A stretch of DNA of 35,308 bases from positions 1 through 35,308 of the forward strand of contig JAGLYT010000001.1 of assembly GCA_023132075.1 (NCBI GenBank). The letters are read 5' to 3'. The translations under genes were made by a program, and so were the position numbers. The notes under the pieces were generated by a model, which worked only from the letters and a program-made list of their open reading frames with translations, did not search any database and was not told where the DNA came from. The DNA comes from a bacterium. Lineage in GTDB: Bacteria > CBDUZB01 > JAGLHV01. Every line of letters starts with the position of its first letter. Positions within the stretch are counted from its first letter, which is position 1. Positions 1 to 35,308 of the stretch are shown here, piece after piece.

Positions 1-1
1 A

Positions 2-2407
2 TTGATTAAAAAACTCAGCGATAAAAATATTGTAGGAGACTTTCCTTCAGAGATGGCTGTTATCGAGGGGAAATTAGCAGTTATTGATGATGGAGTGAAG
101 ATTTCTAGTGATGCTTTTATCAGGATTATAGATCCTGAGATAGAAAAACCAATGAGTAAGGGTAAGTTAGTTAAGGAACTCAAAGAGTCGAATATTTTCG
201 GAATACGTTTCGCTCGTGACATTGGAGTTATCAATGGTTATCTTGCTCTTTCTAATTTTGCATCTCCTCTTGGTGCTGCTTCCATCAGTATTATTGACCC
301 TGAGATAGATAAACCAACGAGTCCGGGTAGGTTTATTAAGAATCTTGATAATATAGATTTGCAGTTATCAAAAGGGACTTTAGATATTACCGTAGTTGAT
401 GGGAACATTGCTGCTGTGAATTATTATGGCGATTTTATCAGTATTATTGATCCTGAGATAGACAGACCAAATAGTCCGGGTAGATTAGTTAATAAAATGG
501 ATGATGTGAGTTTGGGGTTGTCAAGAACTCGCAGTATTATTGTTACTCGCGGCGGCAAGCTTGTTGTTTATAATTCTGATAATAGTTCTCTTAGTGTTAT
601 TGAATTTGAGGATACGGTTAAGAAAGTTTCCAAAGATTATACGAAGGTAAAAGAAGCAAGAATTCTTCAGTTGCGTGGGGGGGATGAACCAGCGGTTTTT
701 TCAACAGTTCTTCCAAATGGTAATCTTGCTCTAATTAATAGCGAAGAAAATTGGATTAAAATAATTAGTGGCAGTTCTTCCTCAAAGTTTGATGATAACA
801 GTTTAGGATTAAATAAGCCTTTAGGTGCCACCGTGATTAATGGCAATCTTGCTATTTGTAACTCCGGAGATAACTCCATCAGTATTATTGATTCAGATAC
901 AGGTCAATTAGTTAAAAAAATCAAGGATAAGAGTTTAAGGTTAAAGGTTCCTTTTGGCACAACTGTCTTTGATGGAAAATTAGTTGTTTCGAATGCAGGA
1001 AATGGTTCTATCTGTATTATTGACCCTGATACAGAAAAATTAGTTAAAGAAATTAAATTGGGAAGGGGAGAGGTTTTTGGTATTGATGTCATTGATGGAA
1101 ATTTTGCGGTTTGTATTCCAAACGATAACGCTGTAATCATTGTTAATCCTGACACCGGCAAAATAATTGATGAATTTAATAATACTAGTCTGGGATTTTT
1201 GGATAGTAATAACTTAGCATTAAAATGGCCGTTTGACCTAACTGTGGTAGATGGAATAATCGCTGTTTCTAATCAAACCGATGATTCTATCAGTTTTATT
1301 GATCCGACAGTTAGGGGAGGCAGATTGATTGCAAAACATAAAGTTAAGGTACGTAAAGTTGATGTAGATGGTGATTCCTACGAAGTAAGAATGGAAGGGC
1401 CCATGGGCATTACTGGTGCCAATAATAATATCGTTGTTTGTGGTCGATATTTAGTTAGTATGATCGAATTTGAGGATAAGGTTAAGAAAGTTCCGGAAGA
1501 TTATACGAAGGTAAAAAAAGTAAGAATTTTTAAGGACGGTTTAAGGCTAAGTAATCCAGGTTCTTCAACAATTTTACCGGATGGCAATATCGCTATTTCT
1601 AACTATTGGAATCATTCCATCAGCATCATTAATCCTGATAGCGGAAAATTAATTAAGAATTTTAAGGTTGGAACATGGGGATTAAAACAAAACATTCGTA
1701 TTACTGCTATCAAAGGCTTCCTTGCTCTTTCCAGCCATATTGATCAGTCCATCACAATTATTGACCCTGAGATAGATAAACCAACGAGTCCGGGAAAATT
1801 GATTAAAAAACTCAGCGATAAAAGTATTGTAGGGGACTTTCCTTTAGAGATGGCCGTTATCGAAGGGAAATTAGCAGTTATTGATCTTGGTGGAGCGAAT
1901 AGACATACCTCTATTAAAATCATCGATCCTGAGATAGATAAACCAGCGAGTCAGGGAAAGTTAATTAAGGACCTCAAAGAAGAGAATATTTCTGGAATAT
2001 CTTTAGTTAGTTGTATGGATGTCATCGATGGTTATCTTGCTATTGCTGATTATGGAGTTTCTATTAGTGATGATGGTTTCATCGGTATTATTGATCCTGA
2101 GATAGACAAACCCGCGAGTCCGGGTAGGTTAATTAAGAATATTAATAAGAGACATGTAGGCTTAATAGATGGGACTAGAGATATTACCGTTATTAATGGC
2201 AACATTGCTAATACAAATTATCGTAATAACTCTATTAGCTTTATTGATCCTGAGCTAGACAGACCAGATAGTCCAGGTAGATTAGTTAATGAGTTTAATG
2301 ATGATAGATTTGGGTCTAACGACATTGTTGCTGCTACTCATAGCGGTAAGCTTGTTGTTTGTGATTTTGATAATAATTCCCCCCTTACTGTTATTGAATT
2401 TGAGGAT
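2..2407 (+). repeat. YVTN/YncE-type beta-propeller blade array (a dozen or more blades)
   Basis: A blade signature recurs: DG-x-(L/F)-A-(V/I)-x-N-x3-(N/D)-S-I-S-I-I-D-P-D-T-x-K-L-(I/V)-K. Examples are NGNLAICNSGDNSISIIDSDTGQLVKKI (839-922), DGKLVVSNAGNGSICIIDPDTEKLVKEI and DGNFAVCIPNDNAVIIVNPDTGKIIDEF. A variant connector, IIDPEIDKPxSPG(R/K)LIK, occurs 7 times. Three lobes each end in (V/M)IEFED (596-613, 1460-1477, 2390-2407). Confidence 0.7.
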
Positions 2408-5400
2408 GTGGAGGGTAAACGAGGAAGGGTTTTCAAAGAAAAATCAAAAATCATTAAGCACCGAATTAAAAAAGCTCAGGATTTTATAAAAGAAAACAGT
2501 CTGTTTTTTAATGACCATCCGGAACTTCGTAAAAATTATTTATCTAATTTGTTTTATTTGCCCGAAGATTTAAAAAATATTGAGCAAGAAGAAATAAATG
2601 TTTTTATGGCTTTTCTGGATTATAATTTACTAAATCTTCTTGATGAGGCTGCGGTTGAAAAACTTCACAGTCAAATAGCAGAAAGAAATGTGAGGGATTT
2701 AAAGAGGTTCTTTTCCTTATTTGCTAAAATAAATACAAGTTTTTTAAATCAAGCATCTTTTATTGAGTTATTCGAAAGATGGAATAAGTTATTTATCCGT
2801 ATGAATAATTCTAAAATGGAAGAAGCATCGGATATTTTTTATAAGTCACTTGATTCGTATAGTAATTTTTTAACCCCAGAGTTTAAACCGGATGAAATTG
2901 AGGAAGATTTCCTGAAGTTGAGTTTATTATATTTAAGGGGAGATATTAAGGACATTCTTGATATTGAAAAGCAGGTGGTTATCAAGGGTGAGGTTGTTTG
3001 TGAATTAAAAAATGTGCCTTTAGCTCAGATTAATATTGTTTTCAATAAATTTCCTGATAAAACTAAGGAGTTAAGTCAGCTTAAAGATTACCAGGAGCTT
3101 TTAGATAAGGGTAAAGATGAGGATTTAGAAGATGCGGATGGAGATATTCAGAAGTCTATTTATGGACAGGATAAATCAGAAAATCTTTGCATACGGGAAA
3201 ATGTACAGAATGCCCGTAATGCCATTATAATAGAGCGACAGGCGTGGGCATTGCTTAAAAAGTATTATGAACAAAACAAAAAGGATTTTTCGGTAGATGA
3301 AAACAAATTAGATCGTTTTCTTTTTCAGGAAGAAGTTGAAGTTAAAGATAATGCCCGGGAGCATTTAAAACGAAGGATTTTTATTTTAGATAATATAGTA
3401 AAGGGATTATTAAAAAAATCAACTCAATCGCGAGGGAAGATTATAGGAAATCTCTTAAAAGAACTTGAAAAGGCACAAATTGAGATACGTAACTATATTC
3501 CTGAAGGGACAAACGAGTGGGTATTTAGTGTAGAAGATCCGGTGGGGATGGAACTTCCTACGATGACGGGTCCTTTATTGGTAATAGACGAAACAACCAA
3601 TTTGGGTAGTGCTATATCAGAAGGTATTTTTGGGCTTGGATTTTATACGAATTTTGCTGATTTTGATGAAGTAAAGGTTACTACAGGAGTAGGTGACGGC
3701 AAATTTTTTAAACTTACTATTAAAAAAGATAATGACGGCCGGTTAGTAATAACAAGTTTTAAACAATGTAATGGTGATTACAAAGGGACGAGGGTTGAAC
3801 GGGTCAAACATTTTCTTGAAGGTCAGATGCCGGACATTGATGCCATATTTGTTGATTATAGTATTTACCGTTATGTTGCTGCTATCCGGGATGTAAATAT
3901 TATTTATAAGGGTAAAATAATTAATGAAAATTTAAATCTTTTAGGAGAAGTTACTACTCTCTATGGAACAATTAAACTTTATGAAAACGATTCTAAGTAC
4001 CAGCGATTGACCCGAAGTTTTCTTTATGTGGAATATCCCAAATCAGAAGAATATTTCGCTCTTGTACCTGCGCACTTTTTAGAGATTATTTGTCAAAGAG
4101 GATTTACCATAGATTTGCCTCGCGGAATATCTTTAATTATATCCCGTCTTACCATTGATTATAAAGAGAAATATCTACCTATAGTTCAGCAGGCGGTAGC
4201 TGGAGCCTGTTTACAGGCAATAGTAAAATTGTATTATGAAGGAGGAGTTTTTCCACCGGGTTTATCCGAGGATTACTTTAGAGATGAGTATAATTTGGAT
4301 GGAAGAGGTGTTTTTGAAGGGGTTGGAGAAGATGCTGAAAATATCAATGAAAGCCGTATTGACGAGGTTGAATTTAGCCATTATATAATTGATGATAAAG
4401 AGGATAGCGATAAGGATAAAGAAATTAAAAATCGTTCTCTTAAATATCTAATTACCTTAATTGAAATAAAAGATAAAGATGGTGAAAAATTTTCGTTAAG
4501 AGGGAAGAAAGAAGAAATGTTTAAGGTTTTGAGAGAAGGGATGGAAGATCCCCAAAAGATTATAAAAGAACTTAATTTGGAAGATAGTTCCATTGGGTTT
4601 AGAACATACATTGAAAAAAATATTGAAGCAATAAGTGACAATATTGTTACAGAAAAGAATCTCAGAAAAGATTACACTCAAGAAGAAGTTGAAAACTCAA
4701 AGCCGATGAGAGATTTTAAGATGTTTACCGAGATTTTACTAAAATATATGGGTAAGGGACACATTAAAGTCAATTTTTATGAAAAGAGGGAAAAAAGATT
4801 AGCTGATTTTGAACCAAATTTAATTATTTGGAATCTTTATCATGTGAGAACATACATAGAAGAATTACAGAAAATAATTAACAAAGAAAAGGATGATGAC
4901 CCTGAAGCTCTATATCGTTTCTTCCGGAAAATATTGGATGATGTTACCCATGAGAGTGTACATTTTTATGATAAAGGTAAAGCATCTCATGAAAGTGCTG
5001 AAGAATTGGTTGGTTTGTTTGCCTGGATGCAAAAAAAACTAATTCGCGATTATGTAAGGGGTGAAAAAAACTGGGATGCTGTAATTAAGGAGTTGAAAGA
5101 GAAGACCGGGCAAGAATTTCAGGATGAAATGGATAGAGAAGCAAGAGGGATAGATGCGGAAGGAGAAACAAGTTTAGTAGAACACAAGGGAGCTGTAAGT
5201 ACCCCTGTTATGGTTTTAGGTGTATTAGGGTTATTTGTTAGTATATATGCCGTTGTCTTAGGTTCATTGTGGGGAATATGGATATTAGGTTTAGAAGTAG
5301 GGATATTATTATTAAGATGGATAATAAAATCAGGAGGAACAAGGGCTGGTCCTGATATAAGTTTTGAAGGTGAAGAAGGAGAAATTAGTAAAGACAATGT

Positions 5401-8400
5401 AAGTTTCTTAAAGCATTTAGGTGTCATTAATCCAAATTCACGAAGAAATAACCCGTTTAAAAAATTTCTAAGAATCGATCCAAAAGAAATAAAGAGTCGT
5501 TTAATAATAGAAGAAATACTCGCCATAAAAGTAGAACAAACCACTAAAAAAGCAAAAATTCCGCATAATATTGAAACATATAAGCAAAATTTACTATTCG
5601 TAACCAAATGGCTAAAAGCGATAGGTTTAGAAGAATTGGATGCTGATTATTTTACTAATTATTTATTTATGAAACAGGATAAGCTGAATAAAGCAGGACC
5701 CATTTATAATTTGTGTAATGAAGCAGCAAATATTTACGAGGTTATTAGCGGTGAGAGGGTTAGGATACCGGCAAAAACAGAAATAAGTAATATTTTATCA
5801 CAAGAGAAAAAAGCAGAATACCGCAGGCAAAATATCGCAGTTATAAAAACATTGTTAAGCAGATACAGAAAATTAAGATTGATTGAACAAGAAATAAAAA
5901 TTAAGTTTAGTCACTTTATTATTAATATGCATCCTAAAGGATTGATAAGCAATGCAAAGATTAGACTTCAACTATATCAGCTAGAGCAATTATATAAAAC
6001 AATTGAATCAAGGAAAAAGAAGAGTTTTATAGAGAAGATATTATCTATATTTTCTTTTAAATCCAAAAAAGAAGAGGCGACGGAAGTTAAATCTAACTTT
6101 TCCAGAGATAAATTATTAAAAATAATATCAAAACAGATCAGGTTAGAAAAGAAGATGAGGCTCATACCGGTTATTCCTTCCGTTACTGTAAAACGCAAAT
6201 CTGTTATAGGCTATTTATTCAGCCTAAGTATAGTTGGATTATTGTTTGGCAGTATATTTTCTGCTTTACCGATTGCATTGGGAGAAAAAATGCAGGATGT
6301 AATACCGGCAAAGACGATAGATAAAGATGGCAAAGTGATAATAAAAACAAAAGAAGATATGGAAAAGATAGTTGGGGAAGATATCGAGATGCTTTCTTTA
6401 GAAAACATTTCTGTGTTTAGCCCACAGGAAGATGCAAATGTTAGCTGGTATTTAGAGCAGACAGAAGAAATAGATAATGATTTGCAATTATTGATAGTAG
6501 GAAACAATTTTGATTTAATAGAAAACCTGCAAAATGAGAAATTCAGGAATAATTTAGATAAGTACATAATACCTTGTTTGTCGGGATTGGATAAAGAAGT
6601 ACAGATTTATGTAATTGATAATCTAAAATTGTCTAATTGGGTTAAGAGCAAGAATATAGAAGTATTAAGCAATGAAACAATCCCTTCTATAAAAGAAGAT
6701 AAAGGAAAGATTATTTTACCGGAAGAGTGGGTAGCAACATTGGGAGAAGGTGTAGATGAAAGCAATTTCTTAGAGAAAGCAGCTAAAGAAAAAGAAATTA
6801 CCAAAAAACAAGGACTTTTTAAAGGAGATTTTGCAACTCTGACTAATAAGTTAAAAGGATTAATTGATGAAATAGTAAATAAAAATGCTTTTGTTGCCTC
6901 AGCTGCTTCGGCAGAAGGGGTTTATATTGAAGTAATTGTGAATGCAACGATTGAAGATAGTATTAATGCTTCATTAGCTCAATACAAAACTGATTTGGAA
7001 AATGAAGGATATATAGTTACTATTGTTAATGATAATAATCTTAAGACTCCACAGCAAGTAAGGGAATATCTAATAGAAAGATATAATGCCGGGAAATTAA
7101 ACGGAGCTGTATTTGTAGGAGATTTACCAATTGCAGAAGCTATCCTGGTAAATGTTGCGGATACTTATGATTTAACTGAGCTTTTGGATTTCAGAGATGA
7201 GATAAATGAGTTAATTGAACAATATGAAGGAAATTATATCCAGGATGTTGAAGAATATATAGAATTATTTAGAAAATTCTATTTTTATCAACAAACTTTA
7301 ACTGAGGAAGAATGGACATCAATGGATTCATTAAATATGAAAATAGATGTTATTTTGGATAAAGAAAATGATTTTGAAGAAACTTTAATCAGGGAAGTTA
7401 GAAGTGGTGAGATTAAGGCATTTTTAGACGAAGGCAATGAGTTTGAAGATTTATTTCCCAAATCTTATTCTGAAGAAAAGAAAAAAGAGCTAATTGTGTC
7501 GATACAAACTAATTATTATGAATCATTTCCTTTTGATTTTTATTTTATGGATCTGAATAGAAAATGGGAAGATGTGGATAATGATGGTGTAATTAATATT
7601 TTACCCGGGGAAAGTAAAATTAATGATTTGGAAATATATATAGGCAGAATAGATGGTAAACCTTTTGCGTATGATGAAGTGAATGGTGAGTTTGTTTTTA
7701 ATCTTACTAAGGAAGCAGAAATATTAAAATATTATTTTAAGAAAAATAATGACTGGCGAACCGGTAATTTTTCTGCTTGGATGACTGATGCTCCTTATGA
7801 CAACAGCTCTTTGGTTTTTATAGATAATGAATTTGTGGAACAGCTTGGAAGAGGGTATAGATATAGAACTGGTTTAACTTTTGATAATAAGACCTTTATT
7901 AGTAATCCTGATCAAATGACTGCTCAGAGTTATTTAGAGTATCTTAAAAAATATTATTTATGGGTATTTTTAACTAGTCATTCAACTCCAACAACACATA
8001 GTTTTTTTAATATAAGCAGTTTAAATAACGAAAATTTTAGTAGCTGGGAAATAACTAATGCTAAACCACCTTTTTATTGGTTGGCTGCTTGTTCAGCTGC
8101 TGATTATAGAAAAATAAATTATATTGCCGGTTATTACCTTTTTGCAGAAAATAACATGGGATTAGTAGCTATGGGCAGTACCAGAGTCACAAATATAGAT
8201 GTAGCTACTTCGGATGGTTTTCATGAAAGCTTAGAAAGAGAAGATAATTTTGGAGAAGCACTTCAAAATTGGGTGGAAATTAGGGGAAGTATAGAAAATC
8301 CTGATAGGGCAGGATGGACCATTGTCGGAGATCCTACTTTAAAGCCGTTTCCTTCGGCAAATGAGACAACCTTTTTTAATCTTTTACCTAATTATGTTCC

Positions 8401-11400
8401 TTTTGTTGATTCTTTAAGAGGGAATTTGTCTTTTGACCAAGATTGTAATACTACTTTCCATTCCAAACCTGCTTCAATGAAAATTGAATATAAACCGGAA
8501 ATTCATAAAGATGTGCAGGAAGTAGAACCAAATCCGGAATCTATTGTATGGATCAATTATGATAGCTATAATTTAAACGGAGCGACAAAATTAACCTTTT
8601 GGGCAAAGGGGGAAAAAGGAGGAGAGCGTGCTTATTTTGGGATGGGGGATATAGACTCTGGTGATTCGTCTGAAATAAGTACAAATTTTATTAAACTTAC
8701 TAATGAGTGGCAAAAGCATACAATTGATTTAGAAGGCAAAGATTTAAGTAAAATTGAAATGGGTTTTTATCTTATAGTTTTTAACGATGAAAACCCTGAA
8801 GGTTGTGTGTTTTATTTGGATGATATCAAATACGAAAAAGACCCTGAAGTAGAAAAAGAAAAAAGCATTCCCGGATTGGGTGTTTTAGGTCCCCTTTTTG
8901 CATTGTTTTTTGGGAGATATATGCGTAATATTTTTAAGAGAAGACAAAAGATGCCAAAAATAAAAATTGCTCACTGGCGAGCGGCAGAATTAAATAAAGA
9001 TAATAAGCATTGTGGATATTTGAGTAAAACGATAGATAGTAAGAAATTTTTTTCTGAAAGTATGGAGCGAGAAGGAAAGGTTGTTAGGGGGATAAAGAAG
9101 GAAATTAATAAGTTACCAAAAGATAAGAAGACAGAGATTAATATTGATATGTCAGGTAAAAAAATTACATTAATCTTAACTAATGAGGATATTAAATTTT
9201 TGGAAGGAGAAAAAATAAATATTACTGCTTCTGAGGGGAATCTTCTGAGTCTTCTAAGCAAAGCATTAGCTCTGGAGAAAGAGGTTTATAAAAATACGGA
9301 TTATAATAAATTAAATGAAAAAATTATATTATCCTTGCTTGACCGGTCCCGCCATTTATCAGAAGATTGTTATAAGAACAGCTTTATAGGAATAAATAAA
9401 TCTATTCTTGAAATAAAAAATGAAAAAATAAGAAATATAGTTTTTATAATAGCTTTTATGCATGAGTTAAGGCATGAAGCAACCGGAAAAAATGATGATG
9501 TTTTTAAAGAAGAACAATTAGAAAAAGATGTTGTTCTTACCCTTAATCTGTTAAAAGAAGAAAATATTTTATTAAATGATTTTATTGGAGCGTTGGAACC
9601 GTTGATAAAAAAATCAGAGTATTTAAGCTTTTTAAATGACCTTCTTCCCGAATTTAAAAAATATAAAAGAGAACGAATTATAAAAAACACAGATACTTTT
9701 AATAAGGAAAAAATTATCAAAATAATAAAAGGGATAGAAAATACTATAAATGAAAATCCTTATGTTAGTTTTACCGTTGGTGGTAAAGAATTAACAGTGA
9801 AATTAAAAAAAGATAAGTGGAGAATACTGGAGAGATTTATTGAACGTTTTGTTTTCCCATCAATGGATGATGTAAACGATTTCCCGGAATTATTACAGAT
9901 TAAGAGTGATGAATTGCGGCCGGATGTATATATGCCTGATGATGGATCTTTTGGAACAATATTTTTAAAAGTAATGATAGTATCTAAAGTCCCTGTATTG
10001 ATGTTCGTAGAAATTCAATCAACCCCGAAATTTAGAATAATGAAACCTGTAAGTAAAAGGAAGGAATACAGTGTGTGGAAGATAAAAGTGATTGAAAAAT
10101 TTATCAAAGCTGCAGAGGAGCAAGGTGTCAAGACTTTTTATGCTTCAACGACTAAAGTAGTAAAAGATTATTATAAAGGTAAAGGATGGATTAGTAACGA
10201 TAATCTAAAGAATGATTATAACCGCGTATTTAATAAAGATAAAAATTGGAATAAAAAAGAAGTTTATGTCTTTGATCATTTTGATGATGAGATAATGAAA
10301 AGAATGGAAGTATGGTCTTATCAGGACATGAAAGAAGAAAAAATTGTTCCTGGCCACAAAGAGATTAGTATTTTTTCAGCAATGACTATAGGCAGTATAA
10401 TAGCATCATTTACCGGTTTTATCCCTGTTGTCAGTGCGGCACCGGAGGTGGCTACGGCTGGTTTTGGGATATCGTTGTTAGGAATGAATTTATCGGGGAT
10501 ATTTGCTGTTTTTATGTTAACATTGATGCCTTTTATGTCTTTTATTTCAATAAGAGCGCGGCAGGCAGTAGAATTAGATAAAGATGTTTTTGAAAGAGAT
10601 AAAAGAAAAATAAGGGGAAAAGTATTAGAGGAGATGCCAAATATAAAAACATTATATTCGCGATTCAATACTCTTGCTGAACCGGAAAAAGAACTTTTAA
10701 GAAAAGAATTCTATAAAATTGGTAGTGGACACTTTACTTTGTGGAGATTAACTAAACAAACAAATAAAAATTTAAGTCCTTATTTTCATGGCAGTTATAA
10801 AGATGCTTTAATAGTTAGTTTTCCGAATCTTGATTTAGAAAGATTAGGATTTGGCTATGAATGGGATACTAAAGAAAAAGGAATAGCGAGTGTCCAATAT
10901 GCCATAAGAAAAGAAAGGCCGGATTTATGGGATAAATGCCAGCGATTTGATAATCTTCTTGAAGCAGAAAAAGAAATTTTAAGACAGAAATTCTATAGAA
11001 TTACTACTGCACATTTTATTGTGTGGAAAATAAACAGCGCAAAGAACCAAAGTATTACTCCTTATTTTACTGGGAGATATTTAGATGCTTTGATAATCAG
11101 CTTCCCGAAACTCGGGTTAACGGTGGCTGAAAAAGAAGAATATATGAAAAAATATCCAAAGGAGAAGAAATTTACTTGGAAAGATAAAGGAGAAGGTATA
11201 TTTAATATTCGGCGTACTATTCAAAAACAAAGGCCGGATTTATGGAGAGGATATCAGCAATTTAATATTCTTACTGAACGAGAAAAAGAACTTTTAAGAT
11301 GGATGTTCTATAAAATTAGTAGCGGACATTTTGCCATATGGGGATTAAGAACAGCAATTAATAAGAAAACAAATACTTATTTTCATAGGAGTTATAAAAA

Positions 11401-14400
11401 TGCTTTAATAATCAGCTTCCCGGAACTTGAATTAGAAAGATTAGGATTTTTTGGCTATGATTGGACTACTAAAGAAAAAGGAATAGAGAGTATCCAGTAT
11501 GCCATAAGAAAAGAAAGACCTGATTTATGGAAGGTATACGAGAAATTAGGTAGTCTTACTGAACCAGAAAAAGAACTTTTGAAAAATAAATTTTATGAAA
11601 TCACCTATGCACATTTTGATCTATGGGAAATACACGGAGCAAAAGAAATAGAAATAGCACCTTATTTTAATGGCAGTTATAAAGATGCTTTAATAATTAG
11701 TTTTCCGAATCTTGATTTAGAAAGATACGGCTTTGGCTATGATTGGACTACTAAAGAAAAAGGAATAGAGAGTGTCCAATATGCCATAAGAAAAGAAAGA
11801 CCTGATTTGTGGGAGCAATACGAGAGGTTACATAGTCTTAGAGAACCAAAAAAAGAACTTTTAAGAAAAGAATTCTATGAAATTAGTCCCGGACAGCTTA
11901 AGATATGGCAAGTAGGGGGAGCAATGAATAAAAGAGTAGCTCGTTATTTTAATGGTAATTATATGGATGCTTTAATAATCAGCTTTCGGAAACTTGGGTT
12001 AGAAAGGGAAGGGTTTAACCGTAAGCTTATTTCAGGAGTACTAACTAAAAGAGAAAATGAATTATTTGAAGCAAGGAGAGAAGAAATAATCAATGACCCA
12101 ATGGGTCCTTTTGGCATTTTTGGGGATGAGGAAGCACGGCAATTTACTCATGATTTAATAGCCTTTTATTATAAAAAAAGAGGAATAGATGAAAGAATAA
12201 TTGATGATATAATGGATGAAATAGATGAAAATATTTCTGATTCCGAATCTGTTGTTGCAGGAATTTATGAAAACATAAATCTGGATGAAATTGTAAAAGA
12301 ATATAATAGTGACGATTATAGATTGAAAGAAGATCCGGAATTAAAAATAGAGATAGTAGGTAAAGATGTAGATGTAGAAAGGCCTATAGTAGTAGATGTT
12401 GGCTGTGGAAAAAATAATTTGTTGCCTGTTATTGTGAAGAAAAATCCAGGTATAGAAAAAGCTATTGGTACGGATGAAATAGATTATCATATAGAATCAG
12501 AAGATAATAGAGTAGAGTTTAGAAAACAACCTACACCATCTAAAATTCCTGTTGAAAATGGTGAGGCAGATAGAGTGATAATGTCTCTTGTATTACATCA
12601 TGCTACAGATGAAGTAATTAGAAATTTATTGAGAGAGTCTTCAAGAATTTTAAACCCTGATGGGAAATTAATAATCTTGGAAAATACATTTGCCGGAGGA
12701 GCTATTAAACCAAAATATAATAATGAGCTAAGTAAGCGTTTTTCAGAATTAAATGAAGAGCAAAAAGATAAGGTTTTCCGGTTTATAGAGTGGTATAGTG
12801 CAAGGTTGATAAGTAATATAAAAGAAATGCAGTTTGCTTATAATTGGAAGAGTATGGAAGAATGGAAAGAAATATTTGAGGAGGCAGGATTTACAATAGA
12901 AAAAGAAAATTTTCTTGGTATAGTTGATTTACCCTTTACTCCTAAATTGCCGTTGGGAGTTTTTGTCTTGAGGAAAGATGATTTTATCACTCAGAAGGAA
13001 AAAGTTAAGGAAAAAATAAAGGAGACTATAAAGTTTTTAAGTTTAATTAAAAAGGGGAATTGGGAAATAGATAAAGATATTTTAGATATAGATATTAAAC
13101 GGTTAAAAGAACAAAACAAGCAATTAAATAAGGGGCTGGTAAACTTAAAAGGTTTGTCAGAAATAAACGGTAAATTGAATGAAATAAAAGAAGAGACGGA
13201 AGAAAGAATTAAGGACAAAGCGATGCATAACTTAAGTATCTTAACAGAAATAAAAGAGTATAATGATATTATTAAATTGCTTTGTGATAAAGAGAAGGTA
13301 ATGACAAGGTTGGAGTTGGCAATATTAATTAAAATAATAAAGAATGAGAAAGAAATTTTTAGGCAAATGATTGATAAGGAAAAAGACCATGGAAAAATTA
13401 TTGCTATTCATATAGAAAGCATAGAATGGATGAGAAAGAAGGGTTTAACAAATAGAGAAATAGGTAAAATTATAATCTCTTGGCCAGCTGTTTTTTCATA
13501 TGGGAAAGAGAGATTTAACAGGGGAGAAATTAATTTTAAAAATGTAGGCATATTGGAAGAGGGAATTATCGATATTTTAAAGTCCTTTCCTTCATATTTT
13601 GCCTTGGATTCAGTTGTTCAGAAACAGAAAATAGAATGTATTAACTATGTAGAAACAAAAATAGGGGAAAAAATAAATCTGGTAGAATTTATAAACAAAT
13701 ATCCTCTATGGTTTAGTTATAGTGTAGAAAATAAAATTAAACCGACTTTAGATTTATTTATGAAAATACGTGATAAAAATAATGAGTGGACAGATATTTT
13801 TATGAGATTGTTAGCTTGTAATTTGGCAGTAACTAAATTAATTGTAAAAATAATGGGAGAAGAAAATACAAAAAAAATAGATGCAAAAAGAGTTTTAAAT
13901 GTTTACACTAAGTTAGATGTAAAAATTAAAAGCGATAAAAAAATCAAATTTAAGAAGTTAGATTTAGATAAGAATAAAGATACAGGAGAACATTTAAGGA
14001 CGGAAATAATTCAGATATTAAAAGATGAAGAAGACAAATATAAATCAAAAATGGTTAAAGAGCTTGAGGTTGTTTTTGAGGGGCTTATTAATGGTGATGT
14101 CCAAATTAATTGTGATGGTAAGGAAAAATTTAATACAGAATGGGGATGGGTTGATCTTGGGGAATTAAATAATTTTGAGGATTATATATCAGATAAAGGC
14201 AGACAGGCAGTTTTTTATCTGGTAAGGGATCTATATTTTGCAAAAGAGAAGGGATATATAGAGCTGAAGGGAGTACAAACTATTAGTATGCAAAACGTTT
14301 ATAAAGCATTACCCGATGGAATCAAAAAAAAGACTAATGCTAAATCTCAGGCACTATCATGTGCTAAATTTTTTGAAGCAAAACGTTTAATCGAACCTTA

Positions 14401-17400
14401 TCAAGGTAAATATAATGAAGAATACAAATATAATGAAGGACAAATTAAATTAGCCAGAGAATTAGGAGTAAATACTATTTCGTCTTTATATAGAGCTTTT
14501 GGTGATAAAGAATTTATTGAATGGAGTGGTTGGACTTATCCCTCCTATAATTTAAGAGAGTTGGATAAAGCTGATATTTTAGAAGAAAAAAAGTATAGTT
14601 TGTTGAAGGTTACTGATAAAGAAATATTAAATGTTTTTGTAGAAAAGTTGGACCAGGGTAAAACTTTTCTTACATCAGGAGAAGTGAGAGAAAAGTTTAA
14701 ATTAAAAGGGAAAGCTTCAAGGTTTCTTTCTTCCTTATTATCGGCAGGATATATTGAGAGAATCGGCAAAAGTCAAAAAACTGTGTATAAATTAGTTAAT
14801 CCTTATAAAATAAGGAGTTTGGTTTTAGAATTTAAAAAGCCGGTAGAAAAAGTAAGAGAGTCATGGAAAAATCTTTCTGCGGAAGAGAAAGGGCAGTTAG
14901 TGCTTATAAAGGAATTAACAGATTCTTTAAATTCGTCGGATGTGAATAATAAACAGATCGCTGAAAAATTAGGTATAAATCCGGATAACACAGCAAAGGG
15001 AGTGAAGAAGTTTACAGAATTGCAATTAATGATACATAGGAAAAGAGCTGATTATTCGTTATCAGAAGATACAAGATATTCAATATTAAAATATGAAGAA
15101 GAGATAATAAAAAATTATAATAATCTTTCCCAAAACAATAAGGATAAATTTAATTTACTTATGGATAAAATAAGGAAAGTTGAGACAGAAGGAAGGAAAG
15201 CCAGGGCAGAAGATTTTGAGAATATATTAGGCAGGGATAGATTTAGAAAAAAATTGAACCGATTAGGTTTTGTTAAACAAGGATTAATCTTAAAACCTAC
15301 GAGTAATACCTACACAATATCTCGTTGTTTGATTGATCATATTATTGCCCAAAGAGATGAAATTGTTGGGAAAGATGGATTAGTAAAAGGAAAAACAGGC
15401 AGAATAGGGCTGTTACCAAGAGTGACGATAATTTTAGGGTTATTTTCAGGATTTATTAGTACAGCTTCTGCCCAGCCGGATGTAGTAACTAATATAACTG
15501 CTGCAGGATTATCGCTTTTGGAAATGAATTTGCCTGGGGTGGTTGTGGTAGGGTTAGTAGGTGTGTTATTGTTGGGTTGGTTAGTAAAAGCTATAGGTAC
15601 AAGAGCCGGGCCGGTAGTTGATAAATTAATTAATAATTTTATCCGGAATAATCCGCTGACAGCATTTCTTGTCTTAGCAGTAATTCCTCGTAAAAAGGCC
15701 AGCCCGAAAGATTTCCAGAGTCAGCAAAAAACTATGAAAGAAATAGTGCTAGAAAAATTAAAAGATTTTTGGAATGAAGGCAGTATCCAGTGGAATCAAG
15801 ATGAAATTGAATGTAAAAAAATACCGTTTTTGGAAAATAACGAATTTTTAGTTTTATATAATCCGGTTAGAGATACAAGTGCTCGTTTATTGCATAAGTC
15901 TGGATGTAAAATGTGCAGGTTGTCTTCAGAAAGGTTAATTTTAGATTTGCAGAAAGAATGGAAAAAAGCAGCAAAAATATTTAATAATAAACGACCCTAT
16001 CTTTCCTATAAGCAGATTCTATATGTCCCTAATGACCACAGTACAAAGTTACCTCCGGAGTATATTGAATATGTAATTGGTCTGACTTCTCTTTTGGGGT
16101 TCAAAGGACATACAAATCTTAAGGGTGCTGGGGCAAGTTCTCCGGAACATTTACATTCTCATCTTTATGATATAGATAAAGAGTTAATTGATGATAAAAA
16201 CTTACCTATAGAAAAAATGGAAAAGAGGGAGTTATTTTCCGATCGGGAGGGGGAGGTTCAGATATATGATTTGGTAAATTATCCGGCAGCTTGTTTCGTA
16301 ATAAAAAGTAAAAGTATATATAAGTTAGCTCAAAATGCCCATTATATTATTGAGCGAATCCGAGAAGCAGATATATCGCTGAATTTTTATTTTACCCTGG
16401 ACAAAATATATATTTTTCCGCGGAAAGAAGAAAAATATTCAGGGAAATTAATTGGTGCGTTAGAACTTGGTGGTGTTTTTATATGTGATTCGAAGGGAAT
16501 GTATGAGCAAATGGATAGTGAAAGTAAAATTATAGAGGTAATTGAAAATACTGTTAAATCAAAAGAGGAAATGGGCTTTTTGTATGAATTAATTAGTGCA
16601 AAAAATAAACAGGAGGAAAAAGGAACCATTGTTGGGGAAATAAAGCACAAGAAACATAAGTTATCCCCGGAGAAAAAGAAAAAATTTGTTTTCAATCACG
16701 AATGTTGGAAAATAACTCCTGCAGGGGCGTTGGAAGTATCCGATGTTTTACCTACAAGCCGTGTTGAGAAAGAAGGGATAAAGGTAGGGGCCGGAAAGAT
16801 ATATGATCCTGCTAAATCTTGTTTGATTATGGGTTCTCTTGATGAAAGAGAATCTATCCGGATAAAGAAATTTGATGACTTTATGGAATTAATAATTGTA
16901 GGCAGAAAAGAAGATGGAAATGTTATTACTGTTCTTGCTCACATTGCTTCCGAACGCGTTGGATTAACAATCCTATTTAATATTTATAAAGAAATACAAA
17001 AGAAAAAATTATCCGATTTAAAGATAATGGTAGTAGGAGCAAAAGAAAACATTGATATGGTTAATTTGTCTGCGGAATTTTTACTACAGGATTTTGAAGC
17101 CTTATTCGAGTTAATAATAAAGAGAAGAAGACATTTGGGAATTGAAATCGGAAAAAATCGTATTAAAGTCTCAGACGGTGATTATGAATCCAGGGTTATT
17201 GACCCGATAATTTCCTATGAAGAGGTTAAAGATTCATTTAGTATTGCAGATAGAACCCAAAGATTGGAACGGGCAGCGAAAGCATATAAAAAAGGAAAAG
17301 GTTTAGAATTATTTCAGGTATATGCTCAGTTGCTTAGAGCATATGCGCAGAGCAGGGATTTAACTAATTTATCCGATATTAAAATTGAAGAATTAAGTAA

Positions 17401-20400
17401 AGGAGATATTTTTAATAATGCCTGTTTAAAAATAGATTGTGCTGTGGATGTAAATAGAAAAATAATAGAAAAATTCGGGATGAGAATATCTAATGACGAT
17501 TATTTATTTGAGGAAGAAAACAATATAAAGTGGGAAACTGGGGAAGGGTTGAGGGAATTACTGCCTGCTCAAACAAAGATAGTAAATATTGAACAATTTA
17601 TAGAATCTTCAGAATTGATATTTGAAGGTAAGGTTCCTTTGAGTAATATAAGAATGATGATTGAACGATTACTTAGAGAGGATGTAGATATAATAATAAG
17701 AAGGTTGCTTGATGGAAACGAAGAGCTGATTTACGGTAAAGTAAAGGAAATAACTGAGCTTTACCCTGAAATTGGAAAGTATATAGGAAATGAAGATTTA
17801 ACCTTGTTGGAAATATATAAAAAATTGGCAAAAGATTCTGTAGATATTATAGATGAACAACAAAAGTGGGAGCAGGGTATAAAGACATATGCAGAAGAGA
17901 GAAATTTGAAGGCGGATAAAGTACATAAACAGTTAATTAAATCTTATGCGCAGAGTAAAGGATTAAACTTGTCTGACAGCAACATTGAAGAACTAAGCAA
18001 ACGAACTATAAAAAATGCTTTTACCAGGATTGATTCTACTGTAGATTTAAAAGATACAGTTATGGATAAATTTGGAATAGAAATGAATGATGAGCAATGT
18101 TTGAATATAGAAGAACGAAATACAAAATGGAAGGAAATGACAGATGAAGAATTAGTGCAGAAAGTAATATTGTTACATCCACAGGGAGAGATAAAGAATA
18201 CTGAACAATTCATAGAATATTCAGGATTGATATTTGAGGGGAAGGTTTCTAAAGAAGATGTGAGAGAGGTAATCAATAAGTTACTTAAGGAAGAGGAAGA
18301 GATAACTTATGAAAAAGTAAAGGATATAATTGCTTTTTCTCTGAAAGAGAAAGAGAAAGAGATAGAGAAGATAAAAAAAGATGAAGAACATAGACAGTTA
18401 ATTAAATCATATGTACAAAGTAAAGGATTAAACTTTTCTGACAGCAAAATTGAAGCACTAAGCAAACGAACTATTAAAAATGCCTTTGGCAGGATTGATT
18501 CTACTGCGGATTTAAAAGATACAGTTATGAATAAATTTGGAATAGAAATGAATGACGATAGATGTTTAAGTATAGAAGAACGAAATACAAAATGGAAGGA
18601 TATGACAGATGGAGAATTAGTGCAGAAAGTAACATTATTGCATCAACAGGGAAAGATAAAGAATACGGAACAATTTATAGAATCATCAGGATTGATATTT
18701 GAGGGGAAGGTTTCTAAAGAAGATGTGAGAGAAGTGATTAATAGATTAATCGCTGAGCAGGAAGACCTGACTTATGAGAAATTAAAGGATGTAATTGATC
18801 TTTATCCGGAAATTAGGGAATATATGGGAAATGAAGATTTAACCTTGTTTGAAATATATAATATATTAATTAAATCATATGCGGAAAAACAGGGTTTGGA
18901 ATTATCAATAGATACAATTGAGCCATTAAGGAGATATTATTCCGTTGATAATTTTTATAGAAAAATAGATTATGCGGTAGAATTAAAAAAGATAACAGAG
19001 GAAAGATTTGGGATAGAAGTAACGGACAATTATTGTTTATCTATAGCGGGAGATATAGGGGATAAAAAATGGCGGGAATTTAAAGAGAAAACAGATGAAC
19101 AATTAAATCAATGGCTGGCAGGTAATATGTTTCATTATCAAGCTGAAATAACTGAGATTGAGCAATTTGCCGGAGCTTTATCAAAAGTATCGGAAATTAT
19201 ATTCGGTGAGGAGATATCGGAAAATGAAATAAAGAAAATAATTAAAAAAGTGCAACAGAGTAAATTAAAACTGGTTTATGGAAATGTTAGTAAAGTAATT
19301 ATTCTTTATCCTAAAATCAAAAATTATGTAGAAAAGGAAGGCAAAGAGCAGAACTTGAAATTGTCAGATACTAAGATTATGGGTTTAATTCATAAATACA
19401 GTGAAAGGAATATTTATAAAATAATAAATGCTGCTATAGATTTAAAAAAGACAATAATGGAAAAATTCGGAATGGAAATATTAGATAGTTACTGTTTAGA
19501 ACGGGTAAGAGACAAAACGGATTGGAAAAAGCAGGAAAATACAAAATTAGACAAATGGCTGGTTAATGAAGTTTTACATAAACGGGCTAAGATAATAGAT
19601 ATTAAACAATTCATAGAAGCTTCGGAATTGTTACTTGAGGGGAAAGTTTCCCGGGAAGATATGAGGGAAATAATTAATAAGTTAGTTGCTGAGAGAGAAG
19701 GTTTAACTTATGGAAAGATAAATGAAGTAGTCAGTCTTTACCCGGAAATTGGAAAATATATAAAAAAGAAAGATTTAAGTTTATTTGAGATATATGAGAT
19801 ATTAATTAAATCATATGCGGAAAAGCGGGCTTTAATTTTAACCGATAAAAAAACAAAAGAATTAGGTAAGAGCTATATTGTCCCTAAAGCCTGTGAAAAA
19901 ATAGATTTTGCTGTAAAATTAAGAACAATAGCGGAACAAAGGTTTGGATTAGAAATGTTTGATAGTTACTGTTTGTTTACAGTAATGCACAATACGGAAT
20001 TGGAAAAATGGCCGGAAAAAATGACTGAGGATGAATTGGATAGGTGGTTTTTTCAAAAAGGAGTACATGCACAGGCTAAAATAGTGAATGTTGAACAGTT
20101 TGCCGGAGCTTTATCCGGAGTATCAGAAGTTATACTGGGTAAAAAAACATCGGAAGTTAAAATAAAAAAAGTAATTGAGCAATTGAGTAAAGAAGGGCAG
20201 GAGCTTACCTTTGGAGAAGTAAAGAAAATGTTAATGGAGAAAAAGCTAAAAACAGGAAATAGAATTTTAAAAACAGTATTATTGACGATAACAGGATTAG
20301 TGGTTTTATCCTGTGGTTTTATTCCCCTTGCAAGTGCGGCACCGGGTATAGTGACTACTGCAATCGAAGTATCAATGTCGGGAGTAGGTTTTTCGGGGAT

Positions 20401-23400
20401 AGAAATGGGAATATTAGGCATTATGCTCTGTGCAACGATGATAACTTCACCGGATAAAAGCCTCGATAAGAAAAAAATAACTTTTGATAAAAGCAAAAGA
20501 TTTTCTTTAAATCACCGATACTGGAAAATATCTTTTGCAGGAGACTTAATTTTCTCAGATTATTTACTTAATAATTATGCTATTGAAGGGGAGATAAATG
20601 TAGGTGATGGAAAAATATATTCTTCTAATAAATCTTGTTTAATAATTGGTTCTCTTGGTGAAAATGAGGTTGTTCGAATGACAGGATTTACAGATTATAT
20701 TGAATTAATTATTACCGGAAAAAAGGAAAATGGCAACACTATTACCCTTATTGCCAATATTACGCCGGAATACCTCAAGGAAAAACTATTAGTTAATATT
20801 TTCGAAAAAAGTAAGGAATTAAGGGGATTATTGGATTTAAAAGTAGCAATAGTGGGTAAAAAAGACAGTATTGAAAAAATTAAAAAGATTTGGGAAACAA
20901 ATAATTTTCCGGTTTCTGATAATAAGATTTTATTGACACATTCAACTACAAACGGAGAAGCTATACGTTCATCTCTTATGATTATTGTTGGCAAAGACGA
21001 TATTAGATTAATACACAAAAAGGGCAGACAGTTAGATTGGGATAGTCTTATAATAAAAGAAGTTCAGGATAGCGGGCAAGAATTAACGGGGATAATAACA
21101 ACAAAAAAAACACGAGCTGTAAACGAATTGGATGAAACCAAAAATAATTTGTCAAGCTTTTTGAAAAATAAATATAATCTTAATGAAAATCAAAAATTAA
21201 TCTTGGAATCAGCTATTAGTAATGGCTTTATTTGTTTTAATAACGACATGCTTAGATCTGACCAAAGAATACCATCTCTGGACAAGTATAAACTGCATAG
21301 AGCTATAAAAGGGCTTGAAAAATTAGGATGGCTTACAATTCCGACCAAAGGACGTTATATTTTAAGCAAAAAACTAATCGATGATTTGCGGGAATCTCAA
21401 CTACTCAATGATGAAGTGTACAAGGAATGGATGGATATTGTAAATATGGAAGAAATATTTAACGAATTTGTCTATCCTAAAAAAATTGGAGATTCCTATG
21501 GCTATCGGGAAGATAGGACATTAACCAGTGAAGATAGAGAATTTATGTTGGCAATGTTGCAACTAGCTAAAGGAGAAATTATTTTTGAACCGGACAAGTT
21601 AAAAAACAAATTTTCCTTTTTAAAAGACAAATATAGTAAAAAACATTTTCAGAATTTCTTTGCTGTTTTAGAAAAATGTAATTTATTGTATAGCCCGGTG
21701 AAAGGACGATATTTACTAAGTAACCGATTTATAGATGAACTAAAAGAAAAAGGGCTTATAGCAGATGTTTTTTATGAAGAATATGTAATGGTTTTAAAAA
21801 GAGAAAAATTATTTAATCGGTTTGTCTATCAAAATGATATAGGGTGGACAATTAAAGGGAATAGATTAATTAATCAGGATAGAAACTTTACAATAAAAAT
21901 GGTAAATATAATGTCTTTGTTAGAAGGACCTTTTGATATTGAAAAATTATTTAATTTATTTAAGGAAAATGAAGACATTAATAAAAAGCAGCTTGGTGTG
22001 TTATTAGGTAATTTAACAAATGCAAATATTTTAGACAGGCCGGTAGGGAACAGATATTTATTTAGCAAAGAATTTATTGATTTGTTATTTAAAGAAGGTT
22101 TTATTGATAAAGTTACCAAAGACAAATGGACTAATTTATCAAGACGGGAAAATATGTATAAGCTTCAAACCGATAAAGTAAAAGGTATCTTGACAGCGGC
22201 AACATTTAAAGTTCTTGATGTTATCGTTGACAATAAATTAGATGAATTCACAAAAAAAAGTATTTCCAAAGATTTTCTTCCTGATATGTCAATAAATACA
22301 GTGAAGAAATCTTTAAAAGCACTCAAGGAAATGGAATTTATTACATATGATGACAAAAGCACTTATCATGTTATTTGGGCAATAGAAAGCATTCAAAATG
22401 ATAAGCTTTTGGAAATTATTATAGAAATAGAAAATAAAGCTGATTTAGAAGAGGATTTTAAGGCAGCAAAAGACCTATATGAGAGAGCCATCAAGGAATA
22501 TTCTAAGATTAAGGAAGGAACATCTGATTATGAGTTAGTTAGGAAATCAATCAAACGCTGTTCGAAAAAGATTGAAGATAAAGGGGTTGCTATTATTAGA
22601 AAGGAATTGCCTGAAAATTTCACAGCTCTTATTTTATTCTTTATAATTCAGAGATTAAGCCGGAAGGATATTCTAAAAGATGAAAGGATTAATACAATTA
22701 TCTTGAGAAATATAACCAAAATGCTTATTAACGATGAGTGGGTAAAATATGAACAAAGTAAAAAGGTTGTGCCAACGAATAAAGCACTAAAGCTTCTTTA
22801 TGGTTCTGAGTTCATTACAATTGTTTTTGAAAAATCATCTTATACAGATTTAGAAATTGAAAAAGCAAAAAAAATACTTAATGGAGAAGGATATGAAATC
22901 AATGAAGAGACTATTAAACGGGTAATAATATTGTTTAGAGAAAATATAGAAATTAAACCGGGTTATATGAAAATTTTGGCAGAGACATTACAGGAAAGGA
23001 TAAAAGCAATAAATGCAGAAAGAGGGAAAGGAATAGATGTTCCTAATTACTTTATTTTGTATCCCGTAGAAGTTTTATTCTTGCTGGTAGATAGTTATAT
23101 AAAAAATAATAAAGCTGTTAGTTTTCATTGTATTTACAAAGCTTTGCCTTTAGCAAAATCACCAAAAAATTTATTAGGATTATTAGGTGATTTTGTAAAT
23201 TCATCTTCCACGGGTAAAAAAAATAAGATAGGTAATAGATTATTAAATGCATTTAGATTCTTTCCGGATAAAATGAAAGAGAATTTTGAAAAAATAGAAA
23301 CTAATGAGTCTATTAGTAAAAGAATTGTAGGAAAATTTATTGAAATTCTTTATAAATCTCCGAAATGTTTTGAAATACTTATAATCTTAGATAAGGTAAA

Positions 23401-26400
23401 ACCTGTTTTAAAAGAAGAAGTAATGGAACATCTTAACGAAAAATTTGAAATTATAAAAGAAGTATTTCTTGTAAATTCAGCAAAGGGGATATCTATAGAA
23501 GATGCTTTAGCCGGAATAGAAAACGATATGTTTGATGCATTTATTAGAAATGATAACGGTGAAATTATATTAGTTGCTGTTGATGAAGACGGGTTAAAAG
23601 GATCTGCAAGAGATGAAAAAGGTCAAGTAACACTGTTATCTTATGCAGGTATGTTGATGTTGGTATTAGGTATAGGGATTTTATTTGTATTATCCCCTTT
23701 ATGGATTATGGAAATTCTCCTAATCGGTATTATTATGGGAGGTATGGCTATTTATCATAGTCCACCGTGGAGTAAATCAGACACAAAATTCCCCTTCTCT
23801 ATTATTCAAAATCCCTTAATAGCCCTTTTTGTATTAGGACTGCTTCCCCGGAAAGAAATAAGTCCGCAAGTTTTAGACGAGGTTCCTGTTTATACTGACA
23901 TTCTGGAAATAGCGGATATTGAGTGGGATGGACTTATAGGGACCGATAGTCTGGGATATGTTGTACAGAGAGTATTACGCAGTTTAATAGGTGGTTCTCC
24001 GGCGATAAAATTTATTGCCGGCCAAAAGATAGAAGAATTAATGGGTAATGAAAAACAAAAGAATTTAGTGTTAGATATAGCCAAAAATTTGGATTTATCC
24101 GGTGATGAAGAACTTTCCAGCATTGTTGAAATTATAAGAAGGCCGGATAATTTGGTAAAGGAAATAGGAGAAGCAGCCAGAAAATATCTTATTGCTCGAG
24201 GAGATGTTAAAATTCCTGAGCATGATGAGGGTTTACTTTTAGCTGCTAATTATCACATTCAGAGGGAAATAAGCAGTATTGCTGAGGCAGAGAGCAGACA
24301 AATTTCTGTTAACTATGTAGAAAGCGAGGGCAAAAGAAAAAAATTGCCTATAAAATCATTTATTGAAATAATCGGTAAACTTATTATTTCAAGTATAGGA
24401 GTGATTGTTTTAATAAACTTATTTTCCCAATTTATAAAAGGTTGGTTGTATATAATAGTAGTTGTGGGAATAGGCATAATTGGAGGGAAATTTGCAGTAA
24501 AATGGGCTTTTAGTCGTCCGTTAATGAAATGGAGGCAAACAGTTAATGCGTTAAAACCGAAAGATTTAGAATTTATTCTTGGGGATAAGAATGTTAAGTT
24601 TTATCTTAAAATAGAGTCTTTTGGTAAGGATTTAATTGATAAAGGAGAAGAATTAGAAGAAAGGTTAAAAAAATTAGGGGTTGATGTCGAAATCTTAAAG
24701 TATGACGATAAAAAACCTCTTTCTTTTTCCGGAAACTGTAATAAGATTATAATTATAGGATTGTTTCGAAGAAAAAAAACGATTTCTGATATGGATAAGT
24801 TTAAAAAAAATGATATAGCAGTTCGTTATTTTAAAGGCAAAATACCCGAAAAGATGCCTATGAATATAATTCAATGTTATTTAGACGAATTTGAAAAAAT
24901 AGTGCATAATCTGGTTGAATACAAGAAAGAAGTCGTTGAGATTGAAAATATATTATCGGGTGAATTTAATGAAGAAAAATTAATTATTTATACAGATAAA
25001 ATATTGAGGGAGATTTTCGTTTATATAAGAAACCCTGAAAAAGATATTATGCCTATTTCTGAAAGTGAAAAAAAAGTTAGGCAGATTTTTGTGAAAAATT
25101 GCAATTATAATAAAAAAGATGCCCGGAGATTAAGCGATGCATTGGTATCCAGTAAAACTTATTTGCAAATATTAAAGGGTAATAATAAAAAAATAACAGA
25201 TAAGATAACCGGTAATTTATTATATATTCTTGCGTATTCAAAGAGTACATTGGATAAGATAAGAGTTAAGAAAGATATTTTGTTTAATGTAGAGAGATTA
25301 TTTTTTAGCGCAATTGATATAGAAATGTTAAAGAGAGAGGGATATGATAATAAAGAAATAAGAAGTAATTATTTTTCGGGAGAAAATACAGGTAACTTTA
25401 TTTATTTACCTGAAAAGAAAGGTTCCGTTATTAATGTTAATGCTATTTTTTTCATTCGGAAAGATTGGAGAGATATAGTTAATTTGTCTGATGGATACAG
25501 GAAGGTGATACAAGAAATTTATAATGGGGAAAAATCATCGATTCCCATTAGCGAAGATTCATGGAGAGATTTATGGAGGGAAGTAAACCGCCTTAATTTG
25601 CTATTTGAAAAATATTTAAGATCAAAGAAAAATATTTCGAAAGAGAGTTTAGTTCTATCGAAAGAACTAAGAACACAATATTCAGATGATTTAATTGACA
25701 GGATTTGTGCTATGAGGATAGTGAGGAATGCTTTAGAGTCATTTCCTGGGGTTAAATTGAGCAGTAAATTTATGGAAAAATTTATTGAAGAAATAAGAGT
25801 TCCTTCTTTTCCTAAGGATGTTAAAGAACTGGAAGTTTTATTTTTATATTTCGCTAAGGAATATAAAGGGTGGGAAGAAAAAGGTTTGGAACCCTTTGAG
25901 ATAGAATCAATGCTGCTTAGAATTTCTGTAGATGAAGCAAAAATGTTAGAAAATTCCGGTATGAATATAGAAGATATAAAGCTTTTAGCAACTAGAGACA
26001 AAGCAGAAATTAGAAAGGAGATTGAAAGTAAAAATATAAGTACCCCTATAGAAAAAGATGAAAAATCGCGGATTAAAAGATTTATAATATTTGAAAAAAT
26101 CAATCTTACAATTGTTTCTCTTATTGCCTTTCTTATAGGTGCTTTCATTTATATTAATAAAACACATGGCACCGTATTTGCAGTAGGTTTTATGACTTTA
26201 TTGGTGCTGTTGCATTATAATCATTTTTTAATAAATAAATATTCTTTGAAAAAAAGAATGAAACAAGAGATAAGCACAAAATATATAAAATCACTAATTG
26301 AAGATGAAAGTAAAGAAATTTATCTTATACCGGAGTTTACCGGTCAGAAAGAATTAAAAATGGACAAGATAATAAAAAGACTAAATAAAATGGGAATAAA

Positions 26401-29400
26401 AAATGTGGAATTTTTTGAATTTTCCAGCACTAATAAAATTACTGTTTTAAATGATGAAGGTATTATAATAATAAGGTTATCTCCTGTTCCACTGGAAGCG
26501 GGAAAATCTTACTTAACTGATTGGAAGGATCTTTTCCGTTATTTTGATGAAAAATTAAAGACAAAAGCTGAAAAAATAAAGGTTGAAGAAATTACAATTA
26601 ACATTGAATTTTTCGAGGAGGTAATCGATGAATTAGAAAAAGAATATAAAAAAACGGATGATCGTGGCGGAATAGAGCCATTAAAGACGTTGATTATTTT
26701 TCCCTTGTTAGTTTTTGTGGCAGGCATATTTGCATCATTTAGTGGATTTATAACTGAATCAAGTGCAGCATCGGATGTAGCAATTGCTGCTCTTGGAGTA
26801 CCGTTAGGGTTGGGGATTATTTTTAACTGGTTAATTTTGTCCGTAAGTAAAATGGGGGATGAAAATCAAAGATTAATTTTGAAATCGGCTATTAGTAATG
26901 AGTTTGTGGAAATTGTTGTAGAAATGGAAAATAAAGCTGATTTGGAACCTGATTTTAACAAGGCAAAGCGGCGTTATAAGGAAGTCATAAAAAAATATTC
27001 TCGGATTGAAGGAGGTGTGGCACAGGAGGCTATTAGACGCTGTTCGGGAAAAATAGAGGAGAGGGGAGTTAAACTTGTTAGAAAAGAAGTACCGGATTTG
27101 TTTGATAGTATAGTCTTATTTTATTTGCTGCAGGGATTTACTCGTGAGGAAATAATAAAGTCAAAAGGGTTTGGTGTTCCGCATTTGCAAAAAATAACTA
27201 CAAGTCTTTCAAACGCAGGATGGATAGAAAAGGGTAAGGGTAACAGTTTTATTACTACAGGGAAGGCAGATAACCTTATTGGTAAATCATCGACAGATTC
27301 TCTATTACAGTTATCCAATCAGGAAAGTGTAGAAATGCTTATTAGTTTAAAATTGCCGGTCAATAATGAGAACATTGAAAAAGTGAAAGTATTGAAGGAA
27401 AATAAATTTCCGATAAATTCAAAAACTATCATAAATAATTCGGTAGACACACTAAAAATAAAAATCAAAACGATTGAGGACTATAACTTAACGAATAAGC
27501 AGAATAGTAATAGAAGGGGAGGATTCCGATCGATTATAACTTATTCATTAAAAAAAATAGAATTAATATTAGAAACTGTTAAAAGAGCTGATCATTTAGG
27601 GATAAAGATTTATCTGAATGATATTGAAAAACTTGTATTGGTCAAAGGAGAAAACGGTTTTCTTGGTGATTTAAATAATTTTGTTAAGTCAAAAAGAACA
27701 ACAATTAGGGGAAAGAAAAGATTAACGGATTCAAAAATGAAAGTTGAAAGGGAAATAGTTGGTAGGAAATTATTAAAAGCAGCATTAATATGGCCGGAAA
27801 GATTTTGTGAAATTTTTGAAGAACTGGAGAAAAATAAACATACTGAAGAAAAAACGATAGAATTTATTAATATTCTTTATGACTTCCCGGAATTTTTTGA
27901 AATACTTTTAATTTTAGAAAAGGTTAGACCTGTTTCAAAAGAAGAAGCAATAATAAAATTTAAAGAAAAACCGGAAACGGTAAAAGAAGTATTTCTTGTA
28001 AATTCAGAAGAAGGGATACCTATAGACGATGCTTTATCAGGATTAGAAAACGATTTATTTGATGTGTTTATAAGAAATGATAATGGTGAGATTATATTAT
28101 TAGAAAAGAAGGAAGGAAAAAGTGAACCAATAAATCCGCAGGTCTTGGGTGGGGTTCCTGCTTATTCCAATGTTTCTGAGATAAAGAGTATTGACTGGGA
28201 TAGGGTTAATCAATTAGGTGAGTTGGAGATAAAAAAGGTATTACAAAAATTATTCCGTAGTTTAGTATCCGATAAATTTACAATAAAATTTATTTCTTGT
28301 CTAAAAATAGAAGAATTGATGAGGAATGAAGACCGAATAAATTTGGCCTTAAAGGTTGCAAATGATTTGGATTTAATCAAGCGTGAAGGGTTTCCTGGTA
28401 TATTTGAAATTATAAGTAATTCAGATAATTTGGAAAAAGAAAAACAAAACGCAATTAAAAAATATTTAAATGAGCTTTTGCAAAATAAAGCAGGTTACGA
28501 CAAGGATGAATTAAAAACTATAGAGATTGATCCTGAATTATTTAAGCTTATTTATGATTATAATTTCGGGAAGGAATTTAAAGTGCAATTTGCTGCCCCT
28601 GAAGAAATAAAAAATGCAGGAGGCAAGACATGGTTTATAAACAACGAAAATAGAACAATATTATTAAATACTAACTATGTAATAGAAAGCAAATCTGCTT
28701 TTTATGGTTATTTAAGAAAACTTCTTCTTCCGTGGGTTTTAGCACATATTAATGGGCACTTAATTAAGCTGCCTTCCTCTCTCGGCTTCCTTAGTAAACC
28801 TATCAATTATCTTTATGCGCCTCTTAAAATCTTCCAGAATCTGATTTATAATAAAAATATAAAAGATGACTTATTTTGGTTAGTACGGTTAGTACGGTTT
28901 TATATTTTTATATTTGCCTTTTTTTATCTCGGAATTTGCATAGCTGAATTGAGTCATTCCATAGCATTTTCCTCGTTATGGAGAGATGGTTATGCATCGT
29001 TATCTCTCTCACTATTTAACCCCGTTCTTTATGTGCATGAATTTGGGAGGCCTGTTTTCTTTTCATATCGTTTATCAAAAGCTTTGGTATTTGTTTCCGG
29101 AGCTATAGGAATGATAATATATAGTTTAATGTTGTTAAAAAGTGCCTCTTGGATGGAAAAATACAAGAAAGAGTGGTTTTTAAAGAGAAGTTTCTCATAT
29201 CTATTTTTTATGATTAGTGGTTATTTATTTTTATATGCAACGGTAGATATTTTCGGAATGCAAAGTTTTTTTGGTTATGACACACATGGAGATTGGAGTC
29301 TGCTTGTTAATCTTGGACTTTCTCCAATTATTCCGTTATTTGTATTATTGATATTAGTGTTTTATTCAGCAAGTTTTTTGGCGAAAGAAATCAAATATTT

Positions 29401-32400
29401 TGTTGAATATATTATACTAAAAAGCTCAATTAGTGTTATTCTGGTAATATTTAAAAAACCAAGAGAAATTTATAAAAAAATTATTAATTGGTATAGATTA
29501 AAAGTTGTCCCAATTAAAGTAGAAATAGGTTTTGGTAAAAAAGGAGAATTTTTATTAAAAAATGCGGTAAAAAATAAAAGAGTAAGATGGGTTGGAATTG
29601 AAGCAAATGTTGAAATAGCAGAACAAATGAGAGAAGAAATTAATGAAATAAAAAACATTGAAATTTTAGATACAGGGATTTTATCCGCGGAACTAGATGC
29701 AATGTATGATGGAAGTATTAAGACGGATAATCTTAAATTAAATACTATTTCTACGATTAAAAATAATTTTAAGCCAAATACAGTAAGTGGATTTTATATT
29801 AACTATCCTTTTCCACTCAAAGTAGTGAGATTTATAAATGGCGATTTAGCAAAACAATTGTATCATTCTCTGGCTTTGAGTGGGGAAGTGGTAATAGTCA
29901 CTGAAGATATATCTTATGCCGAAGTTATAGTTGAGATTTTTTCAGGAATTCCCGGGTTTAAAAATTATTTTATAGATTTACCCGATGGTTATGCTAAAGG
30001 AGATCCAAAACAATTTAGCGATAGTAAGGGATGGGAATATAAATTATATCCGGAAAAAGATTACTCGAAATCTAATGAAAAAGAAGAAGTATTTTGCCTG
30101 AGGTTTATTAAGCAGGATATACCCGTTTTTAACAAGACAAAATTAATGCTTCAATTTAATAACGAAAAGGACATTTTTGAGAGAATTAAAAAAACCAATA
30201 AAAATACTCTTTGGGTTATTTCGGGTTTTAATGGTAGAGCAGTAAAAGACATTCGCAGAAAGATTAAAAATAAAGGATTAAAAAATGTAATTGTTTACAC
30301 AGGTGTTCCATGGACGATATTAGATGAGGCAAAAGAAAATAATATTTCTGAAATATTTTTGGATAATACTACTTCCATACTTGAAGATGAATATAAAATG
30401 AAAGAGGAAACTTATTTAACAAAACCTGGTCTTGCTCAGAAAATTTCTGACCTACTGGTTTCGGGTGGGAAATTAGTTATTCACGCTTCAAATAAAGAAT
30501 ATATGGACCAAATTAGAGAAATCTTTTCAAAAATTAAAGATTTAAAGGAAGAAATAGTTATAGAAAAAGAAGGTAAATATTTTCTTCATTATACAAAAGT
30601 CAAGAAAGAGTCAAAAAAAGTAAAAATTCCCAAATTTATTTCCGAGCTTGCAGCATTATTTGTGTTGTTAGGTATCGTAGTTTCTCCGGAGAAAAAACAA
30701 GCTGAAAAAATTAAGCTGGATAGATGTTTAGAGAATGCTTCATCCGATGAGTTAAAAATGTTGGAGTTGATTGCCAGAAGAGCAGGAGGGGGTGGGCTTT
30801 ATCGAAGCGCTTTATCTGGTAAGTTTGGTTTAAACCGAACAATAGATTTATTAGATAAGCTTAAAAGGTTTAATGTGATAACCGGCCCGCATGGATCAAA
30901 AATGCATTATAAATTTAATCCTGAGATTAAAAAATATTTTGCAGATAAGGCAAATCAGGTAGTTTTTCAGCATAGAGTTGATAAGTTAATAAGGCAGACA
31001 AGTATAGTTGACCCGGAGAGTGTATTTAGAGCGGTGATGGAGGAAGTTGAAAATGTCGAAGAAATTTATTATGCGTTAAGTTTTATTCATAGAAATTATA
31101 AACTTAAAAAGGGAGAAGGATTTGGAACAGTTCTTATAAATAGAGAAACAGGAAAAGAGCTTTCATCTGCCCAGATTCATTCTCTGATTTCACCGGAAAA
31201 AAAGAATTATCAGTTTAACAATTTAAAAGAAGATTCCCCACTAAGACAACTTTTAATGCATATTCTTAACAAAACAGGGATTTTAGGCGATTTAGGCGGT
31301 TTACCGGCGCGAATGTCGATAGTGCCTGAAAGGAGTGATGATACCCTTTCTGCAATCTCCTCGGATGGGGAACGAGGTGTAGATGAATGGGTAAAAAATA
31401 ATTTCAGAGTAGAGGGGTTAGATAAATTTGTACGGAATGTGTTTGATAAAATCGTTCTCAGGCGTGTAAGGGATGAAGAAGGAACAACAGTTTATTCCCA
31501 CAAATCATTGGATTTTGAAGTAGTAGTTTTAAAGGGCAATCCCCAAAAAGTAGAAGAGATAAAAGAAAATTATAATTTAGCAAAAACAAAAATTTCTGAT
31601 TTAATTCCTGCGTTTAAAGTAATTGAAAATCCGAAAATAATAATTGAAAAAGTAAATGGACAAGGATATGTAGAATACGATTATGCCGTTGTCCGGGAAA
31701 AAACTAAAACTTGCCAAAATGTAAAGGGGTTAAAATTTAAAGAACTTGTTGAATTGATTTTTAGTATGTGGGAAAAAAGAATATTTTTCCCGGGAAAAAT
31801 ATTTATTCAAAATTTCGGTATTAATAAAGAGGGAAACATTGTTTTAAAAGATTTAGGGATTGTAAAGCCGGATTCAATTTATGAAGATAATTTCATTCTT
31901 TATTTGCGCAATTTGGATGTAGTTAATAAATTTAATCCATTAGATGTTTTTAGTAGGGGTAAAAAACCAGTAAGAGTAAACATATTATTATGGGTAAAGA
32001 GTTATTTAAACTTGTTTATATATAATTCTCTTTTTGTAAAAATATGGCTTAGAATTAAAATAGAAAACGCAAAGGAATACTTAGGTAATTTTTTAAAAGA
32101 GCATTCAATTAAAGAAAATGAAAAAGGCCGTTTAAAGAATTTGGCATTTCTCCCTGTCATTTTTGGGGTACTTAGATGGCAAGGATTAAAAATATGGAGT
32201 AAATTTATGGCAAGGTGGAGATTTGTTTTCAGTAAGGATATTGATGAAAAGGCGGATATATTTTTGACTATGCTGTATGAACATAGAGATAGCCAAGATT
32301 TGTTAAGAAAGATGAAGATTAAAGAAAGAAAAGCTCTTGTTAGAGCGATAATTAAGTCAAATAACTCTAGAATAGAAGAATTTCTTAAAGAACTTATTAA

Positions 32401-35308: not shown

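Follow-up and report, generated by a model that had tools for sequence, protein, structure and literature searches.

Does a stretch of bacterial DNA in which one reading frame is never closed represent part of a single giant gene, and if so, what would that gene encode and to which organism would it belong? This question is raised by the 35,308-nucleotide stretch analyzed here, the whole of which is referred to as the window. Of 116 Velamenicoccia genomes, 77 are reported to carry ORFs longer than 20 kb (Seymour et al. 2023, PMC10066038), and a set of 18 samples yielded 3,650 proteins of at least 10,000 amino acids (Nielsen & Lui 2026, bioRxiv 10.64898/2026.06.07.730766), figures that render outdated the rarity which a preliminary description of the window had ascribed to prokaryotic genes above 10,000 codons. 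According to these two sources and a third (bioRxiv 10.1101/2023.11.21.568195), 46% of 916 catalogued long proteins are of 'TM-only, cytoplasmic-domain' types, methyltransferases and HK/HSP90-like ATPases are among the most frequent Pfam families of long proteins, and Omnitrophota typically carry giant ORFs that are rich in transmembrane (TM) segments and poorly conserved. Singletons make up 80% of long-protein clusters in the first two (bioRxiv 10.64898/2026.06.07.730766; PMC10066038). The Archaeovorin type is represented by the 39,678-aa protein that Velamenicoccus archaeovorus LiM encodes (West-Roberts et al. 2023, bioRxiv 10.1101/2023.11.21.568195).

Results

A stop count in all six frames confirmed the original report of one open frame spanning the entire window. 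Frame +2 of the plus strand (2..35308) contains no TAA, TAG or TGA in its 11,769 codons. The remaining five frames carry 357 to 1,512 stops each and have longest open runs of 67 to 209 codons; the 209-codon run, which belongs to frame -2, agrees exactly with the maximum of 209 amino acids previously given for the other frames. At the composition of the window (31.2% G+C, stop probability 0.092 per codon), a stop-free run of 11,769 codons has a probability of about 1e-496. The codon-position signature is even, with GC1 (0.38-0.46) greater than GC2 (0.26-0.32) and GC2 greater than GC3 (0.23-0.27) in all 3-kb bins and with a purine at codon position 1 in 65-72% of cases across these bins, and dN/dS (NG86) between internal paralogous segments is 0.31-0.76. 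Skew and G+C are likewise even across the window. Neither a start nor a stop lies inside, so the gene is truncated at both ends; the uninterrupted coding frame exceeds the 30 kb that marks the giant Omnitrophota ORF class. These results support the earlier proposal that the window is part of one giant gene extending beyond its 35 kb, and neither a chance open frame nor several genes.

Searches of the window with Rfam and for tRNAs returned no embedded RNA genes, promoter-like and terminator-like sites were no more frequent than in shuffled sequence, and an SD-like element with an in-frame ATG occurs once. Separate transcription units and embedded RNA genes were thus left without support. No DNA repeat exceeds 92% identity across 93 nt or 89% across 300 nt, and with repeats this short and diverged, mis-joining or collapse of identical copies is unlikely; given the lack of long identical repeats in the window, repeat collapse was ruled out as the source of the open frame. 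All features described below lie on the plus strand, and nucleotide coordinates follow the amino acid positions in brackets.

The product is a modular chain in which soluble cassettes are linked by repeated two-helix membrane hairpins. Its first module in the window opens with a beta-propeller array of YVTN/NHL/PQQ-like blades (aa 1-800; 2..2401), recognized by profile matches (PQQ_2 at 2e-5, hydrazine synthase beta at 3e-7, and beta_rpt_yvtn), by the paralogy of its halves (aa 1-221 and 600-822, 55% identity) and by its collinearity with the propellers of the related proteins P0001 and P0002. A helical region (aa 808-1075; 2423..3226), conserved in all relatives and 24-27% identical to P0003, P0004, P0005 and loci L007-L009, leads into an ATPase core. 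Based on alignment motifs, AlphaFold2 and Foldseek, this core (aa 1040-1700; 3119..5101) is a predicted Hsp90-like GHKL ATPase with its middle domain. The N-box RE..QN...A (aa 1065-1074) and the D..GM motif are invariant in alignment A1, the G2 box GIFGLGFYTNF (aa 1208-1218) contains an invariant G..G.G..T.F, and an HExxH...H motif is located at the C-terminal side of the core (aa 1650-1664). Modeling of tiles followed by Foldseek, recommended at the outset, matched this segment to the Hsp90/TRAP1/GRP94 fold: the AlphaFold2 model (pLDDT 73) had Hsp90, TRAP1 and GRP94 as its best matches (E 2e-9, prob 1.0, TM 0.26-0.31), and Bergerat-fold motifs are thereby combined with an Hsp90-like N-terminal and middle fold. 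The predicted fold of the core matches full-length structures of the Hsp90/GHKL family (HtpG, TRAP1, GRP94; sacsin-like repeats), and the core keeps the N-box and G2-box, but its identity to Hsp90 proteins is only 12-15%, at the TM-scores just given, and it differs from them in a large helical insertion past the N-box and in the extra C-terminal HExxH...H. Pfam HATPase_c gave no match over threshold on the core.

Of the entire window product, only the ATPase core has homologues across many MAGs. P0001-P0005 align to aa 2-1729, and this segment is collinear, at 33-50% identity, with uncharacterized stand-alone 'propeller + Hsp90-like ATPase + HExxH' proteins of 2.3-3.0 kaa from PVC-group MAGs (P0001, P0004, L005, L007), which share all of its GHKL and HExxH motifs. 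The homologous ORF in L001, L002, L005 and L007 terminates 25-180 codons past the core, whereas the frame of the window runs on through a TM hairpin over more than 10,000 further codons. This hairpin, J1 (aa 1733-1776; 5198..5329), is followed by the motif GTRAGP and lies roughly where the relatives' genes end.

A hydropathy scan located about 25-30 hydrophobic helices, numerous and spread along the protein in 13 clusters (roughly one per 500-1,500 aa) and comprising about 5% of residues. Topology was derived from plain hydropathy and charge analysis (positive-inside rule). The hairpin flanks are basic, in line with that rule, and most cassettes are predicted to face the cytoplasm. P0001 carries an N-terminal signal-anchor-like segment, which would place its propeller and ATPase extracellularly, contrary to the cytoplasmic reading. 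In hairpin J2 (aa 3458-3517; 10373..10552) the first helix, TM-a, ends in ...GFIPVVSA|AP and is joined to TM-b by a loop of about 20 aa. Comparable ends are found in J3 (aa 5137-5198; 15410..15595; ...GFISTASA|QP), which is followed by GTRAGP and the short hydrophobic segment NPLTAFLVLAVIPRK, and in J4 (aa 6757-6816; 20270..20449; ...GFIPLASA|AP). Three more hairpins (aa 8120-8166, aa 8700-8740 and J6 at aa 8896-8947; 24359..26842) have unannotated soluble domains between them, and beyond these lie a polytopic membrane domain of about 5-6 helices (aa 9624-9817; 28871..29452) and the cluster J7 of 2-3 helices (aa 11199-11275; 33596..33826). J2, J3, J4, J6 and a junction in P0018 share a basic n-region, an h-region, the motif 'GF(I/V)..(V/A/S)xA|(A/Q/E)(P/S)', which conforms to the -3/-1 rule, and a second helix with K/R on its C-terminal side. 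The GF(I/V)..xA motif is missing from junctions J1, J5, H, I and J7. The fragments P0010 and P0018 of relatives run straight across hairpin junctions.

Two single TM helices delimit a loop that is predicted to be exported. The first (aa 2077-2093; 6230..6280; KD 2.24, with three K/R in the 15 upstream residues) is the predicted entry, and the second (aa 2957-2975; 8870..8926), followed by the strongly basic RRQKMPKIKIAHWR, is the predicted re-entry to the cytoplasm. Between them is a Peptidase C25 domain (gingipain-type, clan CD; aa ~2290-2790; 6869..8371), identified from its homologues and its conserved His and Cys. A query containing this domain returned 2,357 homologues. The window tile has no PF01364 match of its own at E<=0.05, but homologues at phmmer E values of 1e-23 to 1e-32 pass, P0025, P0033, P0034 and P0039 exceeding the gathering threshold of Pfam Peptidase_C25 (PF01364), and membership is tentatively assigned by transitive homology. 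The catalytic positions are occupied by His2660 and Cys2697, both of which show 97% conservation among 61 aligned sequences. The peptidase is followed by a CBM30-like beta-sandwich (aa ~2850-2950; 8549..8851; CBM30 E 0.009), whose homologue P0009 matches CBM30 at 2e-7 and whose region gives matches of about 100 aa to a plasmid-borne glycosyl hydrolase family 17 protein. The retained His and Cys, the carbohydrate/adhesin-type beta-sandwich that follows and the predicted extracytoplasmic location resemble the gingipains; unlike these, the C25 domain of the window is an internal loop between TM helices of a giant protein and is not secreted by way of a T9SS C-terminal domain. A role in prey attachment and cell-wall attack, previously mentioned for giant ORFs of this kind, would suit the exported C25 peptidase/CBM loop and does not extend to the rest of the window.

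Several further soluble domains were recognized. A zincin-like HExxH domain (aa 3024-3214; 9071..9643; HELRH at aa 3154-3158), supported by alignment, model and fold match, is also present in P0003, P0010, P0018, P0038, P0081 and P0153, and GIN...HE..H is invariant or nearly so among ten copies. Its model (pLDDT 62-89) weakly matches the catalytic domain of M1 aminopeptidases (prob 0.99, E 5e-3) and, with TM-scores of up to 0.51, selecase/jannalysin; a third zinc ligand was not identified in aa 3024-3214. A GNAT-like reading by eye of aa ~3300-3400 was dropped (pLDDT below 50, acetyltransferase matches at prob 0.25). Two SAM-dependent methyltransferases are present, one of class I (aa 4127-4302; 12380..12907; Methyltransf_23 at 9e-10, Methyltransf_11 at 2e-8) with VDVGCGKN as motif I, and one of TrmB type (aa ~9825-9988; 29474..29965; Methyltransf_4 at 9.5e-15), for which TIGR00091 scored 4.8e-13, beneath its equivalog cut-off. 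The first methyltransferase is followed by mTERF-like helical repeats (aa 4473-4592; 13418..13777; mTERF 2.4e-9, 37 bits against a cut-off of 23.1). A possible HIT/Ap4A-phosphorylase-like domain (aa ~5300-5515; 15899..16546) is suggested by a weak, under-threshold ATP_transf match (E 0.012) and by the histidine-triad-like HLHSHL (aa 5383-5388) read from the sequence.

A probable winged-helix (wHTH) array of about four units, with unit limits set by eye, occupies aa 7053-7460 (21158..22381; SarA/Rot wHTH at 1.5e-6, 28.6 bits against a cut-off of 27). It is paralogous, at 52-54% identity, to a second array at aa 11296-11700, which matches the TK0271 family at E 0.004 and the wHTH portion of a CARF model at 2e-5. 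A helical cassette termed 'ENKADLE' is found with hairpin J5 (aa 7879-7918) and the next domain at aa 7461-8063 (22382..24190); it is copied at aa 8960-9489 and begins anew at aa 11712, the copies being 33-48% identical. The second wHTH array and the start of this third cassette are cut by the window end (33887..35308). PADLOC matches were limited to a generic methyltransferase (mad2) and the wHTH portion of the CARF model, and a defense system was rejected.

Duplication is widespread, with internal paralogy across the product at 22-55% identity between segments. One block holds five tandem repeats of about 95 aa each (aa 3531-4008; 10592..12025; 35-54% identical), within which the DNA repeat family D1 has five copies at a spacing of 282-315 nt and 68-74% identity. 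Another holds six tandem repeats of about 155 aa each (aa 5737-6757; 17210..20272; 29-54% identical, with one sub-segment at 82%) and comprises DNA families D3, D5 and D8 with dN/dS of 0.31-0.50. With Pfam/NCBIfam profiles, PDB and homologue searches, about 20% of the protein could be annotated and about 80% received no HMM- or homologue-based annotation; a PDB sequence search with the entire protein gave no match at E<=0.01. Many unrelated domains and diverged repeats, in two tandem-repeat blocks and several duplicated cassettes, stand beside few database matches.

The relatives point to an uncultured bacterium in or near the phylum Omnitrophota (PVC group) as the probable host. Among genomes, a contig of an 'Omnitrophica bacterium' matches best (49.5% identity across 933 aligned columns), five of the nine related GTDB loci L005-L013 are Omnitrophota MAGs, and other relatives come from MAGs labeled Auribacterota or Chlamydiae, of the PVC group; the Omnitrophota link suggested earlier is supported by these matches. 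Ca. Theseobacter exili (Auribacterota, PVC group) is the source of P0003, and an Omnitrophota MAG that of P0153. P0006 and P0008, which are 80-88% identical to the window, both belong to one unclassified NCBI MAG labeled only '[bacterium]', and some homologues of the ATPase core occur in MAGs labeled Chlamydiae, Deltaproteobacteria or Actinomycetes. These bare and mixed labels keep the phylum assignment at probable. A 36-mer from the 3' end of the window had no exact occurrence in the collections genome_contigs, viral_contigs and metagenome_contigs. The G+C content of the window (31%) is lower than that of all related loci (36-56%), and LpxK and a lipid A acyltransferase are among the neighbors of the relatives' genes. 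A word-indexed search that covered 5.8 billion proteins gave zero matches for aa 6800-7890 and for aa 9500-11300, and its matches for aa 800-2960 were confined to 808-1729; an exhaustive search recovered relatives that this tool had missed, which makes such blanks weak evidence of orphan status. Relatives of the wHTH-cassette alignment A2 were not found in JGI metagenomes. A tblastn search against 50,697 phage records gave no match and plasmids gave only CBM-like matches of about 100 aa, upon which a phage or plasmid origin was dropped. No evidence of DPANN-archaeal origin was found among labeled relatives.

Discussion

The gene in the window belongs to the known giant, poorly conserved, membrane-threaded multi-domain ORFs, and is genuine but not unprecedented. 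With the Omnitrophota 'TM-only/multi-enzyme' giants it shares a length above 10,000 codons, a low and even TM density, few Pfam matches and poor conservation, in addition to a methyltransferase, an HSP90/HK-like ATPase, an NHL-type propeller, a peptidase and repeats that have diverged in DNA; relatives of the window also occur in Omnitrophota MAGs. It differs from them in its richness in probable winged-helix arrays and mTERF-like repeats, which PMC10066038 and bioRxiv 10.64898/2026.06.07.730766 do not highlight, and in the recurring GFI..xA|xP hairpin junction, of which we found no description in the parts of these sources that were consulted. The likeness to Archaeovorin lies in a giant TM-rich multi-domain protein, equipped with methyltransferases as well as peptidases, of a PVC bacterium that is likely host-dependent, and the exported hydrolytic and sugar-binding element of the window could act on a partner surface. 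In contrast to Archaeovorin, the fragment is for the most part predicted to lie in the cytoplasm and not outside the cell. No window tile matched SecA_DEAD or SecA preprotein-binding models of Pfam/NCBIfam at E<=0.05, and C39, S8, glycosyltransferases GT1/GT5, glycoside hydrolases, HEAT, TPR and NUDIX were absent from the Pfam/NCBIfam matches of the 11,769 residues, so that of the Archaeovorin hallmarks only methyltransferases and peptidases are present. The window being only a gene fragment, the missing hallmarks could lie outside it, and their absence is not conclusive; the N-terminus, the region in which Archaeovorin-type proteins carry a signal peptide and a C39 or S8 peptidase, falls beyond the window. 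Pfam found no Dockerin_1 or TSP3 in the window, which sets it apart from the dockerin-type giants.

We consider it likely that the window is an internal fragment (11,769 codons or more) of one giant gene from Omnitrophota or a nearby lineage, encoding a membrane-threaded chain of cassettes with an exported C25/CBM loop. An unlikely reading, though the strongest of its competitors, is that the gene is a polyprotein or 'operon in one ORF' whose hairpin junctions are cleaved to give about ten separately anchored proteins. Cleavage would be due to signal peptidase I, acting behind the conserved small-x-Ala on the outer side of TM-a, and/or to the C25- and zincin-type peptidases of the product itself, and the single ORF would be a device for co-expression and co-insertion instead of one working molecule. 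The signal-peptide-like junctions J2, J3, J4, J6 and that of P0018, with their satisfied -3/-1 rule, fit such processing, as do the three peptidase-type domains within the product and the first cassette being a stand-alone gene in relatives; cleavage by C39/S8 domains has been raised for other giants (West-Roberts et al., 10.1101/2023.11.21.568195). However, TM-a of J2, J4 and J6 is 19-23 residues long, which exceeds typical cleaved signal peptides, five junctions (J1, J5, H, I, J7) are without the motif, uncleaved hairpins often have small residues at helix ends, and the C25 domain is predicted to lie across the membrane from most junction flanks. A fuller version, to which we give slightly less credence again, would have the junctions act as internal signal-peptidase sites, much as flavivirus polyproteins are processed by the signal peptidase of their host, the product of more than 35 kb yield about ten anchored cytoplasmic enzymes or scaffolds plus one exported C25/CBM unit, and the gene arise by stop read-through and duplication of cassettes and junctions.

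A different host, whether a DPANN archaeon, a CPR bacterium, a jumbo phage or plasmid or a low-G+C eukaryote, is improbable. The low G+C and K/I/L/E-rich composition are typical of DPANN/CPR, matches to archaeal-type wHTH models (TrmB, TK0271) are present, though weak, and mTERF is mainly a eukaryotic family; but every labeled relative is bacterial and mostly from Omnitrophota or other PVC groups, lipid A genes adjoin the relatives' genes, and neither the phage and plasmid searches nor PADLOC gave anything specific. Least credible of all, and very improbable, is an assembly or sequencing artefact in which mis-joins, lost stops or frameshift 'polishing' merged several neighboring genes, or loci that are unrelated, into one frame: the relatives' first module does stop near the point where the window frame goes on, and the gene does contain diverged repeats, but about a dozen cassette boundaries are crossed in one stop-free frame without an intergenic-like spacer, the chance probability and the uniform composition and codon signature noted above speak against it, the repeats are short and no more than 89-92% identical, and equivalent junctions are crossed in independently assembled relatives (P0008, P0010, P0018) too.

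Under the preferred reading of one giant gene, the first cassette being an ordinary stand-alone gene in relatives suggests a concrete evolutionary route of stop read-through and cassette duplication. An ancestral gene of about 2.5-3 kaa, encoding the propeller and Hsp90-like core, would have been extended beyond its stop, and cassettes would have been duplicated repeatedly inside the gene, hairpins included. For the giant product we infer the topology, the expression as a single polypeptide and the function: it would most likely serve a host-dependent bacterium as a membrane-anchored multi-enzyme and scaffold platform whose exported protease/CBM loop would work on an external substrate (host or envelope).

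The known picture, in which giant genes are common in Omnitrophota-like, host-dependent bacteria, is unchanged by these results. The window provides a clean, internally consistent 35-kb example of giant-gene organization, in which cassettes are parted by a conserved, recurring hairpin and a lone exported protease/sugar-binding loop stands amid mainly cytoplasmic, partly nucleic-acid-type domains. The stand-alone occurrence of its first cassette in relatives also offers a testable processing hypothesis for giant proteins.

Open frame and coding signature

The preliminary description had read the whole stretch as one uninterrupted frame and as a single giant gene. A stop count of the plus-strand frame from base 2 confirmed the first of these claims, finding no TAA, TAG or TGA across 11,769 codons; the five other frames contain 357-1,512 stops, and no open stretch in them exceeds 209 codons. 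At the composition of the window, 31.2% G+C, a codon is a stop with probability 0.092, and a frame this long would be stop-free with a chance of about 1e-496. The coding signature runs throughout: GC1 > GC2 > GC3 holds in every 3-kb bin of frame +2, purines occupy 65-72% of codon first positions in these bins, and G+C and skews are even over the whole window. Between internal paralogous segments, NG86 dN/dS is 0.31-0.76. With the frame open and its signature uniform, the single-gene claim is supported as well, and the window is a fragment of a real giant gene. Collapse or mis-joining of identical repeats is not a plausible cause of the open frame, because the DNA repeats present are short and have diverged, reaching 92% identity over 93 nt and 89% over 300 nt at most.

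No embedded Rfam family or tRNA was found in the window, sigma-70-like promoters and intrinsic-terminator-like sites are not commoner there than in shuffled sequence, and only one in-frame SD-like element with ATG is present. The coding strand has a strong and constant purine excess over positions 1-35308 (GC skew +0.23 to +0.44; A > T), in keeping with transcription of a very long gene in one direction. Frame -2, antisense and in codon register, has 357 stops over the whole window and one 209-codon open stretch; it was rejected as a second gene, because a purine-rich, RNY-biased coding frame usually casts such a shadow.

Domains and internal repeats

The translation is rich in K, I, L and E and is interrupted by 13 hydrophobic clusters with large soluble cassettes in between. 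Curated HMM libraries recognise little of it. Their matches are propeller repeats at aa 1-800, two methyltransferases (class I SAM, aa 4127-4302; TrmB-type, aa ~9825-9988), mTERF-like repeats at aa 4473-4592 and a SarA/Rot-type winged helix at aa ~7050-7111. All domain analyses together annotate about 20% of the residues, and PDB sequences gave no match to the translation at E<=0.01. Self-comparison of the translation revealed extensive but diverged internal paralogy (22-55% identity). It pairs one half of the propeller array (aa 1-800) with the other and detects five tandem repeats of ~95 aa (aa 3531-4008), six of ~155 aa (aa 5737-6757) and a duplicated module (aa 5551-5687 and 6823-6960). 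The largest unit is a cassette of ~1,000 aa (aa 7053-8063) that comprises a probable winged-helix (wHTH) array, the 'ENKADLE' helical domain, a hairpin and the next domain; a partial copy lies at aa 8960-9489, and a further copy starts at aa 11296 and is cut by the window end. At window 26849-26947 (aa 8950-8982) the second copy reads QRLILKSAISNEFVEIVVEMENKADLE, in which the first helix of the wHTH array directly abuts the ENKADLE helix. It looks as if the ~400-aa wHTH array, present at aa 7053-7483 and 11296-11723, had been deleted in frame from this copy.

Several shorter features were also observed. The string HLHSHL at aa 5383, where an ATP_transf match is sub-threshold, is only a lead towards a histidine-triad-like identity. 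A polytopic block of ~5-6 helices (window 28871-29452, aa 9624-9817) contains AELSHS and YVHEFGRP, and LAHINGHL lies upstream at aa ~9575-9590; these His/Glu motifs in or near the membrane could belong to an intramembrane metalloprotease-like or CPBP-like domain, and the block has no HMM match. Within window 30659-32161 (aa ~10440-10640), IFIQNFGINKEGNIVLKDLG resembles by eye the catalytic loop and DFG region of a protein kinase in which another residue takes the place of the catalytic Asp, as in a pseudokinase; HMM searches gave no support for kinase likeness in this stretch.

The Hsp90-like core and the C25 and zincin-like domains

In an alignment with five homologues, the GHKL motifs RE..QN...A, D..GM and G..G.G..T.F are invariant at aa 1040-1700, and HExxH...H is seen at the C-terminal side. 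An AlphaFold2 model of this region has a pLDDT of 73, and Foldseek matches it to full-length Hsp90, TRAP1 and GRP94 (E 2e-9, prob 1.0, TM 0.26-0.31). Judged by alignment and predicted structure, aa 1040-1700 is an Hsp90-like core.

An exhaustive HMMER search, which covered aa 2090-3289 only, returned 2,357 proteins. Homologues covering aa ~2500-2790 exceed the Pfam Peptidase_C25 threshold, and the conserved His and Cys of the family are kept as H2660 and C2697, pointing to a C25 peptidase at aa ~2290-2790. It is followed by a CBM30-like domain (aa ~2850-2950) and a zincin-like domain (aa 3024-3214). Across six proteins, ten copies of the latter share an invariant or nearly invariant GIN...HE..H motif. 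The part that was modelled with confidence (pLDDT 62-89) resembles the M1 aminopeptidase zincin catalytic domain (prob 0.99, E 5e-3) as well as the minimal zincins selecase and jannalysin. Support for the zincin-like assignment is weak to moderate.

Membrane topology and junctions

Most hydrophobic clusters are helix pairs. Basic residues flank these pairs, 3-5 K/R within the 15 residues that lead into the first helix and 2-4 behind the second, and the linker inside the pair has none; from this pattern we infer hairpins with both ends cytoplasmic. Only two helices are clearly single, aa 2077-2093 and aa 2957-2975 (the latter followed by RRQKMPKIKIAHWR), and they bracket exactly the C25 and CBM segment. 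Read most simply, this loop would be exported and the other cassettes would be cytoplasmic. The cytoplasmic reading fits the nature of those cassettes (ATPase, methyltransferases, wHTH, mTERF) and the homologous stand-alone proteins P0003, P0004 and P0005, which have no signal peptide; against it, the homologue P0001 carries a signal-anchor-like segment at its N-terminus.

Four of the junctions between soluble cassettes (J2, J3, J4 and J6) and the junction of the homologous fragment P0018 share the motif GF(I/V)..(V/A/S)xA followed by (A/Q/E)(P/S), which lies where the first helix ends on the outer side and conforms to the -3/-1 rule for signal peptidase I. Cleavage sites for this enzyme at J2, J3, J4 and J6 might be hypothesised, and we consider it improbable that the giant ORF is a signal-peptidase-processed polyprotein. 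Other junction sequences also recur. GTRAGP directly follows the second helix at aa 1779 and 5199 (window 5336-5353 and 15596-15613). A hydrophobic motif of 12-18 residues, NPLxAxFVLxxxPRK, too short for a confident TM helix, occurs at aa 5217 and 7937 (window 15650-15688 and 23810-23851), with a variant at aa 10212 (window 30635-30685) and a similar stretch in the fragment P0010.

Relatives and origin

A word-indexed search with aa 800-2960 returned five proteins, among them one under the label Candidatus Omnitrophota and another from Ca. Theseobacter exili (Auribacterota, PVC group). Scanning GTDB species genomes with the core alignment gave nine loci, five of them in Omnitrophota MAGs and the rest labelled Chlamydiae, Deltaproteobacteria, Actinomycetes or uncultured bacterium; the best is a contig of 'Omnitrophica bacterium GWA2_41_15' (49.5% identity over aa 776-1697). 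The exhaustive search recovered P0006 (80% identity, aa 2202-2645) and P0008 (88%, aa 3123-3469), both in NCBI MAG GCA_023143305.1 (locus tags KAI68_, label '[bacterium]'). Further fragments with shared cassettes are P0010 (60%), P0018 (52%, same MAG) and P0153 (40%, Omnitrophota). Since the word-indexed search had missed the 80-88% fragments and thousands of domain homologues, its 'no hit' is no proof of orphan status for the other two-thirds of the translation. Phage records gave no match to the window protein, plasmid matches were limited to ~100-aa CBM-like segments, and PADLOC found nothing specific in the window. Together with the labels of the relatives, these results point to a bacterial origin, most probably in Omnitrophota or a neighbouring PVC lineage. 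The window has 31% G+C versus 36-56% in the related loci, below all of them.

P0018 (NCBI MCK5534470.1) is a 1,539-aa ORF fragment in which the zincin-like domain and the same junction hairpin motif occur together with a bona fide HATPase_c histidine-kinase ATPase (1.5e-16). The genome of a close relative therefore has at least one further cassette arrangement, which would be a second giant gene or another part of the same one.

Possible growth from an ordinary gene

Ordinary genes of 2.3-3.0 kaa match residues 2-1729 collinearly over their C-terminal two-thirds (P0001 aa 1088-2629). In all cases in which the 3' end of the homologous gene lies on the contig (loci L001, L002, L005 and L007), the stop falls 25-180 codons past the Hsp90-like core, whereas the window frame passes there into a TM hairpin and then through more than 10,000 further codons. 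The fragments P0010 and P0018 also continue through equivalent hairpins, so the read-through is not peculiar to one assembly. Taken together, the relatives' stops after the core and the cassette duplications suggest that an ordinary gene may have grown by stop read-through or fusion and by duplication of cassettes along with their junctions. At L001 1-24842 (JGI 3300009373, Ga0118719_1001474), P0001 sits downstream of an intein-containing RtcB and SerRS; an HTH_3 gene, a phage-type integrase and a Fic protein come after it. This neighbourhood may be a mobile-element edge; if so, it would recall the idea of an 'integrative-element passenger' from an Omnitrophota preprint (10.64898/2026.06.07.730766).

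Comparison with known giant proteins

The preliminary description had treated genes of this size as rare, a premise that is out of date, as giant ORFs are catalogued in large numbers in two sources (PMC10066038; 10.64898/2026.06.07.730766). [quoted passage not shown] The second, by Nielsen & Lui, gives 3,650 proteins of at least 10 kaa from 18 samples, with TM helices or signal peptides in 94%; the 'TM-only' proteins (46%) are read as membrane-anchored with cytoplasmic domains. Singletons make up 80% of its sequence clusters, internal repeats have drifted apart in nucleotide sequence, and the most frequent Pfams include methyltransferase and HK/HSP90-like ATPase domains. The window fits this general giant-ORF class in every respect that could be tested, proven taxonomy excepted.

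The types named Archaeovorin and Dockerin were defined by West-Roberts et al., who described proteins as long as 85,804 aa (10.1101/2023.11.21.568195). No dockerins occur within the window. The Archaeovorin hallmarks (SecA_DEAD, C39/S8, glycosyltransferase, HEAT/TPR, NUDIX) have no HMM matches within it, so that this part departs from the Archaeovorin definition; as the gene continues past the window, their absence lowers but does not exclude membership. The predicted topology argues that most of the fragment would be a platform tethered to the membrane and facing the cytoplasm, in which only one protease/CBM loop is exported, and argues against a mainly extracellular attack organ. The fragment is useful for the question of how giant proteins are built and made.

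Follow-up and report, generated by a model that had tools for sequence, protein, structure and literature searches.

Related two-helix cassettes recur along a giant bacterial protein and probably form membrane hairpins, four of them with a conserved loop

The window analyzed here, the whole 35,308-nucleotide stretch of contig JAGLYT010000001.1, raises the question of why pairs of hydrophobic helices sharing a short motif recur along a single, very long protein. One stop-free frame of 11,769 codons, open at both ends, covers the whole window (nt 2..35308, +), with 0 stops in + frame 2 versus 357 to 1512 in each other frame; amino acid positions are indexed as (nt-2)/3+1. The ORF encodes part of a giant multidomain protein that is at least 11,769 aa long and largely lacks annotation, with a K+R content of ~15.3% and ~25 candidate transmembrane (TM) helices. 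With Pfam and NCBIfam, the only recognizable domains are beta-propeller repeats (aa 1-821) and a pair of SAM methyltransferase domains. The same collections gave no SecA-DEAD, C39 or S8 peptidase, or dockerin/TSP3 domain within the window; as the ORF runs past both of its ends, such domains could be located beyond it. The protein also contains internal duplications (aa 2-220 with 600-821, 5551-5688 with 6823-6960, and 7046-7529 with 11289-11769) and repeats, five of 95 aa and six of 152 aa.

An iterative jackhmmer search, run to convergence, finds six related two-helix cassettes (H0, H1, H2, H3, X, and H4) and recruited no other hydrophobic or TM cluster in the whole protein. The cassettes, the methyltransferase domains, and an informative paralogous block are as follows.

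5189..5371 (aa 1730-1790), + strand: cassette H0; ~43 hydrophobic residues forming two helices without a loop, then the RWIIKSGGTRAGP tail
10322..10561 (aa 3441-3520), + strand: cassette H1; helix 1 (3455-3474), motif, helix 2 (3497-3517), then RARQ
12377..12904 (aa 4126-4301), + strand: SAM-dependent methyltransferase domain between H1 and H2 (Methyltransf_23, 1.1e-8; Methyltransf_11, 8.4e-8)
15356..15736 (aa 5119-5245), + strand: cassette H2; helix 1 (5135-5153), motif, helix 2 (5177-5198), KAIGTRAGP tail, NPLTAFLVLAVIPRKK element (5217-5232)
20222..20461 (aa 6741-6820), + strand: cassette H3; n-region KLKTGNRILK, helix 1 (6759-6777), motif, helix 2 (6797-6817), then DKSLDKKK
23579..23875 (aa 7860-7958), + strand: cassette X; two abutting helices (7876-7903 and 7904-7921) and the NPLIALFVLGLLPRK element, without the GFI..SA loop
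26651..26890 (aa 8884-8963), + strand: cassette H4; helix 1 (8896-8914), motif, helix 2 (8928-8946)
27740..28468 (aa 9247-9489), + strand: paralogous block matching aa 7737-8063 but without cassette X, a "minus-hairpin" natural control
29510..29965 (aa 9837-9988), + strand: second methyltransferase domain, Methyltransf_4/TrmB-like (E 1e-12)

H2 is the most complete copy. H3 is placed between the last 152-aa repeat and the domain at aa 6823-6960, and H4 is adjoined downstream by a segment (aa 8962-9096) paralogous to aa 7463-7602. TM pairs unrelated to the cassettes also interrupt the protein; hydrophobic clusters outside the family number at least five (aa 2068-2094, 2955-2971, 8123-8166, 8700-8737, 9630-9794, and 11204-11274), and the second methyltransferase domain lies directly downstream of the four-helix cluster at aa 9630-9794.

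A sequence-only reading had proposed that the hairpins are duplicated homologous modules and not random hydrophobic patches, and this view held. The peptides that it quoted are all in frame at the coordinates given (GFIPVVSAAPEV at aa 3472, GFISTASAQPDV at aa 5150, GFIPLASAAPGI at aa 6772, and GFITESSAASDV at aa 8915), as are the helix 2 tail peptides LLLGWLVKAIGTRAGP (aa 5189, H2) and LLLRWIIKSGGTRAGP (aa 1769, H0), and the nucleotide string common to copies 1 and 3 is present (AGTGCGGCACCGG). The pattern GFI[PST]xxSA[AQ][PS]x[VI] matches four times in the protein versus never in 2000 shuffles, the four copies not being independent observations. Leave-one-out HMMs, each built from three copies, recover the fourth at 17.0 to 33.3 bits (iE 3e-7 to 3e-12), and give no other segment of the 11,769-aa protein a score above 0 bits. 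Decoys, consisting of the reversed protein and 50 block-shuffled versions preserving local composition, score no higher than 0.6 bits with the four-copy HMM and 5.9 bits with the six-member HMM.

Other parts of the earlier proposal required adjustment. H0 had been counted as a further copy, and it is recovered by jackhmmer (aa 1755-1809, iE 3.6e-10), its helix 2 and GTRAGP tail matching those of H2 at 15.3 to 15.7 bits, with decoys reaching no more than 2.8; nevertheless, it matches only this part of H2, lacks the GFI..SA motif, and is a partial family member. The NPL..PRK stretch, described as a third element, does recur at aa 5217 and 7937 (nt 15650 and 23810; 7.2 to 7.3 bits versus a decoy maximum of 0.0), but the copy at 23810 is part of X, a sixth cassette (jackhmmer iE 1.2e-36), which had not been seen as a family member. 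The spacing, given as 5 to 6.5 kb, is only roughly regular, with motif intervals of 5034, 4866, and 6429 nt (4.9 to 6.4 kb). The statement that no described family has the motif agrees with the absence of any matching curated Pfam or NCBIfam family. Searches of GTDB representative genomes, JGI metagenomes, and IMG/VR viral sequences, which reach close relatives, gave no homologue; nor did three word-indexed protein searches, within the limits of word indexing, or an HMM search run exhaustively against 1.84 billion representatives.

All eight helices of H1 to H4 have Kyte-Doolittle values of ≥1.6 over 19 aa, and seven of them stay below 3 kcal/mol when summed on an additive Hessa-type scale; helix 1 of H2, which contains P and R, is only marginally hydrophobic. 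AF2 gives a helix-loop-helix at low confidence (pLDDT 62, 4-sequence alignment). The 15 aa before helix 1 hold 3, 4, 5, and 4 K/R residues in H1 to H4, respectively, and the downstream flanks hold 4, 3, 6, and 1, whereas the four loops have none in 88 residues (P ~5e-7 at 15.3% K+R) and one or two D/E each. The K/R-free stretches at the cassettes, 42 to 64 aa, rank among the longest in the protein. Given these K/R-rich flanks and acidic, K/R-free loops, both ends of each hairpin would be cytoplasmic and the loop would lie outside; the upstream flank of H0 is acidic, and its orientation is less clear. Furthermore, in an alignment with aa 9247-9489, cassette X stands out as a clean ~85-aa indel, the paralogous blocks being collinear apart from it. 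The flanks are contiguous in this paralogue, and the number of times that X spans the membrane must therefore be even. The charge pattern and the X indel both support the earlier suggestion of an even number of helices per module. The inter-hairpin segments have a helical composition and 16 to 21% K+R, compared with 9.8% in aa 2095-2954, the sole segment bracketed by single TMs. The methyltransferase at aa 4126-4301, in the H1-H2 interval with no TM segment between, is a cytoplasm-type enzyme domain and is consistent with a location of the inter-hairpin segments inside the cell.

The six cassettes probably insert as membrane helical hairpins that tether the giant protein, the loop of H1 to H4 being a selected and probable recognition or processing site. 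Each cassette would enter the cytoplasmic membrane with both ends cytoplasmic and only the short loop or turn outside, and the hairpins would tether successive cytoplasmic stretches of ~1,000 to 2,100 aa to the membrane; stapling is the function that we infer for them. As no large segment needs to cross the membrane, cotranslational insertion of the YidC/procoat type may be possible. Like M13 procoat and other YidC-inserted hairpins that leader (signal) peptidase cleaves, the cassettes combine a pair of hydrophobic segments with a short, acidic loop free of positive charge and with basic cytoplasmic flanks. An A-x-A-type site immediately follows helix 1 of M13 procoat as well (...PMLSFA↓AEGD) and may be set beside that of H1 (...GFIPVVSA↓APEV). 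Procoat, however, is a 73-aa protein with an N-terminal signal, whereas the cassettes lie inside the chain, occur repeatedly, and have thousands of residues around them; the two share no sequence homology.

The loop, and not the helices, is the best-conserved part of the cassette, with G-F-I-x-x-x-S-A invariant in H1 to H4. Stapling alone is insufficient to explain its conservation; in H0 and X, both tight hairpins, the loop is absent. The mosaic of internal duplications in the giant protein and the excess of common codons in the H1/H3 pair (15 versus 7.9 expected) would suit hairpins that are passive relics of old segmental duplications, with a motif reflecting common descent only and a loop without a specific role. 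Such an origin is nevertheless unlikely. Among the repeats of the protein, the hairpins are the oldest: where residues are identical, the number of shared codons is close to the codon usage expectation in five of six pairs (e.g., 7 versus 9.1 and 6 versus 6.3), yet the core is invariant while the cassette flanks are unalignable, and the motif Ser is conserved across codon families (AGT in three copies and TCT in H2). Because synonymous sites are saturated between copies while the motif persists, the loop is under purifying selection. The position of this conservation also bears on whether the homologous hairpins pack together in the membrane via a glycine-rich helix 2 and a conserved polar N/E, gathering distant parts of the chain or forming a pore instead of acting as independent tethers. 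Small residues are indeed abundant in helix 2 and its approach (AGFGISLLGMNLSG, AAGLSLLEMNLPGVVVVGLVG, and SGVGFSGIEMGILG), and a polar N or E is kept there in H1, H2, and H3. Packing is quite improbable, however, as conservation peaks in the loop and not at a helix-helix interface, most of the small-residue segment is missing from H4, and small-residue motifs are frequent in TM helices generally. It is least probable, and very much so, that the hairpins are not membrane segments of this kind but buried helix pairs in soluble domains, which the low AF2 confidence would allow, or internal copies of a C-terminal sorting signal of the sortase, exosortase, archaeosortase, or rhombosortase type. 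K/R-free stretches of 42 to 64 aa in a protein with 15% K+R argue against this reading. With SAAPxV, helix 2, and then basic residues, the cassettes superficially resemble the three-part LPXTG, PEP-CTERM, PGF-CTERM, and GlyGly-CTERM signals (short conserved motif, TM helix, basic residues). Those signals occupy the extreme C terminus of exported proteins, whereas the motifs here are internal and follow an in-to-out helix; its basic n-region keeps the preceding chain cytoplasmic, which is not the side on which sortase-type substrates are handled, and NCBIfam and Pfam sorting-signal models gave no match to the motif at E≤1 beyond unrelated noise.

Pro is disfavored at +1 in signal peptidase I substrates. 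When set against published signal-peptide sequence rules (n-region and -1/-3 site; PMC9360617), helix 1 plus the motif shows a signal-peptide-like n/h/c layout, which the sequence-only reading had missed. A basic n-region precedes the hydrophobic core in all four motif copies (3, 4, 5, and 4 K/R). Putative signal-peptidase-type sites follow A3479 (nt 10438) in H1 (GFIPVVSA↓APEV, aa 3472-3483, nt 10415-10450), A5157 (nt 15472) in H2 (GFISTASA↓QPDV, aa 5150-5161), A6779 (nt 20338) in H3 (GFIPLASA↓APGI, aa 6772-6783), and A8922 (nt 26767) in H4 (GFITESSA↓ASDV, aa 8915-8926). In H1 to H4, the residue at -1 is always A and those at -3 are V/A/A/S, in keeping with the rule of small, uncharged residues; those at -5 are P/S/P/T, within the -4 to -6 range of the helix breaker, and those at +1 are A/Q/A/A, never P. 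Helix 1 and the motif thus look like a Sec signal peptide with a putative signal peptidase I site, SA↓A/Q-P/S. Since the loop and helix 1 satisfy these sequence rules, the loop of H1 to H4 probably serves in recognition or processing rather than as a mere linker. The protein could even be a processed polyprotein, with H1 to H4 as internal procoat-like signals cut by signal peptidase I at S-A↓A/Q on the outer face, which is possible but doubtful; such processing would complement membrane insertion and not replace it. The n/h/c, -3/-1, helix-breaker, and no-Pro-at-+1 rules are obeyed in four of four copies, and, despite saturated synonymous divergence, conservation in the cassette is highest at the residues of the c-region and putative cleavage site. 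The evenly spaced cassettes are those carrying the motif, the loopless H0 and X indicate that a loop is unnecessary for mere anchoring, and the cleavage of giant proteins is treated in the literature as an open question, cleavage points not being known. Nevertheless, signal peptides are N-terminal, whereas these elements are internal, and the uncharged h-regions (~12 to 22 aa, compared with the ~7 to 15 aa of signal peptides) are nearer the length of uncleaved signal anchors. The invariant G-F-I at -8 to -6 and Ser at -2 exceed what signal peptidase I specificity explains, and the A-x-A rule is permissive. Internal signals cut by signal peptidase are known from flavivirus and bunyavirus polyproteins and from the Bradyrhizobium japonicum FbcH cytochrome b/c1 precursor. 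As in those precursors, an internal hydrophobic segment is followed by a putative signal-peptidase-type site that would split the product into membrane-anchored proteins, but the viral polyproteins and FbcH translocate a sizeable domain after the signal, whereas here only 10 to 27 residues would be exposed and cleavage is hypothetical. Processing of this kind would yield fragments of 1,678 aa (3480-5157), 1,622 aa (5158-6779), and 2,143 aa (6780-8922), as well as end fragments; each would be held in the membrane by one helix at its N terminus (N-out) and another at its C terminus (C-out).

Tethering by membrane hairpins would place the protein beside the giant (>10,000 aa) membrane-associated proteins of Omnitrophota, which include "Archaeovorin" and multi-enzyme and TM-only classes; in the TM-only class, the domains are explicitly interpreted as cytoplasmic and as held at the inner membrane (bioRxiv 10.1101/2023.11.21.568195; 10.64898/2026.06.07.730766). 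The ORF has the length (>10,000 aa) and numerous TM helices by which those giants are recognized, and it shares with them a very long single frame, sparse Pfam coverage, internal repeats, methyltransferase domains (PF08241 is common there), and many TM helices spread at ~1 per 1,000 aa. Unlike them, it has no SecA-DEAD, C39, or S8 domain in this window. The Omnitrophota papers give TM counts and topology classes and, unlike the protein described here, no homologous hairpin cassette, conserved loop motif, or cleavage points. Periodic TM anchoring of giant proteins has thus already been described, and the homologous hairpin cassette with a conserved loop would be a further form of it. The four cassettes H1 to H4 may, in addition, mark putative cutting points of the giant protein.

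A single plus-strand frame, read from nucleotide 2, contains no stops over all 35,308 bases of the window (11,769 codons), and the remaining five frames contain 357 to 1512 stops each. The window thus lies inside a single giant gene, and the absence of TGA, TAA and TAG from the frame gives no hint of an alternative genetic code. GC content is approximately 31% (range, 29 to 36%), and the coding strand is rich in purines, with a strongly positive GC skew (+0.23 to +0.44) and a positive AT skew along the entire window. Three minus-strand ORFs, at nt 5119-5607 (a 162-aa antisense ORF overlapping the coding region of H0, the first hydrophobic cassette listed below), 25519-26148 and 32002-32457, are in all likelihood spurious opposite a sense ORF of 35 kb. 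Pfam and NCBIfam searches of the whole protein recognized just three features, leaving the remainder unannotated:

aa 1-821, plus strand: weak beta-propeller repeats
aa 4126-4301, plus strand: class I SAM methyltransferase
aa 9837-9988, plus strand: TrmB-like methyltransferase

Four hydrophobic two-helix cassettes (H1 to H4) carry a GFI..SA motif at the junction of helix 1 and the loop. The pattern GFI[PST]..SA[AQ][PS].[VI] matches the protein exactly four times (aa 3472, 5150, 6772 and 8915, spaced by 5034, 4866 and 6429 nt) and is absent from 2000 shuffles. All peptides on which the sequence-only reading was based lie in frame where it placed them, and the 13-nt string common to H1 and H3 was verified. 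Leave-one-out HMMs built from three 80-aa copies found the omitted fourth at 17 to 33 bits (iE, 3e-7 to 3e-12) and, despite ~20 other hydrophobic segments, nothing else in the protein above 0 bits. Decoys, consisting of the reversed sequence and 50 shuffles within 20-aa blocks that retain local hydrophobic composition, scored at best 0.6 bits with the 4-copy model and 5.9 bits with a 6-member model. The sequence-only reading was to be abandoned if its motif proved no better than composition-matched shuffles; the motif lies far above them, so that the reading withstood this comparison, and the difference in HMM scores bears out its claim that the hairpins are duplicated modules. Its third repeated element, the short NPL..PRK sequence shared by H2 and the motif-free cassette X, is likewise real (7.2 to 7.3 bits versus a decoy maximum of 0.0), and a tail common to H0 and H2, LLLxWxxKxxGTRAGP, scored 15.3 to 15.7 bits versus a decoy maximum of 2.8. 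A jackhmmer search within the giant protein, seeded with H2 as the longest copy, converged on six members and recruited no other transmembrane (TM) cluster of the protein:

aa 1755-1809, plus strand: H0, match limited to helix 2 and the GTRAGP tail
aa 3459-3546, plus strand: H1, motif bearing
aa 5119-5245, plus strand: H2, the seed, motif bearing
aa 6751-6816, plus strand: H3, motif bearing
aa 7860-7958, plus strand: X, two helices and NPL..PRK, without the loop motif
aa 8901-8948, plus strand: H4, motif bearing

The TM cluster at aa 11199-11274, in which GVGISGLL recalls GFGISLLG of H1, was rejected as a seventh member, being recruited by no HMM. Unrelated TM pairs or clusters (aa 8123-8166, 8700-8737 and 9630-9794) and single helices (aa 2068-2094 and 2955-2971) also interrupt the chain.

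The giant protein is an orphan among the collections searched. No curated family matches the cassettes, in agreement with the earlier statement that no described family is known to have the motif. Related loci were not found in GTDB representative genomes with aa 4801-5600 as the query, and an exact 50-mer search showed the window's own sequence to be absent from collections of genome, metagenome and viral contigs. Scans for the hairpin motif in viral and metagenome contigs (JGI metagenomes and IMG/VR), repeat-profile scans of viral contigs, and blastn and tblastn searches of phage and plasmid records gave no matches. Queries of 350 to 1000 aa, including the methyltransferase domains, yielded nothing at an E value of ≤1e-3 in a word-indexed collection of 5.8 billion protein clusters. 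When 1.84 billion representative proteins were searched exhaustively with an HMM, a single hit was obtained, P0001 (E, 1e-5), which was rejected as spurious: it is a 399-aa repetitive, probably nongenuine translation that matches LIVGS..SSGFVSAQL only.

Kyte-Doolittle hydropathy over 19 residues exceeds 1.6 in all eight helices of H1 to H4. An additive Hessa-type sum is <3 kcal/mol in seven of them, the exception being helix 1 of H2, which contains P and R. AlphaFold2 modeling of H1 from the 4-copy alignment gave a helix at aa 3450-3479, a short helix and a further helix at aa 3497-3519, with a pLDDT of only 62. Basic residues are distributed asymmetrically: the 15 residues upstream of helix 1 contain 3, 4, 5 and 4 K/R in H1 to H4, respectively, and the 15 residues downstream of helix 2 contain 4, 3, 6 and 1, but the loops contain none in 88 residues (~5e-7 by composition, with copies that are not independent) and 1 or 2 D/E each. 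By the positive-inside rule, this indicates an in-out-in hairpin. In addition, the block at aa 7440-8080 aligns collinearly with that at aa 8940-9500, apart from X, which forms a clean ~85-aa gap in the alignment (...FIRNDNGEIILVAVDED[X]EISPQVLDEVPVY... versus ...FIRNDNGEIILLEKKEG-KSEPINPQVLGGVPAY...). As the flanks of X are contiguous in one paralogous copy, the number of membrane crossings made by X must be even, and the short NPL..PRK element is therefore not a third span. Both the K/R asymmetry and the X indel support the earlier proposal that an even number of helices per module returns the chain to the same side. The stretch from H1 to H2 contains a SAM-dependent methyltransferase but no intervening TM segment, and K+R make up 16 to 21% of inter-hairpin segments, both of which fit this topology. 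The sequence thus predicts, with moderate confidence, that H0 to H4 and X tether the giant protein as membrane hairpins.

The protein has a mosaic architecture with extensive internal duplication, as found by chunked phmmer comparison of the protein with itself:

aa 2-220 and 600-821, plus strand: propeller blades, 57% identity
nt 10598-12022, plus strand: five ~95-aa repeats, directly after H1
nt 17222-20173, plus strand: six ~152-aa repeats, immediately upstream of H3
aa 5551-5688 and 6823-6960, plus strand: duplicated block, the latter copy directly after H3
aa 7046-7529 and 11289-11769 (nt 21137-22588 and 33866-35308), plus strand: duplicated block, 53% amino acid identity, E of 1e-89 for the best chunk
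aa 7463-7602 and 8962-9096, plus strand: duplicated block, the latter copy directly after H4

The copy at aa 11289-11769 reaches the 3' end of the window, and this unit, possibly with another hairpin cassette, probably extends past it. At least 13 tandem ~55-aa propeller-type blades, with weak matches to PQQ_2, NHL and YVTN, occupy aa 1-821 (nt 2-2464). The ~95-aa and ~152-aa repeats appear helical and have no Pfam match, and some 152-aa copies are 79 to 80% identical, indicating recent expansions. Two sets of three ~117-aa repeats (aa 7069-7400, nt 21206-22201; aa 11313-11660, nt 33938-34981) carry a winged-helix-like signature, L..L...G.L..P.KGRYLLS. Their AlphaFold2 model (pLDDT, 69) gave only nonsignificant Foldseek matches in the PDB (all E >0.4), mostly to MarR, GntR, Rpa2 and MCM8 winged-helix domains; such an identity, if real, would fit a cytoplasmic location. 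Profile searches of the PDB with the 95-, 152- and 117-aa repeats found no significant match.

The hairpins are positioned at boundaries between duplicated blocks, and their flanks cannot be aligned with each other; chunked phmmer found no deeper "super-repeat" homology between whole inter-hairpin segments. Same-codon counts at identical residues match codon-usage expectation in five of six hairpin pairs (observed versus expected, 7 versus 9.1, 10 versus 8.6, 11 versus 7.7, 10 versus 9.1 and 6 versus 6.3), H1-H3 alone being elevated (15 versus 7.9). All other repeat families, in contrast, show a clear excess (e.g., 84 versus 48.8), indicating that the hairpins are the oldest repeats in the gene. 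The G, F, I, S and A columns at the helix 1/loop junction are nevertheless invariant and are therefore held by selection; the invariant Ser is encoded by AGT in three copies and by TCT in H2.

The proposal that such hairpins staple a long, mostly soluble polypeptide to the membrane stands with respect to duplicated anchors but is probably not the whole story. H0 and X are predicted to span the membrane twice as tight hairpins without a loop, and the conserved loop of H1 to H4 thus calls for an additional role, for which a signal peptidase I site would be the simplest candidate. Helix 1 and the motif have the basic n-region and subsequent hydrophobic core of the textbook Sec signal peptide (PMC9360617). 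Relative to the putative site, H1 to H4 have helix-breaking P/S/P/T at -5, V/A/A/S at -3, A at -1 in every copy and A/Q at +1, with Pro only at +2. Next come 10 to 27 uncharged or acidic residues and another helix, the cytoplasmic end of which is basic. This layout, from n-region, helix and site to loop, second helix and basic end, is shared with M13 procoat, the classic YidC-inserted hairpin that is cut by leader peptidase. However, the h-regions (12 to 22 aa) have signal-anchor length, and the invariant GFI (-8 to -6) and Ser (-2) exceed signal peptidase I requirements. Cleavage in addition to hairpin tethering is a tentative suggestion. It is an unlikely reading of these residues that the ORF encodes a bacterial/archaeal polyprotein in which signal peptidase I would cut four conserved, procoat-like internal signals at S-A↓A/Q-P/S, releasing ~1,600- to 2,100-aa proteins, each membrane anchored at both ends. 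With cuts after A3479, A5157, A6779 and A8922, the resulting pieces would be 1,678, 1,622 and 2,143 aa long. The motif was also considered as a prepilin-type (G↓F), lipobox or rhomboid-type sequence, but inspection led to the rejection of all three: the hydrophobic helix lies before GF and not after it, Cys occurs only in H3, and P4 and P2' are unsuitable.

Another type of internal arrangement that resembles a signal is seen at aa 2068-2971 and looks like an embedded type I membrane protein unit. The helix at aa 2068-2094 (within nt 6203-8914) has n-region VTVKRK and c-region ALPIALG↓EK. The following 860-aa segment (aa 2095-2954), bracketed by single helices, contains 9.8% K+R, compared with 16 to 21% elsewhere, and has a net charge of -8.5 per 100 aa, 31% S/T/N/G/Y/W and a weak CBM30 match (E, 0.013); a 17-aa helix (aa 2955-2971) and then RYMRNIFKRRQKMPK follow. 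Low K+R and a different composition are expected of a sole large external loop, and this segment is probably the only one of the giant chain within the window.

A recognized blind spot concerns the giant proteins of prokaryotes, which range from 10,000 to >100,000 aa. Those of Omnitrophota nearly all contain many TM helices (e.g., 147 in 147,155 aa), commonly contain methyltransferase domains and, in the largest class (TM only, 46%), are read as inner-membrane-anchored cytoplasmic domains; insertion at such length is unvalidated, and final topology and cleavage points are unknown (10.1101/2023.11.21.568195, 10.64898/2026.06.07.730766). Nor does a survey of huge proteins settle whether cleavage takes place. 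Membership of the window's protein in the Omnitrophota classes cannot be claimed. TM-anchored cytoplasmic domains are already described in Omnitrophota, which means that "stapling" in general has precedent. The novelty lies in a homologous, selectable cassette that carries a conserved exposed motif, and in its indel behavior. The window supplies a defined hairpin cassette instead of anonymous TM calls, and X serves as an internal natural control, in which cassette gain or loss leaves the flanks undisturbed, arguing for even crossings. The conserved loop, predicted to be exposed, provides four exact candidate peptide bonds at its signal-peptidase-type sites. The significance would rise substantially if these sites were verified or if other giant genes proved to contain the cassette. 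If the chain is not cleaved, the cassette would be a compact means of tethering a very long cytoplasmic chain with nothing large translocated. If it is, cleavage points that are concrete and can be tested would be available for a prokaryotic giant protein for the first time, the present chain would be an operon-like polyprotein rather than one enormous protein, and giant genes could yield stoichiometric sets of large membrane-tethered proteins per translation event.

What the first reader, a model, noticed from the sequence alone, without database searches (positions are those of the whole stretch)
6203..8945. A single predicted extracytoplasmic loop carries a gingipain-like peptidase plus a CBM-like module: a candidate surface effector part
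Seen: a lone TM helix (6203-6286) has a basic N-flank (KKMR...KRKS). A lone TM helix (8867-8925) is followed by RYMRNIFKRRQK. Together they bracket about 860 aa. That stretch contains C25-like blocks (VFVGDLPIA, FDFYFMD...IYIGRIDGKP, His 7979, Cys 8090) and a jelly-roll-like module ending in FYLDDIKYEK.

Known: the positive-inside rule then predicts that this loop is outside. C25/clan CD peptidases and CBMs are typically secreted or surface proteins.

Inference: most other recognisable domains use cytoplasmic cofactors or DNA (ATP, SAM, nucleotides, wHTH). This loop may therefore be the only exposed catalytic or adhesive part in the window, consistent with a contact-dependent degradative role.

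Caveat: the 41-residue hydrophobic stretch at 5204-5329 could be one or two helices. That choice flips the predicted side of everything upstream, including the YVTN propeller, which would be more at home outside.
Basis: partly seen in the sequence, partly recalled or inferred. Interest (0 to 1): 0.7.

Follow-up and report, generated by a model that had tools for sequence, protein, structure and literature searches.

The report
Exported gingipain-family peptidase loop in giant protein
Inside one enormous membrane-threaded bacterial protein, an ~860-residue stretch bracketed by two membrane helices carries a divergent gingipain-family (C25) cysteine peptidase with its catalytic His/Cys intact plus a carbohydrate-binding-module-like beta-sandwich; this is a real but fairly ordinary new member of a large secreted-protease family, in an unusual double-tethered setting.

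Summary
The whole 35,308-nt window is one stop-free ORF (11,769 aa, frame 2) that runs off both ends.

**Membrane bracket.** A strong TM helix (aa 2068-2095) and a weaker one (aa 2956-2974, followed by a +7 basic tail) enclose about 860 aa.

**Peptidase domain.** Residues 2295-2790 belong to a large family: 1,866 cluster representatives have E<=1e-3. Most members tested hit Pfam Peptidase_C25, and almost all look secreted.
- The AlphaFold model (pLDDT 81) has gingipain RgpB (1cvr) as its top Foldseek hit, E 9e-10.
- His2660 (nt 7979) and Cys2697 (nt 8090) are invariant in 152/152 relatives.
- They align with RgpB His211/Cys244 (hhalign probability 92%).
- A ~125-aa helical insertion splits the N-terminal subdomain.

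**Binding-like module.** Residues ~2826-2946 form a beta-jelly-roll. The evidence is sub-threshold CBM30 and choice-of-anchor-J HMM hits, plus Foldseek matches that are mostly CBMs (on a low-confidence model).

**Topology.** Flank charges, crossing parity relative to conserved N-in/C-in hairpin modules, and the secreted nature of the homologues all place the loop on the trans side of the membrane.

**Not shown.** Peptidase activity, glycan binding, true surface exposure (the loop would be periplasmic in a diderm), a contact-dependent role, and that this is the only exported part.

**Verdict.** New member of a known kind; moderate interest.

The parts
6155..6202 (+). Basic cytoplasmic flank before TM1 (KKMRLIPVIPSVTVKRKS)
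   Evidence: Read directly. The 15 residues before the helix hold 4 K/R and no D/E.
6203..6286 (+). TM1, an internal signal-anchor-like helix (aa 2068-2095), predicted N-in/C-out
   Evidence: Kyte-Doolittle 2.16 and GES/TopPred-style 2.11. The hydrophobic run of ~27 residues is too long for a typical cleaved signal peptide (inference).
6287..6883 (+). N-terminal ~200 aa of the loop; acidic, no recognised domain
   Evidence: No Pfam or NCBIfam hit. It is 74% identical to the relative P0002, with dN/dS 0.21. It sits where a protease prodomain would sit, but this was not tested.
6884..8353 (+). Divergent Peptidase C25 (gingipain-family, clan CD) domain, aa 2295-2784
   Evidence: Family profile search found 1,866 representatives. 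31 of 40 members hit PF01364, several over the full length and above the cut-off. AF2 pLDDT 81.4, pTM 0.79. Foldseek top hit 1cvr, E 9e-10. hhalign against an RgpB/Kgp/PorU profile gives Prob 92%, E 5.9e-7.
7136..7516 (+). ~125-aa helical, acidic insertion splitting subdomain A, between VGDLPIA and FPFDFYFMD
   Evidence: Absent from P0001 and P0003-P0005, present in P0002. Predicted helical but with pLDDT <60. dN/dS 0.26 against P0002 DNA.
7565..7597 (+). DxDxDG-like acidic loop (WEDVDNDGVIN), conserved in the family
   Evidence: Family columns W228, D230, D232 and G235 are conserved at >=81%. A calcium-binding role is inference only.
7979..7981 (+). His2660, equivalent of the gingipain catalytic His211
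   Evidence: 100% conserved in 152 relatives. Lies at the end of a predicted beta-strand. Aligned to RgpB His211.
8090..8092 (+). Cys2697, equivalent of the gingipain catalytic Cys244
   Evidence: 100% conserved in 152 relatives. Follows a predicted beta-strand. Aligned to RgpB Cys244, the Kgp catalytic Cys and the PorU Cys.
8477..8839 (+). Beta-jelly-roll, CBM-like / choice-of-anchor-J-like module (aa ~2826-2946), ending FYLDDIKYEK
   Evidence: Pfam CBM30 E 6.8e-4, 20.1 bits against a cut-off of 27. NCBIfam choice_anch_J E 1.7e-4, 21.8 bits against 30. The single-sequence AF2 model is all-beta with pLDDT 52. Most of its Foldseek hits are CBM29/4/30/11/16 modules, E 1e-5 to 1e-3.
8867..8923 (+). 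TM2, a Gly/Pro-rich stop-transfer-like helix (aa 2956-2974), predicted N-out/C-in
   Evidence: GES/TopPred-style 1.47 but below 1.6 on Kyte-Doolittle. The N-flank holds 7 D/E and 3 K/R.
8915..8950 (+). Strongly basic cytoplasmic tail RYMRNIFKRRQK
   Evidence: Read directly. There are 7 K/R and 0 D/E in the 15 residues after TM2.

Best explanation
The region is a cassette shaped like a type-I membrane protein, embedded in a giant polytopic protein of more than 11,769 aa.

An internal signal-anchor helix (TM1) starts Sec-type translocation of about 860 residues. A short Gly/Pro-rich helix with a very basic tail (TM2) stops translocation. The segment therefore sits on the trans (periplasmic or outer) face of the cytoplasmic membrane, tethered at both ends, while most of the giant protein, including its SAM methyltransferases, stays cytoplasmic.

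The exported segment has three parts:
1. An uncharacterised acidic region of ~200 aa.
2. A divergent C25 (gingipain-family, clan CD) cysteine peptidase domain. It keeps the invariant His/Cys dyad and an acidic residue at the RgpB Glu152 position, and it is interrupted by a ~125-aa helical insertion.
3. A beta-jelly-roll module of the CBM30/CBM4/choice-of-anchor-J type, immediately before the anchor.

The most likely function is a membrane-tethered endopeptidase that cuts envelope or foreign (prey) proteins within reach of the membrane, with the beta-sandwich holding it on a polymeric ligand.

Shown: the ORF, the helices and their charge bias, family membership, the fold, and dyad conservation and register. 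Inferred: the actual topology, catalytic activity, specificity, ligand and biological target.
For: - The window is a single stop-free ORF.
- TM scores and flank charges support both helices and their orientation.
- Hairpin modules are homologous and uniformly N-in/C-in, so TM1 needs exactly one partner crossing. TM2 is the best candidate.
- SAM methyltransferase domains lie in inter-hairpin segments.
- The family has 1,866 representatives, and 31 of 40 members match PF01364.
- The family is overwhelmingly secreted.
- AF2 model pLDDT is 81 and Foldseek's top hit is 1cvr at E 9e-10.
- His2660 and Cys2697 are invariant and in register with RgpB His211/Cys244 and with the Kgp and PorU Cys.
- dN/dS is 0.26 against the one close relative.
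- The same C25 plus choice-of-anchor-J-like pairing occurs in homologue P0004.
Against: - The window domain itself gets no Pfam C25 hit, even at E<=10, and no PDB sequence hit.
- The window copy departs from the family consensus at 21 of 80 well-conserved positions. These include G226R, D238N, H289N, T345M, G436T and Y447H in domain numbering. That could mean altered or lost activity.
- The RgpB S1 residue Asp163 has no alignable equivalent.
- TM2 is only marginally hydrophobic.
- No dedicated topology predictor could be run.
- The CBM evidence is all sub-threshold or based on a pLDDT-52 model.
- The only close relative (P0002) is a 446-aa fragment that ends before the His, so dyad conservation among true orthologues is unknown.
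Confidence: 0.6

Rival explanations
1. Pseudo-protease or scaffold. The C25 fold is retained as a binding or structural module on the trans side. Catalysis has been lost or repurposed, and the helical insertion and beta-sandwich provide the real (adhesive) function.
For: The window copy differs from the family consensus at 21 of 80 strongly conserved positions, several of them >=90% conserved. A large insertion interrupts subdomain A. dN/dS after the insertion is the highest of the sub-regions, 0.39. There is no direct Pfam hit.
Against: The two residues that matter most, His and Cys, are kept, as is the acidic residue at the Glu152-equivalent position. The region is under purifying selection overall.
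Confidence: 0.15
2. Processing enzyme rather than degradative effector. Like PorU, the C25-family sortase of the type IX secretion system, the domain trims or transpeptidates other exported segments. [quoted passage not shown]
For: PorU is a bona fide C25 member that aligns with the same profile. The giant ORF has repeated signal-peptide-like hairpins with AXA-like motifs, suggesting post-translational processing on the trans side. West-Roberts et al. propose cleavage of giant proteins into pieces (10.1101/2023.11.21.568195).
Against: There is no specific similarity to PorU over RgpB. No CTD-type substrates or T9SS signals are visible in the window. The AXA motifs point to signal peptidase I, not to a clan CD enzyme.
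Confidence: 0.12
3. The loop is cytoplasmic. Either TM2 (or TM1) is not a membrane helix, or the overall orientation is inverted, so the C25-like domain acts inside the cell in the manner of caspase-like CHAT/SAVED-CHAT proteases.
For: TM2 fails the 1.6 Kyte-Doolittle threshold. SAVED-CHAT and caspases, which are cytoplasmic, are among the structural neighbours. Published work notes that TM predictions on giant proteins are unreliable.
Against: The charge bias at both helices is strong. The parity argument from the N-in/C-in hairpins applies. The sequence family is almost entirely signal-peptide-bearing, with extracellular partner domains. The closest structure is secreted gingipain, by five orders of magnitude in E-value.
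Confidence: 0.08
4. The giant ORF is an assembly or gene-fusion artefact, and the cassette is really a separate small gene: signal peptide, then C25, then CBM, then a C-terminal anchor.
For: TM1, the domains and TM2 with its basic tail look just like a stand-alone anchored secreted protein. Family members carry C-terminal anchors such as PEP-CTERM. A Met follows the basic tail.
Against: There is no stop codon anywhere in 35.3 kb of frame 2, at 31% GC. No sorting-signal HMM matches TM2. GC skew and composition are uniform across the junctions.
Confidence: 0.03

Closest known systems
Gingipains RgpB/Kgp of Porphyromonas gingivalis (MEROPS family C25, clan CD; PDB 1cvr, 4ief, 4tkx)
   Same: The two-subdomain alpha/beta catalytic fold is shared (Foldseek E 9e-10, TM 0.50/0.57). 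Shared motifs include VGD..IPA, E(V/I)(F/Y)IGR, H-G/S after a beta-strand, P-F-x4-A-C-x3-D-[FY], and W-T-(V/I)-x-G-D-P-(S/T)-L. The His/Cys dyad and the Glu152-equivalent acidic residue are in register. The location is extracytoplasmic.
   Different: Identity is about 11-17%. There is no direct Pfam hit. A ~125-aa helical insertion sits in subdomain A. The Asp163 S1 loop is not alignable. There is no Ig-like domain or T9SS C-terminal domain. The domain is tethered by TM helices at both ends inside a giant protein instead of being secreted through T9SS.
The large uncharacterised C25-like family found here (e.g. P0001, P0005/P0154 from Candidatus Aegiribacteria, P0006, P0008)
   Same: Identity is 25-34% across the domain, with family E-values down to 1e-83. 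All signature motifs are present, including the invariant H and C. At least one member (P0004) also has a choice-of-anchor-J-like module after the peptidase.
   Different: Typical members are 335-2,000-aa secreted proteins. They have an N-terminal signal peptide and a T9SS CTD, dockerin, PKD, FlgD-Ig or PEP-CTERM. Among the relatives aligned in full (P0001, P0003-P0005), the insertion is seen only in the window copy and its 81%-identical fragment P0002; only the window copy is seen embedded in a giant ORF, since P0002 is too short a fragment to tell.
PorU, the C25-family sortase of the type IX secretion system (PDB 6za2)
   Same: It belongs to the same family profile, and its catalytic His/Cys are in register. 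It acts on the trans side of the cytoplasmic membrane.
   Different: PorU is an outer-membrane-associated T9SS component. No T9SS context is visible here, and nothing suggests transpeptidase rather than hydrolase chemistry.
Giant 'Archaeovorin-type' / multi-enzyme membrane-threaded proteins of Omnitrophota (West-Roberts et al. 2023, 10.1101/2023.11.21.568195; 10.64898/2026.06.07.730766)
   Same: The ORF is longer than 10,000 aa. It has many TM helices, about 30 in 11.8 kaa, close to the roughly one per 370 residues quoted for the densest protein. It mixes methyltransferase and peptidase domains, and hydrolytic domains are proposed to lie outside the membrane.
   Different: The origin of this window is unknown. 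SecA-DEAD, C39 and S8 domains were not detected in the window, which is only a fragment of the gene. [quoted passage not shown]).
Beta-jelly-roll carbohydrate-binding modules (CBM30, CBM4, CBM11, CBM29) and NCBIfam 'choice-of-anchor J' domains
   Same: The fold is all-beta, and the structural neighbours are mostly CBMs, at 13-22% identity to CBM30 and CBM4-2. Weak HMM matches fall on the same ~95 residues. Its position directly before a membrane anchor is the hallmark of 'choice-of-anchor' domains (my knowledge of the NCBIfam naming).
   Different: Both HMM scores are below the curated cut-offs. The model confidence is low (pLDDT 52). Ligand-binding residues were not examined. No glycoside hydrolase is attached.

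Membership tests
Peptidase family C25 (Pfam PF01364 / MEROPS C25) | Direct significant match of the sequence to the PF01364 profile | tested here: not met
   window:6884-8371 gives no PF01364 hit even at E<=10. The whole loop gives none at E<=0.1. The ~125-aa insertion and divergence probably break the match.
Peptidase family C25 (Pfam PF01364 / MEROPS C25) | Homology to accepted C25 members through intermediate sequences or profiles | tested here: met
   A leave-one-out family HMM scores 259 bits on the window. 31 of 40 family members hit PF01364, best E 9.4e-14. P0006, P0008, P0030, P0136 and P0145 match profile positions ~10-373 of 374 above the 23-bit cut-off. Family profile against an RgpB/Kgp/PorU profile gives Prob 92.2%, E 5.9e-7 over 302 columns.
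Peptidase family C25 (Pfam PF01364 / MEROPS C25) | Gingipain catalytic-domain fold: two alpha/beta subdomains, the second caspase-like | tested here: met
   AF2 pLDDT 81.4, pTM 0.79. Foldseek PDB rank 1 is 1cvr at E 9.1e-10, followed by clan CD proteins: SAVED-CHAT, separase and caspases-1/-6/-11.
Peptidase family C25 (Pfam PF01364 / MEROPS C25) | Catalytic His and Cys in register with RgpB His211/Cys244 | tested here: met
   His2660 and Cys2697 are invariant in 152/152 relatives. They align to His211/Cys244. The RgpB sequence was verified against 4IEF_B.
Peptidase family C25 (Pfam PF01364 / MEROPS C25) | Peptidase activity with defined P1 specificity (S1 Asp163 in RgpB) | not testable with these tools
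   The Asp163 loop of RgpB falls in an alignment gap. Activity needs biochemistry.
Gingipains proper (T9SS cargo) | C-terminal T9SS sorting domain (Por_Secre_tail) and Ig-like domain after the catalytic domain | tested here: not met
   No PF18962 or TIGR04183 hit in the loop or after it. Homologues P0001 and P0005 do have one.
CBM30 (Pfam PF21582) | Profile match above the gathering score | tested here: not met
   20.1 bits against a cut-off of 27, E 6.8e-4, covering profile positions 71-142 of 170.
CBM30 / beta-jelly-roll CBM fold | Beta-sandwich jelly-roll structure similar to solved CBMs | tested here: inconclusive
   Foldseek hits are mostly CBMs (1wky, CBM29, CBM4-2, CBM30 2c24/1wzx, CBM11), at E 1e-5 to 1e-3 and TM 0.35-0.54. 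The query model has mean pLDDT of only 52.
NCBIfam choice-of-anchor J (NF038128) | Profile match above the curated cut-off | tested here: not met
   21.8 bits against a cut-off of 30, E 1.7e-4, profile positions 64-161 of 162. P0004 gives a similar sub-threshold hit.
Omnitrophota Archaeovorin-type giant proteins | Single ORF >10,000 aa with numerous TM helices and mixed methyltransferase/peptidase content | tested here: met
   11,769 stop-free codons, open at both ends. About 30 TM segments. Methyltransferase domains at aa 4108-4301 and 9837-9988. A C25 peptidase domain is present (this report).
Omnitrophota Archaeovorin-type giant proteins | SecA-DEAD domain and N-terminal C39/S8 peptidase | tested here: inconclusive
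   Not detected by Pfam in the window. However, the window lacks both ends of the gene.
Omnitrophota Archaeovorin-type giant proteins | Encoded in an Omnitrophota genome | not testable with these tools
   The source contig was not found in genome contigs or metagenome contigs. The only close relative is an unclassified 'bacterium' MAG, GCA_023143305.1.

The most novel reading that the evidence does not exclude
The giant protein may be a membrane-threaded polyprotein. Its few exported cassettes would be its business end, and this double-tethered gingipain-family peptidase plus glycan-binding module would be the proteolytic tool that a predatory ultra-small bacterium uses on prey envelope proteins. 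Alternatively, it could mature the giant protein's own exported segments, next to signal-peptidase-like AXA sites in the recurrent hairpins. Either way it would be the first assignable catalytic activity on the trans side of such a giant protein, and a new membrane-embedded architecture for family C25.
Probability: 0.2. Interest if true: 0.6.

Novelty: new member of a known kind. Interest (0 to 1): 0.4.

Why it matters
Giant bacterial proteins of more than 10,000 aa are almost entirely uncharacterised, and their membrane topology is disputed. This loop gives a compact, expressible (~860 aa) and mutationally testable module: His2660/Cys2697, plus one beta-sandwich. Its side of the membrane and its activity can both be measured. 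That would anchor the topology of a long stretch of the protein, and it would test whether these proteins carry extracytoplasmic degradative functions.

The work also brings out a very large, essentially unstudied secreted branch of peptidase family C25 outside Bacteroidota, with 1,866 cluster representatives at 50% identity.

The domain family, the fold and the general idea that giant proteins expose hydrolases are all already known. The finding therefore refines existing knowledge rather than overturning it.

Tried and rejected
- **Direct searches with the loop.** Pfam and PDB sequence searches found no C25 match. A family profile against PDB sequences found only chance hits. phmmer of member P0008 against PDB found nothing relevant.
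- **Early hhalign attempts.** The family against a single RgpB sequence gave only the N-terminal 65 columns. With -glob the result was nonsense. A low-mact run gave the right register but Prob 5.6%. This was resolved by building a three-sequence RgpB/Kgp/PorU reference profile.
- **Word-indexed homologue searches.** They returned very few proteins. The exhaustive representative search was needed to see the family.
- **Source genome and orthologous giant genes.** Both searches failed. Genome contigs gave only a distant Deltaproteobacteria C25-like gene. Metagenome contigs gave nothing by peptide patterns or by an exact 41-mer. No paper mentions the related assembly.
- **TM2 as a fossil C-terminal sorting signal (PEP-CTERM/PGF-CTERM-like).** No HMM support was found, so it remains only a resemblance.
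- **Homologues or paralogues of the CBM-like module.** None were found among the 159 fetched proteins (jackhmmer) or inside the window, so its structure had to be predicted from a single sequence.
- **Other segments.** Pfam on the second candidate exported segment and on the flanks of the loop gave nothing interpretable.

Full report
**1. What the window is**

The whole 35,308-nt window is one open reading frame. Frame 2 of the + strand has no stop codon in 11,769 codons. The other two + frames have 1,512 and 1,240 stops, and the three - frames have 357-876. That is why the mechanical ORF list shows only short - strand ORFs. The ORF runs off both ends of the window.

GC content is about 31%, with a strong positive GC skew throughout. 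So the finding concerns an internal piece of a giant protein (aa i = nt 2+3(i-1)).

Pfam recognises little in the window:
- SAM methyltransferase domains at aa 4108-4301 and aa 9837-9988.
- A weak PQQ/propeller-like match near the start.

**2. The observation**

TM1 (aa 2068-2095) is a strong hydrophobic segment: Kyte-Doolittle 2.16 and TopPred-style GES score 2.11.

TM2 (aa 2956-2974, IPGLGVLGPLFALFFGRYM) is weaker. It misses 1.6 on a 19-residue Kyte-Doolittle window but scores 1.47 on the GES/trapezoid scale. The scale and its 1.0 'certain' threshold are as I remember them from TopPred.

Flank charges are as follows.

| Helix | N-terminal flank | C-terminal flank |
|---|---|---|
| TM1 | 4 K/R, 0 D/E | 3 K, 4 D/E |
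| TM2 | 3 K/R, 7 D/E | 7 K/R, 0 D/E |

**3. The peptidase-like domain**

*Finding the family.* The loop itself gets no C25 hit in Pfam or in PDB sequences. A word-indexed search found one homologue, P0001. It has a signal peptide, the homologous domain and a T9SS C-terminal domain.

An exhaustive profile search then revealed a large family: 1,866 cluster representatives at E<=1e-3, and 622 at E<=1e-30.

*Link to Pfam C25.* Of 40 short members, 31 match Pfam Peptidase_C25. Several match nearly the whole profile, above the gathering score.

A family HMM built without the window sequence hits the giant ORF once, in two pieces (aa 2299-2379 and 2502-2789), with 259 bits. The gap between the pieces is a ~125-aa insertion. 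Among the relatives aligned in full, only the 81%-identical fragment P0002 shares it.

*Structure.* An AlphaFold2 model of aa 2295-2790 with a 40-sequence alignment has pLDDT 81.4 and pTM 0.79. The insertion is predicted helical but at low confidence.

Foldseek against the PDB ranks gingipain R (1cvr) first, at E 9.1e-10 and TM 0.50/0.57. Other clan CD proteases follow: SAVED-CHAT, separase and caspases.

**4. The catalytic dyad**

In an alignment of 152 family domains, His2660 (nt 7979) and Cys2697 (nt 8090) are the only His and Cys conserved at 100%.

To test the register, I recalled the RgpB mature sequence and verified it as identical to PDB 4IEF_B over residues 1-348. I then took the Kgp and PorU alignments to RgpB from the PDB search and built a three-sequence reference profile.

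hhalign of the family against that profile gives probability 92.2%, E 5.9e-7, over 302 aligned columns covering RgpB 7-347. The key equivalences are:
- His2660 aligns with His211.
- Cys2697 aligns with Cys244.
- Glu2610 aligns with Glu152.

Several motifs also coincide:
- VGD..IPA
- E(I/V)(Y/F)IGR
- PF....AC...D(Y/F)
- WT(I/V).GDP(T/S)L

The loop carrying RgpB's S1 residue Asp163 has no counterpart, so specificity cannot be inferred.

The window copy is an outlier in its family. It differs from the consensus at 21 of 80 positions that are >=80% conserved.

Against the DNA of its one close relative, dN/dS is 0.26 overall. By sub-region it is 0.12 in subdomain A, 0.26 in the insertion and 0.39 after the insertion. 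That fragment ends before the His.

**5. The CBM-like module**

Residues ~2826-2946 give two independent sub-threshold HMM matches on the same stretch:
- Pfam CBM30: E 6.8e-4, 20.1 bits against a cut-off of 27.
- NCBIfam choice-of-anchor J: E 1.7e-4, 21.8 bits against a cut-off of 30.

No homologues could be collected, so the AF2 model is single-sequence and weak. It has pLDDT 52, with eight strands at pLDDT 55-79.

Even so, most of its Foldseek matches are beta-jelly-roll CBMs (CBM29, CBM4-2, CBM30, CBM11, CBM16), at E 1e-5 to 1e-3; enterovirus capsid jelly-rolls also appear lower in the list. One family member, P0004, carries a similar choice-of-anchor-J-like module after its C25 domain.

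The fold assignment is reasonable. Carbohydrate binding is not shown.

**6. Topology**

No dedicated predictor was available, so three lines of evidence were used.

1. *Positive-inside rule.* The charge bias at TM1, and especially at TM2, fits an N-in/C-out then N-out/C-in arrangement.
2. *Parity.* The ORF contains homologous two-helix modules at aa 3455-3519, 5135-5201, 6754-6815 and 8889-8949.
   - Each has 3-5 K/R before helix 1, none in the ~12-aa loop, and 3-6 after helix 2. They are N-in/C-in, which places the intervening segments, including the methyltransferases, in the cytoplasm.
   - Between two such modules an even number of crossings is needed. TM1 is unambiguous, and TM2 is the best partner. 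The alternative at aa 3326 scores 1.01 and contains two lysines.
3. *Nature of the family.* 131 of 143 Met-starting representatives have an N-terminal signal-like hydrophobic segment, and 139 of 153 have no other TM. Their partner domains are T9SS CTD, dockerin, PKD, FlgD-Ig, CHU_C and PEP-CTERM.

Together these make a trans-side location likely.

This favours two helices and hence no flip of the upstream part. The alignment is of low identity, and its N-flank is not basic, so this remains open.

**7. What is not supported**

- *'Surface'.* A loop tethered by two cytoplasmic-membrane helices is periplasmic in a diderm cell. The organism is unknown; the closest relative is an unclassified MAG.
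- *'Only exposed part'.* A single helix at aa ~10219, followed by three helices at aa 11209-11266, could export aa 10231-11193. The charge evidence there is ambiguous, and no domain is recognised in that segment.
- *Activity, ligand and a contact-dependent role.* These remain inference.

**8. Comparison with what is known**

The setting matches the giant, TM-rich, multi-enzyme proteins described in Omnitrophota. Those proteins mix methyltransferases, peptidases and hydrolases. [quoted passage not shown] Their hydrolytic domains are proposed to face outward. Membership of that phylum could not be tested here.

Neither paper mentions C25 or gingipain in its main text, and the one supplementary file held (for the 2026 preprint) has no occurrence either.

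The domain is a divergent member of a known family. The architecture is unusual for that family: internal, double-tethered and carrying an insertion. I rate it a new member of a known kind, of moderate interest.

Noticed in passing
window 1-35308, + strand frame 2: The entire window is one stop-free ORF of 11,769 codons, open at both ends. GC is ~31% and GC skew is strongly positive (0.23-0.44) throughout. It is a fragment of a giant gene of the kind reported in Omnitrophota.
   Followed up: partly
window 10364-10558, 15404-15604, 20261-20446, 26666-26848 (aa 3455-3519, 5135-5201, 6754-6815, 8889-8949): These are recurrent homologous two-helix modules. The first helix looks like a Sec signal peptide: a basic n-region, an h-region, then an AXA-like motif (VSA|AP, ASA|QP, ASA|AP, SSA|AS). 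A ~12-aa loop follows, then a second helix and a basic flank; two of the copies (aa 1733-1776 and aa 5135-5201) continue with 'GTRAGP'. They could be signal peptidase I sites that cut the giant polypeptide into separately anchored pieces. This is speculative.
   Followed up: partly
It aligns to both helices of the hairpin modules with the connecting loop deleted, and it is followed by KSGGTRAGP, like the aa 5135-5201 module. That favours a tight hairpin, but its N-flank is acidic rather than basic.
   Followed up: partly
window 30692-33580 (aa 10231-11193): This is a possible second long exported segment. It lies between a single TM helix (aa ~10209-10229) and a cluster of three helices (aa ~11199-11276). 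The charge evidence is ambiguous and no domain is recognised.
   Followed up: partly
window 2-2473 (aa 1-824): Roughly 300-aa internal repeats, 30-55% identical to one another, with a weak PQQ_2/BamB-like propeller match at aa 290-388.
   Followed up: no
window 10583-12025 (aa 3528-4008) and 17210-20221 (aa 5737-6740): Two arrays of tandem protein repeats. One has units of about 95 aa and the other about 155 aa, at 30-70% identity between units. No family is assigned to either.
   Followed up: no
window 21083-22588 vs 33803-35308 (aa 7028-7529 vs 11268-11769); 22535-24190 vs 27017-28468: Large internal duplications of ~500 aa at ~50% identity, and of ~480-550 aa at 28-46% identity. The giant gene appears to have grown partly by segmental duplication.
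   Followed up: no
window 12323-12904 (aa 4108-4301) and 29510-29965 (aa 9837-9988): Two SAM-dependent methyltransferase domains. The first matches Methyltransf_23/11/25. The second matches the TrmB-like Methyltransf_4 at E 1e-12. Both lie in segments predicted to be cytoplasmic.
   Followed up: no
window 7565-7597 (aa 2522-2532): A DxDxDG-like acidic motif (WEDVDNDGVIN), conserved across the C25-like family (consensus W.D.D.DG.YD.H). It may be a calcium site.
   Followed up: no
window 6211-6567, - strand: A 118-aa ATG ORF on the opposite strand overlaps TM1 and the start of the loop. Given the uninterrupted 35-kb + strand ORF, it is almost certainly spurious.
   Followed up: no
L002 (GCA_023143305.1, contig JAGLHV010000365.1, 1,340 nt): This is the only close relative of the loop, at 81% aa identity and including the helical insertion. 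It sits on a tiny contig of an unclassified 'bacterium' MAG, so related giant genes are probably fragmented in public assemblies.
   Followed up: partly

Follow-up and report, generated by a model that had tools for sequence, protein, structure and literature searches.

Three diverged, dispersed copies of a composite cassette in a giant bacterial membrane-protein gene

The window analysed here, a stretch of 35,308 nt, lies wholly within one giant gene for a bacterial membrane protein, in frame 2 of which lie three co-linear paralogous units, X (nt 21083–24190), Y (nt 26861–28468) and Z (nt 33803 to the window end). These are old, diverged paralogues kept under purifying selection, and very probably they are ancient intragenic paralogues of a single composite cassette. 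This cassette, of ~1,000 codons, runs in the order linker helix, three ~115-aa repeats, wHTH-like module, TPR-like hairpin, predicted wHTH and helical region, alpha/beta module, optional TM hairpin and helical tail. It was copied along with the TM hairpin preceding it to three dispersed places. The copies then diverged under purifying selection to 39–53% amino acid identity, and whole modules were lost, gained or amplified in frame. A sequence-only reading of this DNA had already proposed segmental duplication and later insertion or deletion of complete domains with the frame preserved, and this agrees with our results, as the module order is common to all units and the copies differ by complete modules.

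Frame 2 of the forward strand is free of stops and open at both window ends; the remaining two forward frames hold 1,240 and 1,512 stops.

nt 2–35308, + strand: giant ORF, a single uninterrupted frame of 11,769 codons that contains all units

At 11,769 aa or more, the ORF lies above the ≥10,000 aa criterion of Nielsen & Lui; West-Roberts et al. set their limit at >30,000 aa, and the window covers a truncated gene. A crude hydropathy method (Kyte–Doolittle mean ≥1.7) found 24 strongly hydrophobic 19-aa peaks in ~12 clusters along its length, and Pfam placed methyltransferase domains at aa 4108–4301 and aa 9837–9988. Outside the units, nt 17915–18341 and nt 18380–18806 are 87% identical, a recent repeat.

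The three units that the sequence-only reading had described were recovered by chunked self-BLASTP of the frame-2 translation, with E-values down to 3e-86. X aa 7028–7529 matched Z aa 11268–11769 (48–54% identity, E 1e-70 to 3e-86), X aa 7461–8063 matched Y aa 8960–9489 (27–55%, E 6e-29 to 5e-36) and Y aa 8971–9023 matched Z aa 11712–11769 (55%, E 5e-14). Overall identity is 53% (amino acid) and 67–69% (nucleotide) for X and Z, and 39–46% (amino acid) for X and Y. Nucleotide identity among the units is 59–69%, the top patch reaching 82% across 239 nt (X vs Y), and megablast among them gave no match. Each of the four motif blocks listed earlier was found again in its place: LIL..AISN at aa 7066 (X), 8958 (Y) and 11309 (Z), ENKADLE at aa 7477 (X), 8976 (Y) and 11717 (Z), FIRNDNGEI at aa 7847 (X) and 9356 (Y), and (S/N)PQVL at aa 7953 (X) and 9378 (Y). 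The unit starts were likewise located, except that similarity between X and Z begins ~34 codons earlier than had been proposed, at nt 21083 and 33803. X is the complete copy, and its modules, with the Module P copy ahead of it, are as follows.

nt 20468–20881, + strand (aa 6823–6960): Module P copy 2, between hairpin and X; paralogue of aa 5551–5687 (45% over 138 aa, E 1e-31)
nt 21083–24190, + strand (aa 7028–8063): unit X, complete copy, from BLASTP, alignment and module HMMs
nt 21185–22177, + strand (aa 7062–7175, 7177–7290 and 7292–7392): three ~115-aa repeats, with an internal offset of 118 aa and 33–38% identity
nt 22199–22411, + strand (aa 7400–7470): fourth, wHTH-like module of ~70 aa, from sub-threshold Pfam matches to winged-helix families
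nt 22412–22606, + strand (aa 7471–7535): ENK module, a TPR-like helical hairpin starting ENKADLEEDF, from HMM; modelled as helices
nt 22607–23341, + strand (aa 7536–7780): mid region, predicted wHTH then helical region, from HMM and the Y model
nt 23342–23599, + strand (aa 7781–7866): FLVNS...FIRNDNGEIIL small alpha/beta module, from HMM; 82% nucleotide identity to Y over 239 nt
nt 23621–23848, + strand (aa 7874–7949): hydrophobic cluster of three hydrophobic stretches, from hydropathy and alignment; absent from Y
nt 23858–24226, + strand (aa 7953–8075): helical tail, SPQVL...IKFI...KIEELM, from HMM; the same module stands alone in the Omnitrophota fragment P0004

The FLVNS module is the best-conserved block of the unit. 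An HMM built from the three repeats themselves matched repeats 1–3 of X at E 6e-36 to 5e-46, and each repeat is modelled as a helix/beta-hairpin unit followed by long linker helices (pLDDT 54). The array had been read as four wHTHs, all missing from Y; the absence stands (393 codons), but the array consists of three ~115-aa repeats and one unrelated ~70-aa module. For the latter, Pfam gave sub-threshold matches to TFIIE_alpha (E 0.009, 16.3 bits, cut-off 22.9), SarA/Rot (E 0.015, 18.4 bits, cut-off 27) and RepL (E 0.07). No curated wHTH family scored above cut-off for the array, repeats 1–3 had no wHTH match of any kind in Pfam, and no module of the three units in the window passed a curated Pfam cut-off. 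Sequence-profile searches of the PDB came back empty, and hhalign detected no relationship among the array repeats, the fourth module, the core HTH and the FLVNS block. The AlphaFold2 model of the array is unreliable (pLDDT 53.9) and its Foldseek matches are meaningless. Repeats 1–3 are putatively, not provenly, winged-helix-like. The Y model is better (mean pLDDT 71.7), and its residues 80–132, in the mid region, form an H-H-H-beta-beta arrangement for which Foldseek returned GntR, MarR and MntR regulators with probabilities up to 0.96 but E ≥0.47; nothing at E <0.09 was found for the modelled Y unit or the array.

The ENK module was also scanned in the one related contig detected (DAOVVV010000020.1, L001), where it occurs in four tandem copies. 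Scanned alone, these matched Pfam Imm6 at 38.9 bits (cut-off 25), over profile positions 12–55 of 121 only; in longer context the same copies scored 21.3 bits, and the single copies in the window were undetected. Several TPR/Sel1 families appeared below threshold for the same tandem, as did HEAT_2 at E 0.08.

Units Y and Z differ from X as follows.

nt 26861–28468, + strand (aa 8954–9489): unit Y, from BLASTP, alignment and HMMs
nt 26903–26908, + strand: array junction of Y; the left side matches X as far as nt 21229, the right side matches X from nt 22409 on
nt 33803–35308, + strand (aa 11268–11769): unit Z, cut by the window end, from BLASTP, alignment and HMMs

Y consists of an N-terminal remnant (aa 8954–8969), ENK (8970–9029), mid (9030–9290) and FLVNS (9291–9372) modules and a tail from aa 9376, without the 393-codon array and without the TM cluster; alignment bore out the earlier observation that the hydrophobic stretch of X at aa 7874–7949 is missing here. 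At the array junction the sequence passes from AISNEFVE directly to IVVEMENKADLE, and the X segment unmatched in Y covers ~nt 21230–22408 (1,179 nt, 393 codons). The flanking blastn HSPs are 21183–21224/26859–26900 (90%) and 22401–22515/26898–27013 (74%). Codon-level comparison narrowed this junction, previously put near nt 26905, to nt 26903–26908, and the second, at which the hydrophobic cluster is missing, previously near nt 28125, was placed at ~nt 28100–28130. Microhomology at the deletion junction was considered and rejected, as the GCTTT shared with X is out of register and X is not the parent of Y. In Z, the three ~115-aa repeats (aa 11305–11643), the fourth module (11644–11713) and ENK (11711–11769) fall inside the window, and a Z-type unit continues with mid and FLVNS modules in the relative (P0001 and L001).

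Paralogue dS is about 0.8–1.0 (0.78–0.97), near saturation, compared with 0.23–0.46 for orthologous segments, and the comparison of dN/dS between units suggested earlier gave 0.35–0.70. Gene conversion between X and Y, prompted by the 82% patch of 239 nt with a pS of 0.17–0.23, was rejected: pS is equally low in all six pairs, including those between genomes. The low pS of this patch in the FLVNS block is therefore due to conservation and not conversion, and is expected where conserved residues draw on a common set of preferred codons ending in A/T.

The unit is very rare: among 1.84 billion representative proteins its profile matched 10. Named matches are Omnitrophota giant-protein fragments (P0002, P0004, P0009), and P0001 and P0008 are named only as “bacterium”. 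L001 was the only relative found in a profile scan of genome contigs; it is an independent assembly whose record is labelled Clostridia, not Omnitrophota. No match was obtained in metagenome contigs (searched with the unit alignment, then with Z), in a scan of viral contigs or by tblastn against phage and plasmid collections. A protein search with aa 9833–10724 also found none, though P0001 overlaps this segment, which we read as word-seeding insensitivity on K/E/I-rich sequence and not as absence. L001 shares 59–85% identity with the window in syntenic blocks and carries three units in the same order and positions, hence the triplication predates the split from the nearest sequenced relative. 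Being ancient, it therefore says little on the current growth of the gene.

The second and third units of L001 (LY and LZ) could be compared in their cores, the core of its first unit and that of Z lying outside the sequence compared. Two core types emerge, with X–LY at 57% and Y–LZ at 54% amino acid identity, against 39% for X–Y and 38% for Y–LY. Y and LY share one position between conserved flanks despite their different core types, and comparison of the sequences suggests that the whole cassette core was replaced or differentially lost there between the two genomes. The TM cluster or hairpin inside the unit is present in X and LY and absent in Y and LZ. According to the module HMMs, LY and LZ have no tail, and LZ and P0001 retain 19 of the 65 ENK positions. 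ENK occurs singly in the window and as a four-fold series in L001 (195-nt tandem, 3.5 copies, 90% identical), an amplification that is the only recent event seen in the evolution of the unit.

Lone modules occur in other giant-protein fragments (array in P0002, tail in P0004, mid-like region in P0009), hence part of the similarity between units could stem from independent module acquisition. That the units were built altogether independently, from a mobile pool of modules (array, ENK, mid, FLVNS, tail) that recombination moves between giant genes, we consider unlikely. The different contexts of the modules in P0002, P0004 and P0009 would fit such exchange, as would the positional orthologues Y and LY, which differ in core type and N-terminal array, and the P0004 tail, which is nearer to the tail of Y than to that of X, yet whose synteny (tail, S1 segment, hairpin) matches the position of X. 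However, the order of five to six modules does not vary among X, Y, Z and the two units of the relative, with similarity continuous across module boundaries, for which copying of a composite unit is the simplest explanation. Furthermore, no nucleotide-level recombination tracts were seen, the low-pS block being low in all pairs.

We regard as very improbable a recent, ongoing tandem-type expansion of the kind seen in repeat adhesins, with more copies beyond the window. The sequence-only reading had expected further units from the spacing of the unit starts, and the figures it gave (5,676 and 7,053 nt, roughly even) are arithmetically correct. The relative does show a recent in-frame tandem of one module (195 nt, 3.5 copies), and the window itself holds recent repeats elsewhere (the 87% pair at nt 17915–18341/18380–18806). 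The expected copies were not found, however: module HMMs detected none in aa 1–7000 of the window and none in ~3,000 aa past the third unit of the relative, the orthologue of Z, and both genomes carry three. Stretches of unique sequence (~875 and ~1,770 aa) set the units apart, a dispersed and not a tandem arrangement; their synonymous sites are close to saturated, and TRF reported no tandem repeat in nt 20000–35308. The spacing simply tracks the conserved TM-hairpin module ahead of each unit. Finally, fragmentation and mis-assembly are known problems of giant repetitive genes (10.1101/2023.11.21.568195), but the concern, raised in the sequence-only reading, that the units are a duplicated or mis-assembled single locus is almost certainly unfounded, given 59–69% DNA identity, an empty megablast, hundreds of substitutions and whole modules of difference, a frame open throughout and the same unit order in the independent assembly of a related organism.

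Ancient intragenic duplication of a composite cassette is in keeping with what has been described for giant proteins. The diverged triplicated cassette is real, yet expected for giant genes of this kind. TM-rich giants with a methyltransferase/GNAT/HAD-type repertoire have been reported (10.1101/2023.11.21.568195; 10.64898/2026.06.07.730766), and internal repeats in them are “the rule”, coming from ancient duplication then divergence, with nucleotide repeats dissolved (10.64898/2026.06.07.730766). The window resembles the Omnitrophota giants (“Archaeovorin”-type; 10.1101/2023.11.21.568195) in its enormous ORF with TM segments scattered along the length and in being largely Pfam-dark, apart from scattered domains of the methyltransferase, HAD, peptidase, TPR and HEAT-like kinds, and fragments of these giants are the only named remote homologues of the unit modules. 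It differs in that the paper favours extracellular, cell-wall-degrading roles, whereas the cassettes here look cytoplasmic. West-Roberts et al. 2023 found that most full-length giants carry a SecA DEAD-like helicase domain (10.1101/2023.11.21.568195); SecA_DEAD, glycosyltransferase, C39 and NUDIX were found by Pfam in neither the 11.8 kaa of the window nor the 7.1 kaa of the relative, both of which are gene fragments. The methyltransferases here, and the GNAT, HAD and methyltransferase domains that Pfam detected in L001, recall the TM-only proteins, anchored in the inner membrane, with cytoplasmic domains of Pfam “Module 1” (methyltransferase, HATPase, GNAT, HAD; 10.64898/2026.06.07.730766). 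As in the proteins of Nielsen & Lui 2026, TM helices thread a mostly cytoplasmic polypeptide, and ancient duplication and divergence of internal repeats matches the window exactly. In contrast to their counts of repeated Pfam domains, the repeat here is a Pfam-dark cassette of ~1,000 aa, dispersed, each copy following a homologous TM hairpin; in addition, there is evidence that whole modules were inserted or deleted and that core types were swapped between two related genomes.

Tandem-repeat surface proteins (adhesins, RTX/Bap-like giants) are likewise giant bacterial proteins with internal repetition, but their repeats are short, Ig-like tandem units of ~100 aa whose DNA is often nearly identical, whereas those here are ~500–1,000 aa, dispersed and 59–69% identical. 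The long ORFs of PKS/NRPS megasynthases evolve by multi-domain module duplication, domain loss or gain and recombination with the frame preserved. This is an analogy only, with no sequence or functional relationship and no catalytic assembly-line domains, and the modules here are separated by hairpins. How bacterial genes of tens of kilobases originate and change is an explicitly open question, on which the locus bears: the thing copied is a multi-domain cassette with a membrane hairpin, not a single domain, and the later changes are whole-module indels, local tandem amplification and, apparently, replacement of a cassette core between close genomes. It reveals no new kind of system, nor the function of the protein, but is a useful worked example and supplies module boundaries for structure prediction of dark sequence.

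The hairpins ahead of the units are, as judged from sequence similarity, a homologous module.

nt 20237–20470, + strand (aa 6746–6823): TM hairpin ahead of X, from BLASTP similarity to the hairpin at aa 3461–3535, HMM and charge counts
nt 26666–26863, + strand (aa 8889–8954): TM hairpin directly upstream of Y, from BLASTP, alignment and HMM
nt 33644–33844, + strand (aa 11215–11281): TM hairpin upstream of Z with a degenerate motif, from HMM

The hairpins have outer flanks rich in K/R and loops free of K/R; ahead of X the order is flank, helix, FIPLASAAP motif, loop, second helix and flank. The first half of the module resembles a signal peptide of the Sec type that ends in an AXA site for signal peptidase, e.g. 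KKLKTGNRILK-TVLLTITGLVVLSCGFIPL-ASA|AP, and the motif is present in seven of the ten hairpins. Topology was assigned by two weak methods, the positive-inside rule and a crude scan of hydropathy. Our best guess from sequence is that the cassette is a putative cytoplasm-facing, membrane-tethered binding scaffold. The cassettes would be non-enzymatic scaffolds of winged-helix-like and TPR-like modules binding nucleic acid or protein, and hairpins would tether them to the membrane at intervals while leaving the topology unchanged. This reading draws on the charge pattern of the hairpins and on the enzyme domains in the segments between them, which depend on SAM and acetyl-CoA and are of a cytoplasmic type. 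If all three hydrophobic stretches of the X cluster span the membrane, the tail would lie on the opposite side.

It is possible, though doubtful, that the conserved hairpin punctuates the ORF into segments of ~1,600–2,300 aa, each of X, Y and Z heading one, as a polyprotein or as topologically neutral punctuation. If the loops are cleaved, the gene would be a polyprotein, effectively a fused operon, and the units would form the N-terminal portions of three paralogous proteins anchored in the membrane. If they are uncleaved, the hairpins would be neutral punctuation, and cassettes could be duplicated, deleted or swapped without a change in topology, similar to exon shuffling. In more distant Omnitrophota relatives, the tripeptide DGG occurs between modules at ~15–20 times its chance frequency and could be an alternative, double-glycine-type processing or linker signal.

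Frame 2 of the forward strand is free of stop codons from nt 2 to nt 35308 (11,769 codons), the remaining two forward frames containing 1,240 and 1,512 stops. As this frame runs off both window ends, an ORF listing shows no forward-strand ORF. The window DNA has a G+C content of approximately 30%, and its coding strand is strongly purine-skewed. Its product contains 24 strongly hydrophobic 19-aa segments, grouped in approximately 12 clusters, and Pfam recognised only two methyltransferase regions (aa 4108-4301 and aa 9837-9988 of the window translation). The three co-linear units X, Y and Z are therefore internal repetition inside one giant membrane-protein gene. The units and the transmembrane (TM)-hairpin modules, the last three of which precede X, Y and Z, are:

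10334-10573, + strand, TM-hairpin module (aa 3445)
15407-15613, + strand, TM-hairpin module (aa 5136)
20237-20470, + strand, TM-hairpin module (aa 6746)
21083-24190, + strand, unit X
26666-26863, + strand, TM-hairpin module (aa 8889)
26861-28468, + strand, unit Y
33644-33844, + strand, TM-hairpin module (aa 11215)
33803 to the window end, + strand, unit Z

A sequence-only reading had proposed three co-linear paralogues, and this was borne out by chunked self-BLASTP, which aligned X aa 7028-7529 with Z aa 11268-11769 (48-54% identity, E 1e-70 to 3e-86), X aa 7461-8063 with Y aa 8960-9489 (27-55% identity, best E 5e-36) and the ENKADLE block of Y with that of Z (55% identity, E 5e-14), and by MAFFT, in which the copies were strictly co-linear. 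All four shared motif blocks were found where that reading had placed them. Its starts of X and Z needed a small shift, as X-Z similarity opens approximately 34 codons further upstream, at nt 21083 and 33803. X and Z share 68.8% DNA identity over 1,444 nt, X and Y are alignable in four patches only (top patch 82% over 239 nt), and megablast gave zero matches between units. The units are dispersed, with unique segments of ~875 and 1,770 aa between them. The repeat array is indeed missing from Y, which has nothing corresponding to nt ~21230-22408 of X (~1,179 nt, 393 codons); the left array edge is matched up to nt 26903 of Y and pre-ENKADLE sequence resumes at nt 26906-26908. Module limits were set by HMMs made from the unit copies:

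Array repeats: three homologous copies, each ~115 aa
Fourth array module: ~70 aa, distinct from the repeats
ENK: 65 aa, helical hairpin
Mid: ~250 aa
FLVNS...FIRNDNGEIIL: ~85 aa, alpha/beta block
Hydrophobic cluster: in X alone among the window units
Tail: ~120 aa, helical

A related locus, L001 (on the 49-kb contig DAOVVV010000020.1 from a cold-seep MAG), is one open frame along the whole 21.4 kb examined and is syntenic with the window from aa 7953 onward (59-85% amino-acid identity). It carries units at the same three positions, with the first unit's tail at its start, followed by LY and LZ at the positions of Y and Z. Orthologous segments of the two loci have a dS of 0.23-0.46 and a dN of 0.07-0.24, and the paralogues X-Z and X-Y a dS of 0.78-0.97, near saturation given the high A+T of the genome, and a dN of 0.34-0.55. 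The high paralogue dS and the shared positions together show that the triplication is older than the divergence of the window genome from L001. Assembly duplication of one locus is excluded. With a dN/dS of 0.35-0.70 between paralogues, the copies are kept by selection. A candidate X-Y gene-conversion patch was rejected, the synonymous divergence of the block being equally low in all pairs. The suggestion that more units lie beyond the window is not supported: module HMMs found no further copy in window aa 1-7000 or in the ~3,000 aa after LZ, and the unit-start spacing follows the conserved TM-hairpin module.

The units differ strikingly at the module level, even where their positions are orthologous. 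In LY, an HTH-rich array of another kind (~550 aa) stands where the array is missing from Y. LY also carries four ENK copies where window copies are single (L001 4845-5524, a 195-nt in-frame tandem of 3.5 copies), the 90% identity of which indicates a recent origin. In LY the core is followed by a TM hairpin, and the tail is absent. LZ likewise lacks the tail, and its ENK retains 19 of 65 positions. Compared with L001 and P0001, a matched protein, the window has a weakly HEAT-like helical insertion of ~480 aa (aa ~10715-11195, nt ~32144-33586) and a multi-TM insertion of ~210 aa (aa ~9606-9816, nt ~28817-29449). In the latter, the string HEFGR recalls a degenerate HExxH. Two core types can be told apart, one uniting X with LY (57% aa identity, dS 0.56) and the other Y with LZ (54%, dS 0.49); X-Y and Y-LY cores share just 38-39%. 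Y and LY have the same conserved flanks on both sides but different core types, hence either paralogous replacement in one lineage or differential loss of an ancestral pair has occurred.

The AlphaFold2 model of unit Y (mean pLDDT 71.7) comprises the ENK helices, a further helical region and the helical tail, together with a small alpha/beta domain and, at residues 80-132, a helix-helix-helix-beta-beta element. Foldseek of this model against the PDB gave no match with E below 0.09; its high-probability short local matches were all winged-helix regulators (GntR, MarR, MntR, RPS19). The array model (pLDDT 53.9) is unreliable. In Pfam, the fourth module and core HTH had winged-helix matches, all sub-threshold, and repeats 1-3 had none; hhalign linked none of the four kinds of HTH-like module to another. 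What had been called a four-wHTH array therefore stands as three homologous repeats and one different small module; 'four wHTH' is a reasonable yet unproven description. The four tandem ENK copies of L001 scored 38.9 bits against Pfam Imm6 (cut-off 25), with partial coverage of the profile, and matched several TPR/Sel1 families below threshold; from these profiles the ENK module is predicted to be TPR-like.

L001 has four TM-hairpin modules:

L001 aa 930-1012, TM-hairpin module
L001 aa 2182-2253, TM-hairpin module
L001 aa 3292-3345, TM-hairpin module
L001 aa 5027-5105, TM-hairpin module

In the hairpin, K/R stands before helix 1 and F(I/L)xx(A/S)(S/A)A↓(A/E/Q)P after it, resembling a Sec signal peptide with an AXA signal-peptidase site in 7 of 10 copies, and the modules cut the ORF into segments of ~1,600-2,300 aa. 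A reading of low probability, drawn from this resemblance, is that the hairpins serve as processing sites or as punctuation for shuffling. The well-defined hairpins at aa 6758-6817, 8127-8162, 8700-8745 and 8896-8949 have 4-6 K/R per outer flank and zero in the loop, which by the positive-inside rule places the long inter-hairpin segments in the cytoplasm, fitting the SAM- and acetyl-CoA-dependent enzyme domains between hairpins. Each hairpin would bring the chain back to the same membrane side, so that gaining or losing one (present in X and LY, absent from Y and LZ) would leave topology intact. The hydrophobic cluster of X (aa 7874-7949) is absent from Y as proposed; by the same reasoning, we infer that it crosses the membrane an even number of times and not as three helices. 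No catalytic domain was recognised in the cassettes, and their winged-helix-like and TPR-like make-up points to a binding or scaffold role; our best guess, held with low confidence, is binding or scaffolding on the inner membrane face.

Internal repeats from ancient duplication are common in Omnitrophota-type giant membrane proteins (10.64898/2026.06.07.730766), and the GNAT, HAD and methyltransferase domains of L001 match the domain content described for these proteins. The window locus is a further example of something already outlined there. Added here are that the repeated element is a Pfam-dark multi-domain cassette carrying its own hairpin, and that whole-module indels and cassette-core swapping are seen between two related genomes.

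Only ten of 1.84 billion representative proteins matched the unit profile at E 1e-3 or better. P0001 (1,126 aa, partial) has a core identical to that of L001, the sole genome locus found. P0002-P0007 and P0009 hold lone modules in other contexts:

P0002: 6,678 aa, Omnitrophota, carries the array
P0004: Omnitrophota, carries the tail, following segment and hairpin
P0009: Omnitrophota, carries the methyltransferase and a mid-like region
P0003, P0005-7: tandem repeats of the 115-aa type

The relatives are all partial proteins filling short contigs, as expected for giant-gene fragments. The title of L001, 'Clostridia bacterium', is a label to treat with care, the named remote homologues all being Omnitrophota. 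The tandem repeats of P0005 and P0006 are under Altiarchaeota/Altiarchaeales MAG names on contigs of 1.7-2.4 kb, labels which may reflect mis-binned giant-gene fragments or true archaeal presence. A word-seeded protein search with conserved window 29498-32173 gave no match, although P0001 overlaps the C-terminal 170 aa of this segment at ~80% identity; the K/E/I-rich composition seems to defeat word seeding here. The tripeptide DGG sits between modules and is strongly over-represented in P0002 (26 observed versus 1.4 expected), P0004 (4 versus 0.3) and P0009 (5 versus 0.3), and is absent from the window (0 versus 2.2) and L001 (0 versus 1.2); DGG may act as a linker or mark double-glycine processing.

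Other repeats occur in the window. An internal repeat family at 2-2467 (aa 1-822) reaches 55% identity over 220 aa, with a weak Pfam PQQ_2 match (BamB-like beta-propeller) at aa 290-388. Approximately five tandem repeats of 95-100 aa lie at 10583-12025 (aa 3528-4008; 38-59% protein and 68-78% DNA identity). Module P is present twice, at 16652-17062 (aa 5551-5687) and 20468-20881 (aa 6823-6960), with 45% identity (E 1e-31), and the second copy alone adjoins a super-repeat unit. Approximately six tandem repeats of ~155 aa each span 17210-20221 (aa 5737-6740) and include the youngest duplication of the window, nt 17915-18341 versus 18380-18806 (87% DNA and 82% protein identity).
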